A stretch of DNA of 40,589 bases, taken from IMG/VR virus record IMGVR_UViG_3300020215_000039. One strand, written 5' to 3'. This DNA comes from a virus. Positions 1-40,589 of this stretch are shown here, in pieces; position 1 is the stretch's first letter; each line of letters opens with the position of its first letter. The notes under the pieces were generated by a model, which worked only from the letters and a program-made list of their open reading frames with translations, ran no database searches and was not told where the DNA came from. The position numbers were made by a program, and so were the translations under genes.

Positions 1-127
1 AAAAAAGGCAATGGATATCGTCAATAAACTAGGAATCCATAAAGCTCTAGATGCTACTGCTTCTCCGGTTCAAGTCAGAGACTTAGCTACCGAGGATTAT
101 TTGTGAAATACGACGATTTCTGCGGTT
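1..127. repeat. Terminal overlap, left copy (identical to 40463-40589)
   Basis: Direct string comparison: aaaaaaggcaatggatatcg...cgacgatttctgcggtt occurs at both ends. It carries the 3' end of CDS 40227..40568. Confidence 0.95.
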
Positions 128-282
128 TATGTCAGAAGAAAATACTAGAGAACGGACACCCAAACGGAGCCGGAGTTTCAGTTACTTTTTACATACCAAA
201 ATCAATTTGGACAGCAAAGAAATATTATAAGGATTTGTTTAAGAAACGACTAAGAACAATGATTAAAAGGTATAGGAAATGA
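103..282 (+). CDS. Hypothetical small basic protein (59 aa, GTG start)
   Basis: GTGA overlap with the stop of the wrapped CDS 40227..40568. Open frame VKYDDFCGLCQKK...KRYRK. Below the track cutoff. Confidence 0.4.
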   Translation: MKYDDFCGLCQKKILENGHPNGAGVSVTFYIPKSIWTAKKYYKDLFKKRLRTMIKRYRK

Positions 283-284
283 AT

Positions 285-416
285 CAGATTTGGCAGTGTG
301 GCGGAATAAGACGCAGATGATATACCTTGTCCCATCGGGTACTAATACACATAGTGGACGGAAGGGATGAACTACCCGTGTCAGATGAAATCTCTGACCA
401 CTGCCAAACAGATTTG
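285..416 (+). promoter_or_regulatory. Structured intergenic element upstream of CDS 440
   Basis: 10-bp long-range stem tttggcagtg (289-298) / cactgccaaa (399-408) encloses a nested stem cgggta (336-341) / tacccg (373-378). cagatttg is repeated at both flanks. No ORF. Confidence 0.3.
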
Positions 417-439
417 AAAATAACAGGAGGAATTAAACG

Positions 440-691
440 ATGAGCGAGAAGAAGATAGAAGATGGCGGACCAGCGTTTCCAAGACCAGCAAGTTCATTGA
501 GCCCTTTTAAAGATGTATTTGAAATTGCATCTCAGCCAGGTATGTCGCTCAGAGATTATTTTGCAGCTCATGCGTTACAGGGGTTTCTTGCCGCTGATTT
601 AAAGTGTTCTTGCAACGAATCAGTTTCGAGTATTACCAGTAAGGCATATTATATAGCCGACGCTATGTTATCAGCCAGAGAGAAAGAATAA
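440..691 (+). CDS. Hypothetical phage protein (DGGPAFP / GMSLRDYFAA motifs)
   Basis: 83 aa. AGGAGG lies 9 nt upstream of the ATG. Confidence 0.8.
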   Translation: MSEKKIEDGGPAFPRPASSLSPFKDVFEIASQPGMSLRDYFAAHALQGFLAADLKCSCNESVSSITSKAYYIADAMLSAREKE

Positions 692-834
692 TGAAAATCA
701 AAGCCTGGACAGCCTCATTTAACCGTCGTACATCCAAGAAATGGATTGTCATTCGCAAGACAAAGCCTAAATTGAATAGTGAATATTATGAGCCGTGTGT
801 GTTGATTATTGGGGAAAACTCAGCGAGGAGGTAA
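691..834 (+). CDS. Hypothetical small basic protein (47 aa)
   Basis: TAATG overlap with the upstream stop. Below the track cutoff. Confidence 0.4.
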   Translation: MKIKAWTASFNRRTSKKWIVIRKTKPKLNSEYYEPCVLIIGENSARR

Positions 835-841
835 TGAACTA

Positions 842-1801
842 ATGTTTATGATTGACTATCTTCGCAATAATCCTGAAAAAATAAGGGACAAGAGCGAATT
901 TCAATATTACTCTAAATCGGGGATCGTCAAATCTTTAGATGAAGCCGTTTCGATAAATAACCAAAATGTCCTCAACTATATTACAACGAAGGAAAAATGG
1001 ACGCTTAAAGATTTGCGTTATCCAAAGCCGCAGTTTCCTTGCATTTTTTTAGAAGCAGAAGAACCGCCACCTCATAGATTAGATATAAAAAAGTTCGGAA
1101 TTCCTTCCCATGGGATGCTGGTAGTTACTGGTGATGGAAAGCAGAAAATTAACTATGCCTATGCAATTCATTTTATCGGTATAAAAGACTTTAAAAATAA
1201 ATTTGTGCAAATGGGACAAGGGGCAACAATGTTTTGGGCTTATGATAAAGAAGGCAATATTATTAAAAGATATGAAAGCAATTCATTAATGGATAAATTA
1301 AAAAGAAAACTTGGACTGAAAGATTCCTCATACGAAGAAATATCTTATTTTGATGGAGATTATTTTTATAACGCATTAACTAAAGAAAAGCAGAAATATG
1401 TCCATGAAAATGAGTTAAGTATTCAAAATATTTCAGGGGTGCAATTAATTGGGACATTAATGACTTTTTCGTTTATGAACTGCAAAAATGTCTCAATGCC
1501 AACTCTTCGTGAAGGATCAAAACAGACATATACTCCAACAGCCGTTGGTGAACGAAAGCCAATAACTAAAATCTATACACTTACTATTGATCCAATTAAG
1601 AAGATTATCCAATCAAAATGTAATGGACAATCAAATTTAACTCCAAAATCTCTCCATATTTGCAGGGGTCATTTTAAAGATTTTTCACATGGCAAAGGTT
1701 TATTTGGCCAACATAAAGGAATTTATTGGTGGCCTATGCAGACCAGAGGAAATGAGAAGTATGGGAAGATTATTAAAGATTATAAGGTTCTAAGTAAATG
1801 A
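842..1801 (+). CDS. Hypothetical protein, no family recognised (319 aa)
   Basis: The track ORF starts at TTG 809. ATG 842 sits about 10 nt after GAGGAGG (825-831). Visibly more A/T-rich than the structural genes. Confidence 0.8.
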   Translation: MFMIDYLRNNPEKIRDKSEFQYYSKSGIVKSLDEAVSINNQNVLNYITTKEKWTLKDLRYPKPQFPCIFLEAEEPPPHRLDIKKFGIPSHGMLVVTGDGKQKINYAYAIHFIGIKDFKNKFVQMGQGATMFWAYDKEGNIIKRYESNSLMDKLKRKLGLKDSSYEEISYFDGDYFYNALTKEKQKYVHENELSIQNISGVQLIGTLMTFSFMNCKNVSMPTLREGSKQTYTPTAVGERKPITKIYTLTIDPIKKIIQSKCNGQSNLTPKSLHICRGHFKDFSHGKGLFGQHKGIYWWPMQTRGNEKYGKIIKDYKVLSK

Positions 1802-1956
1802 CCCCTAAACCAAAGAAACCTAAGTGCGATCATTTACTTGGATACGATATTCTGCCGAATGCGCCGTATCTTGTTAGCTTGGTTCATAACAGAGACGGTT
1901 ATTTTCCGAACAATAAATTTAAATGGTGTCCAAATTGTGGAGCAAAGAATAAATGA
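1798..1956 (+). CDS. Small zinc-ribbon-like protein (52 aa)
   Basis: ATGA overlaps at both ends (with 842..1801 and 1953..2213). Motifs KCDH...CPNCG. Replaces the implausible track ORF 1838..2047. Confidence 0.55.
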   Translation: MTPKPKKPKCDHLLGYDILPNAPYLVSLVHNRDGYFPNNKFKWCPNCGAKNK

Positions 1957-2213
1957 ATATAGAAATAACACTTCCAGAAGGAAAAGAATCATTAAACAAA
2001 CAAGAGATCGAGGACTTATTCATCCGTCCTTATGCCGAAATGGTTGATAAGGCATTTGCGGATTATGTGAACAAAATTAATGAGCTTCAATCCCAGCTCC
2101 GCGAGGCAATACAGATTATTAGAATAGGAACCGGTTATTTGACTGTAGATAGAGATATAACTTGGAGAAATACTGCTAATAAGTTTCTGCAATCCGTGGA
2201 GGGGAGCAAGTGA
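1953..2213 (+). CDS. Hypothetical protein (86 aa)
   Basis: Track ORF, coupled to its neighbours by overlapping start and stop codons. Confidence 0.7.
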   Translation: MNIEITLPEGKESLNKQEIEDLFIRPYAEMVDKAFADYVNKINELQSQLREAIQIIRIGTGYLTVDRDITWRNTANKFLQSVEGSK

Positions 2214-2533
2214 TCTTCTTAAAACTTTTAATAGGCCACGCTTTCGCTGATTTCGTATTTCAAGGTGACACAATGGCGAAGGGTAAGAATCGCCATAGAA
2301 AAACAGAGCCACCGCCAGGCGCACAGTATCAGCCGACATGGTTTTATTGGCTTACAGCTCATGCCTTAGTTCACGGTGGAATCGTTTGGATTATTACTCA
2401 AAATATGTGGCTAGGAATTGCGGAAATCGTTTGCCACTGGCTCATTGATTTCGGAAAGTGCGAAAACTTATATGGAATTCATACGGATCAACTATCACAT
2501 ATATTTTTCAAATTAATTTGGAGTGTATATTAA
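2210..2533 (+). CDS. DUF3307-like membrane protein
   Basis: 107 aa, GTGA overlap start. Histidine-containing hydrophobic motifs GHAFADFVFQ, HALVHGG and HWLIDFGK, as recalled for DUF3307. Confidence 0.6.
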   Translation: MIFLKLLIGHAFADFVFQGDTMAKGKNRHRKTEPPPGAQYQPTWFYWLTAHALVHGGIVWIITQNMWLGIAEIVCHWLIDFGKCENLYGIHTDQLSHIFFKLIWSVY

Positions 2534-2728
2534 ATGCAAATAACAGTCTACGCTTGCGATGAGTGCGGGAAAGAGAGAAGGGATGAATTCTTAGATATTG
2601 CCTTTTCATTACGTCACGTGAAATTTAATGAACCAGGTTTTGCTGAAACCGGCGACTTTTGTTCTATCAAATGCGCCCGAGCATGGTTCGAGAAGCTATT
2701 GGATAAGATTGAGAAGGAGGGGAGATGA
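2534..2728 (+). CDS. Small zinc-ribbon protein (64 aa)
   Basis: Motifs CDECGK ... CSIKC. Starts 1 nt after the upstream stop. Confidence 0.7.
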   Translation: MQITVYACDECGKERRDEFLDIAFSLRHVKFNEPGFAETGDFCSIKCARAWFEKLLDKIEKEGR

Positions 2729-2967
2729 AACTAACGCCACGGCAATGGATAAAGAAGTTGAGTATTAAATGCGAGATTTTGGACCCTGACGGATGGAATC
2801 GCTCTAATTGGAGGAAGTCATGGCGTGAGAAAATAGATAGGGATTTGTTTTTCGACAGAATGGACTCCTCAACCTGTATTCATAGAAAATTAAAAACAAA
2901 CAGATGGTGTTCATGTGTAATGGCAAGGCCAGAATTAGTTGAAGAGTATTCATCTCTCGACAAATGA
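2725..2967 (+). CDS. Hypothetical protein (80 aa)
   Basis: ATGA overlap with the upstream ORF. Confidence 0.7.
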   Translation: MKLTPRQWIKKLSIKCEILDPDGWNRSNWRKSWREKIDRDLFFDRMDSSTCIHRKLKTNRWCSCVMARPELVEEYSSLDK

Positions 2968-3134
2968 CCACCCCATCTAACATTTGCAAAGATCACTGCT
3001 TCCACGAAGTTGATATTGAAATTCCTTTTGGACATGGGTTCCATTATTCTTATTACGATAGAACCAAGCAAACTCGCAGAGGTAGAATCTGTTGCTGGTG
3101 CGGCACAGAGAGGGAAATATATGGAATCCTCTAA
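2964..3134 (+). CDS. Small Cys/His-rich protein (56 aa), possible paralog of 3121..3276
   Basis: ATGA overlap with 2725..2967. Sequence MTTPSNICKDHC...CCWCG. Shares the DNA 12-mer tctaacatttgc (2976-2987) with the next ORF (3130-3141). Confidence 0.45.
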   Translation: MTTPSNICKDHCFHEVDIEIPFGHGFHYSYYDRTKQTRRGRICCWCGTEREIYGIL

Positions 3135-3276
3135 CATTTGCGCTAATTGTGGGCATGGAATTAAGGATCACGAGAAAACATATACTGGAGCAAATGAATG
3201 TTACTTTGCGGTAAGAGAATCGCCAATAGTTTATTGTGCTTGTTTTAATTTCACCCAACGGAGGAAGCGGAGATGA
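3121..3276 (+). CDS. Small Cys-rich protein (51 aa)
   Basis: In-frame ATG within track ORF 3010..3276. Sequence MESSNICANCGHGIKDHE...CAC. The upstream part of the track ORF is better explained by 2964..3134. Confidence 0.5.
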   Translation: MESSNICANCGHGIKDHEKTYTGANECYFAVRESPIVYCACFNFTQRRKRR

Positions 3277-3413
3277 GAGACGATCAATTTAAAAAGTTAA
3301 TGACAGCACTCAACATAATCATATTAGCTCTCGGGTATATTGCCGGTTCATTGATGCTTGGTTGCGCTACTCCTAGAACACATCCCGAATTCTCTAGGCA
3401 GGTGAGGAAGTGA
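3273..3413 (+). CDS. Tiny putative lipoprotein (46 aa)
   Basis: ATGA overlap with the upstream ORF. The N-terminus MRDDQFKKLMTALNIIILALGYIAGSLMLGC ends in a lipobox-like LGC. Confidence 0.4.
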   Translation: MRDDQFKKLMTALNIIILALGYIAGSLMLGCATPRTHPEFSRQVRK

Positions 3414-3490
3414 ACGATATCCTTTTGGTTATATGCATTGTATGGATACTAGCGGTCATATTGGTTTATGTTACGGGGATTTATGTATGA
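3410..3490 (+). CDS. Tiny hydrophobic peptide (26 aa, GTG start)
   Basis: GTGA overlap, with AGGTGAGGAA upstream. Sequence VNDILLVICIVWILAVILVYVTGIYV. Confidence 0.3.
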   Translation: MNDILLVICIVWILAVILVYVTGIYV

Positions 3491-3642
3491 AAAAGAAAAA
3501 GATTAAAATGCACGTGATGTCCTCAGAGCATTTCGTCTGTTACAAGAAATTTGATTTATGGGTTAAGAATACTAAGTATTGCTGTAGGTGTGAGGGGCAT
3601 AGGTGTAGGATGCCGAGGAGGACGAAACGGGTATGGAAATAA
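3487..3642 (+). CDS. Small basic Cys-rich protein (51 aa)
   Basis: ATGA overlap. In frame with track ORF 3433..3642. Motif CCRCEGHRC. Confidence 0.45.
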   Translation: MKKKKIKMHVMSSEHFVCYKKFDLWVKNTKYCCRCEGHRCRMPRRTKRVWK

Positions 3643-3773
3643 AACCGATTCTTTTGAAAGATTTGTATGCCTTAATAGAAAAAATGGAAGACAACGGAGC
3701 TAAGCCAAAGTATATTTATTTTGTTGGTGACAAATTATTTGTGACAGAAAAGAAGGTAAGGCAATCTAAATAG
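3633..3773 (+). CDS. Hypothetical small protein (46 aa)
   Basis: ATG overlaps the end of the previous ORF by 10 nt. Below the track cutoff. Confidence 0.35.
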   Translation: MEIKPILLKDLYALIEKMEDNGAKPKYIYFVGDKLFVTEKKVRQSK

Positions 3774-3787
3774 AAAGGAGGGTTTGA

Positions 3788-3973
3788 TTGAGACAGCCGA
3801 CAGACCCAGACAAGTTAGAGCAACTCAGGAAATATCACATTGAACTGTTGTCGAGATTTTTGAGAGGGAAGCTGGATGGAAAGGTGACGCACTTAATGAG
3901 AATAAAAGCTAATGAGTTAAGGGTTTCTCTTTCGGTTTATTACGAGCGCAATAGAAAATTGAAACAAGTATAA
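3788..3973 (+). CDS. Hypothetical protein (61 aa, TTG start); last early ORF before the late leader
   Basis: AAAGGAGG lies 6-7 nt upstream of TTG 3788. Confidence 0.6.
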   Translation: MRQPTDPDKLEQLRKYHIELLSRFLRGKLDGKVTHLMRIKANELRVSLSVYYERNRKLKQV

Positions 3974-3975
3974 TC

Positions 3976-4004
3976 TTGCACTTTTATGCTATATCTTGTA
4001 TAAA
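3976..4004 (+). promoter_or_regulatory. Sigma70-type promoter candidate (TTGCAC-17-TATAAA)
   Basis: -35 TTGCAC at 3976-3981, exact 17-nt spacer, -10 TATAAA at 3999-4004. Sits in an ORF-free stretch just after the stop at 3973. Confidence 0.5.
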
Positions 4005-4010
4005 AGGACT

Positions 4011-4151
4011 GACCGGGGCTATTTCCCTACTAGCTTCGGATTGCAATACGGGTTAGTATTACATCCATCCATGGAAATTTAAATATAAATTCCCATGCTA
4101 GTTTGATAAAAAGCTCTTGGAGTTTAGTCCTCTGAGAGCTTTTTCTTTTTT
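4011..4151 (+). ncRNA. Candidate ~140-nt structured leader RNA or small RNA
   Basis: Bounded by the promoter at 3976-4004 and the terminator at 4110-4151. Internal helices actagc (4029-4034) / gctagt (4097-4102) and an 11-bp hairpin 4070-4080 / 4087-4097 with one mismatch. No meaningful ORF. Confidence 0.4.
4110..4151 (+). terminator. Intrinsic terminator T1
   Basis: Stem aaagctct (4110-4117) / agagcttt (4135-4142), extendable by gag/ctc. Followed by ttttctttttt. Confidence 0.65.
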
Positions 4152-4234
4152 GATTCCTCTTTTTATTCATACTCCGTCCTTGTTGTTACTTCATTTCGGG
4201 CATAATTTCACCCGGGCCTTTGCAGGTGATTAAT

Positions 4235-4372
4235 ATGCCTATAGGAGAATGTGGAATCAGAAGGGTTTTGCCCCGGCCAGCATTCAATAATTGTCCCATC
4301 ATATTAAAAAGTTGTCAAGTAATTTGTCCCAGCGGCAAACTTATTCGTTCAATCCGTAACAAACCGGAATAA
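4235..4372 (+). CDS. Possible small Cys-rich peptide (45 aa)
   Basis: AGGTGA lies 5 nt upstream of ATG 4235. Sequence MPIGECGIRRVLPRPAFNNCPIILKSCQVICPSGKLIRSIRNKPE. Below the track cutoff. Confidence 0.3.
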   Translation: MPIGECGIRRVLPRPAFNNCPIILKSCQVICPSGKLIRSIRNKPE

Positions 4373-4468
4373 TACGGAATGGAATTAGACTACAAAAAAT
4401 ACACTTTTCTGCTACACTTAATATAAGTGTTAATGGATTTTTCCGCCCTTAGCTTTTTTTGCTAAGCC

Positions 4469-4500
4469 GCGAGCGCCAACGAAAGTTCGCGTCGCTTTTT
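4469..4500 (+). terminator. Intrinsic terminator candidate T2
   Basis: GC-rich imperfect hairpin gcgagcgccaac-gaaa-gttcgcgtcgc followed by ttttt. Preceded by the hairpin cttagc-ttttttt-gctaag. Confidence 0.45.
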
Positions 4501-4564
4501 ACATAAACCCTTTAGCCTCATGAACTAAAGGATGAGTTAGCGCAAACTAACGCCAACAGATTTT

Positions 4565-4615
4565 GCGGTCTGATTGTCCCGAGGAAAACCCTCGTGATGG
4601 TCAGGCCGCTTTTTT
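4565..4615 (+). terminator. Intrinsic terminator T3
   Basis: Outer stem gcggtctga / tcaggccgc (one G-U pair), inner stem cgagg / cctcg, then tttttt. Confidence 0.65.
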
Positions 4616-4630
4616 GTTGCAAGGAACCTA

Positions 4631-4822
4631 ATGGGATTTAGATATCACAGCGACTACGAAGTATCCGTCCAAGCCTCCGAAAAGAGAAGCAACGAAACCG
4701 GAATCCTTAAACGCGGCAAGGTCATGGATGAAGTGAAAAGTATGCTCAAAGACGGATACGAGGTTGATTTCTCAAACCCAGAAGTAACGATCTTTAGGAA
4801 GCCGAAGCGGAGAATGTGGTAG
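4631..4822 (+). CDS. Hypothetical protein (63 aa)
   Basis: Track ORF with a weak SD (aagga) 5 nt upstream. Preferred over the antisense ORF 4654..4905. Confidence 0.5.
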   Translation: MGFRYHSDYEVSVQASEKRSNETGILKRGKVMDEVKSMLKDGYEVDFSNPEVTIFRKPKRRMW

Positions 4823-5208
4823 AAACCAGATTTTAACCGTATCAAGCAGGATGTCTTTGTTTCCATTTCGCATCCAAAAAAAGAGTTAATGGAAAACCTT
4901 ATCAAATAAGCATTTTAGAACTTTGAACTTTTTAAGCCCTTTTCGTTCCGAAACAATAAAGGGAATGCAGAAAAAGAAACCGAAATTGACCACCACGGGT
5001 GTTGGCAACTTTCACCTTGGTCGCTTGGCAAATAAATGTCGTCAGTTGGTAGTAATGGGAACGGCTCTAAACTCCTAAACTACTATAACGAGTATCGCTA
5101 ATGGTTAGCCATAGAGCTTGCCAAGCAAGAAAGTTGAAAGAAGTGTTATGTTTTTTAAAAGTCTTAATATACAAGCATTTTAGAGATTCAGTAAAACTAT
5201 AGGAATCT

Positions 5209-5502
5209 ATGCCTTTTAAAGCCGGTGAAGAGTGGAAAGGAAATAGCAAGGGTCGGCCGCGGAAGCCGGAGATTGACCTTGTTAGAGAAGCTATAGAAGA
5301 GACGGCAATAGAAAAGAAGAAAACACTCTGGAAACATTTAATTGAGCAGTGCTATCAGGACAACAACGTTTTAATCGCAGTTGCAAAGAAGTTCATGCCT
5401 GACAAGATAGCAGCCGATGTTACGATTGATGACAGTTACGACTGGCAAGAACGCAGAAAAGAGCTGTTGGAATCACTCAAAGGACTAAATGCCTCAGATT
5501 GA
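5209..5502 (+). CDS. Terminase small subunit candidate
   Basis: 97 aa, basic N-terminus KGNSKGRPRKPE. Lies immediately upstream of TerL and overlaps it. Call rests on position and composition only. Confidence 0.55.
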   Translation: MPFKAGEEWKGNSKGRPRKPEIDLVREAIEETAIEKKKTLWKHLIEQCYQDNNVLIAVAKKFMPDKIAADVTIDDSYDWQERRKELLESLKGLNASD

Positions 5503-6895
5503 AGATATCGTAAAGACTGAAGCCGATACTAAAATCCTCGACCGTTACCTTTGCGAGAAGAGCTTGAAGCATCTCTGCCGTAACGTGCTTGGCTTTAAAG
5601 ATTGGGATAAATGTCACGATGATTTGGTCATCTTTGACGGCAAAAGCAAGAACAAACGCTTTAAACTCTATCTCCTCCCTCGCGGTCACCTTAAAACGTC
5701 CATCGTTACGATTGGTAAAACCATTCAGGATCTTTTAGTGGACCCAGATACCACGATCCTTTTAACGAGCGCCATTTGGAATAACTCTCGCTCATTCCTC
5801 TCTGAAATCAAAGAATATCTCACTACCAAGTCATTCTTGCCGCACCTTTACGGTAAGTTTGAATCAAACCTGTGGAATAGTGACCAGATCATTATCAGCC
5901 AGAGAAAACGCCCGAACAAAACCCCTACCGTTGATACGGCCGGTATCGAAAAGACGATGACAGGTCAGCACTATAAGGTTATCCGCGCTGATGACTTGGT
6001 CAACCGCGAGAATGTCTCTACCCCTGACCAGATACAAAAAACAATCAATTACTTTAAAGACTTGCTCAAACTCTTGGAACCGGATGGACGTTTAGAGATT
6101 GTTGGTACACGCTGGCATGATGCTGATCTCTATGGTCATATCCTTCGTGAGCTATGCAAAGAAGGGGAGTTAGATAGCTTTGCTGTACATAAGCGGAAAG
6201 CGGTAGAAGATGGCAAGGTCATATTCCCGAACAAGTTTAATATCGCATTGCTTGAGAACATCAAAAAACAGCTTGGAACATACGATTATTCTTGCAACTA
6301 CGAGAACGAGCCTATTAATCCTGAAACGCAACAGTTTAAACCGCCTTTCCGCTATTGGAATGAATTAGGTCAAGGATGCGAACATACCATCACGGTTGAT
6401 TTAGCCGTTGGAGACAAAGAATCGTCCGATTTTAACGTCATTATGGACGCAACCGTTAATGGAGCAAACCAGCTATGCGCCGTTGATTATTACCGTGGCA
6501 AGTGCGGGACAGCAGAGCTAATTGATCGTCTATTCTCTATGGCAATCTTATACCGCGTGAAGAAGGTTGGTATTGAGTCGGTCGCATACCAGAGAATATT
6601 CGCAAAGATGATCGAGGAAGAATGCCGCAAGAGAAACGTATTCTTTCAGGTTATTCCTATCATCCCTCATAAAGACAAGTTCTCTCGCATCATGGCGCTT
6701 CAACCACGTTATGAGTCTGGGAACCTTCTTTTAAAACAAGGGATGCATGAGCTGGAGGATGAGTTTACCCGCTTCCCCGTGGCTCAGCATGACGACATTT
6801 TAGACGCATTAGCAATGCAGTTATTACTCATTCAGCCGAGATATGAATCACGTCCGAAGGTTTATATCCCGCCCGAATATCAATCAGTCAGATAA
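5489..6895 (+). CDS. terL: Terminase large subunit
   Basis: 468 aa. Motifs: P-loop-like PRGHLKTS, Walker B IRADDLV, GTRWHDADLY, and C-terminal nuclease-type acidic motifs DLAVGD and HDDILDAL. Confidence 0.92.
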   Translation: MPQIEDIVKTEADTKILDRYLCEKSLKHLCRNVLGFKDWDKCHDDLVIFDGKSKNKRFKLYLLPRGHLKTSIVTIGKTIQDLLVDPDTTILLTSAIWNNSRSFLSEIKEYLTTKSFLPHLYGKFESNLWNSDQIIISQRKRPNKTPTVDTAGIEKTMTGQHYKVIRADDLVNRENVSTPDQIQKTINYFKDLLKLLEPDGRLEIVGTRWHDADLYGHILRELCKEGELDSFAVHKRKAVEDGKVIFPNKFNIALLENIKKQLGTYDYSCNYENEPINPETQQFKPPFRYWNELGQGCEHTITVDLAVGDKESSDFNVIMDATVNGANQLCAVDYYRGKCGTAELIDRLFSMAILYRVKKVGIESVAYQRIFAKMIEEECRKRNVFFQVIPIIPHKDKFSRIMALQPRYESGNLLLKQGMHELEDEFTRFPVAQHDDILDALAMQLLLIQPRYESRPKVYIPPEYQSVR

Positions 6896-7068
6896 TGCGA
6901 TTTACTGGAAAGTTAGTTTATGCAGGCGGAAATCATAAAGTGTTCTGTAACGAAAAAGATCATGTGAGAGTGTCTGATACAAGAAATGAGAACATTTTTG
7001 AATACGATAAATTTGGATGTGATTGCAGTAACTGGACGGAGGTGAACCGTGGCAAAGAAAAAGAATGA
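6895..7068 (+). CDS. Hypothetical small protein (57 aa)
   Basis: TAATG overlap with the terL stop. Below the track cutoff. Competes with three antisense track ORFs. Confidence 0.45.
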   Translation: MRFTGKLVYAGGNHKVFCNEKDHVRVSDTRNENIFEYDKFGCDCSNWTEVNRGKEKE

Positions 7069-7207
7069 AGAAGCCGTTGAACAAACTGTAAATCCTCTTG
7101 AAGAAAGAGTGGCGAAGCTTGAAGGCGTGGTTGCAGAGCTGACCAAGTTCTGGAACGAAGTAAAAGAAAATCCATATATCAAGAAACCGAAAGGCGGTTT
7201 GATTTGA
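7049..7207 (+). CDS. Hypothetical small coiled-coil protein (52 aa, GTG start)
   Basis: GGAGG (7038-7042) lies 6 nt upstream of GTG 7049. Confidence 0.5.
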   Translation: MAKKKNEEAVEQTVNPLEERVAKLEGVVAELTKFWNEVKENPYIKKPKGGLI

Positions 7208-7215
7208 AATCAGAA

Positions 7216-7386
7216 ATGAAATGCACGGTTATGTTTAAGAAAAATATTATGCCGGATTGGTGCGAATACATTAATTCATACTACGTTCGCGATGGCTTTA
7301 TATTTTTTGAAAACATAGGTTCATCGGGTCTCTTTTACGCTTTTCCTCTAGATGAGATTTTGTCAATTACTACAACGGAGAAATAA
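7216..7386 (+). CDS. Hypothetical protein
   Basis: Track ORF 7204..7386. First ATG is at 7216. No clear SD. Confidence 0.45.
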   Translation: MKCTVMFKKNIMPDWCEYINSYYVRDGFIFFENIGSSGLFYAFPLDEILSITTTEK

Positions 7387-7387
7387 T

Positions 7388-7684
7388 ATGGAATTCCCTT
7401 TAAAGTTCGCCTCTGATTACTCTATCCGTGACGCTAATGACAAGGTGATCTGTCCTTGCATTATTTACCGCTCTGACAAGTATCACATAGATGAGCAGAT
7501 TGCTAACGGGAACATGATCGTAAGTGAGTTGAATAATAAACACGGGTACTTTTTAAACAAAGAAAAGAAATGGGAACGATTAGACGACATGGCTTTAAAA
7601 ACCACGTTGGAAGAAGTTAACGGCGAGACAGTGACAGTGGAAGAACCAGTAAACGGTAAATTGCATAAATCTAGGAAAAAATAA
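7388..7684 (+). CDS. Hypothetical protein (98 aa)
   Basis: In-frame ATG of track ORF 7352..7684, with GGAG 8 nt upstream. Confidence 0.7.
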   Translation: MEFPLKFASDYSIRDANDKVICPCIIYRSDKYHIDEQIANGNMIVSELNNKHGYFLNKEKKWERLDDMALKTTLEEVNGETVTVEEPVNGKLHKSRKK

Positions 7685-7685
7685 A

Positions 7686-9797
7686 GTGGACGAGCTAAAC
7701 CAACCCGACGACTTAGAGACTACTGACATTCAAGCGCCTACCGGCGTTGATGCTGATGCTACCCCTACATCGATTGTAGACGAGATCGACGATAACGAGC
7801 TATCGGTCTATATCATTAATAGGCTTCAAGCAGATATCCGTGACCGTGAAGCGTTCGGCTGGAACGCCATGCGGGTCTATGACGAGTATGCCTATAACGG
7901 TTACAAAAAGAAAGCAAATGAGCCATGGAATAACGCATCCAATTACTCTGTCCGCATGACAACGACGCTTGTCGATACCGCACACGCTAACACTATAGGT
8001 AGTATCTTCGCTGATCCTAATAAGGTTGCCGACGTTGAAGGTATTGGCAAAGAAGACGTTAGAAACGCAAAAAACATTTCCTCTTTAATTAATTGGCAAG
8101 TATTAAACGATATTGACGATGCCAAGGATGTCTTGGATAAGGCGGTGCACACCGCATTCAAACATGGAAACTCACCGATAAAAGTTATCCAAGGCTCCGG
8201 CATCGCAGGTCAGAAGAAAAAGATCATCTGGAGACGTATTAACATCTGGAATATGTTTCTACCTGTAAACGCTCAAGGTGTGCAGCCGAGACACACCGAC
8301 CATGTATTCGAGTTAATCCCATTAGATGAGAACGATTGGGAATCACGCAAAGGATTGAAAGGACCAGACGGCAAAGTGGTCTATGATGGAATTGAGGATC
8401 TAGGAAAAGGCAATTATATTTTCTCCTCCACAGGAATGGAAGAGATTACGACTGCGAAAGATAGAACCTCTGGCACATCGCTGGGTGATATGTACTCTCG
8501 AGATATGAGATACATTCTTGAGTGTTACCTGACCTATCCGCATAAAGATAAAAAGACAAACGAGGTAACCTTAGTTGAGCTGGTAGTTACACTTGCTCCG
8601 AACGGTGGAAAGGTTATGCGAAAGGTTGAAAACACCGACATTGATGAAGCAACTGGCGATGCCGTTAGACCTTACGTCTGGAAGTTTCAGCCCTATCCCA
8701 GAGAAGATAGAGCCTATGGCGATTCACTCCCATGGCTTATCCGTCAGTCTCAGGAAGAGTTGGATTACGCTCACAATCAGGTTTTTAATGCGATTGAAAA
8801 GATCGTTAAAACTCCCACATTCTACGATCCGAACGGTGGCTTTGATCCTGAAGAGGTTCAGATGACCCCTAATGGTTGGTATCCGGTTCCGAACCCGAAT
8901 CAGAATATCTTTATCCCATCTTACGATTACGGCTCTATCTTTCAGCACTATCGCTCATTTGATCTTTATTGGGAATACGCCCAGAGGCAGACTGGTTTAA
9001 CTGAACTCTTCCAAGGCCGACAACAGGACCGTCAGACGACGCTGGGTGAAGCTGAGATTAGGACTAACAAGGCTGAGATCAGATTTAAAGTTATTTATGA
9101 CAGGCTTGAAGCCGGATTCTCAGAGTTACTTTATCTGACTTATTTTTACGATAGAAAATGGCTCCCTGAAGATACTGTCATCAAGGTGTTAGGAACTAGC
9201 GATTATAAAGCAGTCGCAGAAATATTTCCTGAAGGAATCAGCGGCCTTTACAATTTCCGTTTCTCGAGCGCTCCTCTAACAGAGAAAGCAAAAAGACGTA
9301 ACGACATTGAGCAGGCTTATCTTAAAGCCATGTCCATGTCGATGGTTGCAAACTCAGACGCGAATCAATGGAAGCTTTTAAACTGGTATTGGGAAGAGCT
9401 TGGATTTAGAAACCTTGGAGATGTAATTTCTAAACCAAAAGAAGCAAACATCATGAGCCCACAGGAAGCGATTCAAAGAATTATGTCGGGTGAGTATGAA
9501 ATCATCCCAGATCCTGGTATCGACGCACCAGATTATATTCTCCGTCTTAAATCATTTATGCGATCTGATACGTTTAAGAAGGCAAAGCAAGAGGAAAAAC
9601 AAGCAATCATGACGCTGCTTCGTCGCGTTGATATGATCCGTATGGGTCAACAGCTTGCGATTCAAGATGCGCAGATATTGAAACAGAGAATGGCTCAGGA
9701 AGCTGCAGTTATGGGTAATTCTGATATGACTGAAAGCGGAGTAAGAAATTACATGAATGGCGCATCGCCTGATAATCAGCCGGCAGGTGTGCAATGA
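7686..9797 (+). CDS. Portal protein
   Basis: 703 aa, GTG start. Call rests on size and position between terL and scaffold/MCP, plus an acidic N-terminus. No specific motif was verified. Confidence 0.8.
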   Translation: MDELNQPDDLETTDIQAPTGVDADATPTSIVDEIDDNELSVYIINRLQADIRDREAFGWNAMRVYDEYAYNGYKKKANEPWNNASNYSVRMTTTLVDTAHANTIGSIFADPNKVADVEGIGKEDVRNAKNISSLINWQVLNDIDDAKDVLDKAVHTAFKHGNSPIKVIQGSGIAGQKKKIIWRRINIWNMFLPVNAQGVQPRHTDHVFELIPLDENDWESRKGLKGPDGKVVYDGIEDLGKGNYIFSSTGMEEITTAKDRTSGTSLGDMYSRDMRYILECYLTYPHKDKKTNEVTLVELVVTLAPNGGKVMRKVENTDIDEATGDAVRPYVWKFQPYPREDRAYGDSLPWLIRQSQEELDYAHNQVFNAIEKIVKTPTFYDPNGGFDPEEVQMTPNGWYPVPNPNQNIFIPSYDYGSIFQHYRSFDLYWEYAQRQTGLTELFQGRQQDRQTTLGEAEIRTNKAEIRFKVIYDRLEAGFSELLYLTYFYDRKWLPEDTVIKVLGTSDYKAVAEIFPEGISGLYNFRFSSAPLTEKAKRRNDIEQAYLKAMSMSMVANSDANQWKLLNWYWEELGFRNLGDVISKPKEANIMSPQEAIQRIMSGEYEIIPDPGIDAPDYILRLKSFMRSDTFKKAKQEEKQAIMTLLRRVDMIRMGQQLAIQDAQILKQRMAQEAAVMGNSDMTESGVRNYMNGASPDNQPAGVQ

Positions 9798-10066
9798 AAA
9801 AATATACCCGTGAGGACAAGCTCAGAATCTCCGAACAATTACTAGCCTCAGAATATTGGGAATGGTTGAAGAGCGAATATGAAAAAGAAGCGAAAAGGTT
9901 CGAAACGTCGCAGCACACGGACCCGGAGAAAGATAAAACGCTCATCTTTAGACAAGGCATTTATGCAGGAATTAAGCTCTGCCTTGAATTGCCTGAAACC
10001 GTTAGATCAGGTAATGAAAAATTAATCAACCGCATAATGTCAGCGGTCATGGGAGACAGAACATGA
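9794..10066 (+). CDS. Hypothetical head-module protein (90 aa)
   Basis: ATGA overlap with the portal gene. Confidence 0.75.
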   Translation: MKKYTREDKLRISEQLLASEYWEWLKSEYEKEAKRFETSQHTDPEKDKTLIFRQGIYAGIKLCLELPETVRSGNEKLINRIMSAVMGDRT

Positions 10067-10314
10067 AATACGATATGCCGGTACTGAAAGAAGCAAAAGG
10101 AAAAGGAAAGATTAAATCCATCCACATTGATATCGCTGAAAATGGATTCAAATACTGCGCTCATACTGACAAAATGGAATCAAAAGATTATGTGTATGAA
10201 GACATTGCAGATGTACTTAAAGCCGTTAAAGACGATCTGACTAGTCCACATTTAAGGACATATAAGAAAGACAAGGGTTTAATGTCAGAAGCTAAAAGGA
10301 CGAAGAAGTGCTAA
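10063..10314 (+). CDS. Hypothetical head-module protein (83 aa)
   Basis: ATGA overlap with the upstream ORF. Confidence 0.75.
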   Translation: MKYDMPVLKEAKGKGKIKSIHIDIAENGFKYCAHTDKMESKDYVYEDIADVLKAVKDDLTSPHLRTYKKDKGLMSEAKRTKKC

Positions 10315-10829
10315 CGCAAACTCTAGATTCAGGCGAGAAAATCCATACCCAAGACGGTTATATTCAGTCGGTAGAGCCCGCTGAAACCCTCTTTGGATAT
10401 ACCTGTTTCTCCGCCATGATTCCACCGATGAAGCCAGAAAATATGCTGATCCTTGGTTACGGTAACGGGACCGTATCGGAACTCACTAAGAAAATCTGGG
10501 GTGACGTTAAGGTAACCGGCATTGATCTAAATGCTCCTTTAAAAGTGTCTGGAAAGGACATCGTGATCGAGATGGACGCACAGGAATTTGTGAAAGATTG
10601 TCGGAGCCAATACGATTACATTGTCATTGATCTATATAACGGAAAAGAAGTTTGTGAGTTTATCTTTAATGAAGATTTTGTCCGTAAGCTTCGAGAGATT
10701 TGCAGCTTAAGGCTATCAATCAATTTGTTTGAGTATCACATTACGAAAGATATTCATTATTGGGAATTTTTCAAGCATGAGATCTCAAAGACAATAGGAA
10801 GGAATAGAGTAAGTTTCTTTAAAAAATGA
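10308..10829 (+). CDS. Class I SAM-methyltransferase or spermidine-synthase-like fold protein
   Basis: 173 aa, GTG start. Motif I-like LILGYGNGT, then VTGIDLN, then DYIVIDLYNG. Confidence 0.55.
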   Translation: MLTQTLDSGEKIHTQDGYIQSVEPAETLFGYTCFSAMIPPMKPENMLILGYGNGTVSELTKKIWGDVKVTGIDLNAPLKVSGKDIVIEMDAQEFVKDCRSQYDYIVIDLYNGKEVCEFIFNEDFVRKLREICSLRLSINLFEYHITKDIHYWEFFKHEISKTIGRNRVSFFKK

Positions 10830-11047
10830 AATTTGAAATAGATGTAGACCCAACAAGATTTATTTGTTTTGCGTGTTTTAAACCAGCAAATGTGTTTTGT
10901 GGAGATAGAAGTTTTTGCAAGAGATGTTGGGAGTTTTTAGGGTGGTACGACATCGACAACAATTTGGTTGACGGAAACCCAAAAACAGAATTCCATTTAT
11001 TTAACTATTTGCATCAAATTGGAGAGATACATAAACCAATAAAGTAA
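10826..11047 (+). CDS. Small zinc-finger protein (73 aa)
   Basis: ATGA overlap. Motifs CFACF ... CGDRSFCKRC. Confidence 0.7.
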   Translation: MKFEIDVDPTRFICFACFKPANVFCGDRSFCKRCWEFLGWYDIDNNLVDGNPKTEFHLFNYLHQIGEIHKPIK

Positions 11048-11062
11048 GAAGTTAATCATATC

Positions 11063-11200
11063 ACCAAAACGCCCCGCTACGGCACGTGTGATTCCGACAA
11101 ATTTGGGAATCAGCTCTGTAGCGGGGCTTTCCTTTTGGTAGTAAAGGCTCTCACCGATAGAGCGCTTGCTACCAAAAAACTTTCTCCCTTCAAGGGAGGA
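11063..11200 (+). promoter_or_regulatory. Highly structured leader upstream of scaffold and MCP genes, with mutually exclusive helices
   Basis: accaaaa (11063-69) + gccccgctac (11071-80) pair with gtagcggggc (11118-27) + ttttggt (11133-39). Alternatively ttttggtag (11133-41) pairs with ctaccaaaa (11169-77). A further hairpin ctccc/gggag lies at 11184-11198. Confidence 0.4.
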
Positions 11201-11223
11201 AATATAAAACGGAGGTTTGAAAA

Positions 11224-11952
11224 ATGGAGCTTGAAAAAGACGTGATTGAATCGGAATCGTCTACCGATATTGATTCTCAGGAGCCAACACCCAACTCGAG
11301 TGAGGGTAACAACTCGTTAAAAGGCGAAGAGAACTTCAAGGAACTACTGAAAAAGAAAGACAAGGCAATTAGTGACTTGCGGGCGAAGCTGGAAAGCTAT
11401 CAGTCCGAGAAAGAGGAAAGGATAGAGGAACTGGAGTCTAAAAAGCGTCTGAGCGCATCCGAACAGGACGAACTTGAATCGCTTCAGGATCAAGTGGCCG
11501 CTATCAAAAGAGATAAAAGATCAAAACCCTGGTTAGAGGTGAACAAGGAAATATCGAAGAACGTTACCAAAGACGGGATTGATTCTTTAGATCTTGCCTA
11601 TGCTGAAGAGTTTGTAGAGGAACTAGCCGAGAAAGAAGGAAAGGACGTGGATGAGTTCATGCCCGAGATTAAAAAGTATATGCGCCGGGTAGACCCCGAA
11701 GCGAATATGCGCCTTCTTACCAGAGCCAAGAAAGCCTACAAGATGATGAAGCATGAGGAAACTCTCTCTAAACGTGAGAAGGAATTGCTTGAAAAAGAAA
11801 GACGTTTTTCTGAAGCAGGAGGTTCCAAACAGCCCAAAGCTCCATCTAGAGACGAATTACTCGGTTGGAAAAACAGCAAAGACCCTGACTTAGCTTTAAC
11901 ACAGTTACTTAAAGGGGTTAATGCCGTTCAATCAGAGCAAACGTCCAGATAA
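11224..11952 (+). CDS. Scaffolding protein candidate
   Basis: 242 aa, acidic with a coiled-coil composition. Directly upstream of the MCP. SD GGAGG present. Confidence 0.65.
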   Translation: MELEKDVIESESSTDIDSQEPTPNSSEGNNSLKGEENFKELLKKKDKAISDLRAKLESYQSEKEERIEELESKKRLSASEQDELESLQDQVAAIKRDKRSKPWLEVNKEISKNVTKDGIDSLDLAYAEEFVEELAEKEGKDVDEFMPEIKKYMRRVDPEANMRLLTRAKKAYKMMKHEETLSKREKELLEKERRFSEAGGSKQPKAPSRDELLGWKNSKDPDLALTQLLKGVNAVQSEQTSR

Positions 11953-11978
11953 TCTCCACGAACAAGGAGGCCATTTAA

Positions 11979-12875
11979 ATGGCACAGAACGTTTACTTAG
12001 ATTCATATTATGCGGTTGGTAACCGTGAAGATTTAATCAACATCATCACGAATATCAGCCCTGAAGAAACAGTATTTATGTCCCGCATCGGCAAGACTAC
12101 CGCGACCCTTCGCGTTCACGAATGGTTGACTGAAACACTGCAAGCCGCAAACTCCGGCAATGCAGTTCTCGAAGGTGCGACAGCCGCCTATGCGTCCAGC
12201 GATGTAACCCCCCGGACCAGAGTGTCAAACCACACTCAGATCCTCCGTAAAACCTTCAGCGTTTCCTACTCTCAGGATCGTTTCGATAAAGCCGGAATTT
12301 CTGGCACGGAATTTGATCATCAGAGAATGCTGAAAACCAAAGAATTGGCTCGTGATATGAACTCGGCACTTATCAATCAAGCCTCTGCTTCCGGCACGTC
12401 TGCGGTTGCAAGAACCTTGAATGGTATGTTGGCTGCGATCACCACCAACACTGGTTCTGCTAACAGCCTTCCTCTCGATGAAGCGAACTTTAACACGGTT
12501 CTGCAAAACATCTGGACCCAAGGTGGAGCGCCGAATGCGGTTTACGTTGGCGGATTCAACAAACGGACGATCTCCGGTTGGACTTCTCCTTTAAACCGTA
12601 ACATCGACGCGGCTGGCAAAAAGCGCGTGGTTGCGACGGATGTTTATGATTCTGACTTCGGTCAAATGTCGATCTATCTTGAACGGCATATGCCTGCGGC
12701 TCAGGTCGCTATCTTGGAAGAGAAGTATTGGAAAACGGCATTCGCCCGTCCGCTCTTCTTCGAAGAAACCGGAAAACGCGGTGGAGTTCGGGAAGGTTAC
12801 GTGGAATCCGAAATCACACTCGAATACTTGGCCGAAAATTCCAGTGGCAAAATCACTGGAACGGCAACTGCTTAA
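11979..12875 (+). CDS. Major capsid protein (DUF5309/SU10-type, HK97 fold)
   Basis: 298 aa with SD AAGGAGG. N-terminal signature GNREDLINIITNISPEETVFMSRIG...VHEW, as recalled for this family. Confidence 0.88.
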   Translation: MAQNVYLDSYYAVGNREDLINIITNISPEETVFMSRIGKTTATLRVHEWLTETLQAANSGNAVLEGATAAYASSDVTPRTRVSNHTQILRKTFSVSYSQDRFDKAGISGTEFDHQRMLKTKELARDMNSALINQASASGTSAVARTLNGMLAAITTNTGSANSLPLDEANFNTVLQNIWTQGGAPNAVYVGGFNKRTISGWTSPLNRNIDAAGKKRVVATDVYDSDFGQMSIYLERHMPAAQVAILEEKYWKTAFARPLFFEETGKRGGVREGYVESEITLEYLAENSSGKITGTATA

Positions 12876-12889
12876 TAGGAGGCGCATAA

Positions 12890-13354
12890 ATGAATAAATT
12901 AAAAGGTTTGTTTATCGCTTCACTGTTAATCATGTCGGCTGGAATCGCGAAAGCGGATCTTATTTCCGGTCAAAGCGGTTGGAACTTCACTCATTTCGCT
13001 GATTCAGGGTCCTTGACCACTGAAGCTGTTGAAATTGGTGCGATCTATATGTCCTCGGGTATCAGCACTCAGGCAGATTACGGCATTCTGTTCTCTACGA
13101 ATGCAACGTCTTCTGTTCTGTTCGGCGCTCTCCCCGCGGCTGGTCGAGTCAGCCCTGCGTTGATCTTCAACTCAACGACTACCCTGACCGGTGACCAATT
13201 GGCTCCCGCAATGGATCGCGTGTGGAACGCAATCGGACCTGATGGAAACGGTATCCGCCTCAACAACGGCGCTTATTGGTTTGCATCGGCCGGTGCATCT
13301 GGTGAAGCTCGCCGCGCTGTTATCAAATGGCGCAGAGGCAAATCAGGTAACTAA
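12890..13354 (+). CDS. Small secreted-type protein co-transcribed with the MCP
   Basis: 154 aa with SD AGGAGG. N-terminus MNKLKGLFIASLLIMSAGIAKA|DL is a textbook Sec signal with an AxA site. Confidence 0.8.
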   Translation: MNKLKGLFIASLLIMSAGIAKADLISGQSGWNFTHFADSGSLTTEAVEIGAIYMSSGISTQADYGILFSTNATSSVLFGALPAAGRVSPALIFNSTTTLTGDQLAPAMDRVWNAIGPDGNGIRLNNGAYWFASAGASGEARRAVIKWRRGKSGN

Positions 13355-13362
13355 TAGTTTAA

Positions 13363-13396
13363 TCGGACGGGGGAGGTTAACGCCTCCCTCGTCTGA
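13363..13396 (+). terminator. Strong 14-bp hairpin after the MCP pair (attenuator or stabiliser; no U-tract)
   Basis: tcggacgggggagg-ttaacg-cctccctcgtctga. Pairing includes two G-U pairs. Followed by tgcttt only. Confidence 0.4.
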
Positions 13397-13412
13397 TGCT
13401 TTAAAAGGAAAC

Positions 13413-13760
13413 ATGAAAGAGTATTTACAATCCTGCGGTTTAGAAGAAGCAAAAGACATGATCGGCTTTATTGAGCAGATCAAGGCTTATAAAGCATACG
13501 TTCTAGCTCGCCGCCGTGCAGAGATTAAAAGAACTCTTGAAGAATGCAAGGAACAAAGAAGTTTAAACCTTCTCTCTTCTAACGGCTGGAACAAAGATAA
13601 GACACTTAAGGCTAAAGCGAAAATCCCGCAATGGATGATTTTTGATGAGGAATACGGCAAGTATTTCGACCCAGAAATCCCGGTTGAGGATAGAGCAAAA
13701 GAAAAAGAAAAGCTACTTAAACGATTGGATAAGGAATATGGAAACTTCAGAGTCTCGTAA
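13413..13760 (+). CDS. Hypothetical protein (115 aa)
   Basis: In-frame ATG of track ORF 13191..13760, with AAGGA upstream. The longer version would overlap 12890..13354 and span the hairpin. Confidence 0.6.
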   Translation: MKEYLQSCGLEEAKDMIGFIEQIKAYKAYVLARRRAEIKRTLEECKEQRSLNLLSSNGWNKDKTLKAKAKIPQWMIFDEEYGKYFDPEIPVEDRAKEKEKLLKRLDKEYGNFRVS

Positions 13761-14874
13761 GCTTTGCATCTACGGCGTGAACGGTTCTAAAAACGGTTGC
13801 GATTTTTATCGCATTCAGCAGCCTTTCTCCCGTCTAGCTGAATCTGAAAAGTTTATGTGTGCATCAAGCTCGCTTCTTAAAGGGTTGGACGATCAAACAC
13901 TCTGGACGGACAAGGCTGATGTCATCGTTTCGCAGATTGGAACGTCGGAAAAATTCTTAGATTACGTGTTCGATAATCAAGGAAAAAAGAAATTTGTCTT
14001 AGATATGGATGACAACCTATTTGCGGTTTCTCCATACAATCCAGCCTATCGCCAGCATGGAATCAGCGAGGTTGAAGTGACGGTAAACGGAGAGAAGGTA
14101 ATGTTGTGGGAAGACGGTAAAAACGGCTTTCAGATTAAAGAAAACAAAGCCCGCCTCTTCCTCTTTCAAGAGATGTTAAAGATCGTTGACCTAGTTACTA
14201 CCCCTTCACCAGTCCTTGCCGGAGTATTTAAAAAGAAAGGCGCAAAAAACGTGAAGGTCATTAAAAACTTCATTGATTTTAAAGTCTGGAAGCCATTAAG
14301 GATCGTAAAAGATGAGTTTGTACGCATTGGTTATCAAGGCGGATGGTCCCATTACGAAGATTGGTGCGAGATTAAAGACGTAATGCTTGAGATCATGCAA
14401 AAGCACAAAAACGTGAAGCTCATCATCATGGGCCAACATTATGAAGGAACATTGAAAGGTATCGAGAAGGAAAGAATCGAAGTTGAACCGTGGATGCCGG
14501 TTGAGATTTATCCATGGAAATGGAAAACACTAAATATCGATATCGGTATTGCGCCTCTTAAACAAACTGAATTTTCAATTTGCAAAAGTGAGCTTAAGTG
14601 GGAAGAGTATGGAGCGCTTAGCATTCCCTGCATCGCCTCTAACATTCCGCCCTACAATCTTGCAATCGAACATGGGAAAACAGGTCTTCTGGCTTCTAGT
14701 CAAGATGAGTGGTTTGATTATTTAGACCAGATGATAACAAGTGCAAACCTGAGAGAGAAGCTTGGACAGCAAGCAATGGAAAAGGTTAAAGCATCGTATG
14801 ACATAGACAAAGAGGTGGAGCAATACGAAAAAGCGTACGCAGCTCTATTTAAACCGGAGGTTTTAGTTGTATGA
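13738..14874 (+). CDS. GT1/GT4-family glycosyltransferase
   Basis: C-terminal EX7E-type motif EEYGALSIPCIASNIPPYNLAIEHGKTGLL. Rossmann-like start KLCIYGVNGS. Start is uncertain (13642/13645 is the alternative). Confidence 0.8.
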   Translation: METSESRKLCIYGVNGSKNGCDFYRIQQPFSRLAESEKFMCASSSLLKGLDDQTLWTDKADVIVSQIGTSEKFLDYVFDNQGKKKFVLDMDDNLFAVSPYNPAYRQHGISEVEVTVNGEKVMLWEDGKNGFQIKENKARLFLFQEMLKIVDLVTTPSPVLAGVFKKKGAKNVKVIKNFIDFKVWKPLRIVKDEFVRIGYQGGWSHYEDWCEIKDVMLEIMQKHKNVKLIIMGQHYEGTLKGIEKERIEVEPWMPVEIYPWKWKTLNIDIGIAPLKQTEFSICKSELKWEEYGALSIPCIASNIPPYNLAIEHGKTGLLASSQDEWFDYLDQMITSANLREKLGQQAMEKVKASYDIDKEVEQYEKAYAALFKPEVLVV

Positions 14875-15149
14875 GTTTATCGGTTCCCACTATTATCAAT
14901 CTTACTCTAACTAACGCCAACACAGAATACTCACAGGCGTTAAAATCGTTTGCTTCACGGTTTTCAATCCAATGCCGCACCGTTGCTGATATCAAATTAT
15001 CTTTTACGTCCGGGCAGAGTGGTGCAACCTATATCACCATTCCTGGCGGGTCAACATTTACCCAGAATGGAATTTTCAGCGGTGTTTTAACACTGTATGT
15101 ACAAAGCCCGTCCGCCGGCGCTGTTGTTGAAATTTTAGAGTGGTCCTAA
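14871..15149 (+). CDS. Small beta-rich virion-module protein (92 aa)
   Basis: ATGA overlap with the glycosyltransferase gene. Confidence 0.75.
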   Translation: MSLSVPTIINLTLTNANTEYSQALKSFASRFSIQCRTVADIKLSFTSGQSGATYITIPGGSTFTQNGIFSGVLTLYVQSPSAGAVVEILEWS

Positions 15150-15160
15150 GGAGGAGTTAA

Positions 15161-15595
15161 ATGGCAAAAGAAACGTATCAAGACGTAATCAAAGCGAAGT
15201 TAAGTTCCCTGATTCAAAACTCCGTCGATATCAAAAATATTTACGAAGACTTTTTGAAAGAAATTGGAACATTGCAGAAACAACGAGATCAAGTTATGGC
15301 CGATACGGAAAAGAGAAAAACTGAATGGGCCAAAACTGTCCAAGAAAAAGAAGCTTATTTAGCTGAGTTTGACAAAAACCTAAAGAAAGAGCGCGAGAAG
15401 ATTGAAAATGATAAGCGCGAAGCAAAGTCGGTTCTGGTTATGGCTCAGGAAGAAAAGATGAAGTATGAGAAGCTTTTAAAAGATGTCACCGCCAAGGAAA
15501 AGAAAGCGGACGAAAAAATTGCTGAAGTCGATCTGTTGAAGAAAATGTATGAATCAAAGATCGAGAAAATCAAGGCACTCACACAGCAGGTGTAA
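15161..15595 (+). CDS. Coiled-coil protein (144 aa)
   Basis: SD AAGGAGG. K/E-rich heptad-like composition. Confidence 0.75.
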   Translation: MAKETYQDVIKAKLSSLIQNSVDIKNIYEDFLKEIGTLQKQRDQVMADTEKRKTEWAKTVQEKEAYLAEFDKNLKKEREKIENDKREAKSVLVMAQEEKMKYEKLLKDVTAKEKKADEKIAEVDLLKKMYESKIEKIKALTQQV

Positions 15596-17019
15596 TGAAG
15601 AAATATTTATTACTTCTTTTACTCCTGCCAGTAGTGATAAAAGCAGAGATGACTATTAACAGACCTTATCCAACATTGCAAGAGCAAGATGGAACTCCGT
15701 CGGTTAGGTATCCGCTGATTAAGGTGCCAAACGGTTCTCTAACGGATGGGACCACATTTGCATCTCTTACATTTGGTGGAGGGTCCGGCGATGCAGTGCT
15801 AGCCGCTACTCAAACGTGGACAGGCCAGAATACTTACTTATCAACAGTAACATATAAGTCATCTGCAACATTTGATAGCAGTGTTAATTTTAGCAGCGGT
15901 GTTCTTACGTTTGGAGATGAAGTAACTCTTAAATCAGCGATTGACGGTAGAGCGATATTCTTTTTTAACAGTTTCGGAACACGATTGTTTTACACGCCTT
16001 TTAACTCAATGGGAATAGGAACTAACTCAATAGATTTTTATATAGGCGCAGCCAAGGTTATGACGTTAGGGGAATCGGGGCATTTAGGATTAGGAACGCC
16101 CAATAATGCGAACTTTAATCAAGGGGCGTTGTTTGACGTCAGAGATGGTTCTGTTTCAATCCATGGCTCAGGCTCAGCACTTGAAGTAGGTTATAAATCA
16201 GGAATCGTTTCAAGCTCAGTCTTTATGGTTGAGCCGGCATCTTTTTCTGTCTATGGCGATGGCAATGTTGGCATTGGATTAAGAGGCAACCCACAAGTAA
16301 AGCTGCACGTTGCGGGAACTGGATTTGATGCAGCGGTTGTTATTCAAAATACTATATCAACTCCGACGGCAATGGTTTTTCTTAACCCTTATCAACAATG
16401 GGATCTTGGAACTGACCCAGAATCTTCAGGAACTGGCGGAAGAAGAAACTTTGAATTTGTAAACGAAAGTGAAGATACGGTTGTGATGGTTCTTTCGACA
16501 GGACCAGGAACCGTGAGCATATTAAATCGCAATCCTACGCCTAATTCAATGTTCCAGGTAGGTGGTGGAACTTTAACAGTATTTAGAAGTGGCTATGTTG
16601 GAATTGGTGAGAGTAATCCTGACAACATCTTTGCAAAATTACACGTTGTTGATTCAAACAATGAGACAGCACTAATTTTGATACAAAACACTATTTCTTC
16701 AGGTGCAGCACAATTTGTTTCTGAGAATGGGAGTATTACTTGGGGTGCAGGTATCGTTGATCCTGATTCGGCTGAAAATGCAAACGCAGTAAATAACTAC
16801 ACAATCAGGAATTTTAGTAACGGAACTAACGATGTAATTATTTCCTCTGCAACTGGCTCTGCGTCATTTATAAGCTCCGTCACTGTAAGATCGGGAAACT
16901 TTTACAACTCTACCGCAGATCAAGGAATCATTTTAAAGAGCGCAAACAGCACTTGTTACAAGGTGACCGTCAGTAACGCCGGAGCATTACAGACAGCATC
17001 TGTCACGTGTCCAAATTAG
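15595..17019 (+). CDS. Tail-fibre-like protein with an N-terminal signal peptide
   Basis: 474 aa, TAATG coupling. N-terminus MKKYLLLLLLLPVVIKA|EM. Repeated G-N-V-G-I-G...NP..KLHV motifs (GNVGIGLRGNPQVKLHV, GYVGIGESNPDNIFAKLHV). Confidence 0.7.
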   Translation: MKKYLLLLLLLPVVIKAEMTINRPYPTLQEQDGTPSVRYPLIKVPNGSLTDGTTFASLTFGGGSGDAVLAATQTWTGQNTYLSTVTYKSSATFDSSVNFSSGVLTFGDEVTLKSAIDGRAIFFFNSFGTRLFYTPFNSMGIGTNSIDFYIGAAKVMTLGESGHLGLGTPNNANFNQGALFDVRDGSVSIHGSGSALEVGYKSGIVSSSVFMVEPASFSVYGDGNVGIGLRGNPQVKLHVAGTGFDAAVVIQNTISTPTAMVFLNPYQQWDLGTDPESSGTGGRRNFEFVNESEDTVVMVLSTGPGTVSILNRNPTPNSMFQVGGGTLTVFRSGYVGIGESNPDNIFAKLHVVDSNNETALILIQNTISSGAAQFVSENGSITWGAGIVDPDSAENANAVNNYTIRNFSNGTNDVIISSATGSASFISSVTVRSGNFYNSTADQGIILKSANSTCYKVTVSNAGALQTASVTCPN

Positions 17020-17023
17020 GAGG

Positions 17024-17431
17024 ATGATTAAAATGAAGAAAGTATTATTAGCGTTATCGTTGGTGTTTTTATCCATCGGATTCATTCAGGCAAGATCCGA
17101 AGGTGGAAGATTTGAAATCTGGCGGAGCACAGAAAACGAGGGACCTATCGATCATGTCCCTGTTGCGACTGGCTCAATATACGTTGCACGTATTGTAGTC
17201 ACGTCTGGAACTACTGGATCAATTTTCCAGTTATACAACTCTTCATCAACTGATCCAGGCGTTGACCGTTCAACATCTGCTGAATATAGTGCAGCAACTG
17301 CAATTGTTTACCCTTTTAATAGGGTTTATGAACGTGGCTTGGCTTGGACTATTGACGGTGGCGCAACGATCGAAATTCATTGGGATTGGATTAATAATGC
17401 ACCAGCGGGACAAGAAAATAGAGGACGCTAA
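17024..17431 (+). CDS. Small secreted-type protein
   Basis: 135 aa. The alternative ATG 17033 is better spaced from AGGAGG. N-terminus MKKVLLALSLVFLSIGFIQA|RS. Confidence 0.75.
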   Translation: MIKMKKVLLALSLVFLSIGFIQARSEGGRFEIWRSTENEGPIDHVPVATGSIYVARIVVTSGTTGSIFQLYNSSSTDPGVDRSTSAEYSAATAIVYPFNRVYERGLAWTIDGGATIEIHWDWINNAPAGQENRGR

Positions 17432-18519
17432 TGTTATTTGGAAAGTTCATAGACGAAACCTGCGATCGGATCAAAAAGGATAAAAAAAATCCCGATGATA
17501 GGGAGTTAGCCGCTCGCAAAATCAATAAAGCCTATAAAGAGATACTTAATAACTCGAGTATCAAATGGCCTTATTTGATCAGGACTGGCGAAATCAGAAC
17601 GGTTGCTAACTACACCACAGGGACCGTATCTATTACGAATGGTTCCCGTACAGTTACTGGAGCAGGAACCGTATGGACTTCAGCTATGGAAGGGCGCTAT
17701 TTCCAGCCCCAAGGCTCTAAAAACTGGTATCGCATACGTCGGGTGGAGAATGCAACATCATTAATCCTTTATAGCGCAATCAAAGAAGATAGCGCCTCCA
17801 GTCAAACCCACATCATCTGGAAGCGCTTTTATTATTTCCCGAGTGAAGTTAGAAAGGTTTTAGAATTCGGTAGCTGGATCCAAAATGGAATCATCGAAGA
17901 AAAATCTCTCTACGCCTTGAGAGATCAAAACAAAGACATTAGTCTTACTGGTGAGCCAGAAGAGTTTTCCATGTTCGGAGCAGATCCATTTGAGTCGTCA
18001 TATTCTGAAGGAACCGTAAGCGTTACGGAAGACAATAATTTATTAACCGGCTCAGGCACATCATGGCTTGATAATGTCGAAGAGGGTGACCGTGTAGAGA
18101 TTGGGACAGACATTTACAGAGTCAAAAGGGTTGAGTCAGACACGAGAATCCGTTTATTAAACTCTGCCAACTCGACTGCATCTGGCGCTTCTTACACGAT
18201 TCATAAAGAAAACAATCTCGGGTTCCAGCTTTGGTTTAACCCGAATGATGTATATATCCTTCCTTATACATATTTAAAGCGAGTCTACGACATGGTGAAT
18301 GAGGAGTATGACCGACCGGAAGTACCGGAAGAGTTTGACGCAGCTATTTTAGATCTCGCTGAAGCCGACAGGCTTGCCGATATGGATGATTCAAAATGGA
18401 TCAACAAACAGGCTTTAGCGACAGCCAGAATCAGCGATTTACGGAGGATGCTAGTGTCTACTCCAAGAAAACGACAATTCAAGCCGTACATCGAAAATAA
18501 CAGGGGGTCATACCTATAA
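17431..18519 (+). CDS. Virion-module protein, function unknown (362 aa)
   Basis: TAATG coupling. Lies in the late block. Confidence 0.75.
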   Translation: MLFGKFIDETCDRIKKDKKNPDDRELAARKINKAYKEILNNSSIKWPYLIRTGEIRTVANYTTGTVSITNGSRTVTGAGTVWTSAMEGRYFQPQGSKNWYRIRRVENATSLILYSAIKEDSASSQTHIIWKRFYYFPSEVRKVLEFGSWIQNGIIEEKSLYALRDQNKDISLTGEPEEFSMFGADPFESSYSEGTVSVTEDNNLLTGSGTSWLDNVEEGDRVEIGTDIYRVKRVESDTRIRLLNSANSTASGASYTIHKENNLGFQLWFNPNDVYILPYTYLKRVYDMVNEEYDRPEVPEEFDAAILDLAEADRLADMDDSKWINKQALATARISDLRRMLVSTPRKRQFKPYIENNRGSYL

Positions 18520-19700
18520 TGGCTCTTACAGTTCAGCAAATTCAACAAGGTTTAGAACCAAATGTATTGGCGCATCAGCTTGGGATCACGTCCCAAGAAC
18601 TGATTGCTTATATCCAAAAAAATAACAAACTCCCAGACGAAGCTGTTAAAGTTATGGGACAATCTACCGTTAATGCACTAAATAATTCATTTAAACGTTT
18701 GAACCAAGGATTTACTGGAAACCCTAATCCTTTGGCAAATCTAGAAGTGCCAGAGGCGCAAAAAAACCCGCAGGCTTATTTAAAGAAGCAAATACAGCTT
18801 CTAGGTGAAGATAATTCAAGACTAACTGCTGATGAGTTAAAGCAAAAAATTGAACTTCTCACATTGCTTAGCAAGGAAACACGTGGAGATTTTACGGGTG
18901 GAACTGTAACTCAAAAAGTTGACCAAAGTGGTGGATATTTAGAACCGTTTAATCTTCAAAATTACCAGATCGTGTCCCCTATCGACACATCATCTGAAAT
19001 TAAATCCATTCAAGACCTTTTAAGTTCAAGAGAGACAAAATTAAAGCGAGAAGGGCAGCTTGAACAATTTCAATCCGGCTTGCAGGACGAGCTTGCAAGA
19101 GGCCGCACTGATTTCATTCGCGGTGAAGAAGATTATGCCAGATATGTTTATGAAAATGAATTAAAACCGCGTATTGAGGAAAACTTAAACGTCCGTGGGC
19201 TTCTTTATAGCGGAGATTTAGCTACAGAGCTTGCTCGTACAGGATCAGGATTGCAAGCAGATATTGAGCAACAGGCTCTTGCATTGCAGCAGGAAGACGA
19301 TGCTTTCTTTCAAGATATTGCCTATCAAAATACCTTCCGCAAAGAAATAGAAGCCGGGAACGACGTTAGCTCCCAGCTCGATTTTGCACGAAATCAAACA
19401 CGCACTAATCAACAGCAGAATTTCCTAAGAACGCAAAATGACTTGAGACGACGTTATCAAGAGCAGTCGTACCAAAAAGACTTGGACCGTCAATTAAGAG
19501 TTCAAGAGGCAAATTTAAAGAGACAGCAGGATTTAGCAAGAAAGAATCAGCAATCAGGCCTGATTAGCAGTATTGGATCTACAGCCGGAATGATTGGTGG
19601 TGCATTAATAGGAGCTAAATTAAGCAATCCGGTTGTTGGTGCTCAAATTGGTAGTCAGCTTGGTGGAACTGCTGGTTTAATGACTGGAGGTAACCAATAA
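18519..19700 (+). CDS. Q-rich virion-module protein with a Gly-rich hydrophobic C-terminus (internal or ejection protein candidate)
   Basis: 393 aa, TAATG coupling. C-terminus GLISSIGSTAGMIGGALIGAKL...GGTAGLMTGG. Confidence 0.7.
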   Translation: MALTVQQIQQGLEPNVLAHQLGITSQELIAYIQKNNKLPDEAVKVMGQSTVNALNNSFKRLNQGFTGNPNPLANLEVPEAQKNPQAYLKKQIQLLGEDNSRLTADELKQKIELLTLLSKETRGDFTGGTVTQKVDQSGGYLEPFNLQNYQIVSPIDTSSEIKSIQDLLSSRETKLKREGQLEQFQSGLQDELARGRTDFIRGEEDYARYVYENELKPRIEENLNVRGLLYSGDLATELARTGSGLQADIEQQALALQQEDDAFFQDIAYQNTFRKEIEAGNDVSSQLDFARNQTRTNQQQNFLRTQNDLRRRYQEQSYQKDLDRQLRVQEANLKRQQDLARKNQQSGLISSIGSTAGMIGGALIGAKLSNPVVGAQIGSQLGGTAGLMTGGNQ

Positions 19701-20362
19701 TGCCTATAAATTTACAGGATGAATTGTTGAGAAAAGAACAGGCGACTGATGCCTATTTAAAAGGGCTGAAAGGATACGAAACAAATCGTCAGAATGTGGC
19801 GAGACAAACACTCGCAGGATCAAGGCAGCCATTTCTTAAAAGTTTAGGTATCGACCAGAGAGCGATTCCACGTATTACTGGAAAGCTCAATTCTGAGGCG
19901 GCCCGCACATTGTCTAGACGATCCCTTGGATCTAATCGTGACCGCCTCAACGTTATGTATCAAACAGCCTTAAAGAGAGCGGAGATGGCCGGAGCAAGCC
20001 AACAGGAGGCTGATGCTTATGCTCGCCAACTAGTCATGGATGAGATGGATCGCTCTTTTCAGGCAGGTGAACAAGCCGCTGATATTGAGTCAAGCAGACG
20101 AAGAGAATTAGTATCGGATGACTACGCAAACCGGGGAATAGCTCTACAAAATCAATATATGCCAGATGTGAATTATGAAGGCGCACTTTATAGGTCGTTA
20201 TTCGGTTTAGCTGGAACAGCTGGGACTGCCTACGCATTAAATAAATCTAAACCAGGAATAAAATCAAATTTTGCTGGTACAGGGAATGTATCGCGATACA
20301 ATGCAATTTACGATGATCCTTTTACAAAAAGCAGTACTTTAAGTTTTGCAGGAGGCAGATAA
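19700..20362 (+). CDS. Virion-module protein (220 aa)
   Basis: TAATG coupling. Confidence 0.75.
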   Translation: MPINLQDELLRKEQATDAYLKGLKGYETNRQNVARQTLAGSRQPFLKSLGIDQRAIPRITGKLNSEAARTLSRRSLGSNRDRLNVMYQTALKRAEMAGASQQEADAYARQLVMDEMDRSFQAGEQAADIESSRRRELVSDDYANRGIALQNQYMPDVNYEGALYRSLFGLAGTAGTAYALNKSKPGIKSNFAGTGNVSRYNAIYDDPFTKSSTLSFAGGR

Positions 20363-21292
20363 ATGAGCGCAACAGACAATATACTCGCAGGGATTGCAGG
20401 GTTTGGAGAAGGGATCAGAGATGTTTTAGTTCCGTACACAATGGAAAATTTAAAAGAGCAGAGAGAAGAAAGGTTGTTGAGGAAAAAAGCCTTGCATGAT
20501 ATTGAAGGCTACAAAATGCTTTTGCCGTACAAGCAAGCGGAGGAAAAATATAAAGCTAATTTAAACTTTGACACTCAAAATAAGTTAAAAGAAGCTGAAT
20601 TTGATAGAGAACAAAACGCTATGGTTGATGTTCTTGATGTAGGAACAGGTAAGAAGCTTGGGACTGCAAAGAGGGGTTCAATTAAAACAGGTGTTGATTT
20701 TGAAGATAAATCATCGCAAGCGGAAAAGGAAATTCTAATAAAAAACCTTACAACTCAATTACCTGATTTGAAGCAAAATGCAATGCGCAATAAGACTAAT
20801 CTTCAGGCAATTAAAAAAGCTAAAGGCTTACTGGAAAAGGGTGTGTCTGGCAAACTTGGACAAGTGAAATCGTTCTTGGCTTCTTACGCTGATTTCGCAG
20901 GCGAAAATGTAGACAGTTTGTCAGAAGCTCAAACTTATCAATTATTAACAAGAGTTATTACAGGACCAATGAGGTTAGAAATTATCGGCCCCGGTCCAGT
21001 GTCTGAGTACGAGCAGAAGCTAATGCAAGCAATTTCCGGCGGCGGAGGAGCGGCGAAAGGGTCTGCGAAAGAATTGCTCAATTTTTATGAAAAGAAAGCG
21101 AAGGACAATGTTTCTAACTACAATTCGACATTGGATGGGGCTAAGAAATTAAGCCCATATTTCGAACAAGTATATTCAAGCGTCGATCTTTCAGACTTGG
21201 AAGAGAAAGATGTAATTGACAATGGTAATCAAGCTCAACCAAAGGAACATTCAAAAAGAAAGCCATTAAGTGCGTTCTGGAGCAAGAGGTAA
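20363..21292 (+). CDS. Virion-module protein (309 aa)
   Basis: Starts 1 nt after the upstream stop. Confidence 0.75.
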   Translation: MSATDNILAGIAGFGEGIRDVLVPYTMENLKEQREERLLRKKALHDIEGYKMLLPYKQAEEKYKANLNFDTQNKLKEAEFDREQNAMVDVLDVGTGKKLGTAKRGSIKTGVDFEDKSSQAEKEILIKNLTTQLPDLKQNAMRNKTNLQAIKKAKGLLEKGVSGKLGQVKSFLASYADFAGENVDSLSEAQTYQLLTRVITGPMRLEIIGPGPVSEYEQKLMQAISGGGGAAKGSAKELLNFYEKKAKDNVSNYNSTLDGAKKLSPYFEQVYSSVDLSDLEEKDVIDNGNQAQPKEHSKRKPLSAFWSKR

Positions 21293-21294
21293 AT

Positions 21295-22809
21295 ATGGCA
21301 TTCGATATTAAGGCCGCGAGATCAGAAGGCTATTCCGATGAGGAAATCGCCTCCTTTTTAGAACAAACTGCCCCTACTTTTAACGTCCGTGCGGCAATGT
21401 CGGAGGGTTATTCATTGGACGACATTTCTGCGGAAATATCGTCTCCCCAAAAGCCGCAAAGCATTGCAGGAAAAACTTTATCTGTTGTAAAAACAGGTAT
21501 TGAAAAACCATTGGGTATACCAATTGCAAATATAGCAAAATCGGCTTACCGAAATATAGTTCAACCATTTGGTGCAGAGGGCGGGATGTCCGAAATGGTT
21601 AAGCCAGGCAATGTTCAAGAAACCTATTATGACTTGATGCCAGAGCAGGAAAGGATGGCCGATACGGTCACTGGCGCAGCATTTGAATCGATCCCGAACC
21701 TGCCAGTCAATTCAACAGCCAAGGAAGCTCTTAAGCTGCCGCTCCTATCTGGAATTTATCCACCAAAACCGTCAGTCATTGCGATGAGTAATCTTCCACA
21801 ACTAATAAAACCACAAGGCTCAATTGCTCCGAAAAATATTACACGCTATGCGACTTCAAAAATAACTGGAATACCAGAAGAGACTATGGTTGCATGGGAA
21901 AAAAATCCGCAATTACTTGAATCTAAAACACTTGAAGCAATTGCGGCAAATCGTATTCCAGAGATATCTAGCAAATTCGAAAACATCAGAACTGGATTGG
22001 CAGCAAAAGCAAAAGAGGCATTATCAACATCTCAATATTTGGAAGAAGGTGCGATTCCAAAGACGAAAATTCTCGATTCAGTCAAAAATGTTAGGAAGGA
22101 TTTGGGTGGTGTCTATACGAGTGAATCTAAGCAGGCAGCAAAAACTTTAAAAAACATAGAAGAGAATTTTAAAAAATTGAGGAATACCGTCAGTCAGAAC
22201 AATCTGCATGAATTGATGCAACAGCTGGATAACGAAATACCGTGGGACAAGGTGTGGAAAAGCCCAGAAACGCTCACGCCTACAGATAATTCCTTGATTG
22301 CTCTACGAACAAGGTTTGATTCTTTCCTAAAAGATTCAAATAAGGAATATAAGCAAATAATGAAGCCCCTGTCAGAGGCTATACAGACAAGAAATGAATT
22401 TTTTAAGAAGTTTAATGTCGAGCGTGTAAAGGAAGTTGGAGAAAAAGGCACAAAGACAGTCTTTATGCCGGGCGACTTTACCGTTTCTCGCCTTAAAAAT
22501 GTAGCTAAGGAATCAAAATTTGGAACAGAGAGGGTTATTCAAAACATTAAGAAGGCGACTGGTGAGGACTTGTCGCCAGAAGTGCAAAATGCCCTATGGC
22601 GACAGGAAATAGAAGAAGCGACAATGAAGGTTCCCTGGACAGATATTAAATTTAACAGCAAAGACATTGCGGAAAAGGTAGTAAATCTGTTGCGTGATAA
22701 AAAACAATCAAAGAAACCATTAAAAGTTATAGAGCCGAGGAATAAACCTCCAACAAAAACATTAACGCCAGACAAAATAATTGACTTACTGCGGGTTGCA
22801 CAATTCTAA
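21295..22809 (+). CDS. Virion-module protein (504 aa) with a duplicated N-terminal EGYS-D-(E/D)I motif
   Basis: Motifs ARSEGYSDEEIASF and AMSEGYSLDDISAE. Confidence 0.75.
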   Translation: MAFDIKAARSEGYSDEEIASFLEQTAPTFNVRAAMSEGYSLDDISAEISSPQKPQSIAGKTLSVVKTGIEKPLGIPIANIAKSAYRNIVQPFGAEGGMSEMVKPGNVQETYYDLMPEQERMADTVTGAAFESIPNLPVNSTAKEALKLPLLSGIYPPKPSVIAMSNLPQLIKPQGSIAPKNITRYATSKITGIPEETMVAWEKNPQLLESKTLEAIAANRIPEISSKFENIRTGLAAKAKEALSTSQYLEEGAIPKTKILDSVKNVRKDLGGVYTSESKQAAKTLKNIEENFKKLRNTVSQNNLHELMQQLDNEIPWDKVWKSPETLTPTDNSLIALRTRFDSFLKDSNKEYKQIMKPLSEAIQTRNEFFKKFNVERVKEVGEKGTKTVFMPGDFTVSRLKNVAKESKFGTERVIQNIKKATGEDLSPEVQNALWRQEIEEATMKVPWTDIKFNSKDIAEKVVNLLRDKKQSKKPLKVIEPRNKPPTKTLTPDKIIDLLRVAQF

Positions 22810-25800
22810 TGAATAAATTGATTCTGGCATCATTGTTTGCGCTCGGTTTGTTTGTTAATGGATACTCTGAACCGCTCCCATCCGGCCAAATCGGATTCGG
22901 TGGAGGGTTAAACCTTCAATCCGACATCACTAACATCAAAGATGAGCAGTCACCAGATATGTGCAACTGTATTGCTAACCTTGACGGGTCTATGGGGAAA
23001 CGTGGTGGAAGTGAAAGGTATATCGATCAGGCCGTTTCATCGCAGCCTTTCACGGCTCTTTACAGGGCCTATGCTTCAACAGGTACGACTGACGTTAAAC
23101 GTTTAATCGGTATCGTTGGCGATAAGATTGTTTACAGTACGGGTGATACGAATCCAGTTTGGATTCAGGCATCGAGCAACACTATTCGCGCCGGTCAAAG
23201 CTGGGATTTTACCACTATGAGCAATCACGTCATCTTCACGGGTGACGGATTAGTCGATCCTATATACAAGTTCAATCTTTTTACATCGTCCCTCTCTACC
23301 TTAACCGATAACGACGTTTCGACAGAAGGTGTGACTTTGAGAGCAAAGTATGTGGAGCAGAAAAGCAATTATCTTCTGTTAATCAATGTCGCAGAGATCA
23401 CAGACGGGACGACTTTCTATCCGAGCAGAATATATTACTCTCTATTGAACTCGCCAAGAGACGCAAGCGTAACCACAAACCTTCCTATATCGAGTTTTTC
23501 ATGGAACCGCTATATTGACGTTAAAACAAATGACGGTGAAGAACTAACCGGCGCTGGCGTTTTAAACGATGAAGTAACGCTTTTTAAACCTTCCTCTATT
23601 CACAGCCTTTCTTATTCCGTTTTAAGCCCAGGGACAGGAGATCAGGCATTAAGAGAGTTAACCAACGGATTCGGTCTCAAAGCGCCTCGCAGTCTGCAAA
23701 ATATAGGCAATTACTACATCATGGCCGCACAAGACGCAATCAGGCTGTATGACGGTGGTCGACGATCACGGCTTACGGTTGGCGAGGAAAACAGGACGAT
23801 ATCGGACGATATCAAACCATTAATCGACAAGCTCATTAAAGCCGGAACCTATCAAAACATCATCGGAAAATATTACAAAAAGAAAGAGTATTACTTGATG
23901 GCGTACGAACACCCAGAGCGGTTCCCAAAAGGTCGCCCGAATTCAGTCATGATCTATGACATCAGAAAAGGGCAGTGGTTCCCTGTTTGCGGATGGCTCG
24001 TTAATTCTTGGGAAACGTTTGACGGCAAGGGCGATAATGGGCAGCTAGTCTATGGCGACTTAGGTATTGTTCATAAAGCAGATTTAGAGGAACAGATTGA
24101 TGATTCTGGCAAATTCTTTGTCATCGATACGATGGATTCTCTTGCTTCATGGAATGGGGTAAGGGTGAATCGCGATACAACAAACATCATCGAAGGCACT
24201 GCATCTTTGAGAATGTGGATTGCGCCAAGTGTATTGGAATCATCAATGAGCCTAAACAGAATGATGATATTAGGTGAGTGGTATGATCGTACAAAAATTA
24301 CCAAAGACGACAAGATTCAATTCAAAATCTATACAACCAGCATTGGAAACATTACAAGCCTACGGGTGGATCTAGAGGTTGACGACGTTACTTCCTTCGA
24401 CACAAATTTCACATCTGTAACGCTCTCTAGTGCGTCACTCAACGCCGCAAACACTACCTGGACCACAGTGGAAATCGCGCTTTCTTCTTTCCCGACGCGG
24501 CCAGATTGGACTGACTTTGACAGTGAGGAAATTCCTTTCGCTAATACGCTTTCATACTACGGGCTGAGATTCGTTTTAAACGGTATCAATATATCCTCTA
24601 TGTCGATTGATGATGTTCGCATCGTTCAAGCGCATGATAGAAACCCTGTTAATTTCTACCGATACACAAAACTATTTGATTTTAGCCGTCCAGAGATCAA
24701 AAAGTTTGGTCAGATTCTTTTGACCTATGAAAAGTCGCCGGATGCTATTTTAAGCATGGACGTATATAACGATTTTGGAAGACAAATAACCACTGAAAAA
24801 TTTGAACGCGAAATACCCCGTGAACTAGTTGTTTTGGGGTTAGTTTCTACCGCAAGCATCGCAATCGTGGATGATGTGGATTACAGTATTATTCAAAGCA
24901 CGATATTTGCTGAATCGAGTTATCTTCCGTTAAACGCCGTGGCAAACAAAGACTTCATTTTCTTTCCAGACAGAACTAATAACCGTTACGTGAAAATGGA
25001 TCGAGCGCCATTTGGTGTAATTTTGACAACTTTTGGCAGTATTGGATCGGGAACTACGAATTTTAATATCGCTCATCAATCAGATATCGATGAAAAGAAC
25101 AACATTTATATCATTGATATCGATAATCAAAGAGTTAAGGTTCATAAACAATCAGATTTAAGCTTTGTAAAGGCCGTCGGTGGCTTATCTAGAGCAAACA
25201 CAGGATATCATCAACCAACAGGTATTACTTGCGATGAAAGTAATTGTTATGTCGCAGACGAAGGGAATTATCGTTGGTTGAAGCTCTCTATAAGCACGCT
25301 TGGAGCAACATTAGTCAAGGATGTTGACTATAACACCATAGGAGATACATCGCTTGATCAGGACGATTCCTATGTTTACGGAGCCTATAACAAAACATCC
25401 GAGGATTCCATTAACCATCAAGACGTTGTATTGGAAAAGCGCAACAAAGGTGACCTTGAACTTGTTAATAGGGTTAGAATTACACCAAAAGATTCTGTTG
25501 CGTTAAGCACATACGCACTTCAGGGGGACATTGCCTTAAGAGGACGATATATTTTCGTCTCTTTCACGGATAATGCCCTTGCAAACAATCCGACATACTA
25601 CATTCAAAAGCGCTTAAAGTCTGATTTTTCTATTGTGAATGAATTTGTTTCTACAACAGAATTATTTTCTGTTATCGGCGATCCGTTTGCCCACAAACCA
25701 ATGATCAAAAGCCAGAAAAAGGATTTAAAAGTGGAAGGACAGTATCTTCAAATTAGGTTTTACGATACTGGACTTGATAATTACTTACGTTTGGTCAATC

Positions 25801-25838
25801 AAACGTACTTAATGAATTTAGAAACACTGAAGTATTAA
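22809..25838 (+). CDS. Large tail protein with signal peptide and C-terminal NHL-type repeats
   Basis: 1009 aa, TAATG coupling. N-terminus MNKLILASLFALGLFVNGYS|EP. NHL-like strings NNIYIIDIDNQRVKVH and NCYVADEGNYRWLKL. Confidence 0.75.
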   Translation: MNKLILASLFALGLFVNGYSEPLPSGQIGFGGGLNLQSDITNIKDEQSPDMCNCIANLDGSMGKRGGSERYIDQAVSSQPFTALYRAYASTGTTDVKRLIGIVGDKIVYSTGDTNPVWIQASSNTIRAGQSWDFTTMSNHVIFTGDGLVDPIYKFNLFTSSLSTLTDNDVSTEGVTLRAKYVEQKSNYLLLINVAEITDGTTFYPSRIYYSLLNSPRDASVTTNLPISSFSWNRYIDVKTNDGEELTGAGVLNDEVTLFKPSSIHSLSYSVLSPGTGDQALRELTNGFGLKAPRSLQNIGNYYIMAAQDAIRLYDGGRRSRLTVGEENRTISDDIKPLIDKLIKAGTYQNIIGKYYKKKEYYLMAYEHPERFPKGRPNSVMIYDIRKGQWFPVCGWLVNSWETFDGKGDNGQLVYGDLGIVHKADLEEQIDDSGKFFVIDTMDSLASWNGVRVNRDTTNIIEGTASLRMWIAPSVLESSMSLNRMMILGEWYDRTKITKDDKIQFKIYTTSIGNITSLRVDLEVDDVTSFDTNFTSVTLSSASLNAANTTWTTVEIALSSFPTRPDWTDFDSEEIPFANTLSYYGLRFVLNGINISSMSIDDVRIVQAHDRNPVNFYRYTKLFDFSRPEIKKFGQILLTYEKSPDAILSMDVYNDFGRQITTEKFEREIPRELVVLGLVSTASIAIVDDVDYSIIQSTIFAESSYLPLNAVANKDFIFFPDRTNNRYVKMDRAPFGVILTTFGSIGSGTTNFNIAHQSDIDEKNNIYIIDIDNQRVKVHKQSDLSFVKAVGGLSRANTGYHQPTGITCDESNCYVADEGNYRWLKLSISTLGATLVKDVDYNTIGDTSLDQDDSYVYGAYNKTSEDSINHQDVVLEKRNKGDLELVNRVRITPKDSVALSTYALQGDIALRGRYIFVSFTDNALANNPTYYIQKRLKSDFSIVNEFVSTTELFSVIGDPFAHKPMIKSQKKDLKVEGQYLQIRFYDTGLDNYLRLVNQTYLMNLETLKY

Positions 25839-25842
25839 ACAT

Positions 25843-25858
25843 TTCTCCCGAGGGAGAA
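25843..25858 (+). terminator. Short hairpin after the 1009-aa gene (weak terminator candidate)
   Basis: ttctccc-ga-gggagaa followed by tatttta. Confidence 0.25.
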
Positions 25859-25881
25859 TATTTTAAAAGGAGAGTGATATT

Positions 25882-27153
25882 GTGAAAAGACTAGTAATAG
25901 CATTAGGACTGCTCTTTGTAGGGAGTAATTTGTATGCAACGCACTTATTCAGAAACAACGCTTCAAATATTAACGCGGGGACCCTCCCAAATGCACGCTT
26001 AGATCCTTCCAGCGTCACTCTTCAGGGAAACAACATTTCTATTTCTACCACATCGCAAGGGTTTTCTCTGTATAAATCAACAGCAGAGCAGTTGTTTGGT
26101 GGATTTGATGTGTTCAGAACGACAGCACAAACTAGAATCAACAACCTTGATTCAAGCACAGCTACGCTTGCAACAGCAATCTCAACAACTGGGGTTGTGT
26201 TCCGTTCAGAATTGAACAACATCGTATCGACAAACATTGTAAATGGAACAATCCAGCTTGCTGATGTGGCCGCTAGTGTATTTATTACTTCCGGTTCCCA
26301 GACGGTTGATCAATTCCACTTAAAAAACACCACAGTAACAGCCGGACAGTACACAAATGCAAATATTTCAATTGATGCCGATGGACGGATTGTTGAAGCT
26401 GCTAATGGTGCGGGAAGCGCTGCTACCAGCACGAGCGCAGCCGTTTATAACTTGGTTGTTACTACAGTGGCGAATAATCGCAATCAAATTGCTGTGACGG
26501 CCGACTCCATCGATATTATGGGTTTTACGGCGGCGCTCTCAACCATCTGCGATATTTCGAAAGTGGGAGCTGGTGGCTTAAATACTGGATCTGAGCAAGC
26601 TGAGACTCGTTATGCTTATTGGGCTATTTCGGATGGAAGCACAAATACAGTCATATTTTCTCTTGATACGGCGGATATAAAGACGGGTCCACCGTTAATG
26701 CCGGCAGGATATACAAAGTGGCGCAAACTTGGCTCAGTTTACAACAAGGGTAATTCCGATATTCGCGCTTTCCATAAGAAAATGCGGAATGTCACACTTT
26801 TAGAGCAAACACCTATCATTAATGACTCTGATGTTCAGGCGACTGAAGTGGTTGTTGATATTAGCTCTACAGTGCCACCAGATGTTTCTCAGGTCTGCTT
26901 TAATATTAACCCTACACAAGCAGATTCTACAGAGCTTGGATTATTTTTCTACCCACAAGGTTATACTTTTTCGGCCAACAACGTGGACGGAGGGCAGCCG
27001 TTTACCTGGTTCTTCAATTTCGCCGTCAATGATCAATTCATTGATTCAAAATGTTTCAACATGGCTAGTACGCGCAATGTGGTTTATCGTCAATATGCTG
27101 CTGTTGGAGCTATGAAGGCCGGAATTTATAACTATGTGGAGGCTTACCCATGA
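25882..27153 (+). CDS. Tail-fibre-like protein with signal peptide
   Basis: 423 aa, GTG start with AAGGAG upstream. N-terminus MKRLVIALGLLFVGSNLYA|TH. Fibre-type motif VTAGQYTNANISIDADGRIVEAANG. Confidence 0.7.
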   Translation: MKRLVIALGLLFVGSNLYATHLFRNNASNINAGTLPNARLDPSSVTLQGNNISISTTSQGFSLYKSTAEQLFGGFDVFRTTAQTRINNLDSSTATLATAISTTGVVFRSELNNIVSTNIVNGTIQLADVAASVFITSGSQTVDQFHLKNTTVTAGQYTNANISIDADGRIVEAANGAGSAATSTSAAVYNLVVTTVANNRNQIAVTADSIDIMGFTAALSTICDISKVGAGGLNTGSEQAETRYAYWAISDGSTNTVIFSLDTADIKTGPPLMPAGYTKWRKLGSVYNKGNSDIRAFHKKMRNVTLLEQTPIINDSDVQATEVVVDISSTVPPDVSQVCFNINPTQADSTELGLFFYPQGYTFSANNVDGGQPFTWFFNFAVNDQFIDSKCFNMASTRNVVYRQYAAVGAMKAGIYNYVEAYP

Positions 27154-27593
27154 AGCGTTACGCACTTGCATTTCTCTTAATTCCTTCAATTTTATGCGCT
27201 GAGGTTGTTGTTTATCACACCGGGACAGGAAAGTTGATCCGTTCTGTTCCCGGCAAGCTCTCTAACTATTCAGCAGAGCAAATTGCAAATCTCAAAGAAA
27301 ATAATGCTGATTATGCTGTGAAAGAGTTTACTGGTGATGAGGTGTTAAGCAGCGATTTGGAATTTAAAAAGATAGAAAATGGCTCGGTGGTTAGCAAATC
27401 TCAGGCCGAGATAGACGAAATTAAAGTTCAAAGGCAAATTACTCTAATCGATTCACGGATCGTAAAGTTAAAGAAGCAAGAGATCGAATATCTCGAAGCA
27501 GCCAAAGAAGGCGTTGATGTTGCAGCTTCAACGGCATCAATCAGGGTAAAGATCGATGCGCTTAAAGCGGAGAAAGCTGCATTACAGGAATAA
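27150..27593 (+). CDS. Signal-peptide plus coiled-coil protein (147 aa)
   Basis: ATGA coupling. N-terminus MKRYALAFLLIPSILCA|EV. Confidence 0.75.
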   Translation: MKRYALAFLLIPSILCAEVVVYHTGTGKLIRSVPGKLSNYSAEQIANLKENNADYAVKEFTGDEVLSSDLEFKKIENGSVVSKSQAEIDEIKVQRQITLIDSRIVKLKKQEIEYLEAAKEGVDVAASTASIRVKIDALKAEKAALQE

Positions 27594-27601
27594 TAATTTG
27601 A

Positions 27602-27940
27602 ATGGAAGAACTTATATTAAAACTTCTCAAAGAGCCGAACGGATGGATTGTCGTTTTAGGCTACTTAGCTCTTAAATATGGGAATATTTTGGTCAAAAAA
27701 TCCCAAGGTAAGTATGTTAGCTGCAAGGAAACGCAGGAAAAGCTCGACGCTTTGGATAGCAAGGTCAATCTTCATCTAAAGGAATCGGAAATGAACGTTG
27801 TTAAATTGGAAAAGCTCGAATCGTCACAAATTCAAATAAATGCAAACTTAGAAAAGGAAAATGAACGGTTACGTGAATCCATAATAAAAATATTTGACAA
27901 CATGGATAAGCTCAAGGATATTCTGCTGAATAAAAAATAA
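27602..27940 (+). CDS. N-terminal TM plus coiled-coil protein (i-spanin- or holin-like lysis candidate)
   Basis: 112 aa. Hydrophobic segment GWIVVLGYLALKYGNILV followed by a coiled coil. Lies directly upstream of the endolysin. Confidence 0.45.
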   Translation: MEELILKLLKEPNGWIVVLGYLALKYGNILVKKSQGKYVSCKETQEKLDALDSKVNLHLKESEMNVVKLEKLESSQIQINANLEKENERLRESIIKIFDNMDKLKDILLNKK

Positions 27941-28071
27941 TGGCTTTCATTTGTTGCCGGTGTGCTCAAGCAATTATTTGGGGGCAAGAAATGGGAGAAA
28001 AGCAGCTCAATGAGCATGGCGAATCAAGAATCGAATATTACCATGTTCATTGCCCAGAGGATACACAATGA
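27940..28071 (+). CDS. Small zinc-ribbon-like protein (43 aa)
   Basis: TAATG and ATGA overlaps with both neighbours. Motifs CCRC ... HVHC. Confidence 0.4.
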   Translation: MAFICCRCAQAIIWGQEMGEKQLNEHGESRIEYYHVHCPEDTQ

Positions 28072-28637
28072 AGTGGATCGCAATTGACCCGAGCGTTAGT
28101 TTGACCCCATCTATTAGCAGGACTATTGATTTAATTGATGTCTACTTCGACAAACTCCCATCCACAATATCTTCAGGTTACCGAACAGGCGAAAAGCAGT
28201 TAGAAGTCATAATCGATTACCTTAAAAGACATGGACTATATAACTTTGAAGGCTTTAACACATTTGTCGGAAACAGTGTGAATTTCAAAGTCAAATACGA
28301 CGATCACGAGTTTTACTGGTGGCAAAAAGGGTGGTCCAAGCTTTTGAATATTGGCGTTATTGTAAATCCGCCTGTTCCAGCGAAGGTCCTCTATGACTAT
28401 TGGGACTGGATTACCAATAAAGAAGGAAAGCGCGAGAAAATCAACAAAAAGGGTACAGAGATAGGAATATCCAACCACATGAGAGGAAACTCTTTTGATG
28501 TGGCTGGTGGCAGTAACTTATCAGAGAAGGCAAAAAGAGTTATGCGTGCGTATGAAGAAGGCAAGTGTTTCATTACGAATTACCGTATCGAACGCAATAA
28601 TAATGCGGTTCATGTGGATGTTGAGCCATTAAGATAA
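28068..28637 (+). CDS. Endolysin, peptidase M15 (VanY / L-Ala-D-Glu peptidase-like)
   Basis: Motifs SGYRT, SNHMRGNSFDV and NAVHVDV (H-D-H zinc-ligand pattern). ATG 28068 is preferred over TTG 28050. Confidence 0.8.
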   Translation: MKWIAIDPSVSLTPSISRTIDLIDVYFDKLPSTISSGYRTGEKQLEVIIDYLKRHGLYNFEGFNTFVGNSVNFKVKYDDHEFYWWQKGWSKLLNIGVIVNPPVPAKVLYDYWDWITNKEGKREKINKKGTEIGISNHMRGNSFDVAGGSNLSEKAKRVMRAYEEGKCFITNYRIERNNNAVHVDVEPLR

Positions 28638-28708
28638 CCTTGAAATATGCCAGTTAAGTAAAGGATTTTCAAGGTCAGTGTACACAATAGTGTACAAGGC
28701 GGTAGTGC

Positions 28709-29428
28709 TTGATCTGGACACCGTACGAAGAAAAGCAGCTAATTCAGTTAAGGGCCAAAGGTAAGACAACTAGAGAAATTGCTAACGCACTTCACAGGTC
28801 ATACGAGTCAATAGAGCATAAGATTCATAGACTCGGATTAGAGTTTAAAAGGGAAGAAAAGAAAAAGAAAGAGCGCATCGCATTTGGTGATCTGGAATGC
28901 AGTTCTTTAACAGCTTCGTTTGGAATAATTTACACGTTTTGTCTGAAGAAGTTAGATGGCCCAATTATTAAGAGGAAGATAGATTTAAAAGATTTACACA
29001 GTGGGTTGTACGACAAGAATTTGGTTAAGCAGTTTATTGAAGACTGCGAGGAATTTGACAGGCTGGTCTTTCACTACGGGACAGACAGGAAATTCGATCT
29101 CCCCTTCATAAGAACAAGGGCCGTTTATTGGGGACTCCCATTTCCAGAACATAAGTTTATGTGGGTTGGGGATACCCACCCCATCTTAAAAAACAAATTC
29201 AAATTGCACTCCAATAGACTAGAGGCAGCTTGCGACTTCTTTGGTATTCCATCTAAAAAACACAGATTGAATACGGATATTTGGCTTAAGATGATTACCG
29301 GAAACAAGAAGCTAATGCAAGAAGCGATTGATTACATCATGATTCATAATGTTGAGGACGTTGTTAGTTTAGAGCTTTTGTGGAAGAAAATTTACAAATA
29401 CGTTCCCTACGTTAACACGAGCATTTAA
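28709..29428 (+). CDS. HTH domain fused to an RNase H-like (DnaQ/YprB-type) 3'-5' exonuclease domain
   Basis: 239 aa, TTG start. N-terminus LRAKGKTTREIANAL...IHRLGL. Exo motifs FGDLECS, HYGTDRKFDLPF and HNVEDV. Confidence 0.6.
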   Translation: MIWTPYEEKQLIQLRAKGKTTREIANALHRSYESIEHKIHRLGLEFKREEKKKKERIAFGDLECSSLTASFGIIYTFCLKKLDGPIIKRKIDLKDLHSGLYDKNLVKQFIEDCEEFDRLVFHYGTDRKFDLPFIRTRAVYWGLPFPEHKFMWVGDTHPILKNKFKLHSNRLEAACDFFGIPSKKHRLNTDIWLKMITGNKKLMQEAIDYIMIHNVEDVVSLELLWKKIYKYVPYVNTSI

Positions 29429-29430
29429 AA

Positions 29431-29748
29431 ATGACAAATGAAGAGTTTGAGAAGATTATTCAAGAAAGAATTTCTGATACGTTGCGGCGTTTAATCGTCA
29501 AAGGCAAGGAATATGGCTCAACAGACCGTCTGCATAACTTTAAACGCGCGGCACAGGTGTTGGGATGTACACCGGAAAGAGCATTGGTTGGTTTTAAAAC
29601 TAAGCATACAGTTTCACTCTTAGACATCATTGATGGCATAGATAAAGGCAAGAACCCATCAAGGGAAATGTGGGATGAGAAGATAGGGGACGAGATAGCC
29701 TATTGCCTGTTGCTCGATGCAGTAGTCTCAGAAAGATTAAAAGTGTAA
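29431..29748 (+). CDS. DUF1599-like (nucleotide-modification-associated domain 1) protein
   Basis: 105 aa. KGKEYGSTDRLHNFKRAA resembles the recalled DUF1599 core. Low certainty. Confidence 0.4.
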   Translation: MTNEEFEKIIQERISDTLRRLIVKGKEYGSTDRLHNFKRAAQVLGCTPERALVGFKTKHTVSLLDIIDGIDKGKNPSREMWDEKIGDEIAYCLLLDAVVSERLKV

Positions 29749-29787
29749 CAAAAGTTACATTTTATGTAACTATAAGATATCACAAAT

Positions 29788-30012
29788 ATGGAAAAAGACG
29801 GAAGACTTAAAATCATCGAGAACCACTGTAAAGAATTGATGAAATTCTTTGACTCAGTGCAGATATTTTGTACCAAGGCAGACAAGGACAATGGTGGTAG
29901 TCTTGCAAACTATGAATATGGAGACGGAAACTATCTCGCCCGCTTTGGGCAGATAAAAATGTACGTAATTAGGGAAGAGGAAGCTACCCGGAGGTCAGTG
30001 GATGATGATTGA
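29788..30012 (+). CDS. Hypothetical protein (74 aa)
   Basis: Track ORF. Confidence 0.6.
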   Translation: MEKDGRLKIIENHCKELMKFFDSVQIFCTKADKDNGGSLANYEYGDGNYLARFGQIKMYVIREEEATRRSVDDD

Positions 30013-30080
30013 TGCATTATCGCCATTCGTGATAATAGCGCTTGGCCTCATCTGGGGGAACCTTTGCACAGGAGGAGAAA

Positions 30081-30311
30081 ATGACAAGACGGTTTGATTA
30101 TTTAGGAATCTTAATCTTAACGGCCCTTATAGGGTTTATGGCTTATTTTATGACTGGGTGCAATGGCGCATATAAGAGAGCTTACAAACAAGATTTGATA
30201 AATATAAAGACAAAGATCACAAAAATCAAGGATGAGCCGCACTTTAAACACTACTATAGCTTGAGCGAGTTGGAATACTATTTAGAGTTAAGGCTCAGAA
30301 GATTACAGTGA
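30081..30311 (+). CDS. Putative lipoprotein (76 aa)
   Basis: GGAGGAG (30071-77) lies upstream of ATG 30081. N-terminus MTRRFDYLGILILTALIGFMAYFMTGC has a lipobox-like end. Confidence 0.55.
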   Translation: MTRRFDYLGILILTALIGFMAYFMTGCNGAYKRAYKQDLINIKTKITKIKDEPHFKHYYSLSELEYYLELRLRRLQ

Positions 30312-30380
30312 TTGACTGGTTGTTGAAGTGCATTGATGGTCTATTCTTAGGTTATACGATTAGGTTCAAGGCTAACGGAT

Positions 30381-30707
30381 ATGAAAATAAAAGAAAAACT
30401 GATCGCTTGGTGGATCGCAGGAGCATTAAAGAAAAACGGGTTAAGAAGAAAAATAACACTGGTAGTAGTGAAGCGTAAAATAGATAAATATTTCAGGAGG
30501 TTTGAAACTATGGAATCAAAGAAAATATGGCAATCAAAGACATTCTGGTTTAACCTGGTATCTGGTCTGGTTGGAGTGGTTGGGGTACTTCAGGGGAACG
30601 AATTAATTAATGACCCCAAGGTGCAGGCGGCCTTTGCGTCAGTCGTGTCAGTTGGCAATATCGTTTTGAGACTTTTAACGGATAAACCTATCGAGGGAAC
30701 GAAATAA
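30381..30707 (+). CDS. Small membrane protein, holin-like
   Basis: Strong internal start option at ATG 30510 (AGGAGG 30495-30500) gives MESKKIWQSKTFWFNLVSGLVGVVGVL... with two hydrophobic segments. Confidence 0.5.
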   Translation: MKIKEKLIAWWIAGALKKNGLRRKITLVVVKRKIDKYFRRFETMESKKIWQSKTFWFNLVSGLVGVVGVLQGNELINDPKVQAAFASVVSVGNIVLRLLTDKPIEGTK

Positions 30708-30708
30708 C

Positions 30709-30736
30709 TGCTACCGACTTTGCTACCGTGCTACCG
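30709..30736 (+). repeat. Three direct TGCTACCG repeats (left arm-type integrase site candidates)
   Basis: Copies at 30709-16, 30721-28 and 30729-36. Confidence 0.6.
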
Positions 30737-30837
30737 TGTTTTAAGGTTATTTGGATTACTTGCGTTACAACCAATTATTTCGTCAATTTTTGGTATTTTC
30801 CGTCGGAAATGTAGGTTATCGACGGTGAAAAAACTTC

Positions 30838-30883
30838 GGGGACGACGGGATTTGAACCCGCGATCTCTGCCTTGACAGGGCAA
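30838..30883 (-). other. attP core: 3' 46 nt of a tRNA-Asp(GTC), not a complete gene
   Basis: Reverse complement reads TTGCC-CTGTCAA-GGCAG / AGATC / GCGGG-TTCAAAT-CCCGT / CGTCCCC, then discriminator G. No matching 5' acceptor strand or D-arm upstream. Flanked by the 9-mer atcgacggt at 30818-26 and 30891-99. Confidence 0.75.
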
Positions 30884-30912
30884 TCGATGAATCGACGGTA
30901 AATGGCCTATTT

Positions 30913-30932
30913 TGCTACCGAAAACTGCTACC
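30913..30932 (+). repeat. Two further TGCTACC repeats (right arm)
   Basis: Copies at 30913-20 and 30926-32, in the same orientation as the left set. The last one abuts the integrase stop. Confidence 0.55.
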
Positions 30933-31903
30933 TAATAGGGTAATTTCTCTACTGGAACGAGGGCGGAATTCTGATGAGAGTAACGCTCAGTAGTTTTTAC
31001 TGTGGAGTGGCCAAGGGCATCTTTAGCTGGGGTTGATCCAACATTACGAACTAAATGAGTAGCAAAAGTGTGTCGAGTTGTATGCGTTGAACCTTGCAGC
31101 TTTGCTCTTTTCAACAATCTTTTCCAAAACCAATACAGCCCTGCTGGGCGTAAGCCGTTTAGAACAAACGAGCCTTTGCATTTAGGTTGCCATTTCAAAA
31201 GAGTTTCACGTAAAACGGGATGCAATTTAATGGTTCTTTCTTCATAGTTTTTTAATCTAAAGCCCGGTTTGCTTTTTAAGTGGATTAGGTCTTTCTTAAA
31301 ATCTATGTCACCCCACTCAATCTTGGTCATTTCCGTCCTTCTGAAGCCCGTATAAAGCGCCAAATCTACCCTTATTTTGCTTTGAATGTCGCTAGCTGTA
31401 TCGCGGAGTAGGTTAATCTGGTCTAATTCGAAATAACCCCTAATTTTGCGCGTTTCCTTGAGTTTTTTAACCGCTCTTAAATCGTAATAGTCTAAAATCT
31501 TCCACTCCATGGCTCTTCTCGCCATAGCCTTGATAGTGCCAAGTTCCCTATTAATGGTGGCCGGTGACTTTTTAGCTGAAACGCGGGCAGTTTTATATTG
31601 TTCCATGGCGTCGTTAGTGAATTCCCGCAATTTGTTTATTCTAGTGATATTAGTGAATGTGTCTATTGTGATTTTGTCTCTTTCATAGGTAGTTGCGGAA
31701 TGATTGGTTTTCGAATATGCTAAATACTTGTCCTTAAAATCATACCAATTCATTTCGCTCGTCGTTGATAGATCCATTTTTTCCAGAAGTTTACCATAGC
31801 GGATTTTGGCTTCCCGTTTATCATCTGTCTTTAACGAACGCCAAACTTTTTTCCCCTGATGATATATTGCGGCGTGGTATGTGTTTCCTCGTAATTTAAT
31901 CAT
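30932..31903 (-). CDS. int: Tyrosine recombinase / phage integrase
   Basis: 323 aa. Catalytic pattern YTGFRRTE (R), HTTRHTFATHL (HxxR), GHSTVKTTERYSH (H...Y). Adjacent to attP. Confidence 0.92.
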   Translation of the reverse strand: MIKLRGNTYHAAIYHQGKKVWRSLKTDDKREAKIRYGKLLEKMDLSTTSEMNWYDFKDKYLAYSKTNHSATTYERDKITIDTFTNITRINKLREFTNDAMEQYKTARVSAKKSPATINRELGTIKAMARRAMEWKILDYYDLRAVKKLKETRKIRGYFELDQINLLRDTASDIQSKIRVDLALYTGFRRTEMTKIEWGDIDFKKDLIHLKSKPGFRLKNYEERTIKLHPVLRETLLKWQPKCKGSFVLNGLRPAGLYWFWKRLLKRAKLQGSTHTTRHTFATHLVRNVGSTPAKDALGHSTVKTTERYSHQNSALVPVEKLPY

Positions 31904-32173
31904 TTAATACGAATCGCCCCTTGTGTCGATTGATGATATATAAACAATTCTTTTAGACGATGAGATTATGTAAAAGCAACGGAATTGTCCGACTCTGTAA
32001 CGATAGAGACCGGAGAGACTACCGTGGAGCCTTTTTATGCGTTTAGCGTGATGATAGGGGTTTTGTTCAAGGATTGGAACCATGTCTCTAAGTCGTTGCT
32101 TATAGCTTTCGCTAAGGCGCTCATATCGCTTAAAGGCATCGTTTGACCATCTTACTTCATATTTTGATGTCAT
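31904..32173 (-). CDS. RelE/ParE-family type II toxin
   Basis: 89 aa. Pattern YEVRWSNDAFKRYERL...NPYH...KRLHGSLSGLYRYRVGQFRCFYII...IVYISSIDTRGDSY matches the RelE/ParE fold signature. Confidence 0.8.
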   Translation of the reverse strand: MTSKYEVRWSNDAFKRYERLSESYKQRLRDMVPILEQNPYHHAKRIKRLHGSLSGLYRYRVGQFRCFYIISSSKRIVYISSIDTRGDSY

Positions 32174-32324
32174 CTCTTACACGAGAATGGCGGTTTGATT
32201 CAATCTGATGGATTCCGCTTTCAATCTCATGTACGAGCTTATTGTCGGATAGTATTTCTACGGTAAGTTTAAGAGACTCTAGCTTTTCTTTCATGGCTTT
32301 GTACTTCTTTGCGCTTATCGTCAT
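32157..32324 (-). CDS. Antitoxin candidate (55 aa, Phd/YefM C-terminal-like), not in the ORF track
   Basis: GGAGGA lies 6 nt upstream of the ATG. Overlaps the toxin start by 17 nt. Sequence MTISAKKYKAMKEKLESLKLTVEILSDNKLVHEIESGIHQIESNRHSRVRDDIKI. Confidence 0.65.
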   Translation of the reverse strand: MTISAKKYKAMKEKLESLKLTVEILSDNKLVHEIESGIHQIESNRHSRVRDDIKI

Positions 32325-32344
32325 TTTATATCCTCCATCTTTGA

Positions 32345-32373
32345 ATTATAGCCCCTTATTTGAAAATCTGCAA
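32345..32373 (-). promoter_or_regulatory. Near-consensus promoter for the TA pair (TTGCAG-17-TATAAT)
   Basis: Minus strand: -35 at 32373-32368, 17-nt spacer, -10 at 32350-32345. Confidence 0.6.
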
Positions 32374-32418
32374 CTACTTAAGTCTAAATTAGATTACCGC
32401 TTTGACGTCCAAGAAGAA

Positions 32419-32955
32419 TCATTTATGTATATCTTTTTTCCAGTGCGTTGATAGAATCTTTCCAGTATTTATATCTATTAACTTATAATAAATAGTGTCC
32501 GCAATTAGATTCCCGTGAGGACTTCTCAAACACGTCCAATAAAGAAAATGTGTCGCCCCAAGCATTTTGCCTATTTCAATTTCCTGGTCCTTTTTAACCA
32601 TTCCAGTCAAATGGAAATATTGCTCTTTGGCTATTTCATTCGTCGAGCTTCTGTCAACTATTTCAAAATTTTCATATTTACCTAAATATTTATAATATGT
32701 CTCTGCGACGCTATTATTAATTTGATTATGCACCATTTCCTTCCATTGTTCTAAATTTACACCTTGACTAGCAAACTCATATTCCGAAAAAGACGTTGTA
32801 ACATTCCCGTTAATCAATAATCTAACAGGCCGGCTGGTATTCAAAATTTTTATTATTTCTAATTGCGCTGGGCTGTAGTAGGTATTCCAAGATTTAGACG
32901 TTGAGGCGCATCCGATAAGAATCTGAGAAAGAAACAATAAAAGAGTTAGCCGCAT
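32419..32955 (-). CDS. Lipoprotein with a CsgG/LpoB-like domain (lysogeny-module moron)
   Basis: 178 aa. N-terminus MRLTLLLFLSQILIGC has a lipobox. FEIVDRSSTNEIAKEQ...TG...EIGKMLGATHFLY resembles the CsgG-family core. Confidence 0.6.
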   Translation of the reverse strand: MRLTLLLFLSQILIGCASTSKSWNTYYSPAQLEIIKILNTSRPVRLLINGNVTTSFSEYEFASQGVNLEQWKEMVHNQINNSVAETYYKYLGKYENFEIVDRSSTNEIAKEQYFHLTGMVKKDQEIEIGKMLGATHFLYWTCLRSPHGNLIADTIYYKLIDINTGKILSTHWKKDIHK

Positions 32956-33145
32956 ATCGATCTATACCTTTATGGTTCTAGAAGTAATAAAGTCTGGCTT
33001 TGAAACTAATTAAAGTCATAGCCATGTGAATGTGGCAATAACCGAGAAGGCGATCACTATCAGCATTGGTTCCCAAACAACCGTCCAAATATCAATAAAT
33101 AAACGAAAGAAGTTATTTTGCATACTACTCTTTTGCTTTTTCCTA

Positions 33146-33247
33146 TTAATTCATCCTTTGGCAAACCACACATCTTGAAACTATGTGCCCGTTTTTGCAA
33201 ACATTGCAATCCCCGATTGCGTGACACCGTGGACAGGTAATTTTCAT
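33146..33247 (-). CDS. Possible 33-aa triple-CxxC zinc peptide
   Basis: MKITCPRCHAIGDCNVCKNGHIVSRCVVCQRMN has three CxxC pairs, with AGGGAAG upstream. Alternative to track ORF 33060..33275. Confidence 0.35.
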   Translation of the reverse strand: MKITCPRCHAIGDCNVCKNGHIVSRCVVCQRMN

Positions 33248-33276
33248 CTTCCCTGTCCCTAAGCAGATCTCGCAAC

Positions 33277-33708
33277 TCATAGCTTGTGGCGAATCAAATT
33301 TTTTCCTTCTAGTGCCTGAATTCTCTTTTCCAATTGGTCGAATTTCTCAATAATTCTGCCTTCTAGTCTATAGATTAACGCCTTAATATCTTCCACTTCA
33401 CTGTCCTCCATTGTAGTAGCCGTCTTGTCCGAGGATGCCCGACCTTGCTGTAAATTGTATTTTTCCTTTGCTTTTATTTCGTCCCGTATCGCATTTAGTG
33501 TTTTAAATACTTGCCCTAATTTTGGTGGTATATCACCATTTTCTTCATCTAGCCATCTGTAGATTTGTCGCGGCTTAATATCGAGTTTTTCTGCAATATA
33601 AGAAATTGATTCTGTCCTATTAATGTCTTTTTTTAAGATCAATAAATCTATAACGACTTCGATTAACCGTCGGAGATTATCGCTTCTAGTGTCTATTCTC
33701 TTATCCAT
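33277..33708 (-). CDS. HTH repressor candidate (CI-like role)
   Basis: 143 aa. HTH-like ISYIAEKLDIKPRQIYRWL plus a C-terminal coiled coil. Divergent from a strong + strand promoter. Confidence 0.65.
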   Translation of the reverse strand: MDKRIDTRSDNLRRLIEVVIDLLILKKDINRTESISYIAEKLDIKPRQIYRWLDEENGDIPPKLGQVFKTLNAIRDEIKAKEKYNLQQGRASSDKTATTMEDSEVEDIKALIYRLEGRIIEKFDQLEKRIQALEGKNLIRHKL

Positions 33709-33730
33709 TTAAAAAAGTCATAAAAAAGAC

Positions 33731-33759
33731 TTGACTTATTTTTGTCCTATTGCTATACT
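33731..33759 (+). promoter_or_regulatory. Strong rightward promoter (TTGACT-17-TATACT), PR-like
   Basis: -35 at 33731-36, 17-nt spacer, -10 at 33754-59. Lies 23 nt from the repressor start codon on the opposite strand. Confidence 0.6.
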
Positions 33760-33773
33760 TTATATGTAGCATC

Positions 33774-33791
33774 AAAGTTTCACAAAACTTT
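33774..33791. promoter_or_regulatory. Operator candidate palindrome AAAGTTT-caca-AAACTTT
   Basis: 7-bp inverted arms just downstream of the predicted start site. Confidence 0.3.
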
Positions 33792-33819
33792 AACCCTTGG
33801 AGGCCAGCCACAAAGTGAA

Positions 33820-34077
33820 TCATTCTTTAGAAAAAATCTCATCCACAACCTTTTTCTTTTTAGTTTCTAGTTCTTTTAAAACTCTGACCCCCTCATGAAG
33901 ATCAGCAAACGCATGGAAGAGATCAGTCATCGCCTTAGTAAGGAATGTGACATCCTTGATAAGTCCACGGTTGTCACGCCGAGTCAATTTAAGCTTCTTG
34001 TAGAGGCTGTACAAATGCTTACGATCGCTCTTAAGAACACTCGCAGTGGGATTTCTAAATCCACGAACTTTATTCAA
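33820..34077 (-). CDS. Alternative antisense ORF (85 aa, TTG start)
   Basis: Natural-looking sequence, but only a TTG start, a weak SD and no obvious promoter. Confidence 0.25.
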   Translation of the reverse strand: MNKVRGFRNPTASVLKSDRKHLYSLYKKLKLTRRDNRGLIKDVTFLTKAMTDLFHAFADLHEGVRVLKELETKKKKVVDEIFSKE

Positions 34078-34107
34078 TATACACCAAAATTTCTTGAAAG
34101 AAGATGA
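33895..34107 (+). CDS. Hypothetical 70-aa protein (Cro-position); mutually exclusive with 33820..34077(-)
   Basis: Lies between the + strand promoter (33731) and the terminator (34219). ATGA-coupled to a possible 27-aa leader ORF (GTG 33815, GGAGG 33799). Confidence 0.4.
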   Translation: MKISKRMEEISHRLSKECDILDKSTVVTPSQFKLLVEAVQMLTIALKNTRSGISKSTNFIQYTPKFLERR

Positions 34108-34218
34108 GCTATTGCAAATTAAATAAGGCCGAATAAATATATGAAAAAACCCTTGGAACTGTCATTTTTCATTTTAATGGACGGATCGTTTCCTTCCAAG
34201 GGTTCCGATCTGAAAAAT

Positions 34219-34260
34219 AAGCCGAGTGCCCTCCCGGGGTATTCGGCTTTCCATTTTTTT
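34219..34260. terminator. Bidirectional intrinsic terminator
   Basis: Stem aagccgagtgccc / ggggtattcggctt of about 13 bp with G-U pairs. T7 run downstream on the + strand and a tttttc run on the - strand. Confidence 0.6.
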
Positions 34261-34328
34261 AAGGAACATTTGAGGAATCAATGAAGCTAGGGTTACAGAT
34301 AATACTAAATATACAAGGATGAAACAAT

Positions 34329-34526
34329 ATGAATAAGGAAAACAAAGACTTTTACACAATCCCGGTATTGGCGGAAATGTATAGCATTTCAAGGAATACG
34401 CTATACAAATACGTTAGATCAGGGAAAGTAAAAAGCGAGATAATCGGTGACAACATAAGGATAAGAAAGGAAGATTGGGACAAATTCAGAGCGGAATCAA
34501 GAGAGGCATATTTCAGGAGGCATTAA
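34329..34526 (+). CDS. Excisionase/MerR-type HTH DNA-binding protein (Xis or Cro-like)
   Basis: 65 aa. FYTIPVLAEMYSISRNTLYKYVRSGKV is typical of HTH_17. Confidence 0.75.
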   Translation: MNKENKDFYTIPVLAEMYSISRNTLYKYVRSGKVKSEIIGDNIRIRKEDWDKFRAESREAYFRRH

Positions 34527-34528
34527 TC

Positions 34529-34663
34529 ATGACCTTAATGGACGCATTGGCAACAAACGAGCGTTACGTGGAGTGGTTAGATAGGAACCCAGGCGGATCA
34601 TGGGATGAGTTTGTTGAGGATATGGAAGTTTACGCAGACAAAATCTCGGATATGGACCGATGA
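34529..34663 (+). CDS. Hypothetical acidic small protein (44 aa)
   Basis: AGGAGG lies 8 nt upstream. In frame with track ORF 34475..34663. Confidence 0.55.
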   Translation: MTLMDALATNERYVEWLDRNPGGSWDEFVEDMEVYADKISDMDR

Positions 34664-34740
34664 AGTTGATTTTTCAAGCAATAGCCGGAGCCGCTTTGTT
34701 TTACATCACCGTATGGAGCTACTACGTATTGTTACCTTAA
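34660..34740 (+). CDS. Tiny hydrophobic peptide (26 aa)
   Basis: ATGA overlap. Sequence MKLIFQAIAGAALFYITVWSYYVLLP. Confidence 0.35.
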   Translation: MKLIFQAIAGAALFYITVWSYYVLLP

Positions 34741-34754
34741 TAGGGGGTTAAACG

Positions 34755-34919
34755 ATGACGACGCTAGAAATGCTGAAACGAATTGACATCATCCTCGGAA
34801 AACAAAAAGAGTATTTAGCACAGAGAATTAAGGAAATCGACAAGGAAATCGAAAATCGCACTAAGAGCATTAAAGAGTTTGAGCAGGAATTGCAACGGGT
34901 CCATTCGGGATTACTATGA
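34755..34919 (+). CDS. Small coiled-coil protein (54 aa)
   Basis: GGGGG lies upstream of the ATG. ATGA overlap with the next ORF. Replaces antisense track ORF 34748..34966. Confidence 0.5.
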   Translation: MTTLEMLKRIDIILGKQKEYLAQRIKEIDKEIENRTKSIKEFEQELQRVHSGLL

Positions 34920-35185
34920 ACGAATTGCTCATTATTTTGCTGATGGTCGGTTATGGAATGGTGCAATACTCAATTGCTATGTTTGCGCTTAAGGCATATA
35001 GGAAATACCGTGAAAAGCGCCGGGAAGCCATTATTAAGCGTGAGACAAGAAAGATGATTGCTCAGATTAAGCTAATTAATGCCATCGCTGAAAAAGTAGC
35101 TCAATCAAGACTTACTGGCAGCGCAAGAACAGGATATATCGCAAACCTGCTGCAAGACGAGCAGTTAGACGTTGAATTGAACTGA
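34916..35185 (+). CDS. Membrane-anchored small protein (89 aa)
   Basis: Track ORF with a hydrophobic N-terminus. Confidence 0.7.
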   Translation: MNELLIILLMVGYGMVQYSIAMFALKAYRKYREKRREAIIKRETRKMIAQIKLINAIAEKVAQSRLTGSARTGYIANLLQDEQLDVELN

Positions 35186-35349
35186 TGGAAGCCATTATTC
35201 AAAGTGGACCATGGATGCTAATAATCGCCTGTATTGTAATCTCAATCGCTTCGTTTATTGGATTGATTTGGTGGGCCAAAGGCATGATTGATGCTGAATG
35301 CAAGTTATCCGCGGAGTGTGTTGCAAGAAATTTTAAAGAAATCGAATGA
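35185..35349 (+). CDS. Small membrane protein (54 aa)
   Basis: Start overlaps the upstream TGA. Contains PWMLIIACIVISIASFIGLIWW. Confidence 0.45.
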   Translation: MEAIIQSGPWMLIIACIVISIASFIGLIWWAKGMIDAECKLSAECVARNFKEIE

Positions 35350-35432
35350 AATGCGAGCTATGCAGTGTGGAACTTAATTCATCGGAATATCAACTTTGCC
35401 ACACTTGCCAAGCCGCAGTCGGAGGACACTAA
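35346..35432 (+). CDS. Tiny zinc-ribbon peptide (28 aa)
   Basis: ATGA overlap. Motifs CELC...CHTC. Confidence 0.35.
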   Translation: MKCELCSVELNSSEYQLCHTCQAAVGGH

Positions 35433-35433
35433 A

Positions 35434-35643
35434 ATGGAACACGAAATAATAGAAGCATTAGAACAAGTAAAACTAAGAACAATAATCTTAGAAGCAGAAT
35501 GCGAAAAACTCCAAGATCAAAGCTACAAGGTGCAGATGCTTTCAGAGAAAATAATCAAGGAATTAGACTTGATTATTGCAAGGCAAAAGAAGGAAATCGA
35601 TGACCGTTTGGTCGAAACTTATAAACACGCGGTAGGAGAATAA
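35434..35643 (+). CDS. Coiled-coil protein (69 aa)
   Basis: GGAGG lies 8 nt upstream. In frame with track ORF 35365..35643. Confidence 0.6.
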   Translation: MEHEIIEALEQVKLRTIILEAECEKLQDQSYKVQMLSEKIIKELDLIIARQKKEIDDRLVETYKHAVGE

Positions 35644-35645
35644 TC

Positions 35646-36254
35646 ATGGTATTCGTATTAAACGGGAAAAGGAAGGTGGAAACAATGGAGCCAATTATAG
35701 CAACCGAGGGTTCAAAGGTATATCAATTAGCGCCGGCCGGCACATTTCAAGCGGTTTGTTTTGGAGCATGGGATATTTACTGGCATAAAAACAACTTTGG
35801 AACGGTACAGCGTAAAGTCGTTGTTGGGTGGGAGATATCCGAAACGATGTCAGAGGGTGAACAAGCCGGGAAGCGGTTTTGCGTTTATAAGCAATACACT
35901 CTTTCCTTAAATGAAAAGGCAAATCTTCGAAAGGATCTTGAATCGTGGAGAGGGAAGGCATTTACGCCGGATGAGCTGAGAGGCTTCGATATTACAAAGC
36001 TTGTCGGTGCAAACTGCATGCTTTCAATCATTCACACAGAAAAGGGACCCAAAACCTATGTCAACGTGACTTCGGTTGCCCGCTTAATGAAGGGATTAAC
36101 TCCGATGAAGCAAGAAAACGTTGGAATTACCCCAAAATTGGTTGAAGTCTTGCGCGAAAAAGCGGCCTCTAACTCTGCAAACAAGCCTGAAGACATTCAT
36201 GACGAAGAGGAAGCCCCGGCAGCCGATGGAGAGGATAGCGATATTCCTTTTTGA
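35646..36254 (+). CDS. SSB-like protein with an acidic C-terminal DIPF tip (possibly DUF669-type)
   Basis: C-terminus DEEEAPAADGEDSDIPF matches the bacterial SSB tip motif. Alternative start at 35685. Confidence 0.55.
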   Translation: MVFVLNGKRKVETMEPIIATEGSKVYQLAPAGTFQAVCFGAWDIYWHKNNFGTVQRKVVVGWEISETMSEGEQAGKRFCVYKQYTLSLNEKANLRKDLESWRGKAFTPDELRGFDITKLVGANCMLSIIHTEKGPKTYVNVTSVARLMKGLTPMKQENVGITPKLVEVLREKAASNSANKPEDIHDEEEAPAADGEDSDIPF

Positions 36255-36263
36255 GGATATAAC

Positions 36264-37037
36264 GTGAAGATCGTCAATAAATCAAATATTCCAGATTCCT
36301 TATTTCGTTATCTTGCAATGGATTATTATGACTACGAAATTAAAGGGGATTCTTTTAGCGCCACCGAATTATTAAATCCTATTCAAATGGTTGTCTTGAA
36401 AAGACGTCATTGGGATGAAATTGAAGTGGATGCGATTGATAAAGTTTGGAGTGTATTTGGCGATGGCGTTCACGGTAGATTGGAAAAGGAACCCGGGATC
36501 GAAAAGATTGAACGCTTAAAGGTAACCGTAGAAGGTCGGGAAGTCAGTGGCAAATGGGACAGAATCTTCGAAAACGAGATTACTGACTACAAGGTTACTT
36601 CAGTGTTTACATATATGTACGGAAGTAGAAATAAAGAATTTATGTTGCAGCTTTCTATCTATAGATGGCTTTATTTCAAGGTAAAGGGAGTGTTGCTAAA
36701 CGAAGTAGGAAAAATCGTTGAAATCTTTAGAGATTGGGCTGAACGGGATAAAAAGAAAAAGAATTACCCGCAAAGGGCGGCAGAGGAAGTTAAATTCAAT
36801 CTTTTATCGCCAGAACAAACAGAGCAATTTGTTACCAATAAAGTTAGGGCTATTATCGAAGCAGAAAAGTTATCTGACGATAAACTTCCCCGATGCTCAG
36901 ACGAAGATCGCTGGTACAAACCATCTACTAGAACTTATGGTCGCTGTGCGAAATACTGCGATGTTTCAAAGTTTTGCCATCAATTTAAAAAAGAAAAAGA
37001 AATGGAATCTATTGAATGGGGAGTGGAATTAGGATGA
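36264..37037 (+). CDS. PD-(D/E)XK Cas4-like exonuclease with a C-terminal Cys cluster
   Basis: 257 aa, GTG start. Motifs GKWDRIF...EITDYKVTS and C-terminal C..(18)..CAKYCDVSKFC. Confidence 0.7.
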   Translation: MKIVNKSNIPDSLFRYLAMDYYDYEIKGDSFSATELLNPIQMVVLKRRHWDEIEVDAIDKVWSVFGDGVHGRLEKEPGIEKIERLKVTVEGREVSGKWDRIFENEITDYKVTSVFTYMYGSRNKEFMLQLSIYRWLYFKVKGVLLNEVGKIVEIFRDWAERDKKKKNYPQRAAEEVKFNLLSPEQTEQFVTNKVRAIIEAEKLSDDKLPRCSDEDRWYKPSTRTYGRCAKYCDVSKFCHQFKKEKEMESIEWGVELG

Positions 37038-37378
37038 ACGAGTTTTTTGATACTAACAGAGATCTAACATCGATTGAGGCTGTGCTTCAACAGCTTGTCC
37101 CGATGCTTGGAGATGCTAGAGAAGCATTTATGAATTCAGAGGCGGAATACGACAGGGCATATTCATACAAATTACTAATGACGAAGGCTCAAAACCCTAA
37201 ATATACTCAAGCGCAGCTCGAAGCCGAAGCCATTGTTGGCACGCACGATAAGAAGCTTGATTGCATTAAAAAGGAAAGCGCCTACAGGAGAATTGATGAC
37301 AAGATCAGACTATTAAGGGACAGAATCGAAGTATTAAAAGAGAAATCTTACAACTTAAGGACAGAAGCGAAGATCTAA
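37034..37378 (+). CDS. Hypothetical coiled-coil protein (114 aa)
   Basis: ATGA overlap with the nuclease gene. In frame with track ORF 37016..37378. Confidence 0.65.
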   Translation: MNEFFDTNRDLTSIEAVLQQLVPMLGDAREAFMNSEAEYDRAYSYKLLMTKAQNPKYTQAQLEAEAIVGTHDKKLDCIKKESAYRRIDDKIRLLRDRIEVLKEKSYNLRTEAKI

Positions 37379-37644
37379 TGACTGATTTGGAACGGGTCCG
37401 GCAATATATCGAATCAAAAGGCCAAGTTAAAACTTGGGACTTTGAAGATTTTGTCCGTGAGCTTCCGCTTGAATATAAAATGACCGCGGAAAGTGCAGCC
37501 AGACATGCCAGAACGCTTGCAAGTAAAAAATTGATTAAGCATCCAATAAAGATGGGCATTATTGACCGGCATACTTGGGAGTGGGTCGGTGAAAGAGAGA
37601 GTGCTTACACATTTGATCATACTGGACAGGGGGTCTTATGTTGA
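37378..37644 (+). CDS. Winged-helix-like small protein (88 aa)
   Basis: TAATG coupling. Confidence 0.65.
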   Translation: MTDLERVRQYIESKGQVKTWDFEDFVRELPLEYKMTAESAARHARTLASKKLIKHPIKMGIIDRHTWEWVGERESAYTFDHTGQGVLC

Positions 37645-37808
37645 AAAGAAAAATGTTTAGAGATTGCCGCCAGTTTAAAGCAATTGAAACAGAAAGACAG
37701 TTTCCTCCATGCGACGCAATGAAAGACGGATTTATTTGTAGCCGAAAAAAAGGTCATAAAGGCAAGCATCATGCCCATTCATTTGAGTATTGTTGCAAGG
37801 TTTATTAA
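37638..37808 (+). CDS. Small Cys/His-rich protein (56 aa)
   Basis: Overlaps the upstream stop. Sequence MLKRKMFRDCRQF...CSRKKGHKGKHHAHSFEYCC. Confidence 0.4.
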   Translation: MLKRKMFRDCRQFKAIETERQFPPCDAMKDGFICSRKKGHKGKHHAHSFEYCCKVY

Positions 37809-37810
37809 TC

Positions 37811-38023
37811 ATGCTTATCAAATACCAAGTCATCCCAGGATTCGATAACTACGGAATTACACATGAAGGCACAATTTATCGCCTGGATAAGATGAGAGAG
37901 CTAAAAGGCAGAGTGATTGCATTGTCACAGAATGGTAAGCCAACTTGGTTTTGGAGAGCGAAGCTAGTCAAAAATTTTTTGTCCGGCAATGTCACAAAAA
38001 TGAGACATAAATTAGACAAATAG
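37811..38023 (+). CDS. Stand-alone NUMOD4-like protein (70 aa)
   Basis: YQVIPGFDNYGITHEGTIYRL matches the NUMOD4 N-terminal motif of HNH homing endonucleases. No HNH domain follows. Confidence 0.5.
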   Translation: MLIKYQVIPGFDNYGITHEGTIYRLDKMRELKGRVIALSQNGKPTWFWRAKLVKNFLSGNVTKMRHKLDK

Positions 38024-38026
38024 TAC

Positions 38027-38239
38027 ATGACAATTGAGCAAATAAAGAAAATAGCTCTTGAATACGCAACCAAGGGTCCATCAGTTCTTGCTCAAGATCT
38101 TGGAGTATCAAGACAGGCCGTGAACGAAGTGGCTAATAGGTTAAGAAAGAACGGGGTTAATATTCCGGTTCTCAGAAAGTATGTTTCATATAAGAAGATA
38201 GTTGCGGAGTTAAAACAAGAACGGCCAGATTTGTTTTAG
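38027..38239 (+). CDS. HTH DNA-binding protein (70 aa)
   Basis: Motif SVLAQDLGVSRQAVNEVANRLRKNG. Confidence 0.65.
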   Translation: MTIEQIKKIALEYATKGPSVLAQDLGVSRQAVNEVANRLRKNGVNIPVLRKYVSYKKIVAELKQERPDLF

Positions 38240-38250
38240 AGGAGAAAATT

Positions 38251-39054
38251 TTGTCTTGGATCGAATTTCATGCAACACGGATAATCAGGCTTAAGAAGTT
38301 TCACGATTTACGCAAAGAGATGGGATGGTCAACAGCAGAGTGTTTGGGGAATCTTGGGTTATTCTGGGGTCAAACGTTGGAAGTTTGTGAGCAGGGCGAG
38401 GTTACTGGCTGGACAGGCGAGTACCTCGCAAGCCTCATGGGTTTCGGGACGCAGGTTTCAGAAAAAATGCTTAAGGCTCTGGGTACTCACGGATGGTTCG
38501 ATTACAGAGGTGATCGGGTCTTTGTCCATGACTGGATAGACTATGCCGGTAGCTTTTTGCGTGGAAAGTACGCAGGAGACAATAGAGAAAGACTGGTTGA
38601 AATATGGGCTCTCCATGGGCGTACCTATGGGAAACCAATTGGTAACCAATTGGAAACCAATAGTACCTTACCTAACCATACCTTACCTAACCTAACCAAA
38701 CCTAATAAACCTCTCTTCGTTCCAACCGCAAGCGGTCTGGAACTGGCAGAGCTGTTAAAAGTCTTGATTCTTGTCAATAACCCTACTGCTAACATCCCCA
38801 AGGATCTCAACAAGTGGGCGTTAGAGGCCGACAAGATGATGCGCCTTGAAAAGCGGCCGCTAGAAGAGGCACGCCGGGTAATGGAGTGGTGCCAGCAGGA
38901 TAGTTTCTGGAAGATTAACATACTGTCGATGGGTAAGTTTCGTGAGAAATATGACCAGTTAAAACTCAAGATGGAGGCAAAGAATGCAAAAACTCAAGGT
39001 AATACCGCCGGACTTAAAACAGCCGCAACCGTCTGGGACAATCAATACGACTGA
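38251..39054 (+). CDS. Replication initiator / replisome organiser candidate
   Basis: 267 aa, TTG start with GAGGAG upstream. Directly upstream of the DnaC-like loader. Contains iteron-like DNA repeats internally. Confidence 0.6.
   Translation: MSWIEFHATRIIRLKKFHDLRKEMGWSTAECLGNLGLFWGQTLEVCEQGEVTGWTGEYLASLMGFGTQVSEKMLKALGTHGWFDYRGDRVFVHDWIDYAGSFLRGKYAGDNRERLVEIWALHGRTYGKPIGNQLETNSTLPNHTLPNLTKPNKPLFVPTASGLELAELLKVLILVNNPTANIPKDLNKWALEADKMMRLEKRPLEEARRVMEWCQQDSFWKINILSMGKFREKYDQLKLKMEAKNAKTQGNTAGLKTAATVWDNQYD
38633..38711. repeat. Iteron-like tandem repeats (candidate ori) inside the initiator gene
   Basis: Three 11-bp units aaccaat(t/a)g(g/t)n at 38633-38665, including two CCAATTGG palindromes. 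Then two copies of taccttacctaacc (38664-77 and 38679-92) and further cctaa units. Confidence 0.55.
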
Positions 39055-39745
39055 CGATTTTGAGCCGGTTTTAACGCCAGAGCAGGAGGAGCAAAACCGT
39101 TTGTGGGACGAGCGCCGAAGGAAAGAGCATTATGATTTTCAACTGCGATCCGTTGGGATTCCGTTACGGTTTATGGGCAAGACGTTCGACGATCTAACCG
39201 GGATGTCGGACAAGATTATCACTTGCAAAAAAACCGTCATGGACGAAGGGCAGAGCTTGTTTCTGACCGGTGGTCCGGGAGTTGGCAAAACCCATATTGC
39301 CGTTGCTTTGACAAAGTTAATGTTTGATAAGCATAAAAAACGCGCCCAAGAACGACAGGAAGAGTTGCGTAAAAATGGTGACTATAGATTAGTTTCCGAT
39401 ACGCCATCAGTCGCATTTCTCCCCAGCGTTGAGTTGTTTTTGCTGCTTAAACACAGCTTCAACAGTGATTCTGTGTCCGAGTTAGAAATCATAGAAAAAT
39501 TCTCGAAAAAAGACTTTTTGGTGATTGATGACGTTGGATCTGAGAAGGTTTCAGATTGGTCCAGACAGGTGTTTTACACGCTGATTGATCGCCGTTATCG
39601 AGATATGAAACAAACGGTCATCACGAGCAACTTAGACTTAAAAGAGATAGCAGACGTGATCGATTCGCGTATCGCAAGCCGGATCAGGGAGATGGGAGCC
39701 GTTGTTAAGATTGATTCAACCGACAAGAGACTAAAACCGAAATGA
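38984..39745 (+). CDS. DnaC/IstB-like AAA+ helicase loader
   Basis: Walker A GGPGVGKTH and Walker B FLVIDDVGSE. Confidence 0.85.
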   Translation: MQKLKVIPPDLKQPQPSGTINTTDDFEPVLTPEQEEQNRLWDERRRKEHYDFQLRSVGIPLRFMGKTFDDLTGMSDKIITCKKTVMDEGQSLFLTGGPGVGKTHIAVALTKLMFDKHKKRAQERQEELRKNGDYRLVSDTPSVAFLPSVELFLLLKHSFNSDSVSELEIIEKFSKKDFLVIDDVGSEKVSDWSRQVFYTLIDRRYRDMKQTVITSNLDLKEIADVIDSRIASRIREMGAVVKIDSTDKRLKPK

Positions 39746-39888
39746 CCTGGAAGACCCTTCGGCGCTCCATTTGTTGCAATGCTGTATGCTCACTTGATTT
39801 TGAGGACGTTTCTAGATGCTCCAAGTGCCGAAGGCCGCAACCAAAGAAGGAACCAACATATCAACCGAGGAGAGACATCGACGAATGA
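39742..39888 (+). CDS. Small zinc-ribbon protein (48 aa)
   Basis: ATGA overlaps with both neighbours. Motifs CCNAVC...CSKC. Confidence 0.4.
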   Translation: MTWKTLRRSICCNAVCSLDFEDVSRCSKCRRPQPKKEPTYQPRRDIDE

Positions 39889-40202
39889 AAGAATCAGATA
39901 TTTATTTGCCAGCGATTCGTTGGTTATGTGGTCAGCCGAAAACAAAGGCATGGATTCACTGGAATAACGCTATTTATCTACCGAAGCCAGGGATCTGGAA
40001 AAGAAAAAAAGGCCATGAAGATGGTATCCCCGATATCTTAGGGGTAAAAAATGGCCGGCCCTTCGCATTCGAAGTAAAGCGCCCCGGGAATAAACCAACG
40101 CAAGCACAGATTAACTGGATGCAGAGATTTACAGAATGTGGCGGTATCGCATACGTTGTGAATACTCTTGAAGACATTGAGTGTGCGTGGTCAGAAATAT
40201 AA
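39885..40202 (+). CDS. VRR-NUC domain nuclease
   Basis: Motif GIPDILGVKNGRPFAFEVKRPGNKPTQAQINW. The start may instead be ATG 39816 (track ORF). Confidence 0.75.
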   Translation: MKESDIYLPAIRWLCGQPKTKAWIHWNNAIYLPKPGIWKRKKGHEDGIPDILGVKNGRPFAFEVKRPGNKPTQAQINWMQRFTECGGIAYVVNTLEDIECAWSEI

Positions 40203-40226
40203 AACTAAAACGAAAGGAGATGATAA

Positions 40227-40568
40227 ATGACAGCAATCGCAGAAGTGTATAGACGGTATGAGCATCTTGATTCTATTCTATCCAGATTTGACTTCAATGG
40301 TAATCTTCAAATGAAAATGATTAAGGATATGTGGTTAGCAATAAAAGAGACCCTACCAGAGTTTGAAGTCACAGTGACTTACAAGCGAATAGATGAAAAT
40401 GACGTTCTTAAAACATACACCATTACCCATAATGTTCATGCCTTACATAGCACTGATGCGGAAAAAAAGGCAATGGATATCGTCAATAAACTAGGAATCC
40501 ATAAAGCTCTAGATGCTACTGCTTCTCCGGTTCAAGTCAGAGACTTAGCTACCGAGGATTATTTGTGA
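40227..40568 (+). CDS. Hypothetical protein (113 aa), spans the contig junction
   Basis: SD AAGGAG. Its last 106 nt are duplicated at 1-106. Confidence 0.75.
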   Translation: MTAIAEVYRRYEHLDSILSRFDFNGNLQMKMIKDMWLAIKETLPEFEVTVTYKRIDENDVLKTYTITHNVHALHSTDAEKKAMDIVNKLGIHKALDATASPVQVRDLATEDYL

Positions 40569-40589
40569 AATACGACGATTTCTGCGGTT
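40463..40589. repeat. Terminal overlap, right copy (identical to 1-127)
   Basis: Same 127-nt string as 1-127. Confidence 0.95.

Follow-up and report, generated by a model that had tools for sequence, protein, structure and literature searches.

Predicted Sec signal peptides on the distal tail proteins of an uncultured SU10-like podophage clade

Gene content of the late region

The window, meaning the whole 40,589-nt stretch that we analyzed, is a complete, circularly assembled genome (40.5 kb) of a temperate SU10-like podophage assembled from metagenomes; its temperate lifestyle follows from an integrase and a tRNA-like attP. The phage belongs to a large uncultured clade of SU10-like podophages. 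Head-module proteins matched PF23899 SU10_portal, PF17236 SU10_MCP, phrog_1328, and phrog_1216, and the adaptor family aligned with PF24175-matching adaptors (99.9%, E = 9e-35 by hhalign). Adaptor N termini were hydrophilic in all relatives. The four proteins encoded after the adaptor are coiled-coil rich with Gly-rich, hydrophobic C termini, and from their position and composition we infer that they are ejection proteins; their homologs in relatives likewise lack a signal peptide. In our reading, all of these signal-less proteins (portal, capsid, scaffold, adaptor, and ejection proteins) would stay in the cytoplasm in the usual way.

The signal-less endolysin, together with a lipoprotein and a protein that combines a membrane helix with a coiled coil, indicates that lysis depends on a holin and that the host has two membranes. 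Equivalent lipoproteins occur after the endolysin in the related genomes L017 (20484) and L019 (15851), and these lysis-cassette lipoproteins further support a host with two membranes. Neither lipoprotein in Table 1 had been listed in the first-pass annotation of this DNA.

Table 1. Late-region and neighboring features of the window (a slash marks the predicted cleavage site)
Feature	Coordinates	Strand	Predicted signal peptide	Basis or remark
Head module: portal 7686-9797, scaffold-like 11224-11952, major capsid protein 11979-12875	7686..12875	+	none	
Small protein, 154 aa	12890..13354	+	residues 1-22, nt 12890-12955, MNKLKGLFIASLLIMSAGIAKA/DL	directly behind major capsid gene
Fiber-like protein, 474 aa	15595..17019	+	residues 1-17, nt 15595-15645, MKKYLLLLLLLPVVIKA/EM	
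Small protein, 132 aa	17033..17431	+	residues 1-20, nt 17033-17092, MKKVLLALSLVFLSIGFIQA/RS	just upstream of adaptor gene
Adaptor, SU10_adaptor family	17431..18519	+	none	hhalign
Four putative internal (ejection) proteins, 393/220/309/504 aa	18519..22809	+	none	position and composition
Tail nozzle (by predicted fold), 1,009 aa	22809..25838	+	residues 1-20, nt 22809-22868, MNKLILASLFALGLFVNGYS/EP	
Tail fiber, 423 aa	25882..27153	+	residues 1-19, nt 25882-25938, MKRLVIALGLLFVGSNLYA/TH	GTG start
Protein with coiled-coil C-terminal half, 147 aa	27150..27593	+	residues 1-17, nt 27150-27200, MKRYALAFLLIPSILCA/EV	between fiber gene and lysis genes
Lysis genes	27602..28637	+		112-aa protein and endolysin
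112-aa protein, candidate i-spanin or holin	27602-27940	+		translation; N-terminal membrane helix and coiled coil
Peptidase-M15-like endolysin	28050-28637	+	none	weak Pfam matches to M15/VanY
Lipoprotein, candidate o-spanin	about 30081-30311	+	...FMTGC/NG	lysis cassette (30081..30707)
Holin-like membrane protein	30381-30707	+		lysis cassette (30081..30707)
Second lipoprotein	32419-32955	-		

Signal-peptide anatomy and start codons

Textbook n-h-c signal peptides had been reported on six ORFs of this region, and all six N termini are present in the sequence as quoted. Each has an n-region with a charge of +1 to +2, a hydrophobic run of 12 to 17 residues that carries no charge and falls short of the usual length of a membrane anchor, a helix-breaking residue (P/G/S/N) at −4 to −6, and small residues at −3/−1 (AKA, IKA, IQA, GYS, LYA, and LCA). 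The residues after the predicted site are mostly acidic or neutral, and neither a twin-arginine motif nor a lipobox is present in any of the six. The description as classical Sec-type signals holds for this anatomy, which is conserved across deep divergence; export and cleavage are read from sequence only.

The start codons are also sound, as had been claimed. ATG lies 7 nt after AGGAGG in ORF 12890 and 9 nt after AGGAGG in ORF 17033, the GTG of ORF 25882 lies 9 nt after AAGGAG, and ORF 27150 has both an ATG 7 nt after GGAGG and an ATGA overlap. ORF 15595 starts in a TAATG overlap with the upstream stop, and ORF 22809 is similarly coupled through TAATG. For the third ORF, two starts had been proposed (17024 and 17033); as the ATG at 17024 directly abuts the Shine-Dalgarno (SD) sequence with zero spacer, 17033 is the real start and 17024 is probably unused.

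Signals on distal tail and small proteins across the clade

Using a home-made n-h-c detector, which is crude and picks cleavage sites imprecisely, we counted signal-bearing ORFs (≥90 aa) in the window phage and six relatives and in seven more distant SU10-like loci. The detector flagged 39 of 171 ORFs in the former group versus 0 of 111 in the latter (P = 5e-10 by Fisher's test). In T7, it flagged 3 of 56 coding sequences, none of them structural and one of them the i-spanin. It missed ORF 12890 because of the Lys at −2. Five related genomes carried 5 to 10 signal-bearing ORFs each with the same partition: signals on the nozzle, fibers, and small proteins and none on the portal, capsid, scaffold, adaptor, or ejection proteins. 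In L023, a nozzle without a signal peptide occurs alongside signal-bearing fiber-like and small proteins, which suggests that tail components would not always be in one compartment.

Given a crude detector, and given that gene callers miscalled some homolog starts, these N termini might be chance hydrophobic stretches or products of wrong start codons. However, good SD sequences or coupled translation back the starts, dozens of homologs keep the feature despite their divergence, and the detector counts differ sharply between the clade and its distant relatives; an artifact is effectively refuted by the conservation of the hydrophobic N termini. Comparison of homologs shows the signals to be real sequence features with sound starts, kept while the surrounding sequence diverges. 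The first-pass observation is confirmed and strengthened.

The nozzle signal is an N-terminal addition

The 1,009-aa protein, previously described only as an NHL-repeat tail protein, is by its predicted fold the tail nozzle. Its AF2 model (pLDDT, 84.5) consists of a platform and beta-propeller, middle beta domains, and a C-terminal NHL propeller, and its best Foldseek PDB matches were Pa223 (E = 1e-20), VP1, SU10 gp17, cyanophages A4 and Pan3, P22 gp10, and T7 gp12. It shares with podophage nozzles (T7 gp12, P22 gp10, SU10 gp17, Pa223, VP1, and A4) a core of platform plus seven-bladed beta-propeller and a gene position downstream of that for the adaptor (the nozzle gene follows immediately in distant relatives), and with T7 gp12 (MALISQSIKNLKGGIS...) the same N-terminal GG motif. 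Unlike those nozzles, it carries the extra NHL propeller. An NHL domain was also detected in the sequence, outside which no similarity to solved nozzles was detectable; the protein further matched phrog_3287, a virion structural protein, and gave a weak SGBP_B_XBD match. The complete circular genome has no other nozzle candidate.

The signal peptide is kept in all 49 N-terminally complete nozzle homologs, down to ∼38% identity, with a median length of 19 residues (n = 49). The n-region has a net charge of +1 to +4 in 46 of the 49, position −1 is A/S/G/C (Ala in 29/49), and predicted cleavage falls mostly 9 to 11 residues ahead of a conserved FGGGLN motif. The few homologs with shorter N termini still end in a signal-peptide tail, which points to miscalled starts. 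Conservation of hydrophobic N termini in relatives, which the first-pass annotation had left to comparative genomics, extends to the fiber and both small-protein families.

Four nozzles lack a signal peptide (P0166, P0169, the 558-aa protein of L005, and T7 gp12). Their N termini are readable and not hydrophobic, in contrast to the cleavable-type signal of the window nozzle, and start roughly 11 to 14 residues ahead of the same GG motif. This comparison shows the nozzle signal to be an N-terminal add-on whose removal would restore the N terminus of the signal-less nozzles. The first 18 residues of these four have a net charge of +1 or +2, whereas the comparable charge in the signal-bearing clade averages −0.4 and is ≤0 in 38/49. 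Sec export in Escherichia coli tolerates basic residues poorly near the start of the mature protein, and the low charge of the signal-bearing nozzles fits this intolerance. Cysteine counts in 48 nozzles were even in 20 and odd in 28; with no bias toward even numbers, the nozzles give no indication of having adapted to disulfide formation in the periplasm.

The hydrophobic N termini might instead stay uncleaved, either as tethers that hold tail parts to the inner membrane from its cytoplasmic side during assembly or as membrane-inserting virion pins during infection. A short signal anchor and a cleaved signal cannot be separated by sequence, the uncleaved T7 i-spanin is also flagged by our detector, AF2 places nozzle residues 2 to 14 as a free helix, and head assembly starts on the inner membrane in some phages, such as T4. 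We nevertheless regard retention as unlikely. Hydrophobic runs of 10 to 18 residues are below typical membrane-anchor length, an anchor gives no reason to conserve a helix breaker followed by a small-x-small site with its frequent Ala at −1, and the depletion of positive charge just past the site fits translocation. Moreover, the sequences drift freely with only the physicochemical pattern kept, which is the behavior of signal peptides and not of structural elements. In T7 gp12, the first 45 residues form platform-domain strands that contact the adaptor (PMC6702177), so by analogy a retained 20-residue hydrophobic extension on the nozzle would sit near that interface and might affect it.

Fibers and small signal-bearing proteins

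The 423-aa protein matched phrog_10485 and is, as judged from sequence comparison, the only conserved fiber. A block (THLFRNNASNINxGxLxxxRLDPSSVTLQGN) that starts 0 to 2 residues past the predicted cleavage site is its most conserved part in L017, L018, L019, L020, and L022. N-terminal residues of the SU10 short fiber clamp the nozzle dock (PMC9509320); a conserved block at the predicted +1 position is as expected if the new N terminus were the docking end. For ORF 15595, only near-identical homologs were found (P0037 and P0038), with the same signal peptide, and BLASTP did not find the gene in relatives. Its C-terminal C-x20-C module is common to P0039, a signal-bearing beta-helix protein, and an in-frame ATG without a clear SD sequence lies 2 codons past the predicted cleavage site.

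Homologs of ORF 12890 in L001 (site AYA/DILSG), L022, L017, and L020 all have a signal peptide; the protein had no match in Pfam, PHROG, NCBIfam, or the PDB. Signal-bearing homologs of ORF 17033, the AF2 model of which failed (pLDDT, only 35.8), occur in L001, L017, L020, L021, and L022, and the likewise signal-bearing L023 2410 aligned to it at 19% identity. The role of ORF 27150 is uncertain: it may be a fiber accessory or lysis-associated protein and, with its gene bordering the lysis cassette, might not belong to the virion. Small signal-peptide proteins lie at the equivalent position in L017 (14415), L019 (14321), and L022 (14238 and 19362), their likeness to ORF 27150 being judged by eye and below the BLASTP threshold. 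The first-pass placement of the signals on virion-module proteins holds up, with a nozzle and a fiber identified in the set, and is qualified for ORF 27150.

Phage morons with export signals are known among late or tail genes, as in lambda Lom and Bor (secreted or lipoprotein products encoded among tail genes) and T5 Llp. The signal-bearing ORFs could similarly be secreted accessory genes merely located in the late operon, with the real tail encoded elsewhere; ORF 15595 is missing from relatives by BLASTP, ORF 27150 borders the lysis cassette, and both small-protein families are without known fold or function. We find this highly improbable, since the sole nozzle candidate and the only conserved fiber are in the set, the other late genes encode the adaptor and ejection proteins, and the set keeps its synteny and is conserved throughout the clade. 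Unlike Lom, Bor, and Llp, which are accessory, nonstructural, and sporadic, the signals here are on the nozzle and the conserved fiber clade-wide. The minus-strand lipoprotein of the window, on the other hand, is probably a moron of that kind.

A possible export route for the distal tail

The signal-bearing set most likely comprises, from its sequences, the hexameric nozzle, the fibers, and two small accessory protein families. As the best explanation, we tentatively propose that in this clade all tail parts beyond the adaptor are Sec preproteins with an SPase-I-type cleavable signal peptide. Several mechanisms had previously been offered without a choice between them; the data favor, without proof, a distal tail that is truly exported over anchors left uncleaved and over unrelated secreted factors. 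The preproteins would be targeted to SecYEG, probably cotranslationally because their h-regions are very hydrophobic, and would be translocated and cut by signal peptidase, after which the tail parts would fold and oligomerize in the periplasm of a host with two membranes. Folds of this kind can feasibly be exported. Host envelope and Sec biology enter here as assumptions. In a speculative last step, the holin would open the inner membrane at lysis and adaptor-capped, DNA-filled heads would then meet the periplasmic tail parts, such that virions would be completed only at the inner-membrane breach.

This route raises difficulties. In P22, the plug proteins gp4, gp10, and gp26 are required to hold DNA in the head. 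The T7 nozzle is described as the main DNA-retaining element (PMC6702177). Since the nozzle or plug retains DNA in both phages, heads that wait for a nozzle from the periplasm would have to be plugged by something else. Head-tail joining within seconds of lysis, or later, could also be inefficient.

The DNA-retention problem is avoided if the signals are functional yet just a fraction of each pool is exported to act on the envelope, with virions built cytoplasmically from escaped molecules. The exported part might, for example, mask or destroy receptors, depolymerize surface glycans, or exclude superinfecting phages, and escape might result from Sec saturation or a late fall in membrane potential. 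Some signal-bearing proteins do resemble enzymes or glycan binders: in L025 a weak Phage_depo_C match falls on the gene that follows the nozzle gene, P0039 (a distant relative) combines beta-helix and NosD domains, and the window nozzle combines its weak SGBP_B_XBD match with an NHL propeller. The pairing of a signal-less nozzle with signal-bearing fibers in L023 points the same way. Such a double life seems doubtful to us, however, as cytoplasmic copies would keep a hydrophobic N terminus of 17 to 22 residues near the nozzle-adaptor interface or the fiber docking end, and invariant retention of the signal on nozzles, which are essential to the virion structure, is hard to account for by a secondary role alone. 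In addition, no conserved internal start able to give a signal-less isoform was found.

The distribution of the signals suggests, in the reading that we favor, that a tailed virion matures partly outside the cytoplasm, a situation with no earlier description. The first-pass annotation had considered exported structural proteins unexpected and knew of no precedent, and our full-text literature searches agree: they gave nothing comparable and no published precedent for export signals on tailed-phage virion proteins. Tailed virions completed outside the cytoplasm would likewise be without precedent.

Comparison with known systems

The window phage resembles SU10 and other Kuravirus-type phages in that its capsid and portal belong to SU10 Pfam families and its adaptor to the SU10_adaptor family, and its tail follows the plan of adaptor, nozzle, and fibers given in the SU10 structural paper, the searched text of which makes no mention of tail proteins with export signals (PMC9509320). 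The relationship is very distant, as the sole phage-collection matches were portals of uncultured phages at 22% identity, and, unlike the SU10-type phages, the window phage is temperate with a 40-kb genome.

Virion proteins do pass through Sec/YidC or insert into membranes in Inoviridae and in the membrane-containing phages PRD1 and PM2, whose assembly is linked to the envelope (PMC4823517). Their architecture is entirely different: the window phage encodes a large terminase along with a portal and a capsid protein of the SU10 family, i.e., a tailed-phage head, and its genome has no sign of a viral membrane. By description, the mosaic adhesive trimer (MAT) fibers of Bdellovibrio behave as proposed for the window fibers: they are phage-tail-fiber-like trimers, displayed outside the cytoplasm, in which a signal peptide precedes a conserved N-terminal domain and the tip varies, although these are chromosomal genes of the predator that serve prey recognition and are not virion parts (PMC10769870).

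Predicted export signals of six late-region proteins

The first-pass annotation had read six late-module ORFs as starting with cleavable Sec signal peptides, and all six quoted N-termini are present in the sequence (ORFs from 12890, 15595, 17033, 22809, 25882, and 27150, encoding 154, 474, 132, 1009, 423, and 147 aa). Its argument that these starts are no artefacts also holds: an SD sequence lies 7 to 9 nt before the starts at 12890, 17033, 25882, and 27150, and the starts at 15595 and 22809 are coupled through TAATG. For the third ORF, originally given as 17024/17033, only the second position stands, since the SD sequence abuts 17024 but precedes 17033 by 9 nt. Internal starts that would yield a signal-less isoform were found only in 15595, where a clear SD sequence is absent.

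The n-regions (MNKLK, MKK, MKK, MNK, MKR, and MKR) are short and positive, with charges of +1 to +2. They are followed by uncharged hydrophobic runs of 12 to 17 residues, in keeping with an h-region (about 7 to 15 residues) and below a membrane-spanning helix. The c-regions end in AKA, IKA, IQA, GYS, LYA, and LCA, with a helix breaker (P, G, S, or N) at −4 to −6. The RR motif of Tat signals occurs in none of the six n-regions, and there is no lipobox among the six; only 27150 has a cysteine near the site (SILC-A), and its leucine at −1 is unfit for a lipobox. The most economical reading is that all six would be working Sec signals.

Identity of the 1009-aa protein

The 1009-aa NHL-repeat protein had been placed in the tail, and its predicted fold bears out a place in the virion. 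The AlphaFold model, built with 27 homologues (mean pLDDT, 84.5), shows a platform plus beta-propeller fold in which the C-terminal third is the NHL propeller. In a Foldseek search of the PDB, the top seven matches are all podophage tail nozzles (target-normalised TM-score ≤ 0.62), namely those of Pseudomonas phage Pa223 (E = 1e-20), Vibrio phage VP1, SU10, cyanophages A4 and Pan3, P22 (gp10), and T7 (gp12). By its modelled fold, the protein is a podophage tail nozzle of the T7 gp12/P22 gp10/SU10 gp17 type. Just past the predicted cleavage site it carries the motif FGGGLN...D...S.D, the counterpart of which is KGGISQQPD near the start of T7 gp12. The first 45 residues of T7 gp12 form strands of the adaptor-binding platform domain (PMC6702177). 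The nozzle gene stands immediately 3′ of the adaptor gene in three more distant relatives (L005, L023, and L024); four putative ejection-protein genes stand between the two in the window.

Conservation of the nozzle signal

To collect nozzle homologues (about 55), we combined a word-indexed search with a full HMMER scan that covered 1.84 billion representative proteins; the profile search yielded about 40 true homologues before NHL-repeat proteins swamped the list. The comparison of N-termini across homologues, proposed in the first-pass annotation as a check, came out in favor of the signals: a signal peptide is present in 49 of 49 N-terminally complete nozzle homologues. Their median length is 19 residues, with an n-region net charge of +1 to +4 in 46 and a hydrophobic run of 10 to 18 residues in 47. 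Position −1 is A in 29, S in 12, G in 6, and C in 2, a figure inflated by our own rule for picking the sites. The predicted cleavage site lies mostly 9 to 11 residues upstream of FGGGLN. The signal sequences themselves can hardly be aligned, and the physicochemical pattern alone is kept. A few shorter N-termini end in a signal-peptide tail (...LLSA|EP or ...LLFA|QP, with the bar marking the cleavage site), which suggests miscalled starts.

Signal-less nozzles, i.e., T7 gp12 and the homologues P0166, P0169, and that of L005 (∼560 to 680 aa, lacking the NHL domain), start about 11 to 14 residues before the same motif. The signal is thus an add-on to a complete nozzle, and its removal would recreate the usual N-terminus. 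These four nozzles have hydrophilic N-termini with a net charge of +1 or +2. Over the first 18 mature residues of the signal-bearing nozzles, the mean net charge is −0.4 (zero or below in 38 of the 49), such that the early mature region has no net positive charge. The sequence next to the signal therefore looks adapted to translocation.

Cysteine parity in the nozzles showed no even-number bias. This test for periplasmic disulfide adaptation being negative, disulfide formation was dropped as a rationale. Short-range cysteine pairs nevertheless recur, their partner position differing by subclade, and these could be disulfide loops. In P0001, the nozzle of the window itself, they include CxC (52/54) and C-x4-C (808/813); among the homologues (P0001 to P0053), the spacings C-x8-C and C-x11-C are seen.

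Fibres and small signal-bearing proteins

The conserved fibre is the 423-aa protein. The block best kept in it, THLFRNNASNINxGxLxxxRLDPSSVTLQGN, opens with the predicted +1 residue, both in the window and in five relatives (L017, L018, L019, L020, and L022). The position of the signals at assembly interfaces and the conserved anatomy of the cleavage sites bear on two alternative readings, with one or the other of which each conflicts. That the tail proteins are exported only in part, for a side function directed at the envelope, is unlikely on our assessment; that the hydrophobic N-termini stay in place as uncleaved anchors seems to us no better a prospect.

The 474-aa protein from 15595 is fibre-like, particular to this phage, and absent from relatives; its C-terminal C-x20-C module is also found in a beta-helix protein with a signal peptide (P0039). 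Given that absence, it is possible that 15595 is an accessory secreted gene (moron). Lom, Bor, and other secreted morons resemble the signal-bearing genes here in genomic setting but not in structural role. As an account of the signals in general, accessory secreted genes are very improbable: such genes are non-structural and sporadic and often come with a promoter and terminator of their own, whereas the nozzle has the fold of a tail part, and nozzle and fibre alike are structural and conserved throughout the clade (this SU10-like podophage and its signal-bearing relatives).

The 154-aa and 132-aa proteins represent two clade-wide families. Aligned by hhalign they reach 86.6% over 70 columns, signal peptide included, and pairwise BLASTP is not significant, so that paralogy is only suggested. 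Homologue searches with the 154-aa and 474-aa proteins returned almost exclusively near-identical matches. Sequence searches of Pfam, PHROG, NCBIfam, and the PDB with the fibres and small proteins gave nothing useful, and an AlphaFold run for the small proteins on two sequences was discarded (pLDDT, 35.8).

The 147-aa protein from 27150, with a coiled-coil C-terminal half, has its gene after that of the fibre and before those for lysis, and it has positional equivalents with signal peptides in relatives. Its role may be structural, fibre accessory, or lysis related. An i-spanin would combine an uncleaved membrane helix at the N-terminus with a periplasmic coiled coil and an o-spanin lipoprotein as partner; in 27150, the hydrophobic run is only 12 to 14 residues long and leads into an LCA|E site, and the lipoprotein gene is 2.5 kb away; ORF 27602 is a better i-spanin candidate.

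Distribution of signals among related genomes

Five related contigs (L017 and L019 to L022; GC content, 37 to 53%; one from a 0.1-µm groundwater fraction) each have 5 to 10 signal-bearing ORFs in the late region. Signals are carried by the nozzle, by the conserved fibre and other fibres, by both small families, and by the small ORF that follows the fibre; they are absent from the head proteins (portal, scaffold, and capsid), from the adaptor, and from the four or five proteins of ejection type. The boundary thus lies between the adaptor and all parts distal to it.

For a count, we used an n-h-c heuristic of our own, which is crude and imprecise (ORF 12890 escaped it, and the i-spanin of T7 is a hit). 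In this phage and six relatives, it flagged 39 of the 171 ORFs that are 90 aa or longer, as against 0 of 111 in seven more distant SU10-like loci (P = 5e-10 by Fisher's test). In T7, 3 of 56 coding sequences were flagged, none of them structural. These counts support the signal-bearing pattern in the clade as predicted from sequence.

L023 is an exception: its nozzle is signal-less, yet its fibre-like proteins and a small protein bear signals. An all-or-none rule for signals on tail parts that interact is contradicted by this case. Because a signal-less nozzle stands beside signal-bearing fibres here, fibre signals appear more widespread than the nozzle signal, and we infer that they are also older. 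The L023 genes concerned (2410 to 5736 and 7063 to 7569) encode the signal-bearing small protein, fibre-like proteins of 678 and 185 aa, and a 168-aa protein; all are flanked by the portal gene on one side and the capsid gene on the other, a gene order unlike that of the window. By eye, the 185-aa protein has a tail-collar-like motif.

A possible two-compartment assembly route

Tailed phages are generally held to finish their virions in the cytoplasm, meeting the envelope only at lysis. The genes described here belong to structural families already known, with a head and adaptor of SU10 type and a podophage nozzle, and the signal-bearing tail module is a real, conserved, and unexplained feature. 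If the signals work as predicted, the distal tail proteins would be exported, cut by signal peptidase I, and folded in the periplasm. The exported forms are most likely those used in virions, given that this complete genome has a single nozzle and a single conserved fibre and that both carry the signal. DNA-filled, adaptor-capped heads would then be made in the cytoplasm, while the nozzle, fibres, and small accessory proteins would be exported by Sec, processed, and preassembled in the periplasm. With tail parts located there, heads would need to gain tails once the inner membrane is breached by the holin, and it is speculative that the two halves join only then. The T7 nozzle acts as the main DNA gate (PMC6702177), and nozzle-less heads would accordingly need another stopper, which is an objection to late joining. 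On this reading, the distal parts of the podophage tail module would be Sec preproteins, and we see a substantial chance that the feature will reveal a new assembly route. The full two-compartment scheme, which would make this clade the first tailed phages to complete the infectious particle elsewhere than in the cytoplasm, is a tentative proposal that we consider somewhat more apt to fail than to hold.

The first-pass annotation knew of no precedent, and our search of the published full-text literature likewise found no export signals on such tail or head proteins. The "N-terminal signal peptides" of PVC cargo were rejected as a precedent, as they have to do with the cargo that a contractile injection system delivers and not with virion tail proteins. 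Functionally, the Bdellovibrio MAT family comes closest. Its members are trimers that resemble phage tail fibres, have signal peptides, and are located outside the cytoplasm but, unlike the phage fibres here, are cellular adhesins (PMC10769870). Filamentous and membrane-containing phages have envelope-linked assembly, although their architectures are unrelated to that of this phage. Membrane-containing phages have a double-jelly-roll capsid and an internal membrane and lack the portal and terminase of tailed phages; the large terminase, portal, and SU10-family capsid protein speak against such a phage here.

Even the minimal reading, that core tail proteins have conserved functional export signals, is new and directly testable. 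If nozzle and fibres are obligate Sec substrates in a large environmental clade, the rule of cytoplasmic assembly would be broken. The clade would then supply a natural model of head-tail joining that takes place across, or follows, the rupture of a membrane, and it would pose the problem of DNA retention in a podophage head that lacks its nozzle. It would also demonstrate that periplasmic chaperones can fold receptor-binding machinery, which would be of use in engineered-fibre production. Finally, it would suggest an evolutionary path from phage fibres to cell surface fibre adhesins such as the Bdellovibrio MAT proteins.

Genome, head module, and host

Bases 1 to 127 of the window are identical to bases 40463 to 40589, so the window is a circular assembly and a complete genome of 40,462 bp. 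The proteins it encodes also turn up in JGI, ENA, and Logan assemblies, where the contigs are about 40.6 kb long. The head and adaptor module is SU10-like, with capsid, portal, and adaptor all assigned to SU10 Pfam families, and a scaffold-like protein is also encoded. A scan for promoters and terminators found sites no more common than expected by chance.

Features annotated in the window
Feature	Position	Strand	Evidence
Large terminase	5489-6895		
Portal	7686-9797		PF23899 (SU10 Pfam family), precomputed match
SAM-methyltransferase-like gene	10308-10829	+	Weak spermine-synthase match
Major capsid protein	11979-12875		PF17236 (SU10 Pfam family), precomputed match
Glycosyltransferase	13642-14874	+	GT1/GT4 family
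Adaptor	17431-18519		Family aligned by hhalign to proteins matching PF24175 SU10_adaptor, 99.9% probability
i-Spanin candidate	27602-27940		∼19-residue membrane helix, then coiled coil
Endolysin	28050-28637		Weak peptidase M15 match; export signal absent
Lipoprotein, o-spanin candidate	∼30081-30311	+	Lipobox MTGC; MTRRFDYLGILILTALIGFMAYFMTGC|NG; FMTGC|N
Holin-like protein	30381-30707		
tRNA-like fragment	30837-30907	−	Rfam tRNA, 25.3 bits, E = 0.0035, below gathering score
Integrase	30932-31903	−	Adjoins tRNA-like fragment
178-aa lipoprotein	32419-32955	−	Lipobox LIGC; MRLTLLLFLSQILIGC|AS

The integrase gene beside a tRNA-like fragment indicates a temperate phage. The 3′ half of the fragment is well formed, its anticodon loop CTGTCAA reads Asp(GTC) by eye, and CCA is not encoded; ARAGORN called no tRNA in the window, this fragment included. 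We take it as the probable attP core through which the phage would integrate at a tRNA-Asp gene of its host; the core expected in attB would span 47 nt (30837 to 30883).

Nothing similar was found among deposited phage genomes: megablast of 24 kb and tblastn of the nozzle against known phages gave no match, and the portal matched only two uncultured phages, at 22% identity. As for the host, a single genome scan gave only a distant relative, which sits in an archaeal MAG where it is probably misbinned, NCBI matches were metagenome contigs, and integrase matches were about 27% identical and belonged to unrelated phages and plasmids. One distant SU10-like contig (L011, PSPX01000020.1; capsid 33% identical) is deposited in a "Methanobacteriota archaeon" MAG from Guaymas, most likely as a binning artefact, with an archaeal host as the alternative.

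The glycosyltransferase gene lies within the structural block and the methyltransferase-like gene between the portal and scaffold genes. Both are kept in the close relative L001, and their products might modify virion proteins or host glycans. L001 has an additional HNH-type endonuclease-like ORF between its scaffold and capsid genes (5206 to 5796) that is not in the window. The mechanical ORF list has a 189-aa GTG ORF at 13191 to 13760 (+) overlapping the 3′ end of 12890 to 13354, in place of which gene callers give a 100-aa product on identical contigs (window 13458 to 13760); the first-pass gene map may need correcting to the latter.

Lysis genes and lipoproteins

The lysis genes would fit holin-endolysin-spanin lysis of a two-membrane host. 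The o-spanin candidate is encoded 2.1 kb from the i-spanin candidate and has equivalents after the endolysin gene in L017 (20484 to 20822) and L019 (15851 to 16165). The 178-aa lipoprotein belongs to the lysogeny region, where its gene separates that of the integrase from one of repressor-like HTH type. Its CsgG and LpoB-like matches are weak, and it may be a prophage-expressed envelope or exclusion factor.
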